The notes beneath the pieces were generated by a model. That model did not search any database. It was not told the DNA's origin and was given only the letters and a program-made list of their open reading frames with translations. A stretch of 64,000 bases of DNA, from NCBI GenBank assembly GCA_037447435.1, contig JBBIGR010000008.1, positions 47,681 through 111,680 on the forward strand, read 5' to 3'. The stretch is from Fibrobacteria bacterium (GTDB lineage: Bacteria > Fibrobacterota > Chitinivibrionia > Chitinivibrionales > FEN-1185). The first letter of the stretch is position 1, and each line of letters starts with the position of its first letter. A program made the position numbers and the translations under genes. Positions 1-64,000 of the stretch are shown piece by piece.

Positions 1-514
1 CGGAAAGCTTCCGTGCGGTATCGAGTTCCGACATTGCGCGCACATACTGTTGTCGTTTCATATAAACGTCTGCAGCAAGTAAGTATGGTGCAGGATCCTT
101 AAATTGTGATGAAATTTTCGCGTTATCGAGAATAATTACCGCTTCTTTTTCCTTACCGGTTGCAAGCTTCCCAAGCGCTTGGTTTACAAGAGATAAAGTG
201 GATACTTGCGTGTTGATGGATTTAACGTAAATGGAGCCCACAATAATGACCGAGGCAAGGCAACAGACGGAAACTACCAAAGAAACAATGGCAAGGACCA
301 TCGGCGTTTTAGATGAAACGACTATACGTTCCGAAACATTTTTTGCTAAGATTTTTTCAAGTTGGATAACCGAATATCCGCATTCGTTTGATTCCGGAAA
401 TTCATCAATAATTGCTTTATACAGGCGGCAGGCTTCAGTTGTCTTTCCTTCATCGTACTGCAGCCGATACGCTTTCTCGTATAATTCCAACGGAGAGTTG
501 GCGGTTTCTTTCAT
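1..514 (-). CDS. hypothetical TPR-like single-pass membrane protein (N-terminal part; gene runs off the window start)
   Basis: Absent from the ORF track because it is open at the window edge. My reverse-strand translation from ATG (514..512) reads MKETANSPLELYEKAYRLQYDEGKTTEACRLYKAIIDEFPESNECGYSVIQLEKILAKN..., then a TM-like PMVLAIVSLVVSVCCLASVIIVGSIY, then ...APYLLAADVYMKRQQYVRAMSELDTARKLS. No stop down to position 1. Its ATG overlaps the stop of the upstream ORF (ATGA). Confidence 0.45.
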   Translation of the reverse strand, partial: MKETANSPLELYEKAYRLQYDEGKTTEACRLYKAIIDEFPESNECGYSVIQLEKILAKNVSERIVVSSKTPMVLAIVSLVVSVCCLASVIIVGSIYVKSINTQVSTLSLVNQALGKLATGKEKEAVIILDNAKISSQFKDPAPYLLAADVYMKRQQYVRAMSELDTARKLS

Positions 515-843
515 CGCAGCCCTCTTTTAAAATTTTTAAGTAGAGATTTGACCTGTTTATCCGACATACTTTTAGAATCTTCAGGAGCTGGTGTATAACG
601 GCTGCAAATAAAAGAATAATCGCCCCCAAAGGATACAACGCCTGCAGTCCCCCCGGTTCGTTTAGATCGGAATTCTGGACATTTTTGTTTCATTTTACAA
701 TTGAAGCAAGATGCTTCTTTTTGTCGTTGCTGGCGATCATAACCTTTTGCCTCCAGATCCTTGTCTTTGGCATCGGATTCATAGACTCTGGCAGTTGCCC
801 TGTTTTTTTCAGCGACTTGATCATGGTCAACATAACGCTTCAT
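511..843 (-). CDS. small hypothetical Cys-containing protein (about 110 aa)
   Basis: Lies within ORF 511..921(-). The internal ATG at 843 is preceded by GGAGAA 5 nt upstream, and the product starts MKRYVDHDQVAEKN. It carries C-x2-C-x5-C (SCFNCKMKQKC) plus a later Cys. Its stop overlaps the start of the downstream gene (ATGA). No family recognised. Confidence 0.4.
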   Translation of the reverse strand: MKRYVDHDQVAEKNRATARVYESDAKDKDLEAKGYDRQQRQKEASCFNCKMKQKCPEFRSKRTGGTAGVVSFGGDYSFICSRYTPAPEDSKSMSDKQVKSLLKNFKRGLR

Positions 844-1049
844 GTGAATTCTCCTATTATAAGATACTTCAAGGATAAAATAATCTTTTACCAATGTATC
901 TACAAGCTGTGGGGAAAACAATATGAATCCAAGGTGTTCGGTAAATCATTTCTCAAATGGGAGAAATACGATCTGTCGTGGCATGGAGGGATTTTGCATC
1001 GCCGCTTCAGGCATTACAGACGATTTCCATAAAAAAAATGCAAAATAGG

Positions 1050-2096
1050 CTAAACAGAAAGGGAGTAGTGCCTTTCGGAACAAGCGCGTAACCTACGAGC
1101 TGTCTCTTCAGGCGTACTGTCGCGTTTGTCCATGAAGGCAAGTTCGTAGGCTGTCATGAAGCGTCGGCGGACGGCATTGCGTGCGAGCGGTGGCAGAAAA
1201 TGAATGTGAAAATGCCATGCAGCATCGGAAATTTTTGAACCCGCAAAGGGCTTTTGGTGAACAGCCATTGCATAGGGAAACGATGAAAAGTTAAGATTAT
1301 CTAACTTTACCGTGATTCGATGAAGCATATCGGCCATGGCAAACTTCGCATCTCTTGACATGGTGATAATGTCCGAATAATGTTTTTTTGGCAAAATTAT
1401 TGTCTCGTAAGGCCAATGTGCCCAAAACGGGACTATGGCGACACAATAATCGTTTTCAAGGATCAAGCGAGATTTCATTTTCAATTCTACTTCGACGTAC
1501 GTACACAATAAACAGGCATTATGGGAAGAAAAATATTTTTCTTGATTAATTGTTTCAATTGCTGGTACCGTAGGCACGGTCGCGCTTGAAACTATTTGAC
1601 AATGCGGATGCAGTGTGGTTCCGCCCATGAGTTCGCCGCGATTCTCGAAAATAGAGATATAGCCGGTTTCGCCAGGTATGAACATTTCCTTGTATTCATT
1701 TTCCCAAGCTTCAATAATGGTATAAATTTCTTGCGGAGTTAATAAGGACAGCGAAAGGTCATGGCGGGGTGAATAGCTTATGACGCGGCATAGCCCTTGC
1801 TCGCCGTTGGCAACAAGAACGTCACGTTCGTTCATCTTTTCCAAAGGAATATCGGGAAGAAGCATAGGGAAATCATTGTCGAAAGTAAACGGCGAGTCGT
1901 AATTTGGGTTTTTTTGGTTGCCTGCTCTCAGGTTGCCAGGGCACAATGCACATTTAGGATCAAAGGGCAAAACCGTTTGTTGCGGAGATGTATCAGGCTT
2001 GCCTTGCCATGGACGTTTCGTCCGGTGGCAAGAAACAAGTGTCCACTCACCACAAAGTGGATTATATCGCCTATGAGGAAAATCAGCCAAATTCAT
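1050..2096 (-). CDS. galT: galactose-1-phosphate uridylyltransferase
   Basis: 348 aa. Shows the Zn-site motif CALCPGN and the active-site His-Pro-His motif (TLHPHCQI) typical of class I GalT in the HIT superfamily. Length matches. Confidence 0.9.
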   Translation of the reverse strand: MNLADFPHRRYNPLCGEWTLVSCHRTKRPWQGKPDTSPQQTVLPFDPKCALCPGNLRAGNQKNPNYDSPFTFDNDFPMLLPDIPLEKMNERDVLVANGEQGLCRVISYSPRHDLSLSLLTPQEIYTIIEAWENEYKEMFIPGETGYISIFENRGELMGGTTLHPHCQIVSSATVPTVPAIETINQEKYFSSHNACLLCTYVEVELKMKSRLILENDYCVAIVPFWAHWPYETIILPKKHYSDIITMSRDAKFAMADMLHRITVKLDNLNFSSFPYAMAVHQKPFAGSKISDAAWHFHIHFLPPLARNAVRRRFMTAYELAFMDKRDSTPEETARRLRACSERHYSLSV

Positions 2097-2099
2097 AAG

Positions 2100-3344
2100 T
2101 TAATTACTTTTACAACAACGAAAGCCGATAGAGGGCTTTGCGTCTCCACCGGAACCCGGTGATACAGTTTGGCATTTTGAAAGCGGGCCACCCATTGCCG
2201 ATGCATTTTCACCTTTTTCGCGCACCCATTCAAAAACATTTCCAACCATATCGACAACACCGAATTTGCTGACACATTTATTTCGGCTTCCGGAAGTTTC
2301 AATTGAACTTGAAGTGTTGCAATTTTCTTTTTCCAAAATCCTTCCATAGGGATAGATATAGCCTTCTAATCCGCTACAAGCCCACCGCCATTCATCGGAA
2401 GAACATAGTCGTTTTCCCTGATTTTCGCAAAGAGTTTTTGCATCTGAGAAAGAAACATTGACTTGAGGCAGGGCTCCTTCCTTGTTTGGAAATTCGTATT
2501 TATCGATACAGACCTTGAAATAAGGACGATTGGCTTTGCCCGGAGGTAAATCGATAAGTATCATACCTTGTGGGCAAAACAAAGATTTTGCATATCGTTT
2601 AATTTGATCTTCTTCGCCATCTTCGGAAGTGTGTCGAAACACACGAACAACTTGATCGAAAGTATATGATGTAGCCTGAGTTCCGTTTGTCAGAATTGTG
2701 ATGCCGGGTTTGTCATCCCTTAAAATTTTTCCGATTACCAACACATTTGGTTTGGGTTTCCCTTCTTCATCGAATTCCGAGTTTTTCACGACAACAGTGT
2801 CTAGAATTTCTGTTGGGGTTTGAGAAGCTGAGGTATCAGATGTTAGTGATTTGGCCGAAACATTTCCTATTGCAATTTTATCGACTACAGAATGTGAAAT
2901 GGGTATCAAAGAACCGTCGATATCAAGCTTGATATTGTCGTTATCGATCGAAGAAAGTTTACCACGAAAAAGAATTCCGGTTTTTAGGGTAATTTCGAGG
3001 GTTACGCCGGTAGGGTTGCGCTGCGCAAGGGTCTCATAAGTGACAACTTCCGATTCGCTAAAAGCGGTAGATTGCTTTTGCTGATTTTTAAGCGGAGGTG
3101 GAGCAAGCAATGTGAAATCGGAAATCAACCCGGCATTAAATGTATAGGCATTACCTTTGCAATCAAGAATAATCGATGTGTCGGTTTTAGAATCTACCAT
3201 ACCTTCGAGCATGTCGCCGGTAGTTAAATTCATACGATAGGTTGCACCAACAGTTATTTCGTCCAAAGAATGTATGGGATAAGCAACATTTATACAGATG
3301 AAAAGTATAACTGTAAATACTCTAAAAAACTTTTGAGGAATCAT
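2100..3344 (-). CDS. secreted protein with C-terminal FGE/SUMF1-type (formylglycine-generating-enzyme fold) domain
   Basis: 414 aa with a signal-like N-terminus (FRVFTVILFICINVAYPIHS). Contains three ~35-aa internal repeats. The C-terminal domain (CIDKYEFPN...RLCSSDEWRWACSG...YPYG...GNVFEWV...GFRCCKSN) is paralogous to the C-terminus of 8282..9373. Its stop lies 3 nt from the galT start. Confidence 0.7.
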   Translation of the reverse strand: MIPQKFFRVFTVILFICINVAYPIHSLDEITVGATYRMNLTTGDMLEGMVDSKTDTSIILDCKGNAYTFNAGLISDFTLLAPPPLKNQQKQSTAFSESEVVTYETLAQRNPTGVTLEITLKTGILFRGKLSSIDNDNIKLDIDGSLIPISHSVVDKIAIGNVSAKSLTSDTSASQTPTEILDTVVVKNSEFDEEGKPKPNVLVIGKILRDDKPGITILTNGTQATSYTFDQVVRVFRHTSEDGEEDQIKRYAKSLFCPQGMILIDLPPGKANRPYFKVCIDKYEFPNKEGALPQVNVSFSDAKTLCENQGKRLCSSDEWRWACSGLEGYIYPYGRILEKENCNTSSSIETSGSRNKCVSKFGVVDMVGNVFEWVREKGENASAMGGPLSKCQTVSPGSGGDAKPSIGFRCCKSN

Positions 3345-3533
3345 ATTCTGCCTACTTTCGGATTTTTGAAAAAGCGGAATGCTTCATTGATGAGCATATT
3401 AAAATGCAAAAAGGGATGAGTTCATGTAAAGGAAAATTGACATAAACCTTAATTGATGCCTATTTCATAAAATTGTCAAATTTCCTAAACCCCTTTATAA
3501 AATTAGGGGAAAGGCTTGTAGATTTGTTTTGCA

Positions 3534-3562
3534 TTGACATTGCCTGGTTCCGTCACTTAATT
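3534..3562 (+). promoter_or_regulatory. putative sigma70-like promoter for the tRNA-tilS-ftsH unit
   Basis: TTGACA (3534..3539), a 17-nt spacer, then TTAATT (3557..3562), about 27 nt upstream of the tRNA 5' end. The -10 match is weak. Confidence 0.3.
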
Positions 3563-3589
3563 TTCTCAATGCTTTTTTGAAACAATGAT

Positions 3590-3663
3590 GCCAGCGTAGC
3601 TCAGTCGGTTAGAGCAGTGGAATCATAATCCACGTGTCCGGAGTTCGAATCTCTGCGCTGGCA
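3590..3663 (+). tRNA. tRNA with CAT anticodon (elongator tRNA-Met or lysidine-dependent tRNA-Ile2)
   Basis: A 74-nt cloverleaf folded by hand. Acceptor stem GCCAGCG/CGCTGGC (7 bp), D-arm GCTC-AGTCGGTTA-GAGC, anticodon arm GTGGA-ATCATAA-TCCAC (CAT at 3624..3626), variable loop GTGTC, T-arm CGGAG-TTCGAAT-CTCTG, discriminator A. No encoded CCA. G1-C72 is paired and the anticodon stem lacks three G-C pairs, so it is not an initiator. Confidence 0.9.
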
Positions 3664-3702
3664 TTTTCACCCCTCCCTGCAAATCTGCACATTTGTTCCG
3701 CT

Positions 3703-5079
3703 ATGCAATACGAAGGACTTTATAATGCCGTACTTGAATTTTGGCAAAGCAATGTGCCTGTTGTAAACTCACGCATTTGCGTAGCGGTGAGCGGAGGTGC
3801 CGATTCGGTAGCCTTGTTTGTCCTTTTGAAAAACCTTGCTCAAAAACTTTTGATTGCCGAACTCGGAATTGCTCATGTTAATCATAGCCTCCGCGGAATT
3901 GAATCTGATGCCGATGAATCCTTTGTTAAGAATCTTGCATCAAATTCCGGCGTTAAATATCACTGTATTACATTAGAAGGTATTCCTAAAAGCGGGATCG
4001 AAGAATGGGCTCGCAACAAAAGGTATGATTTTTTATCTTGTGTAATGCAAAAGTACAAATATGATTTTGTGGCTACAGCTCATACGGCTAACGACCAGGC
4101 CGAAACAATTCTAATGCGAATAATTCGTGGTAGCGGAGTTTTAGGGCTTTCAGCAATTGAACCAAAGCGTAGAGACCGGATAATAAGGCCGTTGCTTGAT
4201 ATTGAAAAAATCGTTCTTTTAAACTGGCTCGCCAGTCAAAACCAAGAATTTAGAGAAGATTCTACCAATGAAAATACCGCGTTTCTTCGCAATTGGGTGA
4301 GGAGAGATCTAATAACAAAACTTGTAAAAAAAGAAAAATATGCAGTTAAAAATCTCTGTGCCATAGCAAAAGACGCGAATTCCCTAAATATGGTTATAAA
4401 TGAAGAAATCAATAAATGGATATCCTGTTACGTAGTTGAAAAGACTTTGTCGAGGATAATTATTGCTAAAAAAGGGTTTTTTAACAATTCCATTTGGTCG
4501 CATGCAATGGTTTACCTATTCAGAGAAAACAGCATACTCTATGACAGAAATCATATTGAAAGTATACAGGAAAATTGTGGCAAAAACGGTAAACTTTTTC
4601 TTTTGCCGGGAACATGGTGTTATTGTGTAGCACATAAGACCTTAGAATTTACCAAACAGTTTCATAACTGTGGGTCGGAGCAACTAAATTATGAATTGGC
4701 TTTCGACAAAAAGAACGAACTCCCCTTCCGCCTCGGCGTGTTGGTTTTAGAATATCTTACTATTAATTCTGAGAATACAATGGATTTTTCTGATCGCCAA
4801 ATTGCCATTTTCGATGCTTTAAAATCTGGAAAAAACCTTATTGCTAGATTTATAAATCAAGGTGAAAAATTCTGGCCATATGGTTCAAAAAAACCTATGG
4901 ATGCAAATGAATTTTTAAAAAAGCAAAAATGTACCAGATTCGATAGAAATAATGCATTTATTGTTGCCCAAAAAGAGGGCAATATTGTTTGGATTCCCGG
5001 AAAGCGAATCGATGAAAGATATAAGGTGGATTCGAAAACAACTAATATAATAAAGATTTCATGGAAGGTCGAATCATAA
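3703..5079 (+). CDS. tilS: tRNA(Ile)-lysidine synthase
   Basis: PP-loop motif SGGADS (CVAVSGGADSVAL), a conserved TAHTANDQAETILMR block and a TilS-type C-terminal domain. I chose ATG 3703 because the longer ORF (3634) would overlap the tRNA. Confidence 0.85.
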   Translation: MQYEGLYNAVLEFWQSNVPVVNSRICVAVSGGADSVALFVLLKNLAQKLLIAELGIAHVNHSLRGIESDADESFVKNLASNSGVKYHCITLEGIPKSGIEEWARNKRYDFLSCVMQKYKYDFVATAHTANDQAETILMRIIRGSGVLGLSAIEPKRRDRIIRPLLDIEKIVLLNWLASQNQEFREDSTNENTAFLRNWVRRDLITKLVKKEKYAVKNLCAIAKDANSLNMVINEEINKWISCYVVEKTLSRIIIAKKGFFNNSIWSHAMVYLFRENSILYDRNHIESIQENCGKNGKLFLLPGTWCYCVAHKTLEFTKQFHNCGSEQLNYELAFDKKNELPFRLGVLVLEYLTINSENTMDFSDRQIAIFDALKSGKNLIARFINQGEKFWPYGSKKPMDANEFLKKQKCTRFDRNNAFIVAQKEGNIVWIPGKRIDERYKVDSKTTNIIKISWKVES

Positions 5080-5161
5080 CAGATATTATTTTCAACAGTT
5101 TGGAATTTCCCTAAACCGTAATATAATAATAGTATTGAAAAAGAATCCAGGAGGCATTTCG

Positions 5162-7258
5162 TTGTTAGAAACAGAGAAGAAAAAAGGGCAAACAAATCCT
5201 AAAAAGCCCCTTTCAAAACAAAATCAGGATAAGAGCAAGAAAAAACAAAATATGCGAGAACCATCAAGAACCGTAGCGATGTGGTTACTCATTGCGGTTG
5301 CAGTATTTGTTGGCTTACGTCTTATGGAAACAACCGGAATGAGGGAGCAGACTATTACCTACTCCCAATTCCAAACGCTTATTAATTCTCAAGATGCACG
5401 AATCGTGAAAATGGAGGTCGTTCTTAAAGGGATAAACCGTGCATCATTGCACGGGGAGGTGGCTGATGCCGCTTCGTTGACAAAAGTTCTCGGTTCAAAA
5501 AACCAGCCGGCAGTCAAAATGTTTACCGTGATACTGCCTTATATTGATTCACCCATGCTAAAAGAATGGGATGCTCGTGGTGTACAGTACACTTTTGTAC
5601 CGGAAAAAATGAATTGGGGTGATTTGGCCTGGAATACTTTGCCATGGCTCATTTTTATGGTGTTATTTTGGGTTTTCATGTTGAGACAGATGCAATCCGG
5701 GCAAAAGGGCGTGTTCTCTTTTGGAAAAAGCCGTGCAAAACTTCATGCGATGGACCGGCCACAAAACACCTTTGCGGATGCGGCAGGGCTTGATGAGGCA
5801 AAAGCGGAACTTGAAGAAATCATTGAATTTCTTAAAAATCCTCAAAAGTTCAAACGGCTAGGTGGAAAAATTCCAAAAGGCGTTTTGTTGCTCGGGCCGC
5901 CGGGTACAGGAAAAACTCTTTTGGCTCGTTGTGTTGCAGGTGAGGCGGGAGTTCCATTTTTATCAATGAGCGGTTCGGATTTTGTCGAGATGTTTGTCGG
6001 TGTCGGCGCATCTCGGGTGCGGGACCTGTTCGAGACAGCAAAGCGAAATTCACCCTGCATTATTTTCATTGACGAAATAGACGCCGTTGGCCGTCAGCGC
6101 GGAGCGGGGCTTGGAGGAGGTCATGATGAACGAGAACAAACACTTAATCAAATTCTTGTCGAAATGGACGGGTTTGAAGTTAATTCTGGCGTTATCCTTA
6201 TAGCTGCAACCAACCGTCCCGATGTTTTGGATCCTGCACTTTTGCGACCGGGGCGATTCGACCGCCAGATCGTTGTTGATGTGCCTGATATTAAAGGGAG
6301 GGAAGGCATACTAAAGGTACACGTGAAAAACGTTCCCCTTGCCCCTGACGTCAATCTCCTTGTTATTGCAAAAGGGACTCCGGGGTTTGTCGGAGCGGAT
6401 CTTGCGAACTTAGTTAATGAAGCTGCGCTTATGGCTGCCCGATTCGGACAAGAAAAGGTTACAATGCTTGACTTTGAGGAGTCAAAAGACAAAGTCCTTA
6501 TGGGCGTTGAACGTAAGAGTATGGTTTTGTCGGACATCGAAAAAAAGAACACGGCTTATCATGAAGCGGGGCATGCAATATGTAATTTGCATTGTCCCGC
6601 ATCGGACCCATTGCACAAGGTTACCATTATTCCTCGTGGTCGTGCTCTTGGGGTGACGTTTTCATTGCCTGATGAAGACAGGCATAGTTATTCGAAGGAT
6701 TTCCTTATCGATCGCATATGTATTGCCATGGGTGGTCGTGTTGCAGAAGAAATTGTTTTCAATGCAATGACAACCGGGGCTTCGAACGATATTAAACAGG
6801 CAACTAATCTTGTACGTAAATTGATATGCGATTATGGAATGACGCCCGAATTGGGGCCGTTATCCTACGGTGAAAAAGACGAACAAATTTTCCTGGGTCG
6901 TGAGTTCAATAGACATCGCGATTATTCTGAAAAAACTGCGGAAGTAATTGATTCTCTAATGCGGCGTCTTGTTGAGGAGCAATATGCAAGAGCAAAGACG
7001 ATTTTAACGGAACACCGAGATGAGCTTGACAAGCTTGCAAGTGCTTTATTGGAGTATGAATTGCTCGATCGGGAAGATATCCTCAAAATCATTAAAGGGG
7101 AATTGCTTGAAACGCCGAAAAAAACTAGGTCGGTTATCAAACAGCCGATAAAAATCGAAAAAACAATTCTTCAGGAAAATACTGAAGATACGCCGAACGT
7201 ATCCAAAGAGGATCCGAAAGAGACAGAGGGTGATTCATCTAAACCCAGTCAAGGGTAA
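5162..7258 (+). CDS. ftsH: ATP-dependent zinc metalloprotease FtsH
   Basis: Walker [12 protein letters not shown], an AAA+ SRH region, the Zn-protease motif HEAGHA and two N-terminal TM segments. The start is uncertain. TTG 5162 has AGGAGG (5149..5154) 7 nt upstream; the ORF opens at TTG 5135 and an ATG lies at 5252. Confidence 0.93.
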
Positions 7259-7301
7259 TTTTTTTTTTCGGTCAAAGCAAATAAGTGAACATTGCTTCAT
7301 T

Positions 7302-7334
7302 AACAGGCACACTTTTATAGTGTGCCTGTTTTTT
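7302..7334 (+). terminator. rho-independent terminator after ftsH
   Basis: AACAGGCACAC-TTTTATA-GTGTGCCTGTT forms an 11-bp stem with a 7-nt loop and runs into a T6 tract. Confidence 0.7.
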
Positions 7335-7381
7335 GAAATGGATGTTAATCGTTCAAACTGCTGAAAGAGACAAAATCAGGG

Positions 7382-8194
7382 ATGCATCCTGTACTTGAAA
7401 AACGTTTTTCTGTACTTGGCATTGTAAACGTCACTCCAGACTCGTTTTTTGACGGCGGAAAATATGCAACGACAAAACAGGCTGTTGATCACGGACTATC
7501 TCTTGCAAATGATGGTGCCGATATTCTTGATATCGGCGGTGAGTCGACTCGGCCGGGAGCAAAGCAGCTTAGTGTTGAAGAAGAACTGGCAAGAGTTATT
7601 CCCGTTGTATCGGCCTTATCAAAACTCATTCAAATTCCCCTTTGCGTCGATACGACAAAAGCCGCTGTTGCTGAAGCAGCAATAGAATCTGGTGCTACTT
7701 GGATCAACGACATAAGCGCTGGTCGCTTCGATTCGCGCATGCCCTGTGTAATTGCCAAGAATCAATGTGCAATCATCCTAATGCATAGTAGACATATCCC
7801 CGAAACAATGCAAAAGGCACCAATTTATAAAAACGTCATTTCCGAAGTTTCTGCCGAATTGCTCCAAAGCGTCGACCTTTTTTGTTCCGCTGGCGTTTTA
7901 CGCGAAAACATTTTGCTTGATCCGGGGTTAGGATTTGCGAAACGTCTTGAAGACAATGTGACAATTCTTTCAAAATGCGAAAAATTTGTATCACTGGGAT
8001 TTCCTCTTTGTATAGGTGCCTCCAGAAAATCGTTTATTGGGTTTATCACACAACGAGAGGCCGCAGATAGACTTCCTGGTAGCCTGGCATGTGTTGCAGC
8101 AGCATTTTATAAAGGTGCCCAAATATTTAGGGTACATGACGTGAAAGAAACTGTGGATTTATTGACCATGCTCGAGGCAATTAGGGATCATTAA
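7382..8194 (+). CDS. folP: dihydropteroate synthase
   Basis: 270 aa with the motifs GIVNVTPDSFFDGG and DIGGESTRPG and a pterin-binding barrel signature. Confidence 0.9.
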   Translation: MHPVLEKRFSVLGIVNVTPDSFFDGGKYATTKQAVDHGLSLANDGADILDIGGESTRPGAKQLSVEEELARVIPVVSALSKLIQIPLCVDTTKAAVAEAAIESGATWINDISAGRFDSRMPCVIAKNQCAIILMHSRHIPETMQKAPIYKNVISEVSAELLQSVDLFCSAGVLRENILLDPGLGFAKRLEDNVTILSKCEKFVSLGFPLCIGASRKSFIGFITQREAADRLPGSLACVAAAFYKGAQIFRVHDVKETVDLLTMLEAIRDH

Positions 8195-8281
8195 ACCCGG
8201 TTGTTGCGGATGTATTACCGGAATCTGTCTAATTTGCGAAAAAATCCAAATTCATGATTAAACCTTTTTAAAGAATAGACA

Positions 8282-9373
8282 ATGGCTGAAAAAAGGAATA
8301 AAATTATCATCATAAGCGTAATGATATTACTCGTGCTTTGCATCGGGCTATTCTTCCTACTGTTACAAAGGGCAAAACAGTTTACAGAAGCGGTTAAACC
8401 CCCTAAGCTAAGCATACAAAAGGGTTTAAATATTGTGGCATCCTCTACTAAAAGTCGGGACACATCTCATGTGAGTATTGCACCCGTAAATAAACCGCAT
8501 AAACAAAAACCGAGTATGGAATTGCCAGTAGTTTCGATACCCGACACCGGCAAAGGAGTAGTGAAACCCGACACGGCAATTCCGATTTCGAATGCAATAT
8601 CTTCACCCTGCGCCGGAGATACGATAGCGCCCTGGGTGTTTCCCGATCCTTCTGGAGGATTGCACCGAAAGCAGGTAAACGTTACTCTTGAATCAACAAA
8701 AAATCCCTGTGTCATAGAATGGAAAACCGATTCTGCCGGTTTATGGCAACCATACCAGAAACCTATTTCTATCAAAATGACCACTTCGCTTTTTTTTCGT
8801 GCTCACGATTCATGCGGAAATGTCATGGCGCCAAGGCAGGAAAAATATGAAATTGACTTGACTCAACCCCTGAAATTTTGTCCCGAAAATATGGAATATG
8901 TCAAAGCAGGGCAAACCGCATTTTGCATAGACAAATACGAATGGCCGGACAAAAAAGGCGTTATCCCGCAAACATATATATCGTTGTACCAAGCAATGGA
9001 TTCCTGCGTGGCAGCAGCAAAACATCTTTGCAGTTCCGACGAATGGACCTTGGCTTGCACCGGACCATATGGTTGGCAATACCCCTATGGCGATTCATAT
9101 GAAAGGCATGCCTGCGTAACACATGATACGGTTGCGAGACCGTCGGGCAGCAAGCCCGAATGCAGGGGATATTTTGATGTCTACGATATGTCGGGTAATT
9201 GCGCGGAATGGACAAGTACCCGTTCAAGTATTAACAGACAATTTTTCAATGTAAAGGGCGGGTTTTGGGAAAGCGGTCCGCGAAGCGGCTGTTTTGAAAC
9301 CAGATACAGTTATTATCCGCAAAATAGGCACAACCCGGTAGGTTTCCGATGTTGTAAAGAGGCTGCGCAATGA
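8282..9373 (+). CDS. membrane-anchored protein with a chitobiase/FN3-like middle domain and a C-terminal FGE/SUMF1-type domain
   Basis: 363 aa with an N-terminal TM (IIIISVMILLVLCIGLFFLLL). Middle segment DTIAPWVFPDPSGG...VTLES...FFRAHDSCGN resembles the CHB_HEX_C-like pattern. C-terminal segment CIDKYEWPD...HLCSSDEWTLACTG...YPYG...GNCAEWT...GFRCCK. Stop overlaps the start of the next gene (ATGA at 9370..9373). Confidence 0.65.
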   Translation: MAEKRNKIIIISVMILLVLCIGLFFLLLQRAKQFTEAVKPPKLSIQKGLNIVASSTKSRDTSHVSIAPVNKPHKQKPSMELPVVSIPDTGKGVVKPDTAIPISNAISSPCAGDTIAPWVFPDPSGGLHRKQVNVTLESTKNPCVIEWKTDSAGLWQPYQKPISIKMTTSLFFRAHDSCGNVMAPRQEKYEIDLTQPLKFCPENMEYVKAGQTAFCIDKYEWPDKKGVIPQTYISLYQAMDSCVAAAKHLCSSDEWTLACTGPYGWQYPYGDSYERHACVTHDTVARPSGSKPECRGYFDVYDMSGNCAEWTSTRSSINRQFFNVKGGFWESGPRSGCFETRYSYYPQNRHNPVGFRCCKEAAQ

Positions 9374-12300
9374 GATTTTGTTCTCAACAATTTAAAGCGG
9401 CTTGCTTGATTATTGCCTCCTCAATGGCGATTTGGGCCCAATCGAGTATTCCGTTTTCCTCACCTACCATAGGCAGTTTTCATGCGCTTCCCGAAGATCC
9501 TGCACCGCAAAGCGTTCTATTAGCTGTCAATTCCATGTTCCTCACTTGCAATACGACGCTGTTTGAAGACCGCCAAATCATTGATTTTGAAAAGCGCGAG
9601 ATTTCGTTCGAACGTTATGATAAAACGTATAATATTCCTATTTGGCAATATAGATATGAAGAACTTGATTCGTATTTGGAGAGCAGACGCCGGTTTGCCC
9701 TGCTCAGCGGTTGGTATGCGGGTCAAACATCTGTTCTGGCGCCGGTCCAGGAAAAAAAGAAAGCATTTACCTCGTTGCAATGGGAATTGCCGGTGGAATA
9801 TCCATCGTGGGCGCAACGGATTTTGGGAAAAGATCCGCCGAAACTTTCCATTACCGGATATGAAAAAATCATTGTCTCCTATGAAAGCAATAAAATTGAA
9901 ACCGGGTCAAATTTGGACCTCCCGGCGACTGGGGCGTTAAATTTCGATCAGGAAAACCAATTTTCGATTACGGGAAGCGTCGGAAGGCTTATAAATATCA
10001 ATATCAAGGGAAGTACGAAAGAAGGTGTTGATGCTGCGAACGATCCATTAAAAAATTTCAAGATAGAATATAAAGGTGAAGGAAACGAACTTGAGGACGA
10101 AATTGTCCAGGAAGTGGTTGCCGGATATACGTCATTTGAAATGCCGGGAACCCAATTATCGGGCTTTTCAGAAAGTCATGAAGGCTTATTCGGCATCAAA
10201 ATGAATGCGAAATTAGGTCCTTTGTCTTTAACCGGTATCGCAAGTACCGAACAGGGTCAATCTCAGACAATGTCTTTTTCACCGACAGGGGCAGGGGAAT
10301 CAAGTACGAAAATATCAGAAAAGGACTTTGTTCCAAATAAAATATTCTTTTTAGATTCGATTTATTTGCAAAAATATCTGGGCAAGCGAGCCACGGTCCC
10401 TAAAGTCGCCCAACTTCAGGTGTGGTTGTCAAATGCGAATATGGTCAATGAAGCAAAGCCTGCGGATAATGCAAGCAAGACAAACACCAACATTTATAAG
10501 AAAGTTGGGGCCAGTTTATCATGGTATAAAAAACTTGAAGAAAAGCGCCATTATTTCTTAAACCAGGATGAAGGATGGATACGATTCGATAGCACGATTT
10601 CCGAAAGCGACTTGCTTGGAATATATCTGGTGTTTTCCGACACGACTTACAAAACAAAGGGGTATAATATCCTTGACAATCCTGTCGCTGCAAAAGACAC
10701 GGCAATCGATACTCTGTGGACGCTTAAATTTCAGGACCAAAATACTTCTCATCCGACATTTCCGCTTATGTGGCGAAATGTGTATCAATTACCTAATGGA
10801 TTCGATCAGGATAAATTCAAGCTTCGGGTGACCCGTTCCAATGCAGACACGGGTGTTGAAAAAACAAGCGATAATAAATATTTTTCCAACGTTCTTGGGT
10901 TGGCTAATGATAAGGGGGTTCCCTACACAACGAACACCCAGATTTTTGACAATGTTCACAACATTATAGTGATACCCGCATTTACATCGTCGGATACCTC
11001 GGTTAGGGGCAACGAACCGTTTTCAAACCCTGCGTTGGGTACCGATGCTGTTGACAAAGATATTTATCATAAAACGGGGGCAAATGATTTCGGCCTCATA
11101 ATCCCGAAATTCCAGATATCAATGTCCGGAGCTTCGAGGAAAACAACCTTTACGCTCGGTTTTGGCAGTGTCATGCAGGGAACGGAAATTTTGAAAATCG
11201 ATGGTAAGCAATTGGTTCGGGGTACCGATTATTTGATAGATTATCAAACCGGTCAGGTTGATCTTATCAGTAAAGAGGCGATGAACGCCAACCAAATTTC
11301 CGCAGAATTCCAAAGTGAAGCGTTATTCGTGGCAAAACAAAAGGTGTTCTTTGGGCTTCGTGGAGAAACAAAACTGCCCTTTAGCGATAAGTCGATACTT
11401 GGTATGAGCATACTATATCAGGATGCGAGTGCAAGGGAAAATGTACCAAAATTGAATCAGGAGCCGTATTCGAAACTGTTGCTTGATGTGAATTCAAAAG
11501 TTGAATTTGAGCCTGAATGGATGACAAAAGCGGTTAATGCAATTCCCCTCATTTCGACGGACGCTGCATCGGCCTTGTCGATTGAGGTTGAAGTCGCCCA
11601 TTCAAGTACAAATCCGAACACAAGCTCCGGGAAAGATGCATATATCGATGATTTCGAAAGTAGCAAAGAAGTGTATCCTATGCCGTTTTTGGAGTCATCG
11701 TGGTATACGGCTTCTCCACCCCCGGATGATAATAATTCTCCTATTGACATGCTTAAAAATCCTCCTGCTTGGATTCAATATTGGTATGCACCGTTACAAG
11801 GCGATGGACAACCTTTAAAAACCGATATCTTCAAGCAATTGCCCGATGTTGCAACGCAAACCGATGCTGAAAAATATGAGCCGGTTTTAAAGCTTTTTGC
11901 CCAACCTAAGCCACCCCAAAATAATCCATACTATGACACCACATTGCATCCGTGGGCTGGATTCATGACTTCTTTTCCAAGCAATGTGGCAAATCGCAGC
12001 AAAGATAAATTTCTCGAATTCTGGGCCAAAAATAATGGCGGTGGCAGGCTTACTATCGACATGGGGCTTGTGAGCGAAGATATTTCAATTGACGGCGGTC
12101 CGCCGAATGGCAGACCTGATTTGGAAGATAAAAACAATATCGGGTATTTTGATTCGCTTGATGTTGGATTAGATGGTCTTACTGATGCGGATGAGTATTA
12201 TGTATATCCGCGTAAAACTGCAACAGGTACCTATTATTGGGATACTTTGCGATATTTGAAACAGGACCTTACAACAAAAGCATATCTTACTGATCCAAAA

Positions 12301-15300
12301 ACAGGGCGGAATATTATTAACGATTTATTACCGATTCCGGGGGACCCGAGCAAAGATAATTTTCAAATTTACCGTTTAACTCCAGAATCTGATAAACAGA
12401 ATTTTTCACATATGAATGGAACGGAAAAAAACCATTATCTGAATTCGGAAGATATAAATGGAGATGGCTGGCATACAACCGAAGCGTATTACCGGCGATA
12501 CATCGATTTCGATAGTACCAATGATGCCGCTTTCATGTCTAAGAATGCGAATAATTATCGCATCAATGATTCTGTTGCTAATGCAGACACTAGTCACGGA
12601 TGGCATTTTTATAGAATACCGCTGAATGACTCGTTAACAGGTGATTGCAAAATCAATGGTTCGCCGAGTTGGTCGGAAATAAAGTTTTTGCGTATTTCCT
12701 GGACAAAAATGAAAAACGACACCCAGAGCGTTGAATTTGCCCGTATGCAATTTGTCGGTAATCAGTGGCAGGAATTGTCTCAAGATACACTTCACAAATC
12801 AAAAATTGCCATATCTACCTTAAATACCGAAGAAAACAAGGGGTTTTATACGCCACCGCCAACTTTGGTATTGCAGAAAGATGACCGAGGCAATCTTGAG
12901 CGGGAAACTTCCTTAAAAATCGATTATAACAACATTTTGCCTGGGGACATTGCTATTGCAAAACGGTCGATGTCAACCAATGCTTTGAATCTTTCATCAT
13001 ATCAAAATATTTCGCTTATGGTGCATGGTGATTCAATACACAATGATCTTTGGTATGTTTTCCGTTTCGGTACCGATGATTCCACTTATTATGAATGCAA
13101 AACCAAGTTTGATATGAGCAATTCCTGGAAGGAAATGAGTATTAATCTTAAGGAATTATCTGATATAAAGAGAAAATATATAGATGATCATACCGATACA
13201 TTCGTTAATACCAGTGCCATATCAAGTAATGGAAGTGGAAATGTTTTGTCAATTCGTTCGCCAAGAGGCAGAACGGCAAGTTTCGCGACCATAACTTATA
13301 TGGCCATGGGTGTTATGCGCGATAGTGGGGGTGTTGGGGTAAACGGCTATAGCGGCCAGGTTTGGACAGACGAACTTAAGGTAAAGGGTATAAACCCGAT
13401 GGAAGGCTTTGCCGGTCGAGCTTATTTGTCAACTAAATGGGCCGACTTCATGAATTTATCCTTGGGTATGGACTATGAAGACGGCATGTTCAGGCGAATG
13501 ACCGAAACCGATTTAGCATTGAAAAGTTCATCTATTTCGACCAATTTCAGTGTGGATTGGCGACTTGATAAATTTATGCCTGCAGATTGGGGCGTTTCCA
13601 TACCGCTGGGAACCCGAATGCAGGAAAAACTCATACGTCCGCAAATTAAGCCCAATTCAGACATATTTCTTAATACCAACGGTTCGCCGGATGGAATCAT
13701 GGACATGTATGCAGAACTTGTCAATATGATAGGCGGGCGAAATGTGATAGGACCGAAAAACACCTTGTCGAGCCATTATCAAACTGCAACATTCTCGCGT
13801 AACTGGCATACGGCATATGAGAAGAAAACTGCATCCCCAAATTTCTTTATCGATGCATTATTCGACCGCTTTTCCATGACCGATCTTTCATACGATTACG
13901 CCACAAATGTGACAGGACGCGGCCCTGCATCCTTTGGAGGGGCGGACAGGCTCGATGTCGATACGACCGAAACATACCATACTTTGCTAAAATATGATTT
14001 GAGCCCGAAACTTGCTCCAAAGTGGACAAAATGGAAACCGTTTGAAGATTCAAAAATTCTTTGGCTTCCCGAGCGAATTAAAGGATATGAATTCAATTGG
14101 CTTCCGACTACCTTTACCGTCGATATGGCGGATCTTACCTATTCTCGCGAGGCAAAAGGCCTTGGGTTAACAGGGGATAAATCGGAAACAAAAAAGCTTG
14201 GAATCGACCATCGCGTAAATTTATTGTATGATCCGATCAATATTTTAAACCTCAGTTACAACCTGACCTCGAGCCGGAATTTTGATGATGATGTACAGGA
14301 TTTGAATCTGAAGGATAATTTTTATTATTTCATGAGTAAAAAGGTTAGTCAAATGAATCAGGCTTGGCATAGCTTCGGTGTTTTATATGGAGAGCGAAAC
14401 CGGGCCCAAAACCTGAACGTACATTTCGATCCTTCTTTCTTAGACTGGTTGTCGCATTCTTTTGATTATAATACATCGTATGGACAAAGCAAGACTACGA
14501 TAACTAACGATACTACCGATTATTTAAATCTGAAGTCCGATGCTACTTTTAAATTGACAAGTACCTTAAATATGGCGAATTTGTTCAAGAATTTTTCAAC
14601 GGGGTTTTCAAGCATGAAGGCGCTTGCGGAAACGTTCAATTCGATAGAAAAAGGCATAGAAAAAATAGCATTGACAAGCATAACTTTCGACTATTCTGCA
14701 AAAGCATCGGTGGCCAATTATTATTTGGATCCTGCCACCGTGGAAGGTACTGGTGCCGATCTTGGCAGGAGTAAATGGAATTTCTTTCTGTACCAAGTCG
14801 GGATGTCGGGCCGGTCGGGAAAAAATATTTGGAATATCGTTACTGGAGATATGGACGACTATGCATTGGGCGGCATGCGGTTTCGCGGATATAATCCCAA
14901 TATCAATGGCCAGGATCAGCGTACCAGCGATAAGACGTATGGTATTACTACCAATTTTGCGTTGCCTGAACCCATTGATCTTCGGATCACATCGATTGGT
15001 TTAAAATGGGGAAACAGCTATGTTATAACTCCAGATACTACTAAGATTGACAGGACCACGACATTTCCGGACTTTTCGGTGCAGGCACAAACCGGTTTGT
15101 TGAATAAATTACAAATTGTTAACAGGAACGCGAACGCTGTTCAGGTGACATCCGGGTTTAATTATGTTCGAAAACAGCAAGAACGCAACACCGGTACCAC
15201 TCCGGCAGATCTTGATATAGTGACCTCAAAAACATATTCTATGACTCCTCTTTTTGGCGTCGACGGCACTTTAAAACAATGGCCGGTAAATATTTCTTAT

Positions 15301-15702
15301 GCGCATACCTGGACAATTAAGACTGATAGCAGCAGTAAAACGAATTCGGGCACCAGGACTACCGATCATGATAATAAACTCAATATTCGCTACGAAATAA
15401 GCAAAGCTAGTACGGGGAAGGATGAGTTCAAATTCCTTATGTGGACCATTCCAGTTAAGGGACGAGTAGAGACTGGGTTGGAAGGGGATTTTGCCACCAG
15501 TAAAGTTGAATCAAAAACTACAGATCAGTCCGATTATAGTACTACAGCAGATTCCTGGACATTGCAAATATCGCCGCATGCCTCGTACGATTTTACCGAA
15601 AATATTACTGGAGAAGTTAAGTATACGGGTACAAGAAAAAAAGAGATTCCTCAGACAACGTCATCACATATTTTCTCTCTTTCGGTCACTATTCGATTTT
15701 AG
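9370..15702 (+). CDS. sprA: giant outer-membrane beta-barrel protein, SprA/Sov-like type IX secretion translocon candidate
   Basis: 2110 aa with a signal peptide (AACLIIASSMAIWAQS). The N-terminal block ...FDQENQFSITGSVG...NFKIEYKGEGNELEDEIVQEVVAGYTSFEMPG matches my memory of the SprA family signature (FDFEN...KLEY.G.EDEII..IE.GNVS.P). The C-terminus ends in an OMP beta-signal (FSLSVTIRF). Size fits SprA-class proteins. Confidence 0.6.
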   Translation: MRFCSQQFKAACLIIASSMAIWAQSSIPFSSPTIGSFHALPEDPAPQSVLLAVNSMFLTCNTTLFEDRQIIDFEKREISFERYDKTYNIPIWQYRYEELDSYLESRRRFALLSGWYAGQTSVLAPVQEKKKAFTSLQWELPVEYPSWAQRILGKDPPKLSITGYEKIIVSYESNKIETGSNLDLPATGALNFDQENQFSITGSVGRLININIKGSTKEGVDAANDPLKNFKIEYKGEGNELEDEIVQEVVAGYTSFEMPGTQLSGFSESHEGLFGIKMNAKLGPLSLTGIASTEQGQSQTMSFSPTGAGESSTKISEKDFVPNKIFFLDSIYLQKYLGKRATVPKVAQLQVWLSNANMVNEAKPADNASKTNTNIYKKVGASLSWYKKLEEKRHYFLNQDEGWIRFDSTISESDLLGIYLVFSDTTYKTKGYNILDNPVAAKDTAIDTLWTLKFQDQNTSHPTFPLMWRNVYQLPNGFDQDKFKLRVTRSNADTGVEKTSDNKYFSNVLGLANDKGVPYTTNTQIFDNVHNIIVIPAFTSSDTSVRGNEPFSNPALGTDAVDKDIYHKTGANDFGLIIPKFQISMSGASRKTTFTLGFGSVMQGTEILKIDGKQLVRGTDYLIDYQTGQVDLISKEAMNANQISAEFQSEALFVAKQKVFFGLRGETKLPFSDKSILGMSILYQDASARENVPKLNQEPYSKLLLDVNSKVEFEPEWMTKAVNAIPLISTDAASALSIEVEVAHSSTNPNTSSGKDAYIDDFESSKEVYPMPFLESSWYTASPPPDDNNSPIDMLKNPPAWIQYWYAPLQGDGQPLKTDIFKQLPDVATQTDAEKYEPVLKLFAQPKPPQNNPYYDTTLHPWAGFMTSFPSNVANRSKDKFLEFWAKNNGGGRLTIDMGLVSEDISIDGGPPNGRPDLEDKNNIGYFDSLDVGLDGLTDADEYYVYPRKTATGTYYWDTLRYLKQDLTTKAYLTDPKTGRNIINDLLPIPGDPSKDNFQIYRLTPESDKQNFSHMNGTEKNHYLNSEDINGDGWHTTEAYYRRYIDFDSTNDAAFMSKNANNYRINDSVANADTSHGWHFYRIPLNDSLTGDCKINGSPSWSEIKFLRISWTKMKNDTQSVEFARMQFVGNQWQELSQDTLHKSKIAISTLNTEENKGFYTPPPTLVLQKDDRGNLERETSLKIDYNNILPGDIAIAKRSMSTNALNLSSYQNISLMVHGDSIHNDLWYVFRFGTDDSTYYECKTKFDMSNSWKEMSINLKELSDIKRKYIDDHTDTFVNTSAISSNGSGNVLSIRSPRGRTASFATITYMAMGVMRDSGGVGVNGYSGQVWTDELKVKGINPMEGFAGRAYLSTKWADFMNLSLGMDYEDGMFRRMTETDLALKSSSISTNFSVDWRLDKFMPADWGVSIPLGTRMQEKLIRPQIKPNSDIFLNTNGSPDGIMDMYAELVNMIGGRNVIGPKNTLSSHYQTATFSRNWHTAYEKKTASPNFFIDALFDRFSMTDLSYDYATNVTGRGPASFGGADRLDVDTTETYHTLLKYDLSPKLAPKWTKWKPFEDSKILWLPERIKGYEFNWLPTTFTVDMADLTYSREAKGLGLTGDKSETKKLGIDHRVNLLYDPINILNLSYNLTSSRNFDDDVQDLNLKDNFYYFMSKKVSQMNQAWHSFGVLYGERNRAQNLNVHFDPSFLDWLSHSFDYNTSYGQSKTTITNDTTDYLNLKSDATFKLTSTLNMANLFKNFSTGFSSMKALAETFNSIEKGIEKIALTSITFDYSAKASVANYYLDPATVEGTGADLGRSKWNFFLYQVGMSGRSGKNIWNIVTGDMDDYALGGMRFRGYNPNINGQDQRTSDKTYGITTNFALPEPIDLRITSIGLKWGNSYVITPDTTKIDRTTTFPDFSVQAQTGLLNKLQIVNRNANAVQVTSGFNYVRKQQERNTGTTPADLDIVTSKTYSMTPLFGVDGTLKQWPVNISYAHTWTIKTDSSSKTNSGTRTTDHDNKLNIRYEISKASTGKDEFKFLMWTIPVKGRVETGLEGDFATSKVESKTTDQSDYSTTADSWTLQISPHASYDFTENITGEVKYTGTRKKEIPQTTSSHIFSLSVTIRF

Positions 15703-15824
15703 CCAGGATTATCCTGTCTAAAATCGAAACGCCCTTATATATATTCATTTTATAATATATATCTTTAAGGATAAACGTCCTGCATGGGTGAGACCCCACG
15801 AATTGTTTGCAAGGAATAAATTTC

Positions 15825-17363
15825 ATGGGAAAAAAGATTCTTTTTACTGCAACGCCCACTGAAAAACGGGCAGCGCTTCTTGATAATGAGCGGGTAGTTG
15901 AACTTGTTGTTGAACGTCCCGATAGCTTGAAAGTTGTCGGCAACATATATCGCGGAAAAATTGTTTCCATATTGCCTGGCTTACAGGCAGCGTTCGTAGA
16001 TATAGGCCTCCAAAAGGCTGCGTTTTTGCATGCATCGGATGTTGATCCTTCCTTATTGCTTGACGAAGGAGATGCTTCGCTTGAACGTTACACAGAACAA
16101 AACAATAATAAGCGAAAACGCATTGTTCGTATTCCTATAGAAAAGGTTCTTGAAGAAGGACAGGAGATCCTTGTTCAGGTTATTAAAGAGCCTATAGGTA
16201 CAAAGGGTGCGAAAGTTACGACGCAAATCAGTTTGGCTGGAATGTTTCTCGTTTTGGTACCTGATGCAAATTTTATCGGAGTTTCTAAAAAAACCAGTGA
16301 CGATAAGCGGCGCCAAAGGCTAAAAAAGCTCATTGCTTCATTAAAACCTCCCGGGGTTGGCTTCATTGTAAGAACCATTGGTCTTAAAGTTGCTGAACCA
16401 GAATTTGTTAAAGAAATTCAAAGCTTATGCTCCAAGTGGAGAAATGCCCAGGACGAGGCCTTACGCGGGGCTGCACCCAAATTGGTATACAGGGAAATGG
16501 GTATTACAACCAGGGTTATTCGCGATTTGTTTTCCGAGGATGTTACTGAAGTATATGTTGATCAAACCGATGATTTTGCGGAAATTCAGTCATATTTAAA
16601 GGTCATGTCGCCGGAACTGTGCCAAAAAATAGTATTATACAACGACAAGCCGCCTTTGTTCGATAAGTTCAATATTGAAAAAGATCTGGAGCTATCTCTA
16701 AAACGTAAAGTATGGCTTAAAAGCGGCGGCTATATTCTTTTCGATCATGCTGAAGCCTTGCTCGCCATAGATGTTAATACGGGAAGAAATGTCGGACGCA
16801 GCAATCTTGAAGATACGATTTTTAAAACCAACTTGGATGCTGCACATGAAATAGCTCGCCAGTTTCGCTTGCGCGACATCGGGGGCATTATTGTTATTGA
16901 TTTTATAGATATGGAAAAAGCCGAGAATCGTAGGCGAATTGAAGACGAAATGCATAATCTCTTGAAAAAAGATCCGACCGTAACCGATTGCACTGGATTA
17001 TCCAAGTTTGGTCTTATGGAAATCACCAGAAAACGTGTACGGCCCGAATTACAGGAATTGTTTACCGACGTTTGTAATGTTTGTAATGGAATTGGCTGGG
17101 TGTTTTCGCCGGCAACCGTTACTTCCAGAATCGATCGATGGCTCAATCGCGCAGATGCGAAAGGTACACCGCGTGAGCTAGTTTTAGCAGTGAACCCTGC
17201 GGTAAAGGCCTATCTTACCAAAGAAAACAGCCAAATGCTTAAGAAGTTGGAAATTGAACATAATTTCCATCTCAGCGTCGTGGAGGATGAAGATATCGAT
17301 CAGGATGATTATGAATTTTATCCACAGGGCGAGAAAAAGGCCATCACGTCAAAATTCACGTGA
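15825..17363 (+). CDS. rng: Rne/Rng family ribonuclease (RNase G)
   Basis: S1 domain (GNIYRGKIVSILPGLQAAFVDIG) and an RNase E/G catalytic core (LLAIDVNTGRNVG, IIVIDFIDM). ATG 15825 has AAGGAA 8 nt upstream. The ORF opens at TTG 15807. Confidence 0.85.
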   Translation: MGKKILFTATPTEKRAALLDNERVVELVVERPDSLKVVGNIYRGKIVSILPGLQAAFVDIGLQKAAFLHASDVDPSLLLDEGDASLERYTEQNNNKRKRIVRIPIEKVLEEGQEILVQVIKEPIGTKGAKVTTQISLAGMFLVLVPDANFIGVSKKTSDDKRRQRLKKLIASLKPPGVGFIVRTIGLKVAEPEFVKEIQSLCSKWRNAQDEALRGAAPKLVYREMGITTRVIRDLFSEDVTEVYVDQTDDFAEIQSYLKVMSPELCQKIVLYNDKPPLFDKFNIEKDLELSLKRKVWLKSGGYILFDHAEALLAIDVNTGRNVGRSNLEDTIFKTNLDAAHEIARQFRLRDIGGIIVIDFIDMEKAENRRRIEDEMHNLLKKDPTVTDCTGLSKFGLMEITRKRVRPELQELFTDVCNVCNGIGWVFSPATVTSRIDRWLNRADAKGTPRELVLAVNPAVKAYLTKENSQMLKKLEIEHNFHLSVVEDEDIDQDDYEFYPQGEKKAITSKFT

Positions 17364-17386
17364 AAAAAATACAATTTTTTAGGACC

Positions 17387-17416
17387 TTGACTCAAAATTC
17401 CGGTGGAATGTATATT
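17387..17416 (+). promoter_or_regulatory. putative sigma70-like promoter of rplU-rpmA
   Basis: TTGACT (17387..17392), an 18-nt spacer, then TATATT (17411..17416). AGGAG lies at 17442..17446, ahead of the rplU start. Confidence 0.4.
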
Positions 17417-17452
17417 AAACGTTTTGCCAATCAATAAAACCAGGAGTATGTG

Positions 17453-17764
17453 ATGTTTTCGATTGTTGAACAGGCCGGCTTTCAGTTCAAAGTGTCCCTT
17501 GGGGACAAGATTCGGGTCCCTCTTATGACTGCTGAAAAAGGAAGTGAAATTTCCTTGGATAAAGTCCTTTTTATCGGGGACGACAGTGGCGTAAAAGTGG
17601 GGACACCGTTGGTTTCAGGCGCAGTTGTCAAGGCCAAAGTTCTTGACCATGAAAAAGGCGACAAAGTCATTATCATGAAAAAGAAACGCCGTAAAACCTA
17701 TAAACGTAGAACTGGTCACAGACAGAATTTTACTAAGATCGAAATCGTTTCGATTTCGGCATAA
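17453..17764 (+). CDS. rplU: 50S ribosomal protein L21
   Basis: MFSIVEQAGFQFKV... is a typical L21 N-terminus and the C-terminus is HRQNFTKIEI. ATG 17453 lies 6 nt after AGGAG. The ORF track begins one codon earlier, at GTG 17450. Confidence 0.92.
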   Translation: MFSIVEQAGFQFKVSLGDKIRVPLMTAEKGSEISLDKVLFIGDDSGVKVGTPLVSGAVVKAKVLDHEKGDKVIIMKKKRRKTYKRRTGHRQNFTKIEIVSISA

Positions 17765-17803
17765 TCTTTTCACTGAAATAACAGGCAATCAAAGGAACTA
17801 GTA

Positions 17804-18058
17804 ATGGCTCATAAAAAAGGCGGCGGAAGCAGCACAAACGGACGCGATAGTAATCCACAATACCTTGGCGTAAAAAAATACGGCGGGGAACATGTGATTT
17901 CAGGAAACATCATTGTTCGTCAAAAAGGAACAGTTGTACATCCTGGTGTTAATGTGGCAAAAGGAAAAGACGATACACTTTTTGCAACAGCAGAAGGTGT
18001 TGTAAAGTTTTCACGGTTCACAAAAAATAAGAAAAAAGTTAGCGTCGTACCAGCTTAA
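17804..18058 (+). CDS. rpmA: 50S ribosomal protein L27
   Basis: [25 protein letters not shown]... is the canonical L27 N-terminus. 84 aa. Confidence 0.95.
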
Positions 18059-18076
18059 AATTCGAATAATAAAATG

Positions 18077-18109
18077 AAAAGGAGTAAGACTTATAGCCTT
18101 ACTCCTTTT
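18077..18109. terminator. bidirectional hairpin terminator between convergent rpmA and the GT2 gene
   Basis: AAAAGGAGTAAG-ACTTATAGC-CTTACTCCTTTT forms a 12-bp stem flanked by an A-run on the 5' side and a T-run on the 3' side. Confidence 0.6.
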
Positions 18110-19057
18110 TTATTTTTTTAGCTCTCTTAGTACTGAATCTCGATTTCTAACCCAAGAACGAACTAAACCTCTCAGGTGGTATTTATAATATGTTCGCAAA
18201 CCAACTTTGTTTGCGAACAGCGATTTTAAAATCATTGCGGAAAAAAAAGAGGATAATAGGAAATTTAAAGCTATTTTTCCCAAAAAGGAATGATGCTTTT
18301 TAAAGTAATAATTCCAGCTTTGATAAAAAATTGTAGTCAAAGGTCCGCCGTCTGAGCCGCTGCTTCCACCGCGCAAATGCACAATCTTGGTTCCGGAAAA
18401 ATATTCAATTGAATATCCTTTTTTCCTTGCGCGTTTAGCCAAATCCGTTTCTTCAAAGTACATGAAAAATGTTTCGTCGAGACCGCCGAGCAAGTCGTAT
18501 AGGTCTTTTTTTAATAAAAAGAAAGCGCCGCAAGGAAAATCTATTGCCGTTATACCATCGCTTTCAGACGGTATAACAGCACGTAATTGATTGAAACGGT
18601 TTGTAAGAATTTCTTTGGTCAAAAGGGGCAGAGAGGGGAAAAAACCATAAGAAATATCCGGCCTTTTATCTTTATCAAGTAACATGCAGCCGCAACCGAA
18701 AAGCTTTGGGTTTTTGTCTAAATGTTCTACAGCCCGACAAAGAGAGTCGTCTAGGAGATAAGTGTCACTATTAAGAAGAAGGACGTTTTTGCCGGATGTA
18801 CGATGGATTCCGATGTTGTTGGCACGAGCAAAGCCGACATTATCGTCAAGCAATATTGCTTGGACCCAGGATTTGTTTTCCTGAAACGATTGCAACCATT
18901 CCCGGCTTCCGTCATGAGAATTATTATCAACTACAACGGTAATAAAATTCAATTTGCCGAGCAGATGTTTTTCAAGGCTTTCGACGCATTGCTTGAGTAA
19001 GTCAACAGTGTTAAAGCTGACAATAATTATTGATAAATCGTAATATGCAGTAGCCAT
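18110..19057 (-). CDS. glycosyltransferase family 2
   Basis: LSIIIVSFNT...VVVDNNSHDGS...NVGFARANNIG...LLLNSDT are classic GT2 (rhamnosyltransferase-like) motifs. Confidence 0.8.
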   Translation of the reverse strand: MATAYYDLSIIIVSFNTVDLLKQCVESLEKHLLGKLNFITVVVDNNSHDGSREWLQSFQENKSWVQAILLDDNVGFARANNIGIHRTSGKNVLLLNSDTYLLDDSLCRAVEHLDKNPKLFGCGCMLLDKDKRPDISYGFFPSLPLLTKEILTNRFNQLRAVIPSESDGITAIDFPCGAFFLLKKDLYDLLGGLDETFFMYFEETDLAKRARKKGYSIEYFSGTKIVHLRGGSSGSDGGPLTTIFYQSWNYYFKKHHSFLGKIALNFLLSSFFSAMILKSLFANKVGLRTYYKYHLRGLVRSWVRNRDSVLRELKK

Positions 19058-19063
19058 AGTCGT

Positions 19064-20347
19064 TTAGGTAACCAATCTTATCCGTTTATGGGCGATTGCC
19101 ATGATTAAAAAGTTTAAATATGGAAACCAAAATTCCCAGAGCGGAACAGCGTAACTGAATATGATAAAGGGGGCAAGCAAGGCCCACATCGAAATGTTAA
19201 AAATAGTCGGATGATTTATCGTGTTAACATAAAAAATGGTCATGAGCATGCCAAACAAAAGCGGAAGGAAATAAACGCCGAAAACGCCAAAATCCTTGAA
19301 AAAATGCCAAGGGTAAGCAATCGTATTTAATTTACTAACCATTTGTACCGATTCATTCATAATCGTATCGAATTTGTACCCGTGAACAATTACATTTTCC
19401 AATTGCGCAATCCATAAAAACGGCCTGAATAAATCAAAACCCCAACCATGAGGCACCATTGCATTGCCTTCGATGAATTTTTTTATAGCAAAATCCATGT
19501 TCCAGAAATTACACACAACATATGCATACATGTTGGAACACCATAGAAAATCCTTTGATATTTTAAGCTGCTGCATCTGCAAGACCATGCTTAATGAATT
19601 AGATTTTAGTCGCAACAAATAAAATGCGAAAAATAAAACTAAAGATAGTCCGAAAGCAGTCAGGAGGTTGCCGGTAGACAGTTTTTTTCTGCCATAATGG
19701 AACAACATTATGCCAAAAATTATAAAGCGAAATAAGTCGAACCTTGTTACTATCGAAATATATAGGGCCAAAGTAATTATTGAAATGATTATAACCGCAA
19801 GACGTCTACGATCTTTTAAAGAGCCAAAAAGCAACAATTCTAATGAAAGAACCAAAGAAAGGGGACCAAGAAACAAACCAATATTCGAAAATTGGTTGGC
19901 ACTAAAAAACTTCATTCGAGACCAGTCCGGGTCTTTCGTAAAAAGCGGAATTGTTCCGGTTATGAGAAAGGAAACCAGGTAACTTATAAAAAAGAATATG
20001 GAGCATAATAGTAACACATTAAAAAACCAATTCCAATCTGTTGCTTCGGCACTGCGCTTAACGCGGCTTTGAATCGAAATAAAATTTATGGCCGAAAAAG
20101 GATTTTTAATTCTATTGACAATGATGATAATTGTGCTTCCCGCAATAAAGAAAAAAGAGGCCCCCCAAAAAAATAAATGGGTGGTAAGCGCCCAGGGGGT
20201 TTGCAGTCTACTTAAATGAAGGGAATTTATAGCGAGAAGTAATGCGTATATACAAATGTAAATTCTGGCAGGTGAAAATATGTCTTTATTGTAAAACGAT
20301 GCCGTCAAAACCGTTGCTAAGATAATGAGACCAAATACAATCGTCAT
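19064..20347 (-). CDS. oligosaccharide repeat-unit polymerase (Wzy-like), polytopic membrane protein
   Basis: 427 aa with about 10-12 hydrophobic segments. Sits between the GT2 and Wzz genes. No enzymatic motif could be verified by eye. Confidence 0.55.
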   Translation of the reverse strand: MTIVFGLIILATVLTASFYNKDIFSPARIYICIYALLLAINSLHLSRLQTPWALTTHLFFWGASFFFIAGSTIIIIVNRIKNPFSAINFISIQSRVKRSAEATDWNWFFNVLLLCSIFFFISYLVSFLITGTIPLFTKDPDWSRMKFFSANQFSNIGLFLGPLSLVLSLELLLFGSLKDRRRLAVIIISIITLALYISIVTRFDLFRFIIFGIMLFHYGRKKLSTGNLLTAFGLSLVLFFAFYLLRLKSNSLSMVLQMQQLKISKDFLWCSNMYAYVVCNFWNMDFAIKKFIEGNAMVPHGWGFDLFRPFLWIAQLENVIVHGYKFDTIMNESVQMVSKLNTIAYPWHFFKDFGVFGVYFLPLLFGMLMTIFYVNTINHPTIFNISMWALLAPFIIFSYAVPLWEFWFPYLNFLIMAIAHKRIRLVT

Positions 20348-20442
20348 ATTTTGCCTGTTGCTAACCCCGAGCCCATTGCAGCGGGATAAGTTGTAGCTGT
20401 AATTAAATCAACGCTATTTACGAAAAAGAAATTATAACGATA

Positions 20443-21654
20443 CTATGCCGACGGCTTTTTAAAAGACAATAAAGTACGAATGCGCCTTGTTTTTTGGTAC
20501 GACAAAGTATTGTTTTCAGCCTGGATTTTCCACCACTTGTCAAGAAGAATGTAGGTGGTTGTCGCTACGAATCCGCCAAAAAAGAAAAGCAGACAAATAA
20601 TAGAACGTTTTGGTCTTGTCTTTTTTTGGGGATTTTTTGCGTATTCGAGGACCTGAACGGTCGGAACGTTATTGGCTTCGGACATTTTTGCTTGCTCAAA
20701 TAATTGAACCACGAATTCGTAAAGTGTTTCCTGAAGTTTAAGTTTTCCCTTTAGCTCGGCATAGGTTATTGCTTTTTCCGGGGCATGCCGCAATCCAACT
20801 ATCAAATTGCCGCCGCCTTGGTCCATATATCCGGCAATTTTATGATCCAAAACACTTTTTTCCTTTTCCAATTCAGCAACGCGTTGGTTGTTGCCGCCAA
20901 ATTGACTTTTGAGCTGAGCTGCTTCCAAATCCATTCCTAGTTTCTGTCCTTCAAATTGGGCCACTTGCTCTATTGAAGAGCGGACCTGTTGTTCTAAGTC
21001 GATATATTTATTTTCAATTTGGAACCGGGCAAATGCGCGGCTCGCAGAATCAAGGTCTTGTTTAATTAGGGCAACCCGTTCTTCAAAAAAAAGCCTCGAA
21101 TTTCGGGCGCTTTCTTTTGAAAGTTGATAGGTGATGGTGTCGAGCTCATCCACCATGAAATTAGCAATGTCTGCAGCCATAGCTGGACTGGAGTCCGTAA
21201 CAGCAACTTCAATGTTGCCTAAATCGTTTTCTACGAGAGAAAAATTTCTATCAAAAGTCTTGAGAAGATCTTCTACATAATATTTTTTCCTTTTGCTGAA
21301 CCCATATTTATGAACAAGATCAAAACGATCGATGACTTTTTCAGCAAGCCTTCTGCTTTGCAAAATGCTCAAATAACTGTCGCCATCGCCACCGCCACCA
21401 AGAATATCCATCGATTTTAACAGTCCGGACATCGGAAGGTCTTTGCCAATAAGGGAGCCGAGGCCTGTCATTTTTTTTGCGGGTTTCATGATTATTGCCG
21501 TTGCAGTGTAATCTTTGGGCAGTATAATGCTTACCACCACACCGAGAGTGCAAAATAAAAAAATACCAATTAGAAATACCCATTTTCGTTCGAGGACAAT
21601 GATAATAAGGTCTAAAAGGCCGATTTTTTTAACATCTTTTGTGGGGTCTGACAT
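20443..21654 (-). CDS. polysaccharide co-polymerase / chain-length determinant (Wzz/GumC-like, no kinase domain)
   Basis: N-terminal TM (FLIGIFLFCTLGVVVSIIL) within a Wzz-type domain, a long coiled-coil middle and a C-terminal TM (SIICLLFFFGGFVATTTYILL). ATG 21654 is preceded by GGAGA. The ORF opens at TTG 21678. Confidence 0.7.
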   Translation of the reverse strand: MSDPTKDVKKIGLLDLIIIVLERKWVFLIGIFLFCTLGVVVSIILPKDYTATAIIMKPAKKMTGLGSLIGKDLPMSGLLKSMDILGGGGDGDSYLSILQSRRLAEKVIDRFDLVHKYGFSKRKKYYVEDLLKTFDRNFSLVENDLGNIEVAVTDSSPAMAADIANFMVDELDTITYQLSKESARNSRLFFEERVALIKQDLDSASRAFARFQIENKYIDLEQQVRSSIEQVAQFEGQKLGMDLEAAQLKSQFGGNNQRVAELEKEKSVLDHKIAGYMDQGGGNLIVGLRHAPEKAITYAELKGKLKLQETLYEFVVQLFEQAKMSEANNVPTVQVLEYAKNPQKKTRPKRSIICLLFFFGGFVATTTYILLDKWWKIQAENNTLSYQKTRRIRTLLSFKKPSA

Positions 21655-21820
21655 TATGTCTCCGCTTTTGAAACTCAAGAATGAAAGAATCGAATTGAAC
21701 TATTTTCTAAAATAATCCGTGCTGCGTAAAATTTTCGCTGAGATTATATCTACGTTGTTGGTGTAGATAATTTATATATAGACACTAAGACTATTTATAA
21801 ATATAAAACTAGGCACAATC

Positions 21821-22627
21821 ATGACTTCAATGAAAATAACATTTCTTGGAACAGGAACATCCCATGGCGTTCCTTCTATTGACTGTATGTTGAACGACTA
21901 TAGCGATTGTAGAAAAGGTGTATGTAAAGCATCGTTGAATGATCCGTTACACCAACGAACCCGGTCTTCAATTCTAATTGAAACAAACGGAAAGCATTTG
22001 CTTGTCGATGTTTCTTCAGATTTCAGAGTTCAGGCCTTACGCGAGAAAATCCCCAAGTTGGACGCTGTTCTTATTACGCATTGCCATAGCGATCATATTA
22101 GTGGAATTCCCGACATTCGCTCGTATACAAAGTCTCCATTTGGGCCCTTGCCGTTTTATGGGTCATCGGAGAGCATGAATTATATACGAGCAGTTTATCC
22201 GTATATTTTTAATCCTAATGCGTTTTTGGGGGGTGGGATTCCCAATATTGTGCTAAACCCGGTTTCTGGGCTGTTTAATGTAGTTAATTTGCAAATTGAA
22301 TGTTTGCCTGTCGAACATGGTGGATTAAAAGGAGCTTTAGGTTATAAAATCGGCAACGTAGCGTATATTTCCGATGTAAAAGAAATTTCATGTTCAATAA
22401 TAGATTTGATAAAACATGTCGATGTCCTCATTTTAAATTGCTTGCGAGAAAATAAGGTTCATTCGAGCCATCTTACACTTGAGCAAAGCGTAGATATTGC
22501 ACGCACGGTTAAGCCAAAAAAGTGTTTTTTTACTCATATGAGTCATGATATTGATTATCGTGTCGACATTGTAAAACTAGATCCTTGGATGTTTTTCGCC
22601 AACGATGGATTGAAAATTGAATTATGA
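21821..22627 (+). CDS. MBL-fold metallo-hydrolase (PhnP-like)
   Basis: ITFLGTGTSHGVP N-terminus and the HxHxDH motif (THCHSDHISG). Confidence 0.75.
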   Translation: MTSMKITFLGTGTSHGVPSIDCMLNDYSDCRKGVCKASLNDPLHQRTRSSILIETNGKHLLVDVSSDFRVQALREKIPKLDAVLITHCHSDHISGIPDIRSYTKSPFGPLPFYGSSESMNYIRAVYPYIFNPNAFLGGGIPNIVLNPVSGLFNVVNLQIECLPVEHGGLKGALGYKIGNVAYISDVKEISCSIIDLIKHVDVLILNCLRENKVHSSHLTLEQSVDIARTVKPKKCFFTHMSHDIDYRVDIVKLDPWMFFANDGLKIEL

Positions 22628-22722
22628 AATAATGTACCCTCAAATAACTATTCTTTAATTTGAAATTTAAAAAAGTATATTTTATGTGACCTGTAACCTT
22701 AAACCAGTAATCTGAGGTTGTT

Positions 22723-23394
22723 ATGCAATCATATAAAGAAGAATTCATTGCATTCATGGTTAGATCGCAAGTTCTTACTTTTGGTAGTTTTGTAACTAAA
22801 AGTGGCCGTAATACACCGTATTTTATAAATACGGGAAACTATAAAACTGGTCGTCAAATCAAGATGCTTGGAGAATTTTATGCGAAAGCACTGCATGACA
22901 CTCTTGGGAATGATTTTTCTGTCCTATTCGGGCCGGCTTATAAAGGAATTCCTCTTGCAGTAACCACCGCAATTGCGCTTGAAAATTTATTCGGACATGA
23001 TATCAAGGTCAGTTATAATCGGAAAGAAGCTAAAGATCATGGTGAAGGAGGAACCTTGATAGGCCATAAGCCGGTTAAGGGCGACAAACTCGTGATTATC
23101 GATGATGTTATTACTGCAGGTACCTCGGTTCGAGAATCTGTCGAAATGTTATCCACTATTCCGGAGTTAAAATTCCGTGCGTTGGCCATTTCCGTCGACA
23201 GGATGGAGAAAGGACCTCAGGGAATATCGGCACTTGCTGAAGTCTCGCAAACATTTGGGATGAAAGCTATGTCTATTGTATCGTTAGATGATATAGTTGA
23301 ATATTTATTAAATAAACCGATAGATGGTAAGATTGTTTTAGATGATCGGACAATGAGAAGAATTGAAGAATATCGAGCAAAGTTTGGCGTTTAA
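22723..23394 (+). CDS. pyrE: orotate phosphoribosyltransferase
   Basis: Near-collinear with E. coli PyrE as I recall it (LLFGPAYKGIPLA, NRKEAKDHGEGG, the PRPP motif VIIDDVITAGTS and a C-terminal YRAKFGV). Confidence 0.93.
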   Translation: MQSYKEEFIAFMVRSQVLTFGSFVTKSGRNTPYFINTGNYKTGRQIKMLGEFYAKALHDTLGNDFSVLFGPAYKGIPLAVTTAIALENLFGHDIKVSYNRKEAKDHGEGGTLIGHKPVKGDKLVIIDDVITAGTSVRESVEMLSTIPELKFRALAISVDRMEKGPQGISALAEVSQTFGMKAMSIVSLDDIVEYLLNKPIDGKIVLDDRTMRRIEEYRAKFGV

Positions 23395-23438
23395 TAAGTT
23401 GCAATGGCAGAGCTATATATGTTCGGAGTAAAAACAGG

Positions 23439-24002
23439 ATGAAGAGAATCAACGAAAATCCGCCGGCAAGATTCCCAAATCGATCAATTGGCGAAGCGCA
23501 AGGACTTTGGTGGATTGCAAAAATCAAACCAAGAATGGAAAAGGCCCTTGCATTTGATTTTATGAATAGCGAAATAGAGTACTATTTGCCGCTTGTAACG
23601 AAGATTACTCGCCGTAAAGACAATAATAAGCCCCGAAAGTCTATTCTGCCGCTTTTTCCAGGATATATCAGTTTTTGCTCAACGGAAAAAAATGTTTCAA
23701 GTATTTATAAAACCGGCAGGATTGTATCGATCATCCAAATAAAAAACCAAAGACATTTTAGCGAAGAACTATCGCAAATATTCCAAGCTCTTGAATCTGG
23801 AATGGTTTTAGAGCCTGTTCATACTTCCATCCCAATTGGAACGCCTGTGATTGTTTTTGCAGGGCCAATGAAAGGTATACGAGGAATTATTGCTAGAATT
23901 CAGGATTCCGAAAGGCTTATATTAGCGGTAAAAGGGCTTGGTCAGGCATCAATGCAAATCGATTCTGCATATATAAAACCCGATACCGATTATTCCGTAT
24001 AA
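23439..24002 (+). CDS. NusG-family specialised paralog (UpxY/RfaH-like transcription antiterminator)
   Basis: NGN-like N-terminus (WWIAKIKPRMEKALAFDFMNSEIEYYLPL...PLFPGYISF) and a KOW-like C-terminus (GTPVIVFAGPMKGIRGIIARIQD). Located immediately upstream of the 40-kb glycan operon. Confidence 0.7.
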   Translation: MKRINENPPARFPNRSIGEAQGLWWIAKIKPRMEKALAFDFMNSEIEYYLPLVTKITRRKDNNKPRKSILPLFPGYISFCSTEKNVSSIYKTGRIVSIIQIKNQRHFSEELSQIFQALESGMVLEPVHTSIPIGTPVIVFAGPMKGIRGIIARIQDSERLILAVKGLGQASMQIDSAYIKPDTDYSV

Positions 24003-24025
24003 TTTAATTCCATACAATATTAACG

Positions 24026-24054
24026 TTGAATTGAGCGTAAAAGGAATGTATTAT
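24026..24054 (+). promoter_or_regulatory. putative sigma70-like promoter of the glycan operon
   Basis: TTGAAT (24026..24031), a 17-nt spacer, then TATTAT (24049..24054). This would give a leader of about 155 nt before the first CDS. Confidence 0.35.
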
Positions 24055-24216
24055 TTGATGTTAAAGGTTACTGGACTTAATTTATATAAGTATATAGAAA
24101 ATAAAAACTTATAAGCGTACTTTTTTTGAAAGTACCGCCGACCGGGGCAAGGTGCATCCGGTTAAAAAATCAATAAACTTTAAATAGATTTTTTATTTCT
24201 TTCTGAAAGTAATGAA

Positions 24217-24825
24217 TTGTTTCTAAAAAGAAAAAAAACCTTATTTGCTATAATTATTCTCGTTGCTGTCGGTATTTCCACATTTGCATTTCGACATCTT
24301 GCTCAGTGGCTTGTAATATCGGATCCTTTGCCGTTGTCGATAGATGCGATATTTACATTTGCAGGTGAAACGAACCGTCTTGTTTATTCAAAAGAATTAT
24401 ACGGAAAATATAAAGGCGCAGAATGGCTGATCAGTTATCCGTCAAAAAAGATTGCAATACCGCTCCGTAAAGACGGCTTTGATACATCCAGGATACAAAT
24501 AGTGGATTCATGTAAAAATACGAATTCAGAAGTGCTTTTTATAACTAGCTGGGCGGTTGATAAAATAAATAAATCTAACAAGTTTACACGGCAAAATCCT
24601 TTGCAGGTAGGGCTCGTTAGTACGCCGTTTCACATGCGTAGGATTCGTATGCAAATAATGCGCAAAAGTAAGAACGACCTTGTTCGATATTACTTCCTGC
24701 CGGTTCCATATAATAAATGCGGTTTTACAAAAGAAGACTATAAAATGTGGTGGAAAAATTACGTTCTTAAATCCGCAATAATTTTGGAATTAAAAAAAGT
24801 AGTATATTATTTTTTCAAGTATTAA
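24217..24825 (+). CDS. DUF218 (YdcF/SanA/ElyC-like) membrane-anchored protein
   Basis: N-terminal TM, then the pattern AIFTFAGETNRL...DSCKNTNSE...GLVSTPFHMRR typical of DUF218. TTG start, so the start is uncertain. Confidence 0.6.
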   Translation: MFLKRKKTLFAIIILVAVGISTFAFRHLAQWLVISDPLPLSIDAIFTFAGETNRLVYSKELYGKYKGAEWLISYPSKKIAIPLRKDGFDTSRIQIVDSCKNTNSEVLFITSWAVDKINKSNKFTRQNPLQVGLVSTPFHMRRIRMQIMRKSKNDLVRYYFLPVPYNKCGFTKEDYKMWWKNYVLKSAIILELKKVVYYFFKY

Positions 24826-24826
24826 T

Positions 24827-25528
24827 ATGCTTTTGTCAATAATTATACCCTGCTATAACGAAAACAAAACAATAACGCAGCTGCTTGAAAAAGTCCGCAA
24901 TGCGCATCTTCCTGCAGGCGTGACCAGAGAGCTTATTGTTGTTGACGATTGTTCTTCCGACGGGACAATTCAAATTCTTGAGCAAATGAAAGCTGAGGAT
25001 GTTAAAATATATTTCCATGGAAAAAATCAAGGAAAAGGGGCCGCTTTACGTACCGGCTTTTCCCATGCTCAAGGGGATGTCGTCGTTGTGCAGGATGCGG
25101 ATTTAGAGTATAACCCGGAGGAATTCGGGAAACTTTTAAAACCCATTCTCGATGGTCGGGCAGACGTCGTTTTTGGCTCGCGGTTTTGCACTACCGACGA
25201 ACGTCGAGTGTTATATTATTTTCACTTTCTAGGAAATAAACTTCTTACGTTTGTATCCAATATATTTACGAATCTAAACCTTACGGACATGGAAACCTGC
25301 TATAAAATGTTCCGTAAGGAAATCATCGATAAAATTACCATATGCGAAAACCGTTTCGGCTTTGAGCCGGAAATTACCGCCAAAATTGCAAAACAACATT
25401 GCCGCATTTACGAGGTCGGTATTTCCTATTCCGGCCGAACCTATGAAGACGGTAAAAAAATTGGTTTCAAAGATGCTTTCCGAGCAATGTGGTGCATCAT
25501 TAAGTATAATGTGTTTGCTAGAGGGTGA
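24827..25528 (+). CDS. GT2 glycosyltransferase, Dpm1/ArnC-like polyprenyl-phosphate sugar synthase type
   Basis: LSIIIPCYNE...VVDDCSSDGT...GKGAALRTGF...VVQDADLEYNPEEF...VFGSRF. Confidence 0.75.
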   Translation: MLLSIIIPCYNENKTITQLLEKVRNAHLPAGVTRELIVVDDCSSDGTIQILEQMKAEDVKIYFHGKNQGKGAALRTGFSHAQGDVVVVQDADLEYNPEEFGKLLKPILDGRADVVFGSRFCTTDERRVLYYFHFLGNKLLTFVSNIFTNLNLTDMETCYKMFRKEIIDKITICENRFGFEPEITAKIAKQHCRIYEVGISYSGRTYEDGKKIGFKDAFRAMWCIIKYNVFARG

Positions 25529-25532
25529 TTAA

Positions 25533-26483
25533 GTGGTAAATAAAAATTTTGCATTGACCGGTGCTGCGGGGTATATCGCACCGCGGCACATGAAGGCGAT
25601 AAAGGAAACCGGCAATAATCTCGTTGCGGCCTGTGATCCAAAAGACTCTGTTGGTGTACTTGACAAGTATTTTTTTAATGCCCGTTTTTTCCAGGAATTC
25701 GAAAGGTTTGACAGGCATTTGGAGAAATTACGACGCAAAGGCGAGAACGAACGGGTGCATTTTGTGAGTATTTGCTCGCCAAATTTTTTACACGATGCTC
25801 ATATACGCTTTGCACTTCGAATTGGGGCTGATGCCATATGCGAAAAGCCGCTTGTAATAAATCCGTGGAACATTGACGCTTTGCTCGAATTACAGCACGA
25901 ATATGGCAGGAAAATTTATACGGTACTTCAGTTACGCCTTCATCCAGCACTTAAAGCGTTAAAAGAAAAGTTTGCTGTAGAAAACAAAGCTGGTAAACAT
26001 GAAGTAGATCTTACCTACATCACCGCGCGAGGCAATTGGTATTTGGTCTCTTGGAAGGGTCAGATGGAACGGTCGGGCGGACTTGCTACAAACATCGGAG
26101 TGCATTTTTTTGATTTACTCATATGGCTTTTTGGGCCAGTGGAGGGTTTTGAGGTTCATGTTGCCGATGATCAAAAAATCGCAGGATATCTTGAATTGAA
26201 ACATGCACGGGTAAAATGGTTTTTGTCAATCGATATCAGCTATGTGCCTGCCCAGGCTGCTGCTGTTGGAAAAACGACGTTTCGATCCATCGTGATAGAC
26301 GGAAAAGAAGTGGAATTCTCTGAGGGATTTACAGATTTGCATACGGAGATTTATAAGGATATTCTTGCTGGAAACGGTTTTTTTCCCGAGGATGCAAGGG
26401 GCTCTCTCCAATTGGTTCACGATATACGAACAACCCTTCCAATCGGGATTACCCCTAATTCTCATAAATTTTTAAATCCATAG
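25533..26483 (+). CDS. wbpB: Gfo/Idh/MocA oxidoreductase, WbpB/WlbA-like UDP-GlcNAcA 3-dehydrogenase
   Basis: NFALTGAAGYIAPRHMKAIKETG, SICSPNFLH, ICEKPLV, DLTYITARGNWY..SWKG, ATNIGVHFFD and EFSEGFTDLHT all track the P. aeruginosa WbpB sequence as I recall it. 316 aa. GTG start. Confidence 0.75.
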   Translation: MVNKNFALTGAAGYIAPRHMKAIKETGNNLVAACDPKDSVGVLDKYFFNARFFQEFERFDRHLEKLRRKGENERVHFVSICSPNFLHDAHIRFALRIGADAICEKPLVINPWNIDALLELQHEYGRKIYTVLQLRLHPALKALKEKFAVENKAGKHEVDLTYITARGNWYLVSWKGQMERSGGLATNIGVHFFDLLIWLFGPVEGFEVHVADDQKIAGYLELKHARVKWFLSIDISYVPAQAAAVGKTTFRSIVIDGKEVEFSEGFTDLHTEIYKDILAGNGFFPEDARGSLQLVHDIRTTLPIGITPNSHKFLNP

Positions 26484-26496
26484 TCAGGAATTCTCA

Positions 26497-27156
26497 TTGT
26501 CCTATTTCAAGCATGAATCCGCATACATCGATGAACCGTGTTCGATAGGTGATGGAACAAAGATTTGGCATTTTTCCCATGTTATGAAAGGTGCAAAAAT
26601 CGGTACGGAGTGTATACTCGGGCAAAACGTTCAGATTGCAAATGACGTGGTTATTGGCAATAGAGTGAAAATACAAAACAATGTCTCCGTATATGCGGGA
26701 ACAATTATTGAAGACAACGTTTTTTTAGGACCATCTTGTGTTCTGACAAATGTAACTAATCCGCGTTCTGAAGTCAACAGGCATTCCTTATACGAAAAAA
26801 CAGTCATAAGGCGTGGGGCAACGATTGGTGCTAATGCTACTGTTGTTTGCGGCATCATGATAGGGTGCTACGCATTCATTGCGGCGGGCGCAGTTGTTTC
26901 AAAAGACGTACCTGATTATGCTCTCATGATGGGTGTACCGGCGCAGCAAAAAGGATGGATGAGCAGGCATGGACACTATTTAGCCGTTTCGAATAGCCAA
27001 GGCATATTCACTTGCCCTGAAAGCAATTTACATTACAAAATCGAAAACGGTCGAATGAAGTGCATTGATCTTGGTGAAGACGAGATTCTTCCTCTAGCTA
27101 TGTGTTCAGGCTCAAAGACATATGATGAATTTAAACTCCAATCGGCTATAAAATGA
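26497..27156 (+). CDS. wbpD: left-handed beta-helix N-acetyltransferase, WbpD/WlbB-like
   Basis: Hexapeptide repeats. IWHFSHV, LGQNV, GNRVKIQNNVSVY, GPSCVLTNVTNPR, GATIGANATVVCG, GAGAVVSKDVPDYALMMGVPAQQKGWMSRHG match WbpD-type enzymes. TTG start. Confidence 0.7.
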   Translation: MSYFKHESAYIDEPCSIGDGTKIWHFSHVMKGAKIGTECILGQNVQIANDVVIGNRVKIQNNVSVYAGTIIEDNVFLGPSCVLTNVTNPRSEVNRHSLYEKTVIRRGATIGANATVVCGIMIGCYAFIAAGAVVSKDVPDYALMMGVPAQQKGWMSRHGHYLAVSNSQGIFTCPESNLHYKIENGRMKCIDLGEDEILPLAMCSGSKTYDEFKLQSAIK

Positions 27157-28241
27157 AAAAAATCCTGACTGTTATTGGTGCTCGTCCTCAATTTATCAAA
27201 GCCTCTGTTGTGTCCAAAGCAATTATTGAAAGCGGCGAGTTTGAAGAGGTGCTTGTTCATACGGGCCAGCATTATGATAACAATATGTCGAAGATATTTT
27301 TTGACGAACTGGACATTTTACCTCCAAAATATAACCTTGAGATTGGCAGCTGCGGACATGGAGAGCAGACAGGTGAGATGCTTAAACGTCTCGAGCCCAT
27401 AGTAAATTCCGAAAATCCGGACATGGTTCTTATCTATGGCGACACAAATTCCACACTAGCAGGTGCACTAGTAGCTGCAAAAATGAATATCCCGGTAGCA
27501 CATGTTGAAGCGGGCTTACGCTCATTCAATAGGAAGATGCCAGAGGAAATAAACAGGGTAATTGCGGATCATATCTCCACGATTCTGTTTTGTCCCACAA
27601 CGACCGCAGTAAAAAATTTAAAAAATGAAGGTATTATAAACAATGTTTATATCACTGGTGATGTGATGTATGATGTTGCAATACAATTTGTTGAAAAAGC
27701 AAAATCAAAAAGTACTATATTGGCCAAACTGTTACTGACATCAAAAGGCTATATTCTGGTAACTATACACCGTGCCGAAAATACTGACGAAAGATTAAGA
27801 CTTATAAATATCCTCTCGGCGCTTGAAATACTATCATATAATTCCGTCATTATTTTTCCTATGCATCCTCGCACAAAAAAAATGATTGATTCTTTCGGCT
27901 TGAATAATTTTCTGGCGAATATTAAAGTGATTGCCCCTGCGGGATTTCTCGACATGATCAATTTGGAAAGTAATGCAAAACTTATAATGACCGATTCGGG
28001 AGGGGTACAGAAAGAAGCCTATTTTCACAAGACACCTTGTATAACATTGCGAAATGAGACTGAATGGACAGAAACAGTTGATGCCGGATGGAATGTGGTT
28101 GCTGGTAATCGGGATGCTTCAGACATTGTAAGTCTTGCCAATCGAATGCTAGAGTGGACTGGAAATCGAGAGCAAATTGCTGACTACGGTAACGGATGTT
28201 CTGCAAAATCAATTATTACACATCTAGCTGCTCTAAAGTAA
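27153..28241 (+). CDS. wecB: non-hydrolysing UDP-N-acetyl-sugar 2-epimerase (WecB family; WbpI-like by context)
   Basis: ILTVIGARPQFIK, HTGQHYD, GDTNSTLAGAL, HVEAGLRSFNRKMPEEINR, TDSGGVQKEA. ATGA overlap with wbpD. Confidence 0.85.
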   Translation: MKKILTVIGARPQFIKASVVSKAIIESGEFEEVLVHTGQHYDNNMSKIFFDELDILPPKYNLEIGSCGHGEQTGEMLKRLEPIVNSENPDMVLIYGDTNSTLAGALVAAKMNIPVAHVEAGLRSFNRKMPEEINRVIADHISTILFCPTTTAVKNLKNEGIINNVYITGDVMYDVAIQFVEKAKSKSTILAKLLLTSKGYILVTIHRAENTDERLRLINILSALEILSYNSVIIFPMHPRTKKMIDSFGLNNFLANIKVIAPAGFLDMINLESNAKLIMTDSGGVQKEAYFHKTPCITLRNETEWTETVDAGWNVVAGNRDASDIVSLANRMLEWTGNREQIADYGNGCSAKSIITHLAALK

Positions 28242-28259
28242 AAGAGGAGGTCAGTTATC

Positions 28260-29066
28260 GTGGGGAAAAAAGTTTTTGTCCTTTTGCCTGCTTTCAATGA
28301 AGAAAATTCAATGCGCCAGCTTATTACGGACATTTCTGAGTATATGCGGGTTAAGAAATTTGACTACCACATAATTGTTTGCAACGACGGAAGCAATGAT
28401 AAGACCGGGGATGAGCTTGCCAGACTATCGAAAGAATTCCCGTTTGAAATTCTAACCCATAAGTTGAATCGTGGTTTGGGAGAAACAGCACGTGACCTTT
28501 TTGAACGAGCAGCCGAGCTGTCTAAGATTGGGGACTATATTGTACGCCTTGACGCGGACAACACCCATGAACCTCAAAATATTGGAAATCTGATTAACAA
28601 ACTTGAAGAGGGCTTTGACGTTGTGACTGCATCTCGGTTCCAAAAAGGCGGTGGTCAACATGGTGTAAGTGCTTATCGAGCGCTTATATCAAACTGCGCC
28701 CAGATTTTCATGAAATTTATATTTGGGTTCAAAGGAATGAGGGAATTTTCATGTGGATTCAGAGTTTACCGAGCAGAAATTATTAAAAAAGCCATTGAAT
28801 TTTATGGCAATAATTTTATTCAATTAAAAGGAATGGGATTTACTGGAACGCTTGAAAAAATGGTAAAGCTTAAATTGCTCAACGCAAGGTTTGCAGAAGT
28901 CGGATTTCAATTGCGGTACGACAAAAAAACCAGCTATAGCAAAATGATAACAAGTATTACTACTTTGGGATATTTAGCAATGGCGCTTTTTTACCACTGG
29001 CCTTGGGGTGGGTGGAAATTTGGATATAAAAAACTTTTGAGGGAATATGACAAAAGATCTAAATGA
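28260..29066 (+). CDS. GT2 glycosyltransferase, second Dpm1/ArnC-like polyprenyl-phosphate sugar synthase type
   Basis: VLLPAFNEE...VCNDGSNDKT...NRGLGET...RLDADNTHEP...TASRF. GTG start after GAGGAGG. Confidence 0.7.
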   Translation: MGKKVFVLLPAFNEENSMRQLITDISEYMRVKKFDYHIIVCNDGSNDKTGDELARLSKEFPFEILTHKLNRGLGETARDLFERAAELSKIGDYIVRLDADNTHEPQNIGNLINKLEEGFDVVTASRFQKGGGQHGVSAYRALISNCAQIFMKFIFGFKGMREFSCGFRVYRAEIIKKAIEFYGNNFIQLKGMGFTGTLEKMVKLKLLNARFAEVGFQLRYDKKTSYSKMITSITTLGYLAMALFYHWPWGGWKFGYKKLLREYDKRSK

Positions 29067-29874
29067 GGTTAGACATTTTTGGGAAGAGAATCCATTATTT
29101 AGTGGTGAAGCAAAGAATCCACTTGGGACGAAGGGTTTTTTTGAAGAGCATCGAAACGTTTATATAAATGATTGTTTTGCCGGCACATTAGATGACAAGC
29201 TATTTCCTGAAAAAATAAAAAATGAAAAAATATTAGATTTAGGATGCGGTGTCGGGATGTGGGCAACTGAATTTGGTCTTGTCGGGTATGCAAACATTAC
29301 TGCGGCAGACTTGACTATAAGTGGATTGCTTCTTACAAGGCAAAGAGCAGCAATAAATGACATTAAATTGGACTTGTGTCAGGCTAATGCAGAAAAGTTA
29401 CCATTAAAGAATGCAACTTTTTCACATGTGAATTGCCAGGGAGTAATACATCATACGCCTAATACAGCTGCTTGCGTAGAAGAAATAGCCAGAGTATTGC
29501 AAAAAAACGGTACAGCCATTATTTCAGTTTATTATAGGAATATATTTCTAAGATTATGGCCGCTCTTTAAATGGGTAAGCAAAATTGTTTATTCTATTGG
29601 TGGAAAACTTCGCGGACGTGGAAGAGATGGAATATTCAATATTGATGACCCAGATGAAGTAGTGCGGCTATATGATGGCAAATTAAATCCAATAGGGAAA
29701 AGCTATTCAAAAAAAAAAATTATCGAGTTGCTAACCCCAGCATTTGTCATTGAAGAAATATTTTACCATTTCTTTCCAGCAAGAGCATTGCCTTTTAAAA
29801 TTCCAAAATTCATTCACAAAGTTCTAGACCAAACTTTCCCATTTATGATATTTGTAAAATTAAGGAAGAAATAA
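29047..29874 (+). CDS. class I SAM-dependent methyltransferase (1 of 8)
   Basis: Motif I ILDLGCGVGMW, FSHVNCQGVIHH and LQKNGTAIIS. Contains an A11 tract at 29709..29719. Confidence 0.75.
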   Translation: MTKDLNEVRHFWEENPLFSGEAKNPLGTKGFFEEHRNVYINDCFAGTLDDKLFPEKIKNEKILDLGCGVGMWATEFGLVGYANITAADLTISGLLLTRQRAAINDIKLDLCQANAEKLPLKNATFSHVNCQGVIHHTPNTAACVEEIARVLQKNGTAIISVYYRNIFLRLWPLFKWVSKIVYSIGGKLRGRGRDGIFNIDDPDEVVRLYDGKLNPIGKSYSKKKIIELLTPAFVIEEIFYHFFPARALPFKIPKFIHKVLDQTFPFMIFVKLRKK

Positions 29875-31758
29875 ATGTGTGGGATTGCCGGAATTTTTAA
29901 TATCGATGATGATGTTAAGCCACAAATACTAAAGGATATGGCAGAAACGATTAATCATCGTGGCCCCGACGCAAGCGGTGAATTTATTCGAGGCAAAACA
30001 GGTGTAGCTCATAAACGCTTATCAATTATTGATATCCAATCCGGTCAACAGCCAATGTGGGACAAAGAGCATCGCTATATTATAGTTTTCAATGGCGAAA
30101 TATATAATTATCTTGAGCTTCGCCAGGAGTTAGTACAGGCTGGCTGTGCGCTTGTCACACATTCTGATACAGAAGTATTGTTGAATCTTTATATTATTCA
30201 TGGTCCCGCTTGTTTGCAGAGATGTATCGGGATGTTCGCTTTTGCTATTTATGACATTAAGGAACAAACGGCGTTCCTTGCAGTAGACCGATTTGGCATA
30301 AAACCTTTATATTATATAGAGTCAAAAGATGGTTTTCTTTTTGCTTCGGAAATAAAAGCGTTACTAAAACATCCTGCTGTAAAGGCTGGTGTAAATAGCG
30401 GTGCCATGTATGAATATCTCACGTTTCAGTTCTTTCTTTATGATCGAACGCTTTTCCATGGAATACGCAAGCTTGAACCGGGAACATTTCTAATTATAAA
30501 AAATGGAAAAATAGAGCGAAAGAGCATTTACTGGGAGTTGAAATTCGATATAGATTCACATCATACCGAAGATTATTTTATTGAAAAGCTTGGGTTTCTG
30601 TTACAAGATTCTGTTCGTTTGCAATTGAGAAGCGATGTGCCGGTTGGCGCTTATCTTTCAGGCGGTCTCGATTCTTCCGCAATCACCTGCTATGCTTCTC
30701 AACTTCTTGGCACGCCCATTTCTACATTTACAGGAGGATTTAAAGAATCAGATCAGTATGATGAATCCGGGTATGCGCGAATCGTGTCGGAAGCAGAAAA
30801 AACTTTACATCATGAAGTCTTTCCCACGGCGCAGGACTTCGTCGACATTATTGGAAAACTGATTTATTTTATGGATCAGCCCGCAGCCGGTCCGGGATTA
30901 TTCCCGCAATATTTTGTATCGAAAATGGCTTCTCAAAATGTAAAAGTTGTGCTGGGAGGACAGGGCGGAGATGAGATTTTTGGAGGATATGCTAGATATC
31001 TTGTTGCGTATCTAGAGCAGTGTCTGAAATCTGCTATTTATGAACAGCATGAAGAAGGCCGGTTTGTTGTTACGCTCGGAACCATAATTCCAAATTTGTC
31101 TTTGCTTAAAAATTATGTTCCGTTGATTAAAAACTTTTGGTCCAATGGAATTTTTGAGCCAATGGATAAGCGATATTTTCAGCTTATAAATAGGCTGAAA
31201 GGGAACGCAAAATTATTCTCCCCTGATTTCTTAAAATCATACGACGAATCTAAATCTTTTGAAACCTTTGCTGCATTGTTCAATCAGCCTGAAACAAAAT
31301 CCTATTTCAACAAAATGACATGCTTTGATATGCGCACACTTCTCCCCGCTTTATTGCAGGTAGAAGACCGCATGAGTATGGCCGTTTCGCTTGAATCAAG
31401 AGTTCCGCTTCTGGATCATAGGATTGTTGAGCTTGTGGCGTCCATGCCACCAACGCTCAAATTTGCAGAAGGAAAAACAAAGCAAGTTTTTCGTCAAGTT
31501 GTTAAGGATCGTGTTCCTCCCGCAATATTAAACCGCAAAGATAAGATGGGCTTTCCTGTTCCATTATCTGAATGGTTTAAAGCTGGAGTAGTGCGCGATT
31601 TTGTCCTTGATACATTGCTGTCCGACAAATCGAAAAACCGCGGTCTTCTTAACCAAAGCGAAATTACGAATTATCTTGAACAGGAAAAGCCATTTGACAG
31701 AGGGCTTTGGGGTGCTCTATGCCTTGAGCTCTGGTATCAAAATTTCATTGACGTGTAA
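29875..31758 (+). CDS. asnB: asparagine synthase (glutamine-hydrolysing) family amidotransferase, copy 1
   Basis: N-terminal MCGIAG (Ntn Cys), HRGPD, HKRLSIID, FNGEIYNY and the PP-loop SGGLDSS. 627 aa. Confidence 0.85.
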   Translation: MCGIAGIFNIDDDVKPQILKDMAETINHRGPDASGEFIRGKTGVAHKRLSIIDIQSGQQPMWDKEHRYIIVFNGEIYNYLELRQELVQAGCALVTHSDTEVLLNLYIIHGPACLQRCIGMFAFAIYDIKEQTAFLAVDRFGIKPLYYIESKDGFLFASEIKALLKHPAVKAGVNSGAMYEYLTFQFFLYDRTLFHGIRKLEPGTFLIIKNGKIERKSIYWELKFDIDSHHTEDYFIEKLGFLLQDSVRLQLRSDVPVGAYLSGGLDSSAITCYASQLLGTPISTFTGGFKESDQYDESGYARIVSEAEKTLHHEVFPTAQDFVDIIGKLIYFMDQPAAGPGLFPQYFVSKMASQNVKVVLGGQGGDEIFGGYARYLVAYLEQCLKSAIYEQHEEGRFVVTLGTIIPNLSLLKNYVPLIKNFWSNGIFEPMDKRYFQLINRLKGNAKLFSPDFLKSYDESKSFETFAALFNQPETKSYFNKMTCFDMRTLLPALLQVEDRMSMAVSLESRVPLLDHRIVELVASMPPTLKFAEGKTKQVFRQVVKDRVPPAILNRKDKMGFPVPLSEWFKAGVVRDFVLDTLLSDKSKNRGLLNQSEITNYLEQEKPFDRGLWGALCLELWYQNFIDV

Positions 31759-31787
31759 CGCTAATATGTTTTCACTTCATTAATTGG

Positions 31788-33086
31788 ATGGATAAACGGC
31801 TTTATATTATAGAGAGCTTGTCACAATATTGGACTGATAATTTTGCTCCAATAGTAGCGCTTCCTATTCCAACAGCACTTAAAGGCGAAAGCAATACGTT
31901 GCCTCCGGAAGTAGTGGAAATCCGTCTTCCGGCATGGGCTGAACGGGTCGGCGTCGATGGAAACCTGTTAGTACCCAAGTATTGCGTTTGTAATGGTAAT
32001 CAAGAAGCCTGGAAAAGGGTCGATTGGCTTGAATCTGCTTTCTGGTATTTGAATAATTTAGCTGAACGAGAGTTGGAAAAATTAAAAGGGCCCGTCCATT
32101 CATACTCGTTTCGCCTTGTCAATTGGGATAAACGTATTTGGCAGAGAGCGTGGGTAAATCGGATTGCTCTCTTTTTGAGGAAATGGGCATCTATTGATAA
32201 TGGTTTATCGGAAGATGCTTTGCTCGGCGTGCTACCTGAAACAAAAATCCTTCTGACGCATGACGTTGACGCAATAAAAAAGACGCTGGCAATAAGGCTT
32301 AAGCAGACCTTATTCCATTGTTTTAATGCTGTTCGTGCTTTGACAAGGGGAGATTTAAAAACTTCAATAATTAAATTGGCACATTCGCAACGCTTTTTTT
32401 ATGGAAAAAGTAAATATTGGCTGTTTGAAGATTTAATGGAAGTTGAAAGAAAATATCACAAAAAGAGTATTTTTTTATTTTACGGTGGAAAACCCTCAAA
32501 TCAGAAATCCATAGTTGAGTGGCTTTTTGATCCTTCTTACGATCCAAACGATACGAGTTTGAAAGAGCTTGCGAATGAGATGATCCGGCAAGGCTGTAGC
32601 ATTGGGCTTCACCCTTCATTTACTTCATGGGAAGACAGAGACAAATTAAATAAAGCTCGTGAAAATCTCGAACGGTCTTTTGGCATTCCAATTCGAATGT
32701 GCCGCCAACATTGGCTACGTTTTTCTTTTGAAAGCACATGGAGGGCTCAGGAGGATGCGATGCTTACGCACGATTTTACGCTTTCATTCAATGACATTTC
32801 GGGATTAAGAAATGGCGCAGCAATTACCTTCCATCCATGGGATTTTACAAAAGACCAGCCAATGAAACTAGTTGCAACAGCAACAGTGTTTATGGATTCG
32901 CAGTTTTACGACTATATCAACATGACTGATGATAAAAGAAAAAACCAAATTAGGTATTGGCTCAATGAAATTCAAGAAGTACATGGCACTGCAGCGATAT
33001 TATGGCATCAGCATACATTTAGCGATGATTACGGATGGAAAACGGGATATAAGGAAATGCTAGATAACCTTAAGGATGCAAAATGA
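31788..33086 (+). CDS. putative polysaccharide deacetylase-fold protein (ArnD-like xDVDx subtype)
   Basis: LLTHDVDAIKKT, GLHPSFTSW and CRQHWLRF resemble the divergent NodB/ArnD motif set (compare ArnD RIDVDT, GLHAWDH). 432 aa. Confidence 0.4.
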   Translation: MDKRLYIIESLSQYWTDNFAPIVALPIPTALKGESNTLPPEVVEIRLPAWAERVGVDGNLLVPKYCVCNGNQEAWKRVDWLESAFWYLNNLAERELEKLKGPVHSYSFRLVNWDKRIWQRAWVNRIALFLRKWASIDNGLSEDALLGVLPETKILLTHDVDAIKKTLAIRLKQTLFHCFNAVRALTRGDLKTSIIKLAHSQRFFYGKSKYWLFEDLMEVERKYHKKSIFLFYGGKPSNQKSIVEWLFDPSYDPNDTSLKELANEMIRQGCSIGLHPSFTSWEDRDKLNKARENLERSFGIPIRMCRQHWLRFSFESTWRAQEDAMLTHDFTLSFNDISGLRNGAAITFHPWDFTKDQPMKLVATATVFMDSQFYDYINMTDDKRKNQIRYWLNEIQEVHGTAAILWHQHTFSDDYGWKTGYKEMLDNLKDAK

Positions 33087-33856
33087 GTTCTTTTAGAATT
33101 GGAAAATATTTACCCTATTTCGTGTCGAAACGTTTGTTTGGGGATAGAACAAAATTCGGGCTTACTATAATACCTGAAGATTCAGATTGGCAAGAATGGG
33201 AAAAACGATTTCTTGAATTTTATTATGTAAATCAAAAAGCCTCGGTTGGAAAGATAGTAAATGATGCGGGATATAAAGTTCTTAATTCTGTTTCTATGGA
33301 CACAAAAAAAATCTTGGAGATTGGTCCCGGAGACATTCCTCATTTTAGGTTCTGGAATGGAAAACCTGCAGAGTATGTCATGGCTGATGTAAGTCAAGAA
33401 ATGCTTGCTAAAGCAGAAAACACATTGCGCGATAATGATATTCCTTATGAAAAGATTCATTTGATTCGGAAAGACGCAAATAAATTGCCGTTTCCCGATA
33501 AATCCTTTGATATCATTCTGTCTTTTTATTCCTTGGAACATATGGCCGATTTACAGACTTATATAGATGAATTGATCAGAGTGCTAGTACCAGGCGGCGT
33601 TCTGGTGGGTGCAATACCTTGTGAAGGAGGATTAGGATGGGGTTTGGGGCGTTTTATTACAAGTAGAAGGTGGCTTCTAAAAAACACTACAATAAATCCA
33701 GATAAAATAATCTGCTGGGAGCATCCAGGATTTGCAGACCGGATTTTGAATGCACTACGAATAAAGATGAAGGAAAAATATCTGTCTTTTTGGCCCTTGG
33801 GAATTTCATCAGTTGATCTAAACTTAGTTGTTAAATTCATTTATGAACGAGAATAA
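33083..33856 (+). CDS. class I SAM-dependent methyltransferase (2 of 8)
   Basis: ILEIGPGDIPH, FDIILSFYSLEHM and LVPGGVLVG. ATGA overlap with the upstream gene. Confidence 0.7.
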   Translation: MSSFRIGKYLPYFVSKRLFGDRTKFGLTIIPEDSDWQEWEKRFLEFYYVNQKASVGKIVNDAGYKVLNSVSMDTKKILEIGPGDIPHFRFWNGKPAEYVMADVSQEMLAKAENTLRDNDIPYEKIHLIRKDANKLPFPDKSFDIILSFYSLEHMADLQTYIDELIRVLVPGGVLVGAIPCEGGLGWGLGRFITSRRWLLKNTTINPDKIICWEHPGFADRILNALRIKMKEKYLSFWPLGISSVDLNLVVKFIYERE

Positions 33857-35408
33857 TTCTTACCTAAAGCAGATTTATAATTCATTGCCGCGTCTTCTGG
33901 CATTATTCGACAATGATGAGAATAGCCTTACTTATGGTTTGGCTGACCGATATTTTTGGGCTTGGAAATTAATTGACTTTGGCAATGGTACATTTCAAGG
34001 AGCTGCGAATGGGTTGGCTAGGCTTTTAAAAGAAAGCTTATTGCCAGAACCAATAGCACGACGATCTGTTTTAAAACGTATCGACAGCATTTTTTCAGGT
34101 ACGGATTTTTTACGGAGACGGAACGGCAGTATGGAGGAAGCCTGGCCATTTGAATCGTCTTATTGTGTTACAGCTCTTGTGGCGTACGATTTGCTTACGG
34201 CAGTAGAATTACTTGGCGAGGAAATAGACGCGTTAGTAAAGAAAAGATATCTTGCTGTCATTTCCCCTATGATCCATTTCCTTGAAAAAGGAGAAGAAAC
34301 ACATGCTTTTATTTCTAATCATCTTGCTACCGCATGCGCAGCTTTGTTTAAATGGACGTTAATAACCAGCGAAGAATCGAAAAAAGCCAATAAAATATTG
34401 AGTTCGATCATCCGAAATCAATCTATCGAAGGTTGGTTTTTAGAATATGAAGGCGCGGACCTGGGATACCAAACTTTATGTATGCATTATTTGGCTGATG
34501 TTCACAGGATGCGGCCCGATCTTAATTTAACACATTCACTTGCCAAATCGATTGAGTTCTTAGCTCATTTTGCATTTCCGGATGGGTCTTTCGGTGGCAA
34601 TTTCGGGAGTAGAAATACAAGGTTTTATTACCCCTCTGGTATTGAATATTTAAAAAAGGAAATTCCGGCAGCAAGCGCACTAGCACGATTTATGAGTAAG
34701 TCAATTGGGCGTAACAACACTGTAACTTTGGCTGCTATGGATGAGCCGAATTTGATTCCAATGTTTAATTCTTATTGTTGGGCTGCTTCAATTGCCGCCA
34801 AAGAAAATGGCTCGTTGGAAAGTGACGAGCAAATTCCTCAGATTAATCATCAAAAAACCTATAGATATACTTTCAAAGAAGCTGGGCTTGTTGTCGATAA
34901 AGCTGTTAACAGATATACTGTGATATCTTGGAATAAGGGTGGTGTCATTTATAATTACGATTTTGAAAAGAAGGCCATGGAAATAGATTGCGGATTGATA
35001 CTGAAGTCAAAATCGGGAAAACTTTTCAGTACGCAAGCATATAATATAAAGAACAAGTTTGAAATTACTGAAAACGAAATGGTTGTTCAGGCAATATTTA
35101 ATGAGATGCACAAACAACTACCAACACCTTTGCAGTTTATTGTTTTAAGACTTATGGCGCTTACAATAATGAAGAATGCCCGACTTGGAAATTTTATAAA
35201 GAATATCCTTGTGAGAATCCTAATTACCAATAAAAAATCATGTAAAGTCTCAAATACGAGAAGAATTGAAATGGGATCAAAATTAGCCATCGTTGATTCT
35301 CAAAAAGGAGAAGTAAACAAGTTTTCTTTAATTAAGCCGGAGAGTCCTTTCAGTGCGATTCATATGGCAAGCCAAGGATATTGGCAGATTCAGGACGACA
35401 AGAAATGA
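33843..35408 (+). CDS. hypothetical protein, possibly alpha/alpha-toroid (prenyltransferase/heparinase-like) fold
   Basis: About 520 aa with no TM. Repeated motifs of the type QSIEGWFLEYEGADLGYQT and FPDGSFGGNFGSRNTRFYY are reminiscent of toroid-repeat enzymes. ATG 33843 chosen; the ORF opens at TTG 33828. Confidence 0.3.
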   Translation: MNENNSYLKQIYNSLPRLLALFDNDENSLTYGLADRYFWAWKLIDFGNGTFQGAANGLARLLKESLLPEPIARRSVLKRIDSIFSGTDFLRRRNGSMEEAWPFESSYCVTALVAYDLLTAVELLGEEIDALVKKRYLAVISPMIHFLEKGEETHAFISNHLATACAALFKWTLITSEESKKANKILSSIIRNQSIEGWFLEYEGADLGYQTLCMHYLADVHRMRPDLNLTHSLAKSIEFLAHFAFPDGSFGGNFGSRNTRFYYPSGIEYLKKEIPAASALARFMSKSIGRNNTVTLAAMDEPNLIPMFNSYCWAASIAAKENGSLESDEQIPQINHQKTYRYTFKEAGLVVDKAVNRYTVISWNKGGVIYNYDFEKKAMEIDCGLILKSKSGKLFSTQAYNIKNKFEITENEMVVQAIFNEMHKQLPTPLQFIVLRLMALTIMKNARLGNFIKNILVRILITNKKSCKVSNTRRIEMGSKLAIVDSQKGEVNKFSLIKPESPFSAIHMASQGYWQIQDDKK

Positions 35409-36580
35409 TCCCGCGATTCAAGCCGTTCCTAGATTGGAGAGAGATTTTTGCTGCAGTTTCGATTCCTCGAAAGGACGACATTGATCGTTTTGAAAAGGCT
35501 TTTGCTAAATTAATGGGGCAAAAGCATGCGATTGCTTTTCCTTATGGAAGAACAGGTCTGATTCTTTTGCTCGAAGCAATGGAATTAAAAGGAAAAGAAA
35601 TAATTTGTCCAGCTTATACATGTGTTGTAGTAGCTCACGCAATTGTCTATAGCGGTAACATTCCAGTATTTGTAGATAGCCAGGAATCAGATTTCAATAT
35701 GAATCTCGACCTGGTTCCACCACTTATTAATGATAATACGGGCGCTATTATTGCAACGTCCCTTTTCGGCTATCCGGTGGATCTAGATAAGCTTGATGCC
35801 ATACGAAAATCTTTTCCACACGTGCAAATAATCCAGGATTGTGCTCATAGTTTTGCTGCGGAATGGAATGGTCGTCCTGTGCAGCAGGAAGGTGACGCTG
35901 CAATATTCGGAATGAATATCAGCAAGCTCATTACATCGATTTTTGGCGGAATGGTAACTACCGACAAGGACTGGCTTGCAACTCGGCTTAGGCAGCTCAG
36001 AACACAGCGTCTTAAGAAACCAACGTTCATCAAGAGCTTGAGAAGATTTATATATCTAATTCTTGTTTATATTGCATTCTGGGAGCCGATATATGGGTTA
36101 ATAAACCGTCTTGAAAGAATCAAAGTACTCGATAGATTTTCAAAATACTATGATGAGTCAAAGATTGATATGCCTAAAGATTACTTGGTAAGTATGACAA
36201 ATGTAGAATCAAGAGTCGGAACCACTCAAATCAAGAAGTATACTACTATTATTAATAAGCATAGAATTGCAGCAGCATATTTTGATGAAAAGCTTCTTAG
36301 AAACGAGGAAATCAAGAGGCCGATTATTGTTGAGGGAGCAACATATTCACATTACGTAGTGCGGTGCCGAACACAGTCTCAATCGCTATACCAAGCTTTA
36401 TGTAATGGTGTTCAGTTGGGTCAGCTCATCGAATATGTCGTCCCGGAAATGAAAGCATATTCCTGTCGAATTAAAAGAGGGCAATGTTTTCCAATCGCGC
36501 ATTCATTTCCGAAGACTACAATTAATTTACCTGTTTGGACTGAAAAAGAAAAAAAAATAAATCGCATAATAAATTTTTAA
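35405..36580 (+). CDS. DegT/DnrJ/EryC1/StrS family PLP-dependent sugar aminotransferase
   Basis: MIPRFKPF... is a typical N-terminus. ICPAYTCVVVAHAI, a catalytic-Lys region (NISKLITSIFGGMV). ATGA overlap at 35405..35408. Confidence 0.8.
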   Translation: MIPRFKPFLDWREIFAAVSIPRKDDIDRFEKAFAKLMGQKHAIAFPYGRTGLILLLEAMELKGKEIICPAYTCVVVAHAIVYSGNIPVFVDSQESDFNMNLDLVPPLINDNTGAIIATSLFGYPVDLDKLDAIRKSFPHVQIIQDCAHSFAAEWNGRPVQQEGDAAIFGMNISKLITSIFGGMVTTDKDWLATRLRQLRTQRLKKPTFIKSLRRFIYLILVYIAFWEPIYGLINRLERIKVLDRFSKYYDESKIDMPKDYLVSMTNVESRVGTTQIKKYTTIINKHRIAAAYFDEKLLRNEEIKRPIIVEGATYSHYVVRCRTQSQSLYQALCNGVQLGQLIEYVVPEMKAYSCRIKRGQCFPIAHSFPKTTINLPVWTEKEKKINRIINF

Positions 36581-36604
36581 TTCGAAATCATTGGGAAATA
36601 AATT

Positions 36605-37381
36605 ATGGATGAAAAAAATTTTAATACTGAACAAACTGCTTCGGATTCCGATGTCATTCACTTTTATGACAAATATGCAGGAAATTGGGACCAAAGGTTT
36701 GGTGCTACTCTTTCAACCGATCATTTCCTACAGAAACGCTGGAAATCGTTTGAACAAATGCTCCCATTAGAAGCAAAGAGAACTAAAGGGCTAGAGTTGG
36801 GAGTTGGTACCGGAGTTTATATAGATAAGGCAAGTAAGCTTTTTAAATGCATTTTGGCTATAGATGGCAGTGAATTCATGTTAACTGAATTAAAAAAGAA
36901 GCTAATGGCACAAAAAATCTTAAATGTGGAAGTGCATCAAGCCAACGTTCTTTATATGCCTTTTATCCCGGATGATTCAATAGATGTGGTTTATTTTTTT
37001 GGCCTTATTGAACACATAATTGATATCGAGGTCTTTGTTTCAGAAATAAGAAGAGTTTTAAGGAATAATGGTAAGGTAATTGGAATTACACCAAATGGCG
37101 CGAGCCCGTGGTATAAGCTACGCAAAATCTATAGAGGAACCGGAAAACACTGTTCTACAGACAAATACTATACAAAAAAAGAAATCAAAGAACTTTTTAA
37201 TCTTGGCGGCTTCGAAAACACCCATTTTTCATTTTGGGGTGGTGTTCCGGCCGGTGTAAGCAATGTCCTTTTATTTAAAATGCTCATTATAATAGAAGGC
37301 CTTTTTGAAAGAGTTCCCTTCCTTTCCAGCTTCCTAGGCGGAATTACTTTTTCTGCGGAGAAAAAAAACTCAGTTTCTTAA
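36605..37381 (+). CDS. class I SAM-dependent methyltransferase (3 of 8)
   Basis: GLELGVGTGVY, VVYFFGLIEHI and LRNNGKVIGITP. Confidence 0.7.
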   Translation: MDEKNFNTEQTASDSDVIHFYDKYAGNWDQRFGATLSTDHFLQKRWKSFEQMLPLEAKRTKGLELGVGTGVYIDKASKLFKCILAIDGSEFMLTELKKKLMAQKILNVEVHQANVLYMPFIPDDSIDVVYFFGLIEHIIDIEVFVSEIRRVLRNNGKVIGITPNGASPWYKLRKIYRGTGKHCSTDKYYTKKEIKELFNLGGFENTHFSFWGGVPAGVSNVLLFKMLIIIEGLFERVPFLSSFLGGITFSAEKKNSVS

Positions 37382-37393
37382 AATCAATTAATA

Positions 37394-39268
37394 GTGACTC
37401 TTAAAAATGAAAAATTAAGAATTACCCTAAAAATAATGATAAAAAATAATAAATATGTTTCTGCTATTATCCGTCGTATTTACGGTCCAATACTAATGAT
37501 GTTTGCATTTAGGACATTGTTTCGGATTTGGAATGCAATGAAACCCGAAGGATGCGGGATACCGGACAAGCATTTTTTTGCATTTAGCAGTGTTGACGCA
37601 GGTTTTTGGGTTTGGTATCGCAAAATCAGCATGGATTACAGTAGGTTTGGAAGATTTGGCTATTGCTGGGATGATGGCTTGGGAATGCCCCTTGGGGTGC
37701 GAGCATACAACAACTATGTAACATATTTTTTTCTAAACTTATTGCATCAAAGACGATATCTTGCCATAGGCTTTATTTCTTTTGCTGGGGTTTTAGGTTG
37801 CATATCTTCAATTGAATATGGACCACTTTTTGCAGTTTTGTTCACCTTGACCTTAATCGCTTCCCCTTTTGTTGTTTCCGTATTTATGCACTATGGGAAA
37901 CCGGAAGTGTTTTGGTACGGGGCCGCAATGCTTTGTCTCTATTATACTTTTTCGGGACATTTTGTTGTTGCAGGGATTATTTGGTCAATGATTGCCTTTG
38001 TCAATTTAGGCTGTTCCATAATGATTGTTATGTTTTTCGGCCCCATTGCCATTGTAAATGCCATCGCCCACAATTCGGTTCTCGGGTTATTTCTTTCTTG
38101 TTTGCCGGGGCTTTTAAAACATGGTTTTCGAATTGCCATGATGTTGAAGAATGGTTTTTTAAATAATCTTGTCTCCGAACAATCCCGTCTTTGGAAACGC
38201 CCATGGTATCCCACGGCCATCGATTTAGCCTGGTGGATACCTTATCTCTTTTCGATAATTGCAACTACTTTTCAGGGAAAATTACCTTTTGAAAATCTTT
38301 TTTTGCTAGGCCTTTGGCCAATTTTTGTTTATTGGTCGAATAATCGAATTCTATATTTCAATGACCAACAAAATGTCAATATGACTTTGTTGATCGCTGC
38401 AATAGCAATAGCTGGTGCCCATTTTTCACCGATAGGAATAATTTTCATTCTTGTATTTGCATATAACCATCCTGGGCTCTGTGGAATTCCCTTGACGCAA
38501 AAGATATTAAAAAAGGTTCATGTAAAGCTATCTGATCCTAATATTCTCCTGCGAGTTTCAAATTTCCCATCTCTAGATCCGATGACGTTTCCGATGCCTG
38601 AGGAATTAAAATGTTTGTTTTTAAGAATGACAGCTAATTCGCGAATTATTGCAGAAAGTGACGGTGATCCTAGAACCATATCAAAATTCAGGGGGTTTTG
38701 GCTATGGGTGGATGGTTTTTTGCCTGAGAGGAATATTGACTTGGTCAATGATCTCTATTTTCGATTAAATGAACCAGACCTCTTTAATCGATACCTTATC
38801 CCTTTTTCATCAGATCATATGTCAGGCGATAAAATGCTTGATATATGCAAATCTCTTGGTGCAGGTTATGTGGTAGCACACTCGGATAGGACAGTACAAT
38901 CTTTGATTGAAAATGGGTTTTTGATATGCGCCGTAGCCGATATTGCGCCACTCGAAGATTTTCGTAGGCTGGTATCTGCGCCACCTGTAATTTTGACACT
39001 TTTGAAAAATCCAGATCGAGCTGGCGTCATTGACCCAGATGTACAGTGGAATTACAATAAAAAAGGTGCCATGAGATGGAATGCTACAAGAACCGGAGAA
39101 TACAAAATTCGCATTCGATACCACAAGTATATGAAAGCCACCAATAACGGAATGCCGATACGCGTTAAGCCTTATCAGCCTTTTCAAAATGTGCCGACGC
39201 AATTTATGAAAATTACAATTGAAAATCCTGGCCAAGTTGACCTTTTTTATTGTCAAAAAATAATTTAA
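37394..39268 (+). CDS. large polytopic membrane protein with ~240-aa C-terminal soluble domain (candidate GT-C glycosyltransferase or polymerase)
   Basis: About 10 or more hydrophobic segments over the first ~380 aa, followed by a hydrophilic C-terminal domain. No family motif recognised. The start is uncertain (GTG 37394 or ATG 37436). Confidence 0.4.
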   Translation: MTLKNEKLRITLKIMIKNNKYVSAIIRRIYGPILMMFAFRTLFRIWNAMKPEGCGIPDKHFFAFSSVDAGFWVWYRKISMDYSRFGRFGYCWDDGLGMPLGVRAYNNYVTYFFLNLLHQRRYLAIGFISFAGVLGCISSIEYGPLFAVLFTLTLIASPFVVSVFMHYGKPEVFWYGAAMLCLYYTFSGHFVVAGIIWSMIAFVNLGCSIMIVMFFGPIAIVNAIAHNSVLGLFLSCLPGLLKHGFRIAMMLKNGFLNNLVSEQSRLWKRPWYPTAIDLAWWIPYLFSIIATTFQGKLPFENLFLLGLWPIFVYWSNNRILYFNDQQNVNMTLLIAAIAIAGAHFSPIGIIFILVFAYNHPGLCGIPLTQKILKKVHVKLSDPNILLRVSNFPSLDPMTFPMPEELKCLFLRMTANSRIIAESDGDPRTISKFRGFWLWVDGFLPERNIDLVNDLYFRLNEPDLFNRYLIPFSSDHMSGDKMLDICKSLGAGYVVAHSDRTVQSLIENGFLICAVADIAPLEDFRRLVSAPPVILTLLKNPDRAGVIDPDVQWNYNKKGAMRWNATRTGEYKIRIRYHKYMKATNNGMPIRVKPYQPFQNVPTQFMKITIENPGQVDLFYCQKII

Positions 39269-39288
39269 TTAAATCGACTTTAAATAAA

Positions 39289-40761
39289 ATGAACGTTTTC
39301 GCACGACTTGGAAAAGAATCTCTTATTTACGGGGCAGGAGGAGTAATAGGAAGATTCATTGGATTCTTTCTTTTGCCAATATATACGAGAGTGTTTGCTC
39401 CATCCACTTACGGCGTTATGGATGTAATTTCTACAACGACTGCATTATTTGCCATGATTTTAACTTCCGGCATTGCAGATACAGCTCTTAGTTTTTATTT
39501 TTTTGAACGGTCTGACCATGACGATCGACGAAGAACTGTTGTATCGCTCATGGTGTATATCATAACAGTAACCGGAACCATAGCCGTTTTTGTGTGGTAT
39601 TTTGCTTCCCCTTTATGCATGCTCCTTTTTGGAAACAGTCAAAGTGCTCCTTTTTTAAAAATTGCAATAGCAGCTGTTCCCTTTACTTGCATTAATTCCA
39701 TGCATGCCAATCTTTTAAGGCTGCAACGTCGCCCTTTGGTTTATACATCATTTTCACTAAGTCAAGTATTAGCGACCGCTAGTCTGACTATTTGGCTTGT
39801 CATTGGTGTTAAAATGGGAGTTAAAGGTGTCTTTACCGCGAACGTCATCATCGCGATTATGTTTTTCATAGTAGGCGCTATTGTCAATAGAAGATTTCTT
39901 GGAAACGTTCTTGATTTAAAAAGACTACGAGAGCTTATTCAATACGGATTGCCTTTATTAATTGGGGGACTAACGAGTTGGATGATCTGCTATTTGGATA
40001 GATATTTTCTGATTCGCATGACATCTTTAGAAAAAATCGGTCTATATTCAGTGGGGCTTAGAATAGCATCTGCAATGACATTTGTGACTATGTCTTTCAG
40101 GTTGGCAAATGCGCCTTTTCAATTTGAAATATCTAAAACCGAATCTGCTAAAGATGCCTATTCAAAAACATTTATATATTTCTGTCTTGGCACAGCATGG
40201 TGCATGGTAGCAATATCACTTGCCGCTCGTCCAACTCTGTCAATAATGACTCCTCCAGCATATGCAAAAGCTTTTTTTGTGGTCCCAATTGCGGCCTTTA
40301 CTGCGGTTGTCGATGGAATTACTCAGATTGTGGCTGTCGGATTGCTTTTAAAACGAAAAACAAATGTTGCGGGAATCGCCATGATTATAGGTGCCGTAAT
40401 GCATATCGCCTTTCTGTGGATCCTAATTCCTTTTTTTAATATTGTTGGCGCCGCGTTGGCGATTCTATTGTCCAATATTATTATGGCTAGTATTTACTAT
40501 TTTGCAAGTCAAAGAGTGTATCGAATCTCATTTGCCTTAAAAAGAATGATTGTAACATATTTTTCATCAGGCATTTTTATTGTTGTTGGAATTATGCTTC
40601 AACGTGGAAATGTTGTGCTTGACATTGGTGTTGCTGTGATAGGAATGATAATCTGGCCTTTGTTTGTAATATTTACCGGGATTGTTCGTCGTGAGGAAAA
40701 GACTGCTATTTTTAATAGCCTCAGACGATTGTCTTTTGGAATAGCCGGAAAACTTCGTTAA
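39289..40761 (+). CDS. wzx: Wzx-type oligosaccharide flippase (MOP superfamily)
   Basis: About 490 aa with 12-14 TM segments. N-terminus ...GAGGVIGRFIGFFLLPIYTRVF is typical of polysaccharide-biosynthesis (PST) flippases. ATG 39289 lies just after the upstream stop. The ORF opens at TTG 39250. Confidence 0.75.
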   Translation: MNVFARLGKESLIYGAGGVIGRFIGFFLLPIYTRVFAPSTYGVMDVISTTTALFAMILTSGIADTALSFYFFERSDHDDRRRTVVSLMVYIITVTGTIAVFVWYFASPLCMLLFGNSQSAPFLKIAIAAVPFTCINSMHANLLRLQRRPLVYTSFSLSQVLATASLTIWLVIGVKMGVKGVFTANVIIAIMFFIVGAIVNRRFLGNVLDLKRLRELIQYGLPLLIGGLTSWMICYLDRYFLIRMTSLEKIGLYSVGLRIASAMTFVTMSFRLANAPFQFEISKTESAKDAYSKTFIYFCLGTAWCMVAISLAARPTLSIMTPPAYAKAFFVVPIAAFTAVVDGITQIVAVGLLLKRKTNVAGIAMIIGAVMHIAFLWILIPFFNIVGAALAILLSNIIMASIYYFASQRVYRISFALKRMIVTYFSSGIFIVVGIMLQRGNVVLDIGVAVIGMIIWPLFVIFTGIVRREEKTAIFNSLRRLSFGIAGKLR

Positions 40762-40819
40762 TTATGGACTATTGTAAATTAAATTACAAAATTATAACTT
40801 ATTTAAGGCAAAGAAATAA

Positions 40820-41431
40820 ATGGTAATTGTAGATTATGGAATGGGAAATCTAGGCTCGATTTTTAATATGCTTAAAAAAATTGGTGTGCCAGCGGAGATT
40901 TCATCGAATAAAAAAGTGATAGCAGAAGCAAAAAAACTTATTTTGCCGGGTGTTGGATCGTTTGATAATGCAATAAAAAATTTAACGTCTCTCGACTTGA
41001 TGAACATTCTCAATAAAAAAGTGTTGGAAGACAAAACGCCGATTCTTGGAATATGCCTGGGTATACAATTGTTTACAAAAAGAAGTGACGAAGGAGTATT
41101 GCAAGGATTGGGGTGGATTGATGCAGAAACGGTATCTTTTTTAAAATATATCGACATCAAGGCTATGAAAGTTCCCCATATGGGGTGGAATTCAATAAAG
41201 GTCCAAAGAAAGAATCCTCTTATGGACCAAATTGATGGGGACTTGCGATACTACTTTGTTCATTCCTATTTTGTCAAGTGCAATGATCATAATGATAGTA
41301 TTGCTCTGACCAACTATGGAATTGAATTCACCTCAAGCATACAGAAGGAAAATATTTTCGGAGTGCAATTTCATCCCGAAAAAAGTCACCGTTTTGGAAT
41401 GCAACTATTAGCCAATTTTGCCGGAATTTGA
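40820..41431 (+). CDS. hisH: imidazole glycerol phosphate synthase HisH-like glutamine amidotransferase (glycan-locus paralog, WbuY/HisH2-like)
   Basis: VIVDYGMGNLGS, LPGVGSF, the catalytic Cys context GICLGIQL and the HPEKS triad end. Confidence 0.85.
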   Translation: MVIVDYGMGNLGSIFNMLKKIGVPAEISSNKKVIAEAKKLILPGVGSFDNAIKNLTSLDLMNILNKKVLEDKTPILGICLGIQLFTKRSDEGVLQGLGWIDAETVSFLKYIDIKAMKVPHMGWNSIKVQRKNPLMDQIDGDLRYYFVHSYFVKCNDHNDSIALTNYGIEFTSSIQKENIFGVQFHPEKSHRFGMQLLANFAGI

Positions 41432-41435
41432 TCCT

Positions 41436-42215
41436 ATGCTTAAAACAAGGGTTATTCCTTGTCTCCTTCTTCGGAACAAGGGATTAGTAAAAACAATTAA
41501 CTTTCGTAAAGCTAAATATATTGGCGACCCAATTAATGCAGTCAAGATATTCAATGACAAGGGTGTTGATGAATTGATTTTTCTGGATATAGATGCAACA
41601 AAGTGCCATCAAAAACCGGATTTTGCTTTAATTGCCAATATTGCTCAAGAATGTTTTATGCCTTTTGCTTATGGTGGTGGTATTTCAACCTGTGACGACG
41701 CCAAAAAGCTGATTAACCTAGGATGCGAAAAAATTATTATAAATACTGCCGCTTATGAAAAGCCAACATTGATAGAAGAAATGGCAAAAATACTCGGGAG
41801 TCAAAGTGTTGTGGTTTCAATTGATGTAAAAAAATCGGTGATAGGCGGGTATCGATGTTTTACAAATGGTGGTACGAAAAAAACAAAACTTGATCCGTGT
41901 TCGTTAGCAAAAATGGCCCAAAATTATGGTGCTGGTGAAATATTCCTTACTTCAATCGAACGTGAAGGAACATGGAAAGGCTTTGATCTATCGCTAATAA
42001 AAATGGTTGCCGATTCAATTTCGATTCCTCTCATTGCTTGTGGTGGAGCAAAAACAATAAGTGATCTTGGAAAATCAGTATTGGAGGGCGGGGCCTCAGC
42101 CGTTGCGGCAGGGAGCATGTTTGTTTATCATGGTCCTCATCATGCAGTTCTTATCAATTTTCCTACGGAAAAGGAATTGCAAGAAGTTTTACCATTGTCA
42201 ATAATTAAAAAATAA
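41436..42215 (+). CDS. hisF: HisF-like cyclase subunit (glycan-locus paralog, WbuZ/HisF2-like)
   Basis: MLKTRVIPCLLL, DELIFLDI, GGGI and GASAVAAGSMFVY. Confidence 0.85.
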   Translation: MLKTRVIPCLLLRNKGLVKTINFRKAKYIGDPINAVKIFNDKGVDELIFLDIDATKCHQKPDFALIANIAQECFMPFAYGGGISTCDDAKKLINLGCEKIIINTAAYEKPTLIEEMAKILGSQSVVVSIDVKKSVIGGYRCFTNGGTKKTKLDPCSLAKMAQNYGAGEIFLTSIEREGTWKGFDLSLIKMVADSISIPLIACGGAKTISDLGKSVLEGGASAVAAGSMFVYHGPHHAVLINFPTEKELQEVLPLSIIKK

Positions 42216-42244
42216 CGCACTTTTATTATCAGGGAACATCTTTT

Positions 42245-43414
42245 ATGGCTAAAAATTACAGAATTTGCACTAAATGTGTTATGGACACTTCTGATCCATT
42301 GATTGTTTTTGATAAGGAAGGACGTTGCAATCATTGCAAATTTTATGATAAAATGGCAAGTGAATCATTGTTTAGTAAGGATGAGCAAGAACAGAGATTA
42401 AAAAAAATCGTTGAAAGAATTAGAATTGATGGAAAAGGAAAACGATACGATTGTATTGTCGGTGTAAGCGGTGGAATTGATAGCACGTATACAGCTTATT
42501 TGGCAAAGCAAATCGGGTTAAGGCCCCTAGCCGTTCATCTTGATAATGGGTGGAATTCAGAACTTGCGGTAAGTAATATTGAAAAAACATTAAAAACGCT
42601 TGATATTGATTTGTTTACTCGCGTGCTTGATTGGGAAGAATTTAAGGACTTGCAACTTTCTTTTCTTAAAGCTTCCACGCCGGATTCCGAAATACCTACG
42701 GATCATGCGATTGTTGCAACGCTGTATCAGGTTGCAACTCGCGAACGGTTGAAATATTTAATTATGGGGACAAATGTTCAGAGTGAGGCTATCATGGCTC
42801 GCGCTTGGAGTCAGGGCTATTTTGATTGGCGCTATATTAGAAAGATTCAACAACGTTTTGGAAGGAAAAAAATAAAGGATTTCCCGCATTTTAATCTTAT
42901 GCAACTTGGTGTTTACAAACATTTCCATCGGATTCAGGAAATATCGTTGCTTCACTATTTCCCCTATGTAAAAGAAGATGCTAAAGCTTTTGTAAAGGAT
43001 AAACTGGGTTGGGTCGATTATGGGGGGAAACATTATGAGTCAATTTATACCAGATTTTATCAAGGCTATATTCTTCCAAACAAGTTCGGTTTTGATAAAA
43101 GGCGGGCACATTTGTCTACGCTCATATGTTCCGGTCAGGTTTCTCGAGAAATTGCTTTAAAAGAGCTTGAAAAAGACCCGTACGTTACCCAACAGATGAA
43201 GAATGATGATAAAGAATATGTTATTAAAAAACTTGGTCTTTCAAACAGCGAATTCGCGGAGATTATGAGTTCTCCACCGAAAACATTTTGGGAATATCCA
43301 TCCTACTCGACAGCCTTCTTTTACAAGATATATTTCTTTCTGAGATACAATATTTATAATCGACTCAGAGGAAAATCAATTCTGAAGCTTTCTAAAGTGC
43401 GATTGGGAAAATAA
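42245..43414 (+). CDS. N-acetyl sugar amidotransferase (WbpG/WbuX/PseA-like PP-loop enzyme)
   Basis: N-terminal Zn ribbon (CTKCVMDTSDP...CNHC) and the PP-loop VGVSGGIDSTY. Directly follows hisH-hisF, as in the P. aeruginosa O5 wbp locus. Confidence 0.75.
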   Translation: MAKNYRICTKCVMDTSDPLIVFDKEGRCNHCKFYDKMASESLFSKDEQEQRLKKIVERIRIDGKGKRYDCIVGVSGGIDSTYTAYLAKQIGLRPLAVHLDNGWNSELAVSNIEKTLKTLDIDLFTRVLDWEEFKDLQLSFLKASTPDSEIPTDHAIVATLYQVATRERLKYLIMGTNVQSEAIMARAWSQGYFDWRYIRKIQQRFGRKKIKDFPHFNLMQLGVYKHFHRIQEISLLHYFPYVKEDAKAFVKDKLGWVDYGGKHYESIYTRFYQGYILPNKFGFDKRRAHLSTLICSGQVSREIALKELEKDPYVTQQMKNDDKEYVIKKLGLSNSEFAEIMSSPPKTFWEYPSYSTAFFYKIYFFLRYNIYNRLRGKSILKLSKVRLGK

Positions 43415-43474
43415 AATCAGTTTTCTAGCCATATTCCCTCCGAACAAAGGTTCCCACAGAAAGATGGACGCTGT

Positions 43475-44287
43475 ATGGGTTTAAAAAAAACAAAACGCTT
43501 AGTAATAAGGCTATACTTTTTCTTTCTTGAGTTTGGCATAGATCCTTTACGTACAGTTCGATCAATAAAAGGATTAATATTTTATGGCAAAGATTTTATC
43601 GAACTGAAAAAGCAAGTTCGGCAGTCATTTCCGGATTTTCCAATTAAAAGTTTATACCCATGCCTAAATGATCGCTTTGACCAGGGCGATTGCGTTTTAA
43701 CGCATTATTTCCAACAAGACTTATATGTGGCTCAGAAGGTTTTCCTGGCACGGCCAAGAAAGCACGTCGATGTTGGATCTAGTTTGACGGGTTTTGTAGC
43801 TCATGTTGCGTCTTTTCGAAACTTAGAAGTTATCGATATACGAAATGTAAAGCATTCGATTCCAAACGTGAAGTTCCAAAGAAATGATATTACCGATCCT
43901 TCTTTTAATCTGAAAAATTATTGCGATTCTCTTTCATGTCTCCATGTCTTGGAACATTTAGGCTTAGGCAGATACGGCGACACTGTGGATGGCAACGGCT
44001 ACAAAAAAGGCCTTACAAATCTGGCTCAGATGCTTGAACCAAACGGGACTCTATATCTTTCAGTTCCCATCGGACCCCAACGGATTGAATTTAATGCTCA
44101 TAGGGTTTTTTCAGTGGAATATTTTTTAAACATTGTGGAAGAATGGTTTTCAATCATTTCGTTTTCGTATGTTGATGATGCAGGGTTCTTGCATGTTAAT
44201 GCGGCACTAGAGCAGGACGACATTAATTCCAATTTTTCCTGCATTTATGGATGTGGCATTCTGGAGTTAAAAAGAAATAGCAATTAA
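43475..44287 (+). CDS. DUF268-like SAM-dependent methyltransferase (4 of 8)
   Basis: HVDVGSSLTGFVAHV, LSCLHVLEHLGLGRYGD and LEPNGTLYLSVP. Confidence 0.55.
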   Translation: MGLKKTKRLVIRLYFFFLEFGIDPLRTVRSIKGLIFYGKDFIELKKQVRQSFPDFPIKSLYPCLNDRFDQGDCVLTHYFQQDLYVAQKVFLARPRKHVDVGSSLTGFVAHVASFRNLEVIDIRNVKHSIPNVKFQRNDITDPSFNLKNYCDSLSCLHVLEHLGLGRYGDTVDGNGYKKGLTNLAQMLEPNGTLYLSVPIGPQRIEFNAHRVFSVEYFLNIVEEWFSIISFSYVDDAGFLHVNAALEQDDINSNFSCIYGCGILELKRNSN

Positions 44288-44321
44288 AATTCGCAAAATT
44301 CATTTGAATCGGAGTATAAAA

Positions 44322-45548
44322 GTGAATAAAACAGTTCTGCTTTTGTGTTATTATTATTTACCGTGCAATCATTCGGCCTCAAAACGTTCCGGATGTTTGG
44401 CGAAGTATCTTCCAACGTTTGGGTGGAAAGCGCTAGTGCTTTCGAACAAATGGACAGAAAATAATTGCACCTATGATTTAGGCTTTATAAAAAACCTTCC
44501 TGCTGATGCTGTTGTTGGGAGGGCTGACGATGCAGAATATTCTTCCCGCTACCCTGGAAAATTCTTTCGAAAAATAAACACATTTTTATTGCCTCACCAT
44601 TTTCCTTTTCACTACCGGCGAAATGCAAAAAAACAATTGTCAAGAATTGTAGAAGAAAATAAAATTGACATTATATGGGCAACTTCGCCACCAGATGCGC
44701 CTCTATGGCTTGCCTCATGGTGCAAAAAAAAATGGGGCATTCCTTGGGTTGCTGATTTTCGTGATGTATGGGGAACTTGTCCATTTATGATAAATAAAAT
44801 TATGGATCCAATACATGTATTTCATGAAAAACGGATGATGCGAACGGCTTCCGCAATTGTAACGGTTTCGGATCATTTAGTGGAGGTACTACAAAAAAGG
44901 CATAAAAGAACAGTTCATTTAATACCAAATGGGTTTGATCCCGAAGGTGTTGTGAAAACGCAACCTGTTTCGCTTCCTAATTTTCGGATTGTTTTTACGG
45001 GAAGCGTGGGAAGAAAAATGATTGAATATGGAGTTTTACTCGCGGAGGTAATAAATCATTTACACCTACAGGGTTCCATTAACAAAGACAATATCTCAAT
45101 TGAATTTTATTCTGATAATACAGATTTGCTAAAAGAGTTTCTACAAAAACCGCAATTTATTTCCTTCATAAAAATCTCCAAAAGAGTGTCTGCGGAAGAA
45201 TGCATAGATTTGCAACGGAACGCCGCAGTGTTGTTGATGTTTACATATAACGGTTTTAAGGGAATGATGACAGGGAAAATATTCGAATATCTTTCGGCAA
45301 AACGCCCAATTCTTGTTATACCCAATGATCATGATTGCGTAGAGCAAGTAGTTAAAGAAACCAATGCAGGTTCCTGTTGTTCAACATCCGAAGAAATAGA
45401 AAAACAAATTCTTTTCTGGTTTACTGAATGGAAAAAAACGGAAATAATTGCCTATCATGGAAATGAAGAGGCTATTATGAAATATTCGCGCAAAGAACAG
45501 GCAAACAAATTTGCAAAAATATTTAATGAAATATCAAAAGCTAACTAG
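44322..45548 (+). CDS. GT-B fold glycosyltransferase (GT4-like)
   Basis: VLLLCYYYLP..HSASKR is an N-terminus typical of Glyco_trans_4-type domains. The C-terminal half carries GKIFEYLSAKRPILV. GTG 44322 lies 7 nt after GGAG. The ORF opens at TTG 44304. Confidence 0.6.
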   Translation: MNKTVLLLCYYYLPCNHSASKRSGCLAKYLPTFGWKALVLSNKWTENNCTYDLGFIKNLPADAVVGRADDAEYSSRYPGKFFRKINTFLLPHHFPFHYRRNAKKQLSRIVEENKIDIIWATSPPDAPLWLASWCKKKWGIPWVADFRDVWGTCPFMINKIMDPIHVFHEKRMMRTASAIVTVSDHLVEVLQKRHKRTVHLIPNGFDPEGVVKTQPVSLPNFRIVFTGSVGRKMIEYGVLLAEVINHLHLQGSINKDNISIEFYSDNTDLLKEFLQKPQFISFIKISKRVSAEECIDLQRNAAVLLMFTYNGFKGMMTGKIFEYLSAKRPILVIPNDHDCVEQVVKETNAGSCCSTSEEIEKQILFWFTEWKKTEIIAYHGNEEAIMKYSRKEQANKFAKIFNEISKAN

Positions 45549-45593
45549 ACCATCTATTTCAAACTTTTTTAAGACTTAGCATAATAAAAAAAT

Positions 45594-47072
45594 ATGCTCG
45601 CCTATCCTACAAATTTCCCATTAACAAACGGTTTAGCACAAATTCCCAACAATCGCAGCAAAGCAACTAATAAAACTTTGTTGCTATGCTTATTTGCCCT
45701 TTCGTTTGCAGCAGGGATAGGGTACATTCAGGTCTTTTGCAAAGAGGGACAAATTGCCACTTCTTTGTTTTATTCTTTTACCCTGGTATTTGGTGTCAAA
45801 ACAATTTTCATGCTCTCTCGGGCAGTAAACGATTCTCGAATTAAATATTTGGCATATATATTCCTCATAAAAATGATCATTTTATTATTCTTGCTTCATT
45901 TTGCATGGGAGCCGCTTCTTAATCCCCACGCTTTATACTACGGTTATGATCCTCAACGATACTATTTTCAGGCAGAAATGTTGGCAAGAAACCATTTTAA
46001 TATGAAAAATCTCGATATTAATTTGAATTATCCGGGAATTTTATATTATTGGGGCTTCTTTTTTAACATATTTGGACACAATACTGTTGTTCCATTAATT
46101 GTCAATTCATTAACAACAGAAATCGCGTGCATTTTAATTGTTTTTACCGGATATCATATCCGGCCCTTTCCCAAAAAACATGATTGGATGCTTGGTCTTT
46201 TTATGGTAATTCCAGAGGTTTTGTATTTTGATACAATCTCTGCTCGTGAGTCGGCCATGATGGGGCTGCTTATTATTAGTATACTAGGTGTTTTTCTTTT
46301 CTTTTCTAAATTATTAAAAAAAAACAAGATGTTATCATACGGACTAATGGCATTATCAATTGTTAGTTCATTTCTTGTATTATTTATTAGAACCCCAATG
46401 ATTCTGCCAATTATTACAAGCCAGTCCATGCTCCTGTTGGTGTCAAGAAATGTGAAACCAAGTTTAATAAAAACCGTATTTTCCGTTATTGTAATAATAC
46501 TTTTGTTTTCTGTATTTCAAGGTTTATTAAGAAAATCCGGATTTGATTACACAGATAGAATTATGAGAACGCAAAGGATGGAGTTGGGGAATGAATGGAC
46601 TGAAAATTCAATCGGAAAGAAGTTTGTGCCAAAGAACAACCTAGAATATGCCTTTTTTGCTCCATTTCGCTTTGCAATTTATATTGCCGCCCCATTACCA
46701 ACAATTGACATACGTGTTAAAGAATTATTTTTAGGCTATTTTTTTGCTTGGGAAATTCTATTAGATACAATAAGCGCATTCATTTATGTTGTATTGTTCC
46801 CTTTTGCTATGGTTTCCATCTATTACATTATGCGTTTTGGTAAAAGAAATTGGGCTGTTTTTGCAATTCCCTTTCTCTTTTCTTTTGCTTCAATAGCTTT
46901 TGGAAATGACATTATACATCCCAGGTATCGATTAATGGCCATTCCGTTTTTATGGGGTGCGATTTGGCTTGGACGATTTTGCAAATTCAAATTGATTGAG
47001 AAAAGTTTTGCGGGATGGTATTTCGTTATTTGTGCAGGAATAGTCACTTATTTCGGAATGAAGGGCTTTTAA
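45594..47072 (+). CDS. polytopic membrane protein (candidate Wzy-type polymerase or GT-C enzyme)
   Basis: 492 aa and almost entirely hydrophobic segments. No family motif recognised. Confidence 0.4.
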   Translation: MLAYPTNFPLTNGLAQIPNNRSKATNKTLLLCLFALSFAAGIGYIQVFCKEGQIATSLFYSFTLVFGVKTIFMLSRAVNDSRIKYLAYIFLIKMIILLFLLHFAWEPLLNPHALYYGYDPQRYYFQAEMLARNHFNMKNLDINLNYPGILYYWGFFFNIFGHNTVVPLIVNSLTTEIACILIVFTGYHIRPFPKKHDWMLGLFMVIPEVLYFDTISARESAMMGLLIISILGVFLFFSKLLKKNKMLSYGLMALSIVSSFLVLFIRTPMILPIITSQSMLLLVSRNVKPSLIKTVFSVIVIILLFSVFQGLLRKSGFDYTDRIMRTQRMELGNEWTENSIGKKFVPKNNLEYAFFAPFRFAIYIAAPLPTIDIRVKELFLGYFFAWEILLDTISAFIYVVLFPFAMVSIYYIMRFGKRNWAVFAIPFLFSFASIAFGNDIIHPRYRLMAIPFLWGAIWLGRFCKFKLIEKSFAGWYFVICAGIVTYFGMKGF

Positions 47073-47074
47073 AC

Positions 47075-48250
47075 ATGTTTGCCCCAGATGTTAAAAATAA
47101 ACTTAAAAACATAAGATTGCTAAATGCTATAAACATAACTATGAAACGTGTGTTTACACAAATAGAATATAAATCCAACAAGGAATGGTATAAAAGAAAA
47201 TCGGTTTGTCATCCACATTATTTAAAACCCCCGACACCCCCTTCCTCCGGGAAACCTGCCATATTTTTTCTGGGAACAGACAAGGAACAGGATACAAGCG
47301 GAATCATTCAAGCTCTGCAGAAAATAGGCCAGTTAACTTTTTTTACAAAAGTCGATGGCGCTTATGGTCATAATATTAATCTTGATGTAGTAGAAAAAAG
47401 AAGATGCAATGCAAGCAGATTGCTTCAACTCTTTGATGAATTGCATAAAAAAGGCCAGACTCCTCAAATACTCATTAGCCAAACTTGGGGCGGTTATATC
47501 GATCCTGGAGTTTTTACGGAAATTAAAAAAAAATATGGATCTCTCTGCGTTAATATCGCCATGGATGACAGGCATCAATTCAAAGGGAAAAGAGTAAATG
47601 GAATTTGGAGTGGCACCAAGGGGTTGATCGGCCACATAGATTATGCCCTAACTGCTGCCCCCGAATGCGTTGAATGGTATGAAAAAGAAGGATGTCCTGG
47701 AATGTTTTTTCCTGAAGCGAGTGATCCCAATATATTCCATCCAATGCCGCATCTTGAAAAGAAATTCGAAGTATCATTTATCGGAGCAAAATATGGAATT
47801 CGGGAGCGGCTTGTAAAGGAAATAAAAAAAGCGGGCATCCCGATTACAGCATTTGGCACAGGGTGGGAGAACGGCCGTCTTCCCACAGAAGAAACACCCA
47901 CGCTTTTCGCGCAATCAAAAATTGTCCTTGGCGTAGGAACTATTGGATATTCCGATGATTTTTACAGCCTTAAAATGAGGGACTTTGATGGGCCTATGTC
48001 AGGAAGCTGCTATGTTACAGGGGATAATCCTGATTTATATGAGTTGTATATACCTGAAAAAGAATTGGTATTATACAAATCTGTTCATGATTGCATTACT
48101 AAGATTAAGTGGCTTTTAAACAATGAAGATGAACGGGAAAAAATCGCCCAAGCCGGAAGGGCACGGGCGTTGGCTGATCATACCTGGCAAAAAAGATTTG
48201 AAACGGTTTTTAAAACTCTTGGAATATGGTTTTCATCTGAGGCGATTTAA
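47075..48250 (+). CDS. CgeB-like glycosyltransferase (DUF3880/Glyco_trans_1_2 type), copy 1
   Basis: C-terminal SLKMRDFDGPMSGSCYVT...LVLYKSVHDCITKIKWLLNNEDEREKIAQAGRARALADHTWQKR matches the CgeB-family tail. ATG 47075 lies 2 nt after the upstream stop. Confidence 0.55.
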   Translation: MFAPDVKNKLKNIRLLNAINITMKRVFTQIEYKSNKEWYKRKSVCHPHYLKPPTPPSSGKPAIFFLGTDKEQDTSGIIQALQKIGQLTFFTKVDGAYGHNINLDVVEKRRCNASRLLQLFDELHKKGQTPQILISQTWGGYIDPGVFTEIKKKYGSLCVNIAMDDRHQFKGKRVNGIWSGTKGLIGHIDYALTAAPECVEWYEKEGCPGMFFPEASDPNIFHPMPHLEKKFEVSFIGAKYGIRERLVKEIKKAGIPITAFGTGWENGRLPTEETPTLFAQSKIVLGVGTIGYSDDFYSLKMRDFDGPMSGSCYVTGDNPDLYELYIPEKELVLYKSVHDCITKIKWLLNNEDEREKIAQAGRARALADHTWQKRFETVFKTLGIWFSSEAI

Positions 48251-50226
48251 TGTGCGGAATCTGCGGGATAATTAATATTGATTTTAGTCCAATATCCCCA
48301 CAATTGCTTATTGCAATGAGGGACTCATTGACCCATAGAGGCCCTGATGATTGCGGCTGCGTGTTGCTCAAAATAAACGATACGTCCGAAAGAAAGAACT
48401 TTATTAAATACAAGGAGTGGAAAACTGAGCAAGGAATAGACAGAAGCGGTTATTCCGTAGGGCTTGCGCATAGAAGATTGTCGATCATTGATTTAAGTAT
48501 TGCAGGAAATCAACCAATGGCAGATATGACCGGCTCATTCTGGATAACATTTAACGGGGAAATTTATAATTTTCAGGAAATAAGAAAAACCCTCATAGAA
48601 AAAGGATATTCCTTTAATTCAGGAACAGATACCGAAGTAATTATCAATGCCTATAAAGAGTGGGGGGAAAGATGTCTCGAACATTTTAATGGGATGTTTG
48701 CTTTTGCTCTATACGACAGCCATAAACAACGCCTTTTTCTTGCGCGGGATAGAGTAGGGAAAAAACCTCTTTATTATTGTAAAACTCCGGACGCATTCTA
48801 TTTTTCTTCGGAACTTAAAGCAATATTATCTGTTATCAAATCCATTCCTAATCCGGATTTTGATTCATTAAATTATTATTTTTCGCTCGGGTATATACCT
48901 CATGAAATGACCTTATATTCCGGCATAAAAAAACTGCCCGCAGCGCATGCATGTTTTTTTGATTGCATAAACGGGAAAATGAACATCTGGCGATATTGGG
49001 AATTGCCTGAACCCGGAGGTGATCAACAAAAAATATCCGAGGAAGATTTGATTGAGGAGTTTCATGAGTTGATTTTTAATGCAGTAAAGATAAGGATGAT
49101 TAGTGATGTGCCTGTTGGGGTTTTTTTAAGCGGTGGCCTTGATTCAAGTCTTGTTACCTCCATAGCAGCGCAATGCTCTTCCGAACCGCTTAAAACATTT
49201 ACTGTCTCTTTTCCCGGTTACAAACAATATGATGAAACAGGATATGCAAAAATAATTGCAGATCATTTTTCAACTGATCATTATTGTCTTGATGGTACAG
49301 AAGCTCTTGATTATGTAATCAAGGATGTTCTTGGGTTTCTCGATGAGCCAATTGCAGATTCTTCAATATTGCCGATGTATGTAATTTCTAAGCTTACTCG
49401 GAAGCATGTGACTGTTGCATTGGGCGGCGATGGTGGAGACGAGTTATTTGGAGGATATAATCACTATCAAATGGCAATTAGGCTGCAAAAACGTCTCCGA
49501 TTTATACCTTCAATACTACTTGAATTGGCTGCAAAAGGTTCAGGATTTCTTCCCCCAGGGATGAGAGGAAAGAATTTCATTCAATCTCTCAAACGCGGTC
49601 CTTCAGAAATTCAAATCTGGGGAACGCCATATTTTGAAGCAAACCTTAGAAGAAAAATGTTTTCCAAAGATTTACTTGGAAAGCTAGAACAATCGATTGA
49701 AGCCCCAGAGAAAATGAAGTTGGAATTACTCAAAAAGACGGAAATTATTGATCGGATGATGCGGTTGGATTTTCAAAGCTTTTTATGCGATGATATCCTT
49801 ACCAAGATAGATAGGGCAAGCATGGCTTGTTCATTGGAAGTAAGAAACCCATGGCTTGATTACAGACTTGTGGAATTCAGTTTTAAAAAAGTTCCTTCTT
49901 TCCTGAAGGCAACGGAGAATGAAAAAAAAGTCCTTCCTAAAAAACTTGCCAGACTTTTGTTGCCTTTGCAATTGGATTTAAATCGGAAACAAGGTTTTTC
50001 GGTTCCTCTTGATTCCTGGATGAAAAATAACTTGCCTTTTGTTGATTCATCCATCAATGGATCTATTGTCAATGAATTGATTAAGCCATCCGTCCTAAAG
50101 TCGCTATTTGCCGGAGAATTAAAAGGGCGACTCAATGGTGCAAGATTGTTTTTACTTCTTATGCTCAGCAAAGTGCCTTTTAATCGTGGTAACCAGTTAC
50201 TAAATAATTGTGAAAGTGATATATAA
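48250..50226 (+). CDS. asnB: asparagine synthase family amidotransferase, copy 2
   Basis: MCGICG, HRGPDD, HRRLSIIDLS, FNGEIYNF, LARDRVGKKPLYY and the PP-loop SGGLDSS. TAATG overlap with the upstream gene. Confidence 0.85.
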   Translation: MCGICGIINIDFSPISPQLLIAMRDSLTHRGPDDCGCVLLKINDTSERKNFIKYKEWKTEQGIDRSGYSVGLAHRRLSIIDLSIAGNQPMADMTGSFWITFNGEIYNFQEIRKTLIEKGYSFNSGTDTEVIINAYKEWGERCLEHFNGMFAFALYDSHKQRLFLARDRVGKKPLYYCKTPDAFYFSSELKAILSVIKSIPNPDFDSLNYYFSLGYIPHEMTLYSGIKKLPAAHACFFDCINGKMNIWRYWELPEPGGDQQKISEEDLIEEFHELIFNAVKIRMISDVPVGVFLSGGLDSSLVTSIAAQCSSEPLKTFTVSFPGYKQYDETGYAKIIADHFSTDHYCLDGTEALDYVIKDVLGFLDEPIADSSILPMYVISKLTRKHVTVALGGDGGDELFGGYNHYQMAIRLQKRLRFIPSILLELAAKGSGFLPPGMRGKNFIQSLKRGPSEIQIWGTPYFEANLRRKMFSKDLLGKLEQSIEAPEKMKLELLKKTEIIDRMMRLDFQSFLCDDILTKIDRASMACSLEVRNPWLDYRLVEFSFKKVPSFLKATENEKKVLPKKLARLLLPLQLDLNRKQGFSVPLDSWMKNNLPFVDSSINGSIVNELIKPSVLKSLFAGELKGRLNGARLFLLLMLSKVPFNRGNQLLNNCESDI

Positions 50227-51245
50227 TGAATTCAAAACCTATTGCCTCAATTTGCATCCCGGCATTTAATCGTCCCGTTCGCCTAAAAAGATCGCTTGAA
50301 AGTATTTCTGTGAAATATCCGAAAGATATAGAGATTGTAATTTGCGAAGATAATAGTTCGAAACGAATTGCGATTAGGGAAGTGGTAAAAGAGTATCAAA
50401 AAACTAGTCCAAATGTAGTCAGATATTATGAAAATTCGGAAAATCTGGGGTATGATAAAAACCTTAAAGAACTTATTCGACTAGCAAGTGGAGAATACAT
50501 AATCTACCTAGCAGATGATGATGCTTTTGAAAAAAATGGACTGGACGTAATGATTGCCTTCCTTAAAGAGCATCCTGAATTGGGGTATGTGTTGCGATCT
50601 TATACTTTTATTGATTCAAAGAAGAACAGTGTAAGATTTAGATATTACAATAAAACAAAGTTTTTTAATGCGGGTAAGGAAAGCTATATTGAGATGTTCA
50701 GGAAAAGCGTATTTATATCAGGATTTACCGTAAAGCGAAAATTAGTTGTTCCGCATATGGTTGATGATTTTGACGGTAGCTTGCTTTTTCAATTGTACTT
50801 ATTTTCCGAGGTTGTATTATTTCATCCCAGCGCATATCTCGATATCCCCCTTACAATTGGATTTGAAGGAAGTGAATACAATTTTGGAAATGCGGAAGCG
50901 GAAAAAAAATATTTTGATCCTGGTTCAATAACTCTGCAGAATTCAATAAACTTTCTTGCATGGTTTCCGAAATTGACAGGATATATTGATAAAAAATATG
51001 GAATTTCCTCATCGCCTATGATTCTGAAAGATATGTCGAAATATTTTTACCCAAGTCTGGCGATTCAAAGAGATAAAGGCATCCTGCCTTTTATTGCTTA
51101 TATACGGAAGTTAAACGAACTCGGTTTTAATATCTCTGTGTATTATTATTTATATATAGTAGGCCTGATTTTATTTGGAAAAAGAAATTGCGATAATGGT
51201 ATACGCATACTTAAAAACATTATCGGAAGGACACCGCGGCTATAA
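50226..51245 (+). CDS. glycosyltransferase family 2
   Basis: ASICIPAFNRP...VICEDNS...YLADDDAF. Confidence 0.7.
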   Translation: MNSKPIASICIPAFNRPVRLKRSLESISVKYPKDIEIVICEDNSSKRIAIREVVKEYQKTSPNVVRYYENSENLGYDKNLKELIRLASGEYIIYLADDDAFEKNGLDVMIAFLKEHPELGYVLRSYTFIDSKKNSVRFRYYNKTKFFNAGKESYIEMFRKSVFISGFTVKRKLVVPHMVDDFDGSLLFQLYLFSEVVLFHPSAYLDIPLTIGFEGSEYNFGNAEAEKKYFDPGSITLQNSINFLAWFPKLTGYIDKKYGISSSPMILKDMSKYFYPSLAIQRDKGILPFIAYIRKLNELGFNISVYYYLYIVGLILFGKRNCDNGIRILKNIIGRTPRL

Positions 51246-52127
51246 ATGAATCCCGAAAGTAAAATAATGAGCGCACTCCGTCGATTCAAAATGGATGGCC
51301 TTGCGTGGTCGCTCAGAAGGTTGCATTGCCCCGTTAAGAAAAATGATCTTGTTTTAGAAGTTGGTAGCGGTGGCAACCCATATTTTCGTTCCAACGTTCT
51401 TTGCGATGCATATCTTGAAACCAGAGAAAGGCATTTTGTACCATTGGTTTCTGATCGCCCGACAATCCTGTCCTTTACTGAACAATTACCGTTTCAGGAC
51501 AATGTATTTGATTTCTGTATTGCGTCCCATGTGCTCGAACATTCAAAGGATCCTGCTCGGTTTATAAGCGAAATCCAGCGAGTATCACGAGCCGGGTATA
51601 TCGAGTCACCAGATGCTTTTTTTGAAAGACTTACCGGATATCTGGATCATCGTCTAGAAATAACCTGTAAGAACAATGAGCTGGTTATCCGGAAAAAGAA
51701 AGGACGGTTTGAAGATCCTGAAATTATTGACCTGTTTTTTGGTAACGCTGATGCAGTTTTCGCATCATGGGTTTCAAAGCATCCATTTCATTTCCATGTA
51801 CGATTTTATTGGGAAAAGACTAAGGGTGGCATTAAATACCGCATTGTAAATCCTCAATATGAATTTAACTGGGAATGTCCAATGGCAGAGCCCGCAGCAC
51901 CAAAACGGGAGACTTTTAAAATGAGAATTCGCACTCTTGGAATAAAGAGGCTTAGAAAATTGCTATCTCAAACAAAGCGAAATAAAAAGCTCGATGTCAC
52001 CAAATTTCTTCAATGCCCATTTTGTGCGGGAACGACATTTTCAAGAGCTTCAAAGGCCCTTATATGCAATTCATGCAATAAAGATTTCATAATAATGTCC
52101 GATAACATATATAATTTTGTCAGGTAA
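51246..52127 (+). CDS. SAM-dependent methyltransferase with C-terminal Zn-ribbon (5 of 8)
   Basis: VLEVGSGGNPY and FDFCIASHVLEHSKDP. C-terminal CPFCAGT...CNSCNKDF. Confidence 0.6.
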   Translation: MNPESKIMSALRRFKMDGLAWSLRRLHCPVKKNDLVLEVGSGGNPYFRSNVLCDAYLETRERHFVPLVSDRPTILSFTEQLPFQDNVFDFCIASHVLEHSKDPARFISEIQRVSRAGYIESPDAFFERLTGYLDHRLEITCKNNELVIRKKKGRFEDPEIIDLFFGNADAVFASWVSKHPFHFHVRFYWEKTKGGIKYRIVNPQYEFNWECPMAEPAAPKRETFKMRIRTLGIKRLRKLLSQTKRNKKLDVTKFLQCPFCAGTTFSRASKALICNSCNKDFIIMSDNIYNFVR

Positions 52128-52131
52128 AAGT

Positions 52132-52818
52132 ATGTTTAAGCAATTCTTAGTACGACTAACACTTGCAATTGCCAGAATACTTTGTGACCGAAAAAGGTAT
52201 TCTCGTTTTGGAACACGAGCGAATCTTGGTTGTGGTCTTCATTGTCTGGAAAAATGGGTGAATATTGATGGAAGTCTGACTGCACTTCTTGGATCTCGCA
52301 GGCATAAAGTAATTAACAGGCTTGTCTATGCTGCAGCAGGTTCATCCGCATTTTATCCTTTTGCCCATTACAATGAAGTTTTAACAAAAAAGAAACTATA
52401 TTTTTTTGATTTGCGATACGGGGTCCCCTTCGACAATGACAGTCTTGAGGTAATTTACAGCAGTCACTTTATTGAACATCTTTCCGAAAAAGATGGCGAA
52501 CGTTTTTTGGGGGAATGCTTACGGACTCTTAAGCCCGGCGGCATTTTCCGTCTTTCCTTACCTGACCTTGACGTAGCATTCAAAATGTATTCTGAGAAAC
52601 AATATCTCGAAATGTTGCATATGTTTTTTTACACATCGGAACATTATGATTTTTCTGCTCATAAATTCAATTATAATTTCGACATATTAGCAAAGAAGCT
52701 AGAAAACATCGGTTTTAGCAAAGTTAAAAAATGCTCTTTTCGATCTGGCAATTGCCCTGATATCGATTATCTTGATGTCTATCCCGAACACTCATTTTTT
52801 ATTGAATGCAGTAAATGA
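52132..52818 (+). CDS. class I SAM-dependent methyltransferase (6 of 8)
   Basis: ANLGCGLH, LEVIYSSHFIEHL and LKPGGIFRLSLPD. ATG 52132 lies 4 nt after the upstream stop. Confidence 0.65.
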   Translation: MFKQFLVRLTLAIARILCDRKRYSRFGTRANLGCGLHCLEKWVNIDGSLTALLGSRRHKVINRLVYAAAGSSAFYPFAHYNEVLTKKKLYFFDLRYGVPFDNDSLEVIYSSHFIEHLSEKDGERFLGECLRTLKPGGIFRLSLPDLDVAFKMYSEKQYLEMLHMFFYTSEHYDFSAHKFNYNFDILAKKLENIGFSKVKKCSFRSGNCPDIDYLDVYPEHSFFIECSK

Positions 52819-53936
52819 AAATTCTCATTGCAGGTGATTTTCACTCGGAAATACATGAGCAGAGCTACAGCAAAGCATTCACAGACCTCGGCCACGAAAC
52901 TATTGAATTCAAATGGTTCAACTATTTTAAAGGATACCAGCTTTATAGATCTCAGAAAATAAAAGGCAATAAAATATTTTCCTTGATATATAGGTTTCAA
53001 AATAAATATTCAATCGGACCTGCCATTAATTCCATCAATGGCGATTTTTTCAAATGCTGCATGCAAAATAAGCCCGACATGATATTGTTGTTCAGAGGCG
53101 TTCATATTTGGCAAAGAACAATAAAAAAGGTAAAAAGAAACCTTTCGGGAACAGTGTTTTTTGTCATTAATAATGATGACCCGTTTGGTCAAAATTATCC
53201 ATGGTATTTTTGGCGGCATTTTCGGCAATGTTTGCCAATGTTTGACCATTCATTCGTGTATAGAGAAAAAAACATCGTGGATTTAAAGGCACACGGCATA
53301 ATGCGGGCAAGTATCATGCGGTCATATTATATAAAAGAAAGAAATTACCCCATTGAACGATTGGAAAATAGCGGATTTTCTGCTGATGTTGGATTTATAG
53401 GTCATTTTGAAGACGATGGAAGAGATGAATATTGCAGAATTCTTGCAGAACGATCCGACATAAGATTCAGGATTAATGGACATGAATGGCATAAATCCAA
53501 GCATTATGAATATTTACAAAAACACGCCGGCCCGATTCTTCCTCTCTATAAAAAAGACGAATACAATATTGCAATAAATAGCCTGAAAATTGCATTGGTA
53601 TTTTTATCCAAACTCAACAATGATACGTATACACGTCGTTGTTTCGAAATCCCTGCAGCACGAGTTTTAATGTTAAGCCAATATTCTGAAGACCTTTCTA
53701 AGCTTTTTGAGGAAGGAAAAGAAGCTGTTTATTTCCGAACAAAGAATGAAATGATTCGAAAAATTGAGTATTATCTAAATAATGATCTGGCGAGAAGAGC
53801 TGTTGCAAGGGGTGGTTATGAACGCTTGATGCGGGACGGACATGAAGTTCATAATAGGGCACAACAGGTATGCGATATTTACGAAACAATTGTTTTCCAA
53901 CGGACTCACAAAACAGATTGGCAAACATTGAAATAA
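52815..53936 (+). CDS. CgeB-like glycosyltransferase (DUF3880/Glyco_trans_1_2 type), copy 2
   Basis: MKILIAGDFHSE... N-terminus. C-terminal YTRRCFEIPAARVLMLSQYSEDLSKLFEEGKEAVYFRTKNEMIRKIEYYLNNDLARRAVARGGYERLMRDGHEVHNR. ATGA overlap with the upstream gene. Confidence 0.6.
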   Translation: MKILIAGDFHSEIHEQSYSKAFTDLGHETIEFKWFNYFKGYQLYRSQKIKGNKIFSLIYRFQNKYSIGPAINSINGDFFKCCMQNKPDMILLFRGVHIWQRTIKKVKRNLSGTVFFVINNDDPFGQNYPWYFWRHFRQCLPMFDHSFVYREKNIVDLKAHGIMRASIMRSYYIKERNYPIERLENSGFSADVGFIGHFEDDGRDEYCRILAERSDIRFRINGHEWHKSKHYEYLQKHAGPILPLYKKDEYNIAINSLKIALVFLSKLNNDTYTRRCFEIPAARVLMLSQYSEDLSKLFEEGKEAVYFRTKNEMIRKIEYYLNNDLARRAVARGGYERLMRDGHEVHNRAQQVCDIYETIVFQRTHKTDWQTLK

Positions 53937-53997
53937 ATATTGTATTGACTAATTATAACAGCTGATGCATGGTTTTTATCAAAGGGAAAGAAACTTA

Positions 53998-55872
53998 ATG
54001 TGCGGAATTATCGGATGCTGGCATAAGAACAAAGAACCTGTTTCCGAAAGCTTATTATTTTCAATGCGGGACCGGATGTTCAGCAGAGGGCCGGATGATG
54101 CTGGAGTTTGGTTCAACGACGACAAAACGATAGCGCTCGGTCATAGAAGGCTGTCAATATTAGATTTGTCGTCCTTAGGTCATCAGCCTATGAAATCGGC
54201 GTTTGGAGACAATGTAATAACTTATAATGGCGAGATTTATAATTACCTGGAAATTCGCAAAGAATTGGAAAAAGATGGATTTTGTTTTAAAAGCAATTGC
54301 GATACTGAAGTAGTTATAGCTAGTTATCAAAAGTGGGGTATGAATTGCGTAAAACATTTCAATGGCATGTTTGTTTTTGCTATTTGGGATAATGCAAAAC
54401 GGGGAATGTTTTTGGCGCGTGATCGTATTGGAAAAAAACCTCTTTATTATTTTAATGATGAAAATCGATTCCTATTTGCTTCGCAGATATCTTCGTTGCT
54501 CTTGCATCCAGCGTGCCCGCGGGAAGTTGAAAAGAATGCATTATCATATTATCTTCAAATTGGATTTGTACCGGCGCCATTATCAATGGTTAAAAATGTG
54601 GTGAAAATGCAGGCTGCACATGTCTTATGGATAGACTCATCAGGCATTACGGAACAATGTTATTGGAATGCCGATATGTTTTCAATTGACCCATCACTTG
54701 AGTCGGTCAATGAAAAAGACATCATTGATAAATTCGATTTTCTTTTACGTGATGCAGTGCGGAAACGATTGCTTTCAGACGTTCCGCTCGGCGCATTTCT
54801 GTCCGGTGGCATTGATTCGTCTTTGGTGACGAGTCTTATGTGCCAAGTATCAAGTAACAGACCGAAAACATTTACGATTGGATTTGACAATGAAAAATTC
54901 AACGAAGCCCCTTTTGCCCGGGAGGTTGCACAATATCTAAATACCGATCATTATGAAAAAATCATGACGCCAGAAGACCTTCTTAATCTTATGGAAGACA
55001 ATACATTCCATTACGATGAACCGTTTGCCGACTGGTCAAGTTTGCCGACAATGTTGCTTTCTAAATTTACACGGTCTTCGGTGACCGTTGCTCTTTCGGG
55101 TGATGGGGGTGACGAGTTATTTGCGGGTTATCATTATTATTCAATACTAAAAATATTGCATCATATGAAAAAAATTCCTTCTCAATTGCGGCTTGGTATT
55201 TCGAAAATATTAAAATCTTCCGGCCAGCATCAATTCATTCTGCTTGGCAATGCAATGGAAAACAAAAGTGCTATTGATTCATTTGCATTTATGAGGACTA
55301 TGAGCAAGGATTTTGATATTGGATGGCTTATGGAGGAGCGGGGAAATACTATATCTGATCTTTTTTCCGAGAGGAATAATACTTTTCCCACCGAGGATGA
55401 TGTGTCAAGAGCCTGTCGTCTTGACATGGCCTATTTCTTGACAGATGACATCCTCAAGAAAGTTGATGTTGCCTCAATGGCTGCAAGCCTCGAGGTACGA
55501 AGCCCGATATTGGACTATAGAATAGTTGAATTTGCCCTTTCTTTGCCTGTTAAATATAAATTGAGAGGTTTGACTTCAAAATATTTAATGAAAAAGATTC
55601 TTGGCCGTTATTTGCCTCAAAATCTAATAAAGCGAAAGAAAAAAGGGTTTGTATTGCCCTTGCACCAATGGTTCAGACATGAGCTTAAAGACATGCTTCT
55701 TTCAGAGCTTTGCCGATCAAAAGTAGAACAGTTTCCAGGTTTACGGTTTGATGCCGTTAAACAATTAGTAGATATTCATCTCTCCGGGAAGAGGGACACC
55801 CATCCAATGCTGTGGTCTCTAATTTGTCTTATCCGGTGGAATGAAAAAATCAGAAATTTCCCAGCTTCTTAA
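53998..55872 (+). CDS. asnB: asparagine synthase family amidotransferase, copy 3
   Basis: The start is set at MCGIIG (an Ntn-Cys must follow Met). HRRLSILDLS, YNGEIYNY, LARDRIGKKPLYY and the PP-loop SGGIDSS. Confidence 0.85.
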   Translation: MCGIIGCWHKNKEPVSESLLFSMRDRMFSRGPDDAGVWFNDDKTIALGHRRLSILDLSSLGHQPMKSAFGDNVITYNGEIYNYLEIRKELEKDGFCFKSNCDTEVVIASYQKWGMNCVKHFNGMFVFAIWDNAKRGMFLARDRIGKKPLYYFNDENRFLFASQISSLLLHPACPREVEKNALSYYLQIGFVPAPLSMVKNVVKMQAAHVLWIDSSGITEQCYWNADMFSIDPSLESVNEKDIIDKFDFLLRDAVRKRLLSDVPLGAFLSGGIDSSLVTSLMCQVSSNRPKTFTIGFDNEKFNEAPFAREVAQYLNTDHYEKIMTPEDLLNLMEDNTFHYDEPFADWSSLPTMLLSKFTRSSVTVALSGDGGDELFAGYHYYSILKILHHMKKIPSQLRLGISKILKSSGQHQFILLGNAMENKSAIDSFAFMRTMSKDFDIGWLMEERGNTISDLFSERNNTFPTEDDVSRACRLDMAYFLTDDILKKVDVASMAASLEVRSPILDYRIVEFALSLPVKYKLRGLTSKYLMKKILGRYLPQNLIKRKKKGFVLPLHQWFRHELKDMLLSELCRSKVEQFPGLRFDAVKQLVDIHLSGKRDTHPMLWSLICLIRWNEKIRNFPAS

Positions 55873-55889
55873 ACTAAAATAAGGATTCT

Positions 55890-56873
55890 ATGATTTCAGG
55901 GTACGAAAAGTATTTGGTGTGTCCGCAATGTCAATCAGAATTAACATTGGTTGCAAAAGAAATTGTGGAAGGTCGAGTTCAGACCGGAATTTTAAAATGT
56001 TTAAAATGCCGGACTGAATATGCAATCGTTGGTTTTATTCCGCGATTTATTTCTTCAGATAACTATGCTTTGAGTTTTGGATTTGAGTGGAATATTCATG
56101 GGAAAACACAATACGATTCGGCATCGGGTGCGGCGATTTCTTATGAAAGATTTTTTAAAGAAACACAGTGGCCAAAGGATTTAAGAGGTGAATTACTCTT
56201 AGAAGCAGGTTGTGGTTCTGGCCGGTTTACAGAGCATGCAGCCGCCACTGGTGCAATGGTTATTTCTTTTGATTTGAGCAATGCGGTTGAAGCAAATTAT
56301 CGTTCTAACGGTCACAAAAAAAATGTTCTCATTGTGCAAGCAGACATTTACCACATGCCGTTTGCTCGGGAATCCTTTGATAGGATTTATTGCTTAGGGG
56401 TTCTTCAACATACCCCGGACGTCCATCGGTCATTTGTTGCATTATCTGATCATTTGAAAAAAAACGGCAGCCTAGTCATCGATGTATATCGCAAGTTTCA
56501 TTGGTTAAAACAGATGTTTTTTACAAAATATTGGATCAGACCTATTACAAAAAAAATCGATCCGCAAAAGTTATATTCGATAATTTCTTTATACATACAT
56601 TTGATGTGGCCAATTGCCCGTTGCATTAATGCTCTGCCGATGGGAAGAAAAATTAATACGGTACTGTTAATTGCGGATTTTCGGGGAGTGTTCAATTTAA
56701 ATGAGGAACAATTGAAAGAATGGGCGATATTGGATACTTTTGACATGCTGTCCCCACAATACGATTTTCCGCAAACAATGAGGACTGTTTCAAATTGGTT
56801 TAGAAACTCGCAATTCGCCAAATTTGAAGTTCAGCCTGGGCATATTGGTATTGAAGGAAGAGGCACTAAGTGA
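55890..56873 (+). CDS. Trm112-like Zn-ribbon fused to a class I SAM-dependent methyltransferase (7 of 8)
   Basis: N-terminal CPQCQSEL...CLKCRTEYAIVGFIPRF, then LLLEAGCGSGRF and FDRIYCLGVLQHTPD. Confidence 0.7.
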   Translation: MISGYEKYLVCPQCQSELTLVAKEIVEGRVQTGILKCLKCRTEYAIVGFIPRFISSDNYALSFGFEWNIHGKTQYDSASGAAISYERFFKETQWPKDLRGELLLEAGCGSGRFTEHAAATGAMVISFDLSNAVEANYRSNGHKKNVLIVQADIYHMPFARESFDRIYCLGVLQHTPDVHRSFVALSDHLKKNGSLVIDVYRKFHWLKQMFFTKYWIRPITKKIDPQKLYSIISLYIHLMWPIARCINALPMGRKINTVLLIADFRGVFNLNEEQLKEWAILDTFDMLSPQYDFPQTMRTVSNWFRNSQFAKFEVQPGHIGIEGRGTK

Positions 56874-56939
56874 TATTATATTATTGCACCGATAGGCTAT
56901 TTAAAGGACTGTTTTTGTACCCTTTTTTTATGGGAAAAC

Positions 56940-58082
56940 ATGCATATCGTTATTGACGCTCTATCATCCGTAAGTGGTGGGGCTGAATCGTATCTGCGCA
57001 ATTGTTTACCAAGATTATACGATCTTTTTTTGGCAAGTAAAGGGGAGCACAAATTTACGATTCTTGCCTTTAAAGAGCAAACCCATCTGTTTCCATTGGT
57101 TCCTAAAAGTGCATGTTTCCTGATTGAAAAAAAAAGAATTTCAGGATTTAAGCTAGCACTATGGCAACGGTTCTCCCTGAGGCGCATAGTAAAAGATCTT
57201 GCTGCAGATGTTCTTTTCACGCCATACCAAGTCGGAAGGCCCTATCCCGGCGTAAAGCGGGTTGTTATGTTTAGGAATATGGATCCGTTTACTTTTCATA
57301 AATACAAATATGGTGCTTTTCTGGTTTTTCGCAAAACCATTTTAAAATGGGAATCAATATTTTCAATGAAGCATGCCGATCGTGTGATTGCAGTTTCTGA
57401 GTATGTAAAAAATTTTGCAGAAAAAGAACTTAAAATTGATTCCAATAAAGTTTTTACGATTCATCATGGCAGAGATCTTAGGTTTTGTCCCGAAGCTGAT
57501 TTGGAAAAAGACTCTCAAATTCTAAACGAGTTCGGTATTTCAACGCCTTTTATTTTTACCTGTGGATTGTTATGGCCTTATCGTCGCTGTGAAGATGTGA
57601 TTCGGGCTTTCGATGGTGCGATAAATTTGGACAACAATTGTCATCTTGTTATATGCGGCACCGGCTTTAAGCCGTATGTTCGTTTTATTGAAAAATGTAT
57701 TTCTCAATCGAAACGAAAAAATAACATTCGGATGTTGGGCAATGTATCCGTAGAGGCAATGCAGGTGTTCTTCAGAAAATGCAAAATATGCGTTATTGCT
57801 ACTGAAGTAGAGGCATGTCCAAATATAGCAATTGAAGCGTTGTCCTCAGGCAGTGCGATAATTTCCGCAGATAACCAGCCACTTACGGAAATTTTTGCAA
57901 ATAGTGTAGGATATTTTTCCTCAAGAAACACCAAGGAACTAGCCATCATGATGAACAATGTTTTCAATGATCCTCAAGAAATCTCCAATTTAAAATGCCG
58001 CGCTTTAAAAAGGGCCAGCGCATTTTCATGGGATCAATGCGCAATAAGAACATATTCTGCCCTTGTAAATTGGCAAATCTAA
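56940..58082 (+). CDS. glycosyltransferase family 4 (GT-B)
   Basis: An E-x7-E region (TEVEACPNIAIEALSSGSAIIS) and a typical GT4 N-terminus (MHIVIDALSSVSGGAESY). Confidence 0.75.
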   Translation: MHIVIDALSSVSGGAESYLRNCLPRLYDLFLASKGEHKFTILAFKEQTHLFPLVPKSACFLIEKKRISGFKLALWQRFSLRRIVKDLAADVLFTPYQVGRPYPGVKRVVMFRNMDPFTFHKYKYGAFLVFRKTILKWESIFSMKHADRVIAVSEYVKNFAEKELKIDSNKVFTIHHGRDLRFCPEADLEKDSQILNEFGISTPFIFTCGLLWPYRRCEDVIRAFDGAINLDNNCHLVICGTGFKPYVRFIEKCISQSKRKNNIRMLGNVSVEAMQVFFRKCKICVIATEVEACPNIAIEALSSGSAIISADNQPLTEIFANSVGYFSSRNTKELAIMMNNVFNDPQEISNLKCRALKRASAFSWDQCAIRTYSALVNWQI

Positions 58083-58128
58083 TTTGAAATAATTGTATTT
58101 CACAAAAAGTAATCTAAAGGTTTGAAAA

Positions 58129-58830
58129 ATGAAAAAAGAGCCTAATAAATTATCTAGGGACAAATGGGTAATTCAGGAACTTTTAAAAATTCCCAAAGGA
58201 TTTAGACTGCTTGATGTTGGCGCAGGTACATCCCCTTACAGAATTTTTTGCAAACATCTGATATATGAGTCTCAAGATTTCTGTCAACTTGATCCTCAAC
58301 AAATGGGTGGAAAAAATTATCCTTTACATACATTTGCAAGTGATGTCTGTTCTATTCCAGCACCCGATGCGACGTATGATGCAATACTCTGCACGGAGGC
58401 ATTGGAACATTTTCCAAGGCCAATTGAGGCAATTGGAGAAATGGTGCGTTTACTTAAAATGGGCGGCACCCTTTTTCTTACTGCGCCGTTAGGAAGCGGA
58501 TTGCATCAAAAGCCATATCATTATTATGGAGGATTCACTCCATTTTGGTATGAGTATGTCTGTAAAGAATATGGTTTAGGAGTCAAGTCCATACAACCTT
58601 CCGGTGGTTTTTTCTTTTTATTAGCCCAGGAATGTGCGAGGGCTGAGGTTTTTTTGCGCAAGAGTATTGATTGCAAAAAATGGACAAAGTTACTATGGTT
58701 AATTTTAGGACCAATTTTGAGGTGTTTTATAGCACCCGTATTTCGGATTATTGATAGACCTTCGGCATCTTCAGAATTTACTATAGGTTACCATGTAGTT
58801 TGTGTCAAGCAAAAAGATGTCCGAAATTAA
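58129..58830 (+). CDS. class I SAM-dependent methyltransferase (8 of 8)
   Basis: RLLDVGAGTSPY, YDAILCTEALEHFPRP and LKMGGTLFLTAP. Confidence 0.7.
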   Translation: MKKEPNKLSRDKWVIQELLKIPKGFRLLDVGAGTSPYRIFCKHLIYESQDFCQLDPQQMGGKNYPLHTFASDVCSIPAPDATYDAILCTEALEHFPRPIEAIGEMVRLLKMGGTLFLTAPLGSGLHQKPYHYYGGFTPFWYEYVCKEYGLGVKSIQPSGGFFFLLAQECARAEVFLRKSIDCKKWTKLLWLILGPILRCFIAPVFRIIDRPSASSEFTIGYHVVCVKQKDVRN

Positions 58831-58903
58831 ATTGAAGTAGATCACTGATTTGGATTTTCAGACGGCCGAACGGATGAAAAATATTCTAACTAAGAGGGAA
58901 TAA

Positions 58904-59461
58904 GTGAATACAGTTGATTTAGGGTCCTATCAAAAAGTCTACAATCCAGGGAATTTAGTGAGAACAATTATGTGGTATTTCGTCAATATAACAATTTTTC
59001 AATCGGGATTGCCATATCCGACTTTTTTAAAGGTATGGTTGCTTCGCTTTTTTGGAGCATCAGTTGGCAGCAAAGTTATGGTAAAGCCAGGCATCGCAAT
59101 AAAGTACCCATGGCATCTTTCTATCGGAAATAACGTCTGGCTGGGTGAAAAAGTATGGATTGACAATCTAGCCAAGATAATTATTGGCAATAATGTATGT
59201 ATTTCCCAAGGGGCATATCTGATGACCGGGAATCATGATTATAAAAAGCCCTCATTCGATCTCATTATTGCTCCTATTATTATTGAAGACGGGGTATGGG
59301 TGGGGGCGCGAGCTGTAATTTGTCCTGGTGCTAAGCTTGGAACTCATTCGGTGATTACTGCCGGGAGTGTGGCAGTTGCGAATACGCCACAATTTACAAT
59401 ATGTCAAGGCAATCCAGCCGTTCCGACAAGGAAAAGAGTCATAGATCATGAAGCCAGTTGA
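58904..59461 (+). CDS. hexapeptide-repeat O-acetyltransferase (WcaF-like)
   Basis: LLRFFGASVGSKV, IGNNVWLGEKVWI, GNHDY and GVWVGARAVICPGAKLG. GTG start. Confidence 0.75.
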   Translation: MNTVDLGSYQKVYNPGNLVRTIMWYFVNITIFQSGLPYPTFLKVWLLRFFGASVGSKVMVKPGIAIKYPWHLSIGNNVWLGEKVWIDNLAKIIIGNNVCISQGAYLMTGNHDYKKPSFDLIIAPIIIEDGVWVGARAVICPGAKLGTHSVITAGSVAVANTPQFTICQGNPAVPTRKRVIDHEAS

Positions 59462-60572
59462 GCTTTGCAAGGAAAAATCGAGTTTTTTACATTTTACACG
59501 ATGGCTTGCCGCGTTCATTGTTTTGGTAGGTCATACTCAGATGGTTGCTTCTCTGACATTTGGCAAAGAGATGAACTATAATTCCATCCATTGGTACTAT
59601 TATTTTTGTTTTCATGCTCATATTGCTGTGATAATGTTTTTTGTTCTAAGCGGATATGTGGTGGCGTACTCCACATTCATCAAACTTAACGGTTCTGATG
59701 AGTATCGATTTGTCAATTATTTTATAGATAGATGGTCCAGAATATATTCTGTCCTAATAGCGGCGATTATATTGACAATAGTGCTGGATTTTTACGGGAA
59801 ATATTTCAATAGGTTGTATTTTGATTCAGCCATTATTCCTCAAGATCACAGAGTTATGCGGCTTTTATTGAATATTTGCAGTCTTCAGGGGCTTCATGGT
59901 TATAGGATCCAATTCGGCAGCAATTCGGCATTATGGTCTATTGGATATGAATTTTGTTATTACTTCATTTTTGGGCTAGTGGTTTTTTCAAAACAACTCA
60001 TAAAGCGAAAAATATTACTTTATCCGATACTTTTAGGTGTTTCAGTAATTATCGGGTCGAAAATGCTTTTCTACTTTTTAATTTGGAGTATGGGTGTTTT
60101 TGCTTTTTGGATATTTCATTATAAGAAATATCATTTGCCTTTTTTCATTCGTATTTGGTTGTGTGTTCTTGCAGTAATTGCAAATCATTTTATTGTTTAT
60201 AAAAATATATTTACTCATAATCAATATATACAAGACCTCATTATGGGTCTGATATTTTCATTAATCCTGCTTTGTGATGGCAACAGAAACGGAGTTAATG
60301 GCTTTATTAAAAGGGTAAATACATTCATGTCGGATTTCAGCTATTCATTATATGCATATCATTTGCCGATCTTAATGTTTATAAGCATGAGCCTAAGCAG
60401 GATTATTCGTGCAAAGCATGTCGAGTTTTATCAATTGTCTATTGGTCTCTCAATTGCGAGCTTTTTCATTGTCAGAGTATTGTATCTTTTTACGGAACAT
60501 CAAAGAGGCAAATTAAAAGCTCTAGCCTATACTATTTTACGAAATACCACGACAATAGATAGGAACCGATGA
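59448..60572 (+). CDS. acyltransferase family 3 integral membrane O-acyltransferase (OafA/WecH-like)
   Basis: FLHFTRWLAAFIVLVGH N-terminal motif and about 10 TM segments. Confidence 0.75.
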   Translation: MKPVELCKEKSSFLHFTRWLAAFIVLVGHTQMVASLTFGKEMNYNSIHWYYYFCFHAHIAVIMFFVLSGYVVAYSTFIKLNGSDEYRFVNYFIDRWSRIYSVLIAAIILTIVLDFYGKYFNRLYFDSAIIPQDHRVMRLLLNICSLQGLHGYRIQFGSNSALWSIGYEFCYYFIFGLVVFSKQLIKRKILLYPILLGVSVIIGSKMLFYFLIWSMGVFAFWIFHYKKYHLPFFIRIWLCVLAVIANHFIVYKNIFTHNQYIQDLIMGLIFSLILLCDGNRNGVNGFIKRVNTFMSDFSYSLYAYHLPILMFISMSLSRIIRAKHVEFYQLSIGLSIASFFIVRVLYLFTEHQRGKLKALAYTILRNTTTIDRNR

Positions 60573-61807
60573 ACGTTTTAATTATTAATCAAACTTTTTT
60601 CCCTGATCAGGTCGCGGTCTCTCAGTATCTCACAGATTTCACTGAACAGCTTGCAAATTCAGGGCATCGGATTAAAGTGCTGGCAGGGTCACGTGACTAT
60701 GAAAATCCATCTATAGTTTTTGCGCGATCTGAGACATACAAAACGATTGCGGTGGAGCGCATAGGGTCGACACAATTTATTAAAAAAACTAAGTTTGGAA
60801 GGCTTGTCAATTTCGTAAGTTTTAATCTTGCATTATGCGCACATTTATTCTTTTCTGAACGAAGTCGATATGATCTTGTCATCGGATCAACCGTGCCGCC
60901 AATGGTTGGTATTGTCGCAAGTTTATTTTCCTTTTTTCATAATGTACCATTTATCTATTGGGTTATGGACCTGCAGCCCGACGAGGCTATTGCTGCGGAT
61001 TACTTAAAACAAAACTCCCTTATTGCTCGTACTATGATTTTGGCAGGAAAAATTCCTTTGAGGTTAGCTTGCTCGATAATTGTTCTTGACTCATATATGA
61101 AAGAACGAATCAAGACAAAAGGAATTACAGAAAATAAAATATCCGTTGTTCCCCTATGGCCGATTATTGATAAGGACTCGTTTAATGACGAGTCGGCACT
61201 TGCCTTCCGCAAAAAACATGGGTTTGGCGAAAAAACCGTTGTGATGTATTCGGGAAATCATTCTGTTTGCCATCCATTAGATACATTGCTGGAAGCGAGT
61301 AAAGTACTTGAGGGGACGAACGAGTTCATTTTTGCTTTTGTCGGAGGAGGAGTTCGCGTTGATCAAGTAGCCCGCGAAGTAAAGACGTACGGTCTGAAGA
61401 ATGTAATCCAGCTGCCATATCAAAAAAGAGAATTTCTGGCAGACGTTCTTCTTTCGGCCGATATTCACATTGTTGTCATGGGCGATCCTTTTGTCGGCAT
61501 TATTCATCCATCCAAAATCTACGGTATCCTTGCCGTGGGAAAGCCATTTGTTTTTATCGGACCAGACCAATGCCATGTGAAAGATATTATAAAGGATGTC
61601 GGATTTGGATATGATGTTCGTACCGGAGATTCGTCTGGATTAGTATCTGCATTGCTTTCGATACGAAATCTTTCTACTCAACAGCTTGAAATTGCGAAGG
61701 AAAACGAGCGGAAATTTGCATATGACACATTTGGTCGAAAAGAATGCGCCGGCCGGATTGCGGCAATTGCCGAGAACTCCGTAAAATTGAGGAAAAAGCA
61801 AGTTTGA
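60569..61807 (+). CDS. glycosyltransferase family 4 (WbuB/WcaI-like)
   Basis: MNVLIINQTFFPDQVAVSQYLTDFTEQLANSGHRIKVLAG is a typical WbuB/WcaI-type N-terminus. ATGA overlap with the upstream gene. Confidence 0.7.
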   Translation: MNVLIINQTFFPDQVAVSQYLTDFTEQLANSGHRIKVLAGSRDYENPSIVFARSETYKTIAVERIGSTQFIKKTKFGRLVNFVSFNLALCAHLFFSERSRYDLVIGSTVPPMVGIVASLFSFFHNVPFIYWVMDLQPDEAIAADYLKQNSLIARTMILAGKIPLRLACSIIVLDSYMKERIKTKGITENKISVVPLWPIIDKDSFNDESALAFRKKHGFGEKTVVMYSGNHSVCHPLDTLLEASKVLEGTNEFIFAFVGGGVRVDQVAREVKTYGLKNVIQLPYQKREFLADVLLSADIHIVVMGDPFVGIIHPSKIYGILAVGKPFVFIGPDQCHVKDIIKDVGFGYDVRTGDSSGLVSALLSIRNLSTQQLEIAKENERKFAYDTFGRKECAGRIAAIAENSVKLRKKQV

Positions 61808-62781
61808 AACAAACCATATTAATAACTGGAGCGAATGGCTTTATTGGATCAAATATCTGCAGACATTTACTTGCTGCAGGATACGAGTGTCGAGTCCTGG
61901 TTCGAACAAAAAGTGGAGTACCCTCTGGCTGCGATATAGTATTAGGAGAATTTGAGAATACCATTTTGGCTCCAGATATCTTCCGAAATGTTCATGCGGT
62001 TGTTCATTGTGCCGCTCACGTTCACAAAATGGGAAGAATGAAAGGCAGCGATAACGAGGAATACTTCCGGGTCAACAGAGATCTCACTCAGAAGCTTGCT
62101 CAAAGCGCGATCTCCGTCGGTATAAAAATGTTTATTTTTCTAAGCAGTACCAAGGTGATGGGTGACCATAATGCTTTGGGCAAAATATATACCGAAGAAG
62201 ACACTCCTATGCCTACAGACTCGTATGGCCAGAGCAAATATGAGGCTGAAAAGATTCTAAAGGAACTTTATATATCGGAATCGGAGTTGCAATGTGTGGT
62301 TCTGCGGCTTCCGATGGTCTATGGACCTGCCAACAAAGGCAATATGATTTCGCTTATAGCAACGGCAAGTCGAGGAATCCCTTTGCCGCTTTCGGCTGCT
62401 CGCGGAAAACGTAGCATGATCTATATCGGGAATATTTGCAGCGCTATTGAAACGTTGCTAGCATGGGAAGGGAAAACCAAAAATTCCTGGGAATGTTTTA
62501 ATTTGACAGATACGATAGATATAACAAGTAAGCAGCTTTATAGGGCCATTTACGGCTCGTTTAGAAATGGAACCGGTATATTATGGTTTCCAGAAATCCT
62601 TGTAAATCTAGTACGGCGAATTGTGCCGTTATGTGAGCCTGTAATATCACGGTTGTTTAATTGTTACAGATTCTCGTCGAAAAAGTTCCAGAAAACCTTT
62701 GAGTGGTCGGCGCCGTTTTCATTTGAAGAGGGCATTGCAGAAACTATTACATGGTACAAAAAAAAATCTATCAATCAATAA
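61804..62781 (+). CDS. NAD-dependent epimerase/dehydratase family SDR (WbpK/4-keto-reductase-like)
   Basis: ILITGANGFIGSNI Rossmann motif and YGQSKYEAE (the YxxxK catalytic motif). TTG 61804 overlaps the upstream stop. The ORF-track ATG 61744 would overlap the GT4 gene by 64 nt. Confidence 0.75.
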   Translation: MKQTILITGANGFIGSNICRHLLAAGYECRVLVRTKSGVPSGCDIVLGEFENTILAPDIFRNVHAVVHCAAHVHKMGRMKGSDNEEYFRVNRDLTQKLAQSAISVGIKMFIFLSSTKVMGDHNALGKIYTEEDTPMPTDSYGQSKYEAEKILKELYISESELQCVVLRLPMVYGPANKGNMISLIATASRGIPLPLSAARGKRSMIYIGNICSAIETLLAWEGKTKNSWECFNLTDTIDITSKQLYRAIYGSFRNGTGILWFPEILVNLVRRIVPLCEPVISRLFNCYRFSSKKFQKTFEWSAPFSFEEGIAETITWYKKKSINQ

Positions 62782-63338
62782 AACGCATTTTTGATGTGTC
62801 GGCGGCGGCAGCGGCTTTAATCATACTTGCCTTGCCGCTTGGTTGTATTGCATTGGCAATTAAATTGACCTCCTCCGGTCCTGTCATTCACTGGTCAAGA
62901 CGAATCGGTAAGAATAATTTGCTTTTTCAAATGGCAAAATTCCGGACAATGCGCGTTGATACACCTCAAGTAGCAACGCACCTTTTGAAAGATTCAAGTG
63001 CGTATGTAACCTCGATAGGCAAATTCCTCCGGAAATTCAGTCTGGACGAATTACCGCAATTGATAAATATTATTTCAGGAGATTTGAGTTTCGTAGGGCC
63101 AAGGCCGGCGCTTTTCAATCAGGATGATCTCATACGTTTAAGAACTGAAAAAAATGTTCATAAATTCATCCCCGGGCTTACAGGTTGGGCCCAAATTAAT
63201 GGGAGAGATGAATTGCAGATCCCCCAAAAAGTAGAATTTGATGCTTACTATTGCGAACATAGTTCATTCTTATTTGACATTAAAATTATTGTCTTAACAG
63301 TGTTTAAAGCGTTTTCAGGGGCAGGGGTTTGCCATTAA
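62751..63338 (+). CDS. small monotopic phosphoglycosyl transferase (bacterial sugar transferase, PglC/WcfS-like); initiating enzyme
   Basis: KRIFDVSAAAAALIILALPL re-entrant helix, KFRTM, SLDELPQLINIISGDLSFVGPRP and PGLTGWAQING. 195 aa. Confidence 0.85.
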   Translation: MVQKKIYQSIKRIFDVSAAAAALIILALPLGCIALAIKLTSSGPVIHWSRRIGKNNLLFQMAKFRTMRVDTPQVATHLLKDSSAYVTSIGKFLRKFSLDELPQLINIISGDLSFVGPRPALFNQDDLIRLRTEKNVHKFIPGLTGWAQINGRDELQIPQKVEFDAYYCEHSSFLFDIKIIVLTVFKAFSGAGVCH

Positions 63339-63436
63339 ATATGTATTCCTAATTTGAAGAGCACATATATAAGAAAATAATGATTCTGGCCTGTTATGCC
63401 GGATCTGTTTTGATAGAAAAGAAATAAGCACAATTT

Positions 63437-64000
63437 ATGATTACATCGCGGTTACTAACTCATCCATTATTGAAGTATCGTTTACCTGTCATCGTTTTAT
63501 TACATGCCTGTTTTGCGGCCTGTGCGCTTTACCTGTCATTTCTTCTTCGTTTTGACTTTACACTTGGGCGTGGAATTTATCCCAGGTTATTCTGGGTATC
63601 TTTGCCTCTAAACGTCCTTGTGTTTCTTATAATTTCTGGTGTTTTTAATTTGTACCAGGGCATCTGGCGTTATGTTAGCGTCGATGATTTAAAGGACATT
63701 GTTGAAACTTCAGCGATTTCGTCTCTAGGATTTATGTTTGCAATAATTATTAGCGGTCAATTTGCTGGATATCCCCGTTCTATTTATGTAATGAATTTTG
63801 CGTTGTTTATTCTTCTTAACGGCGGTACCCGTTTTGGGATTAGAATTTTCCGTGAGTCTTTCGCTCCTCAAAGCGATACGGCGAAAAATGTGCTTATCGT
63901 TGGTGCTGGAACCGCGGGTAATGAAATTGCAAAAACGCTCAAAGCGGCAAAACACAGAGAATATATTCCGATCGGGTTTATTGACAATGACAAAAGCAAA
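63437..64000 (+). CDS. CapD/WbpM/PglF-like membrane-anchored nucleotide-sugar 4,6-dehydratase (5' part; runs off the window end)
   Basis: Absent from the ORF track because it is open-ended. My translation from ATG 63437 reads MITSRLLTHPLLKYRLPVIVLLHACFAACALYLSFLLRFDF..., followed by four TM-like segments and then the Rossmann motif NVLIVGAGTAGNEIAK. No stop up to position 64000. Confidence 0.75.
   Translation, partial: MITSRLLTHPLLKYRLPVIVLLHACFAACALYLSFLLRFDFTLGRGIYPRLFWVSLPLNVLVFLIISGVFNLYQGIWRYVSVDDLKDIVETSAISSLGFMFAIIISGQFAGYPRSIYVMNFALFILLNGGTRFGIRIFRESFAPQSDTAKNVLIVGAGTAGNEIAKTLKAAKHREYIPIGFIDNDKSK

Follow-up and report, generated by a model that had tools for sequence, protein, structure and literature searches.

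This locus raises the question of whether the glycan genes that fill much of the window (the whole 64,000-nucleotide stretch of DNA analysed) form one unit, and of what that unit would make. The initial annotation proposed an operon of 37 plus-strand genes running from 24217 to the window edge. The ORF coordinates bore out the gene number (36 complete ORFs and one edge-cut ORF with its ATG at 63437), but the run of plus-strand ORFs, said to begin at 24217, is unbroken from 21821 to the window edge. The largest gap was, as claimed, the 98 nt of 63339-63436, and all others within 24217-64000 were 73 nt or shorter. The reported 4-nt (ATGA) and 1-nt (TAATG) overlaps at 27153, 33083, 35405, 48250, 50226, 52815 and 60569 were recovered from the ORF coordinates, the ATG at 35405 being residue 9 in the longest ORF there, and an independent gene call added an ATGA overlap at 61804. 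Consensus scans across the locus gave no excess of terminator-like sites over shuffled sequence, nor of promoter-like sites, whose consensus in this phylum may differ, and none of the internal gaps folded better than shuffles (z -0.8 to +0.2). We infer a single operon, which nothing contradicts. GC content was even (0.36-0.41), and two short Logan contigs (run SRR11582168) independently matched the window at about 20195-28569 and 59738-63220 with identical proteins; a chimeric assembly is unlikely because the contigs agree and GC is even. RNase G was 66-69% identical to Fibrobacterota MAGs and at most 43% identical to all others, and by sequence the organism is an uncultured, Chitinispirillia-like member of the Fibrobacterota in the FCB group, not of the Bacteroidia.

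Proteins were assigned with Pfam and NCBIfam profiles, using the curated NCBIfam cutoffs, and with phmmer against the PDB for WbpB and WbpD. The unit is not self-contained within 24217-64000, since a NusG/UpxY-like gene lies directly upstream and genes for Wzy, a PCP and a GT2 run divergently from it (18110-21678):

18110..19057, minus strand: GT2, a ninth glycosyltransferase (PF00535, 73 bits; EPS and teichuronic-acid GT2 NCBIfam matches, all below cutoff)
19064..20347, minus strand: Wzy-type oligosaccharide repeat-unit polymerase (TIGR04370, 50 bits, above the cutoff of 40, aligned 18-399)
20443..21678, minus strand: Wzz/KpsE-like PCP (chain-length determinant) without a kinase domain (PF02706 Wzz, PF13807 GNVR; BexC/KpsE and EpsF family matches below cutoff)
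23439..24002, plus strand: specialised NusG paralog, UpxY/LoaP/RfaH-like (PF02357 NusG)
24217..24825, plus strand: membrane-anchored protein weakly similar to DUF218 (SanA/ElyC/YdcF-like; PF02698, 23 bits, below cutoff; no NCBIfam match)

UpxY was the top NCBIfam match of the NusG paralog (E = 2.9e-18, 66 bits, under the cutoff of 100), and the LoaP and RfaH models also matched; its sequence suggests that it is probably the processivity factor of a long operon, and the unit probably starts at this gene, at 23439. A 214-nt AT-rich leader follows it directly (fold z = -1.8 for 24100-24216). The arrangement resembles the UpxY/UpxZ capsular loci of Bacteroides, in that a specialised NusG paralog with UpxY as its best family precedes a long co-directional operon, but here the UpxY score is below the family cutoff, the gene comes after pyrE and not after a dedicated promoter region, and neither UpxZ nor invertible promoter repeats were found at the locus. 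The glycan cluster is real and spans at least 46 kb, from 18110 to beyond 64000; its visible extent ends at the window edge and its 3' end lies beyond, where genes for OPX, WaaL, WbpA or WbpE could also be located. The T9SS translocon gene for SprA/Sov (TIGR04189, 510 bits against a cutoff of 200) is located at 9370-15702, about 2.4 kb from the left arm.

Wzy and Wzz in the locus indicate a polymer. The earlier suggestion of a comparison with Bacteroidia lfg-type clusters was unfit, given a Fibrobacterota organism and the presence of both proteins. A general protein O-glycosylation (lfg-type) cluster would agree with the NusG paralog at its head, with an FCB-group organism and with the absence of OPX/Wza and of a Wzc kinase domain, a claim that held anywhere in the window by Pfam and NCBIfam; it is nevertheless highly improbable, as the adjacent Wzy and Wzz-type PCP indicate a polymer, no oligosaccharyltransferase family matched and the organism is not one of the Bacteroidia. 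We consider one Wzx/Wzy-dependent heteropolysaccharide locus (O-antigen or capsule-like), from 18110 to beyond 64000, to be the likely explanation.

The first biosynthetic genes of the plus-strand run encode a short GT2 and Wbp-type enzymes:

24827..25528, plus strand: short GT2, candidate polyprenyl-phosphate sugar synthase (GtrB/DPM1-like; PF00535, 136 bits)
25533..26483, plus strand: WbpB/WlbA, UDP-GlcNAcA 3-dehydrogenase (phmmer against the PDB)
26497..27156, plus strand: WbpD/WlbB, 3-N-acetyltransferase (phmmer against PDB 3mqg, E = 3e-63; hexapeptide repeats)
27153..28241, plus strand: non-hydrolysing UDP-HexNAc 2-epimerase, WecB/WbpI/MndD type (TIGR00236, 336 bits, above the cutoff of 210; PF02350, 359 bits)

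The top five NCBIfam matches of the 24827 protein were polyprenyl-P glycosyltransferases (AglJ, ArnC, PgfS, PpgS and dolichyl-P hexose transferase), all sub-cutoff, and the short GT2 at 28260 also had such enzymes as its best matches. WbpB aligned over its full length with PDB 3o9z and 3oa2 (WbpB; E = 4e-103 and 1e-101). Of the Wbp-type set claimed earlier, WbpB and WbpD stood as true orthologs; neither WbpA nor a canonical WbpE was found in the window, and the diacetamido-uronic acid route is thus incomplete as visible, since the sole DegT protein is not a canonical WbpE.

An eight-gene cassette (28260..37381, plus strand) recurs in kept order, at 45-61% identity, in Cyanobacteria and Planctomycetota:

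28260, plus strand: ArnC-like GT2
29047, plus strand: methyltransferase
29875, plus strand: AsnB/WbpS-like protein
31788, plus strand: VimE-like CE4 deacetylase (VimE NCBIfam, 69 bits, below the cutoff of 440)
33083, plus strand: methyltransferase
33828, plus strand: lyase/C5-epimerase-fold enzyme, predicted (AF2 and Foldseek)
35381, plus strand: divergent DegT aminotransferase (sugar aminotransferase match in the N-terminal half only)
36605, plus strand: methyltransferase

We compared an uncharacterised polysaccharide locus of Oxynema aestuarii (CP051167, positions 269000-290571, 21 kb), in which the GT2, methyltransferase, AsnB, CE4-like, lyase-fold and DegT genes keep their order at 48-61% identity (60, 59, 56, 48, 55-56 and 61%). 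WbpB, WbpD, Wzx and a remote member of the GT-C-like family described below are also present there; the Oxynema locus has in addition sulfotransferases, a FemAB/Acetyltransf_6 protein, a canonical second DegT and a WbpA-like dehydrogenase, whereas module C (below) and the amidino module are absent within the 21 kb covered. The CE4-like protein was 45% identical to a Gemmataceae protein, whose cassette adjoins LPS-core genes and a formyltransferase and lacks module C. The AF2 model of the 33828 protein (pLDDT 89) matched PL8/12/15/17/33 lyases and DS-epimerase 1 in Foldseek, and we read it as a putative cytoplasmic enzyme with the uronate lyase/C5-epimerase fold. The locus is modular, a mosaic of modules found separately in other phyla.

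TIGR03108, the first or second NCBIfam match for all three AsnB proteins (29875, 48250 and 53965), includes WbpS/WbqG (PMC7468200). Wbp enzymes with a WbpS-like AsnB and a VimE-type CE4 are the combination that defines the Wbp/Vim pathway, which the Fibrobacterota genes resemble, in an FCB-group organism with a T9SS (PMC7468200). Their setting differs, in that they belong to a 40-kb locus for a polymer, rich in further tailoring enzymes. The presence of WbpB, WbpD, the 2-epimerase, the AsnB and the VimE-like protein, with SprA/Sov close to the left arm, would suit an A-LPS-like anchor glycan for T9SS cargo, with a linking sugar of the Wbp/Vim type like that of Porphyromonas gingivalis and Tannerella forsythia. 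We regard this as improbable: the VimE match is weak, homologs of VimA (a FemAB/GNAT-type aminoacyl transferase) and VimF were not found in the window, and the proximity of sprA may be coincidence because relatives retain sprA without the glycan locus. Moreover, the CE4 protein is 45-48% identical across Cyanobacteria and Planctomycetota, and we know of no T9SS use in these two phyla.

The genes that follow the cassette encode a membrane protein, the flippase and the amidination enzymes:

37394..39268, plus strand (probable start 37436): predicted GT-C-fold membrane glycosyltransferase of an undescribed family (AF2/Foldseek)
39250..40761, plus strand: MOP-family flippase, Wzx (PF01943, 70 bits; PF13440)
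40820..43414, plus strand: acetamidino module, all above cutoff, of HisH (40820; TIGR01855, 231 bits, cutoff 105), AglZ/HisF2/WbuZ (41418; NF038364, 365 bits, cutoff 310) and the N-acetyl-sugar amidotransferase WbuX (42245; TIGR03573, 296 bits, cutoff 203)

The HisH/HisF/PP-loop module was complete, as the initial annotation had it. The 37394 protein has a polytopic N-terminal and a soluble C-terminal domain, and its family comprises 96 representative clusters among 1.84e9 proteins, with no Pfam match in any of 55 members. Its AF2 model (pLDDT 93, pTM 0.92) gave ten top Foldseek matches that were all GT-C (STT3, ArnT with TM 0.44/0.48, AftA, ALG3; probability 0.89-1.0), with marginal E-values of 1e-3 to 3e-2 and TM-scores of 0.4-0.5. 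The model suggests that it probably represents a new GT-C-fold family that partners the ArnC-like GT2s in periplasmic decoration. Wzx adjoins the GT-C gene here, in metagenome locus L089 and in Oxynema, where the neighbour is the remote family member (hhalign 99.1%). Two proteins had been left without assignment; three (24217, 31788 and 33828) lacked any. Readings are now given to three formerly unassigned proteins: the VimE-like CE4, the lyase/C5-epimerase-fold enzyme and the GT-C-fold protein.

The three-component paradigm pairs a lipid-linked donor with a GT-C enzyme, as in GtrA/GtrB/Gtr* and Citrobacter youngae ORF15/14/12 (PMC11127046). The locus resembles this and the Arn system in having short polyprenyl-phosphate-sugar-synthase-like GT2s alongside a GT-C-fold membrane enzyme; the cassette DegT and CE4 recall ArnB and ArnD, and a MOP-family transporter adjoins the GT-C gene, comparable to the MATE flippase of C. 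youngae (PMC11127046). It differs in that the GT-C protein has no Pfam or NCBIfam match, the window holds no GtrA/SMR-type flippase for the proposed lipid-linked donors, and the ArnA and ArnD models find no match.

Module C (43475..58830, plus strand; Pfam, NCBIfam) has 13 genes and recurs in soil metagenomes:

43475, plus strand: DUF268 methyltransferase-like protein
44304, plus strand: GT4
45594, plus strand: unassigned polytopic protein, 492 aa
47015, plus strand: Glyco_trans_1_2
48250, plus strand: AsnB
50226, plus strand: GT2
51246, plus strand: methyltransferase
52117, plus strand: methyltransferase
52815, plus strand: Glyco_trans_1_2
53965, plus strand: AsnB
55890, plus strand: methyltransferase with an N-terminal Zn-ribbon
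56940, plus strand: GT4
58129, plus strand: methyltransferase

The same sub-module was also found in metagenome loci L083 and L085 at 32-40% identity. The 492-aa protein family has only seven members among 5.8e9 proteins, and neither a Pfam match nor a relation to Wzy or GT-C could be detected for it.

As modules recur independently elsewhere, the locus could yield more than one glycan. At least two tandem pathways might then share it. In modules A and B (24.8-43.4 kb), the Wbp enzymes, the cassette found in other phyla, the GT-C protein, the MOP flippase and the amidino module would decorate or build one glycoconjugate (e.g. LPS core, lipid A or a side branch) through lipid-linked steps of the Arn kind. 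Modules C and D (43.5-64 kb) would serve a second, separate polymer, methylated and amidated, whose polymerase would be the 492-aa protein. Oxynema and Gemmataceae carry module A but not module C, and the reverse holds for L083 and L085. These distributions are consistent with two pathways, as are a 492-aa protein homolog directly 3' of a Wzz/GNVR gene in L085, a second polytopic protein of polymerase size (45594) besides Wzy (19064) and the parallel of DegT, ArnC-like GT2, CE4 and GT-C with ArnB/ArnC/ArnD/ArnT. We find it unlikely, however: the window shows one PGT and one MOP flippase only, the genes lie tightly spaced on a single strand, overlapping in places and without a terminator signal, the 492-aa family could not be related to Wzy or GT-C, and no window protein matches ArnD or ArnA.

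At the 3' end are O-acetylation genes and the genes for initiation:

58904..60572, plus strand: O-acetylation pair of a WcaF-family acetyltransferase (58904; NF007797, 221 bits, above the cutoff of 192) and a membrane Acyl_transf_3 protein (59448; PF01757, 52 bits)
60569..61807, plus strand: WcaI-like GT4 (NF007640, 134 bits, below the cutoff of 276; GT4 Pfam domains)
61804..62781, plus strand: SDR-family NAD-dependent sugar epimerase/reductase (PF01370, 111 bits; start and 325-aa length from the independent Logan gene call)
62751..63338, plus strand: small monotopic phosphoglycosyl transferase, initiating (PF02397 Bac_transf, 196 bits)
63437..64000, plus strand: CapD/WbpM/PglF-like membrane protein, N-terminal 187 aa, edge-cut

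The 63437 protein was 29% identical (E = 7e-12) to the N-terminus of a CoA_binding_3 and Polysacc_synt_2 protein of L085, with which it has a WRYxSxxDL motif in common; its only PDB match was 3nkl (WbpM-type domain), and it also matched the homologous N-terminus of large PGTs. The PGT-CapD pair placed at the 3' end was thereby confirmed, the CapD-like gene by its N-terminal part.

For the favored single heteropolysaccharide, the CapD-like dehydratase and the SDR would provide a 6-deoxy-HexNAc-type first sugar that the PGT would load onto undecaprenyl phosphate, and cytoplasmic glycosyltransferases would add further residues, diacetamido-uronic acids among them. On these residues AsnB may form uronamides and WbuX/HisH/HisF acetamidino derivatives, the VimE-like CE4 may N-deacetylate, the lyase/epimerase-fold enzyme possibly C5-epimerises, and methyl and O-acetyl groups would be added. 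The repeat unit would be flipped by Wzx and polymerised by Wzy to a length set by the PCP. Separately, the two short ArnC/GtrB-like GT2s would make polyprenyl-phosphate sugars, which the GT-C-fold enzyme would transfer to the glycan on the periplasmic side, while the NusG paralog would keep RNA polymerase processive over about 40 kb.

The B-band O-antigen cluster of P. aeruginosa O5 (PAO1) contains wzz, wbpA-E, wzy, wzx, hisH2, hisF2, wbpG and wbpH-M. Both are Wzx/Wzy/Wzz-dependent systems with WbpB, WbpD and WbpI orthologs for a di-N-acetylated (manno)uronic acid, a HisH/HisF/WbpG(WbuX)-type acetamidino module and the 3' order of glycosyltransferase, SDR, initiating transferase and CapD/WbpM-like dehydratase. 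The Fibrobacterota locus is about twice as long and adds three AsnB, eight methyltransferase-fold proteins, a CE4 deacetylase, a lyase/epimerase-fold enzyme, ArnC-like GT2s and a GT-C enzyme; its initiating enzyme is a Bac_transf PGT in contrast to the WecA-family WbpL of O5, wbpA and canonical wbpE are missing from the window, and wzy and wzz are divergently transcribed.

The content tally proposed earlier agreed with Pfam and NCBIfam for the eight glycosyltransferases in 24217-64000 (24827, 28260, 44304, 47015, 50226, 52815, 56940 and 60569), the eight methyltransferase-fold proteins (29047, 33083, 36605, 43475, 51246, 52117, 55890 and 58129), the three AsnB, the flippase, the acyltransferases and the PGT. 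The glycan was said to be probably undescribed, and no homologous cluster was found whose glycan structure has been solved. To call the locus well beyond textbook loci was an overstatement, as each module has a textbook counterpart: O5 wbpB/D/I with hisH2/hisF2/wbpG, uronamide formation by WbpS/WbqG, and Gtr/Arn-type periplasmic decoration. The locus type, a Wzx/Wzy glycan locus, is ordinary; its richness in tailoring enzymes is unusual, and it holds three enzyme families without characterised members together with a cassette common to several phyla. The same mix of AsnB, several methyltransferases, an amidino module and acetyltransferases recurs in other metagenomes and in one cultured cyanobacterium.

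As a Wzx/Wzy glycan cluster the locus is large but conventional, and it is not a new kind of system. The initial annotation placed it at 24217-64000, and its outline of a long, packed glycan cluster proved correct on ORF coordinates, Pfam and NCBIfam. Its limits were too narrow, since a NusG paralog lies upstream and the Wzy polymerase and chain-length regulator, which had been missed, sit in a divergent arm. The main parts of the locus are as follows.

18110-21678 (-), left arm: GT2, Wzy-type repeat-unit polymerase, and co-polymerase with Wzz and GNVR domains, divergent from the long arm
23439-24002 (+), NusG paralog
28260-37381 (+), module A, the cross-phylum cassette, with Wbp genes before it
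39250-40761 (+), MOP-family Wzx flippase
40820-43414 (+), amidino module
43475-58830 (+), module C
62751-63338 (+), initiating phosphoglycosyl transferase (PGT)
63437 to the window edge (+), edge-cut ORF

Judged by sequence, the window contains every component that marks a Wzx/Wzy locus, namely an initiating PGT, Wzx, Wzy and a co-polymerase. The PGT matched PF02397 (196 bits), and the flippase matched PF01943 (70 bits) and PF13440. Wzy (19064-20347, minus strand), which lies outside the interval first annotated, scored 50 bits against TIGR04370, above the cutoff of 40, and the co-polymerase (20443-21678, minus strand) carries its Wzz and GNVR domains without a kinase domain. With Wzy and Wzz present, an lfg-type protein glycosylation cluster is disfavoured, and we regard that reading as very improbable. 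The reported lack of an OPX/Wza exporter and a Wzc kinase extends to the whole window, in which no ORF of at least 100 aa carries a Poly_export/OPX or kinase domain; in this the locus differs from group-1-type export (Wza-Wzb-Wzc), with its OPX exporter and Wzc tyrosine kinase. The PGT-CapD pair proposed for the 3' end was confirmed for the PGT. For the edge ORF, a CapD/WbpM/PglF-like protein is a likelier identity than another large PGT, with some doubt because the N-termini of large PGTs are homologous to the same region. From residue 38 this ORF aligned to the N-terminus of a CoA_binding_3 and Polysacc_synt_2 protein (E = 7e-12), with which it has a WRYxSxxDL motif in common, and its single match in a PDB search was a WbpM-type N-terminal domain.

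In the ORF table, plus-strand ORFs run unbroken from 21821 to the window edge. The 37 genes annotated from 24217 correspond to 36 complete ORFs and the edge-cut ORF (ATG at 63437); the largest internal gap is indeed 98 nt (63339-63436), every other gap being at most 73 nt, and the 4-nt and 1-nt overlaps described between genes agree with the ORF coordinates. A further ATGA overlap, at 61804, came from genes called independently on a Logan contig. Scans for sigma-70-type promoters and intrinsic terminators, with a consensus that may not apply to Fibrobacterota, returned the same site counts as shuffled sequence, and when each internal gap above 50 nt was folded as RNA, z lay between -0.8 and +0.2. 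An assembly chimera is unlikely because two short contigs from run SRR11582168 reproduce the arrangement independently, matching the window at about 20.2-28.6 kb and 59.7-63.2 kb, and because GC content is even across the window (0.36-0.41). The Logan contigs end within the PGT gene, and an exact 51-mer at the window edge had no match in JGI metagenomes. The window contains no tandem repeats that we could find and no Rfam element except one tRNA. The cumulative GC skew climbs monotonically over 1-64000 and the plus strand carries most genes, suggesting that the plus strand is the leading strand, which alone would be enough to favour gene co-orientation.

NusG paralogs of the RfaH/UpxY/LoaP type maintain RNA polymerase processivity on long polysaccharide operons. 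The paralog at the head of the locus matched UpxY best (NF033644, E = 2.9e-18, 66 bits, below the cutoff of 100), followed by LoaP and RfaH, and by analogy its position would lend indirect support to a long transcript. The paralog is followed by a 214-nt leader, AT-rich and modestly structured. Bacteroides CPS loci are headed by a UpxY-family paralog, a family to which the one here may belong; here the next gene is DUF218-like and not UpxZ, and no inverted repeats of 14 nt or more were found in 21500-24400, so there is no sign of an invertible promoter there. Genes for an MBL-fold hydrolase (best match GPMC-system MBL, 226 bits, below cutoff) and pyrE (21821-23394, plus strand) sit between the divergent wzz and the NusG paralog.

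Upstream of the locus lie the housekeeping genes galT, tRNA-Met, tilS, ftsH, folP, rng and rplU. RNase G (15807) was 66-69% identical to proteins of MAGs labelled Chitinispirillia, Chitinispirillales, Fibrobacteraceae and Fibrobacteres and at most 43% identical to all others among 185,579 species genomes, which rules out a Bacteroidota origin of the window and places it in an uncultured lineage of Fibrobacterota. A 2,110-aa ORF without Pfam match (9370-15702, plus strand) encodes the outer-membrane translocon of type IX secretion (T9SS), SprA/Sov (TIGR04189, 510 bits, cutoff 200). The block of folP, an FGE-sulfatase-like gene, sprA and rng is syntenic in two other Fibrobacterota MAGs, L003 and L006, with sprA-sized ORFs of 2,084 and 2,063 aa. 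In the synteny comparison the glycan locus after rng was conserved in neither; the sequence there differs, so the locus is lineage-specific at that position. The L006 ORF at 18226 was considered as a NusG-paralog homolog and rejected as not homologous. One point of value is that the locus adds to surface-glycan genetics in Fibrobacterota outside Fibrobacter, adjacent to a T9SS translocon gene. Two smaller features were seen in this flank. The gene with the FGE-sulfatase domain (8282-9373, plus strand) overlaps the sprA start by 4 nt, and the tRNA-Met (3589-3664, plus strand; CAT anticodon) extends into the 5' end of the longest TilS-like PP-loop ORF (3634-5079, plus strand), so that the true tilS start must be downstream of 3664.

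Pfam and NCBIfam scans of the 37 proteins agreed with the enzyme tally of the initial annotation, and the Wbp-type enzymes were confirmed in part. The proteins at 25533 and 26497 are true WbpB/WlbA (E = 4e-103 to 3o9z, with 3oa2 also matched) and WbpD/WlbB (E = 3e-63 to 3mqg), and 27153 is a WecB-type 2-epimerase of the WbpI/MndD step at the level of a family match (TIGR00236, 336 bits, cutoff 210). No UDPG_MGDP_dh domain of a WbpA UDP-GlcNAc 6-dehydrogenase was found within the 64-kb window, though the gene may be elsewhere on the 152.6-kb contig. The sole DegT protein in the window (35381) matched WbpE at 65 bits and perosamine synthetase at 103 bits, through its N-terminal half alone. The diacetamido-uronic acid route is therefore incomplete within the window. 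The amidination module was verified as three adjacent genes, HisH (TIGR01855, 231 bits, curated cutoff 105), HisF (NF038364, 365 bits, curated cutoff 310) and the PP-loop protein (TIGR03573, 296 bits, curated cutoff 203). In the P. aeruginosa O5 cluster the counterpart of the HisH/HisF2/WbuX trio is hisH2/hisF2/wbpG. A review of E. coli O-antigens counts WbuX, WbpS and MndA-D among the standard enzymes (PMC7685785). The uronamide-forming enzymes WbpS and WbqG belong to the TIGR03108 family (PMC7468200); the three AsnB proteins of the locus scored 483, 498 and 546 bits against this model, below its cutoff of 817, with TIGR03108 as first or second match, and all lie above the generic AsnB model TIGR01536. 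The exceptional tailoring density claimed for the locus is weakened because loci mixing AsnB, several methyltransferases (MTs), amidino modules and acetyltransferases recur elsewhere. The predicted chemistry, with methylated, amidated, amidinated and O-acetylated diamino-uronic acids, would make an unusual glycan from known modification types. One MT (55890-56873, plus strand) carries at its N-terminus a Trm112-like zinc-ribbon (NF038101, 27 bits; residues 11-42 contain CxxC...CxxC), which is kept in a homolog of 40% identity on the metagenome contig L083.

Module A is a conserved cassette, and this conservation, which includes a cultured cyanobacterium with a complete genome, is one of three points of value in the locus. 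Homologs of the protein at 33828 number at least 893 and come from several phyla; the best 120 listed show 47-56% identity. In that cyanobacterium, Oxynema aestuarii (CP051167), the neighbours are ordered as in the window from 25533 to 40761: WbpB, WbpD, DegT, GT2, MT, AsnB, a 448-aa protein, the 33828-family member, DegT, two MTs, a sulfotransferase, Wzx and a 527-aa protein.

Identity of cassette proteins, window versus Oxynema
GT2, 60%
MT, 59%
AsnB, 56%
432-aa CE4-like protein (31788), 48%
DegT, 61%

A Gemmataceae MAG has a compact cassette adjoining LPS-core genes (GT2, the CE4-like protein at 45% identity, the 33828-family member, DegT, MT, a formyltransferase and a 695-aa protein), and a Latescibacterota MAG has a version disrupted by IS. 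Six cassette genes keep their order at 45-61% identity in at least three phyla. Some copies have peculiarities of their own. The Latescibacterota cassette is interrupted and flanked by the transposase genes DDE_Tnp_1 and DDE_3 (JBHPMH010000007; 6372-7913 and 13291-14593 of that locus), consistent with module mobility or decay. In the copy on contig_992 of ENA ERZ25039483 (locus L088, 6793-9998), AsnB is broken up as three ORFs and the CE4-like gene as four small ones, with the downstream sulfotransferase genes fragmented too; pseudogenisation or long-read frameshift errors could account for this. The Oxynema locus is headed by a WbpA-like UDP-sugar dehydrogenase of 921 aa (positions 1-875 of the locus, near 269000) that contains an intein (PF14890 Intein_splicing and a LAGLIDADG endonuclease domain).

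A further point of value is that three protein families of the locus, those of 33828, 37394 and 45594, are absent from Pfam and NCBIfam and are uncharacterised, the first two with confident fold assignments. Neither 33828 nor the CE4-like 31788 matched the PDB by sequence. The AlphaFold model of 33828 (526 aa; pLDDT 89, pTM 0.92) combines an (alpha/alpha)-toroid with a beta-sandwich, and Foldseek matched it to the uronate-specific lyases PL8, PL12, PL15, PL17 and PL33 and to human dermatan-sulfate epimerase 1 (TM 0.45-0.52, probability 1.0). The protein is without a signal peptide. We infer a cytoplasmic enzyme that would take the proton from C5 of a uronate; its most plausible activity would be C5-epimerisation of a nucleotide- or lipid-linked intermediate. 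The family would thus pair a uronate lyase/C5-epimerase fold with a cytoplasmic place in biosynthesis. A hydrophobic/amphipathic helix pair is inserted in the beta-sandwich domain of 33828 (33828-35408; residues about 429-462 in the 521-aa numbering; LQFIVLRLMALTIMKNARLGNFIKNILVRILI) and could dock to the cytoplasmic membrane face.

The 624-aa protein at 37394 had no match in the PDB by sequence and no relative in a genome-collection scan. Its family has 96 representative clusters among 1.84 billion proteins, and 55 members gave no match in Pfam. Its AF2 model (pLDDT 93, pTM 0.92) had ten best Foldseek matches that were all GT-C proteins, including STT3, ArnT (TM 0.44/0.48), AftA and ALG3; the model thus points to a GT-C glycosyltransferase at the level of fold. 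An early loop carries a WDDGLG motif. The cassette often adjoins a member of this family: the Oxynema 527-aa protein beside Wzx is a remote member (hhalign 99.1%), and others are flanked by an MT and Wzx (L089) or immediately precede HisH and HisF. Membership of the large proteins in the Gemmataceae and Latescibacterota cassettes was not supported.

Lipid-linked donors together with a GT-C enzyme are a hallmark of three-component periplasmic glycosylation (PMC11127046). The best matches of the short GT2s at 24827 and 28260 were polyprenyl-phosphate glycosyltransferases (AglJ, ArnC, PgfS and PpgS), all below cutoffs, and the GT-C-like 37394 would use lipid-linked donors made by them. Of the parts of Gtr-type three-component systems, the window encodes a GT-C fold and two GT2s that may be the polyprenyl-phosphate sugar synthases; no GtrA-type flippase is present, nor would any gap in the window suit its small ORF, and the sole transporter is the MOP protein at 39250, adjoining the GT-C gene. 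We propose that the locus encodes one Wzx/Wzy-dependent heteropolysaccharide pathway, in which the sugars are heavily tailored in the cytoplasm and a decoration step follows in the periplasm, and consider this reading probable. The cassette may also parallel the Arn pathway, with DegT resembling ArnB, GT2 ArnC, CE4 ArnD and GT-C ArnT, and with a formyltransferase in the Gemmataceae version; ArnA and ArnD models had no match to locus proteins. More tentatively, the cassette (ArnC-like GT2, MT, WbpS-like AsnB, VimE-like CE4, cytoplasmic lyase/epimerase-fold enzyme and divergent DegT) and the neighbouring GT-C might form an undescribed Arn-like lipid-linked pathway, in which a modified diamino-uronic sugar, possibly N-methylated and amidated, is built and transferred to polyprenyl phosphate, undergoes de-N-acylation in its lipid-linked form, is flipped, and is then attached to surface glycans in the periplasm. 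If true, such a decoration system would be widespread (Fibrobacterota, Cyanobacteria, Planctomycetota, Latescibacterota and others), the GT-C family would be a new one, and a PL-fold enzyme would gain its first biosynthetic role, on a nucleotide- or lipid-linked uronate.

VimE is a CE4 deacetylase proposed to strip the 2-N-acetyl of UDP-diNAc-glucuronate (PMC7468200). Comparison with the Wbp/Vim linking-sugar pathway showed a weak match of 31788 to VimE (NF053580, 69 bits, below the cutoff of 440, model positions 160-430) and no VimA in the window, as judged by FemAB, Acetyltransf_6 and GNAT domains. With SprA nearby and Wbp, WbpS-like and VimE-like genes present, the product might be an A-LPS-like anchor glycan for T9SS cargo; the missing VimA argues against this, as does the occurrence of the cassette in Cyanobacteria and Planctomycetota, which are not known to use T9SS, and we judge it improbable.

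The locus is a mosaic: Wbp genes, then the cross-phylum cassette and the amidino module, next module C, and at the 3' side a block with acetyltransferases, GT, SDR, PGT and the CapD-like gene. Module A recurs in Oxynema and Gemmataceae and module C in two metagenome contigs. Since its modules occur independently elsewhere, the locus could be a composite of two or more glycan pathways; the one PGT and one flippase in the window and the tight packing make this unlikely and favour the single Wzx/Wzy-dependent pathway. In module C, recent duplication was ruled out, with the AsnB pair 39% and the Glyco_trans_1_2 pair 21% identical and the adjacent MTs aligning over about 40 residues. The 492-aa membrane protein at 45594 had no match in the PDB by sequence, and six members of its family had none in Pfam; kinship with the 37394 GT-C family or with Wzy was rejected for lack of an hhalign signal. 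Six relatives were found among 5.8 billion proteins, one of them a fragment that was all a profile search added. The metagenome contigs L083 and L085 carry DUF268, MT, the membrane protein and Glyco_trans_1_2, then MT, GT2, AsnB, MT and GT4, a sub-module of module C at 32-40% protein identity to the window. In the polytopic 45594 family (seven members), the Glyco_trans_1_2 gene is always next.
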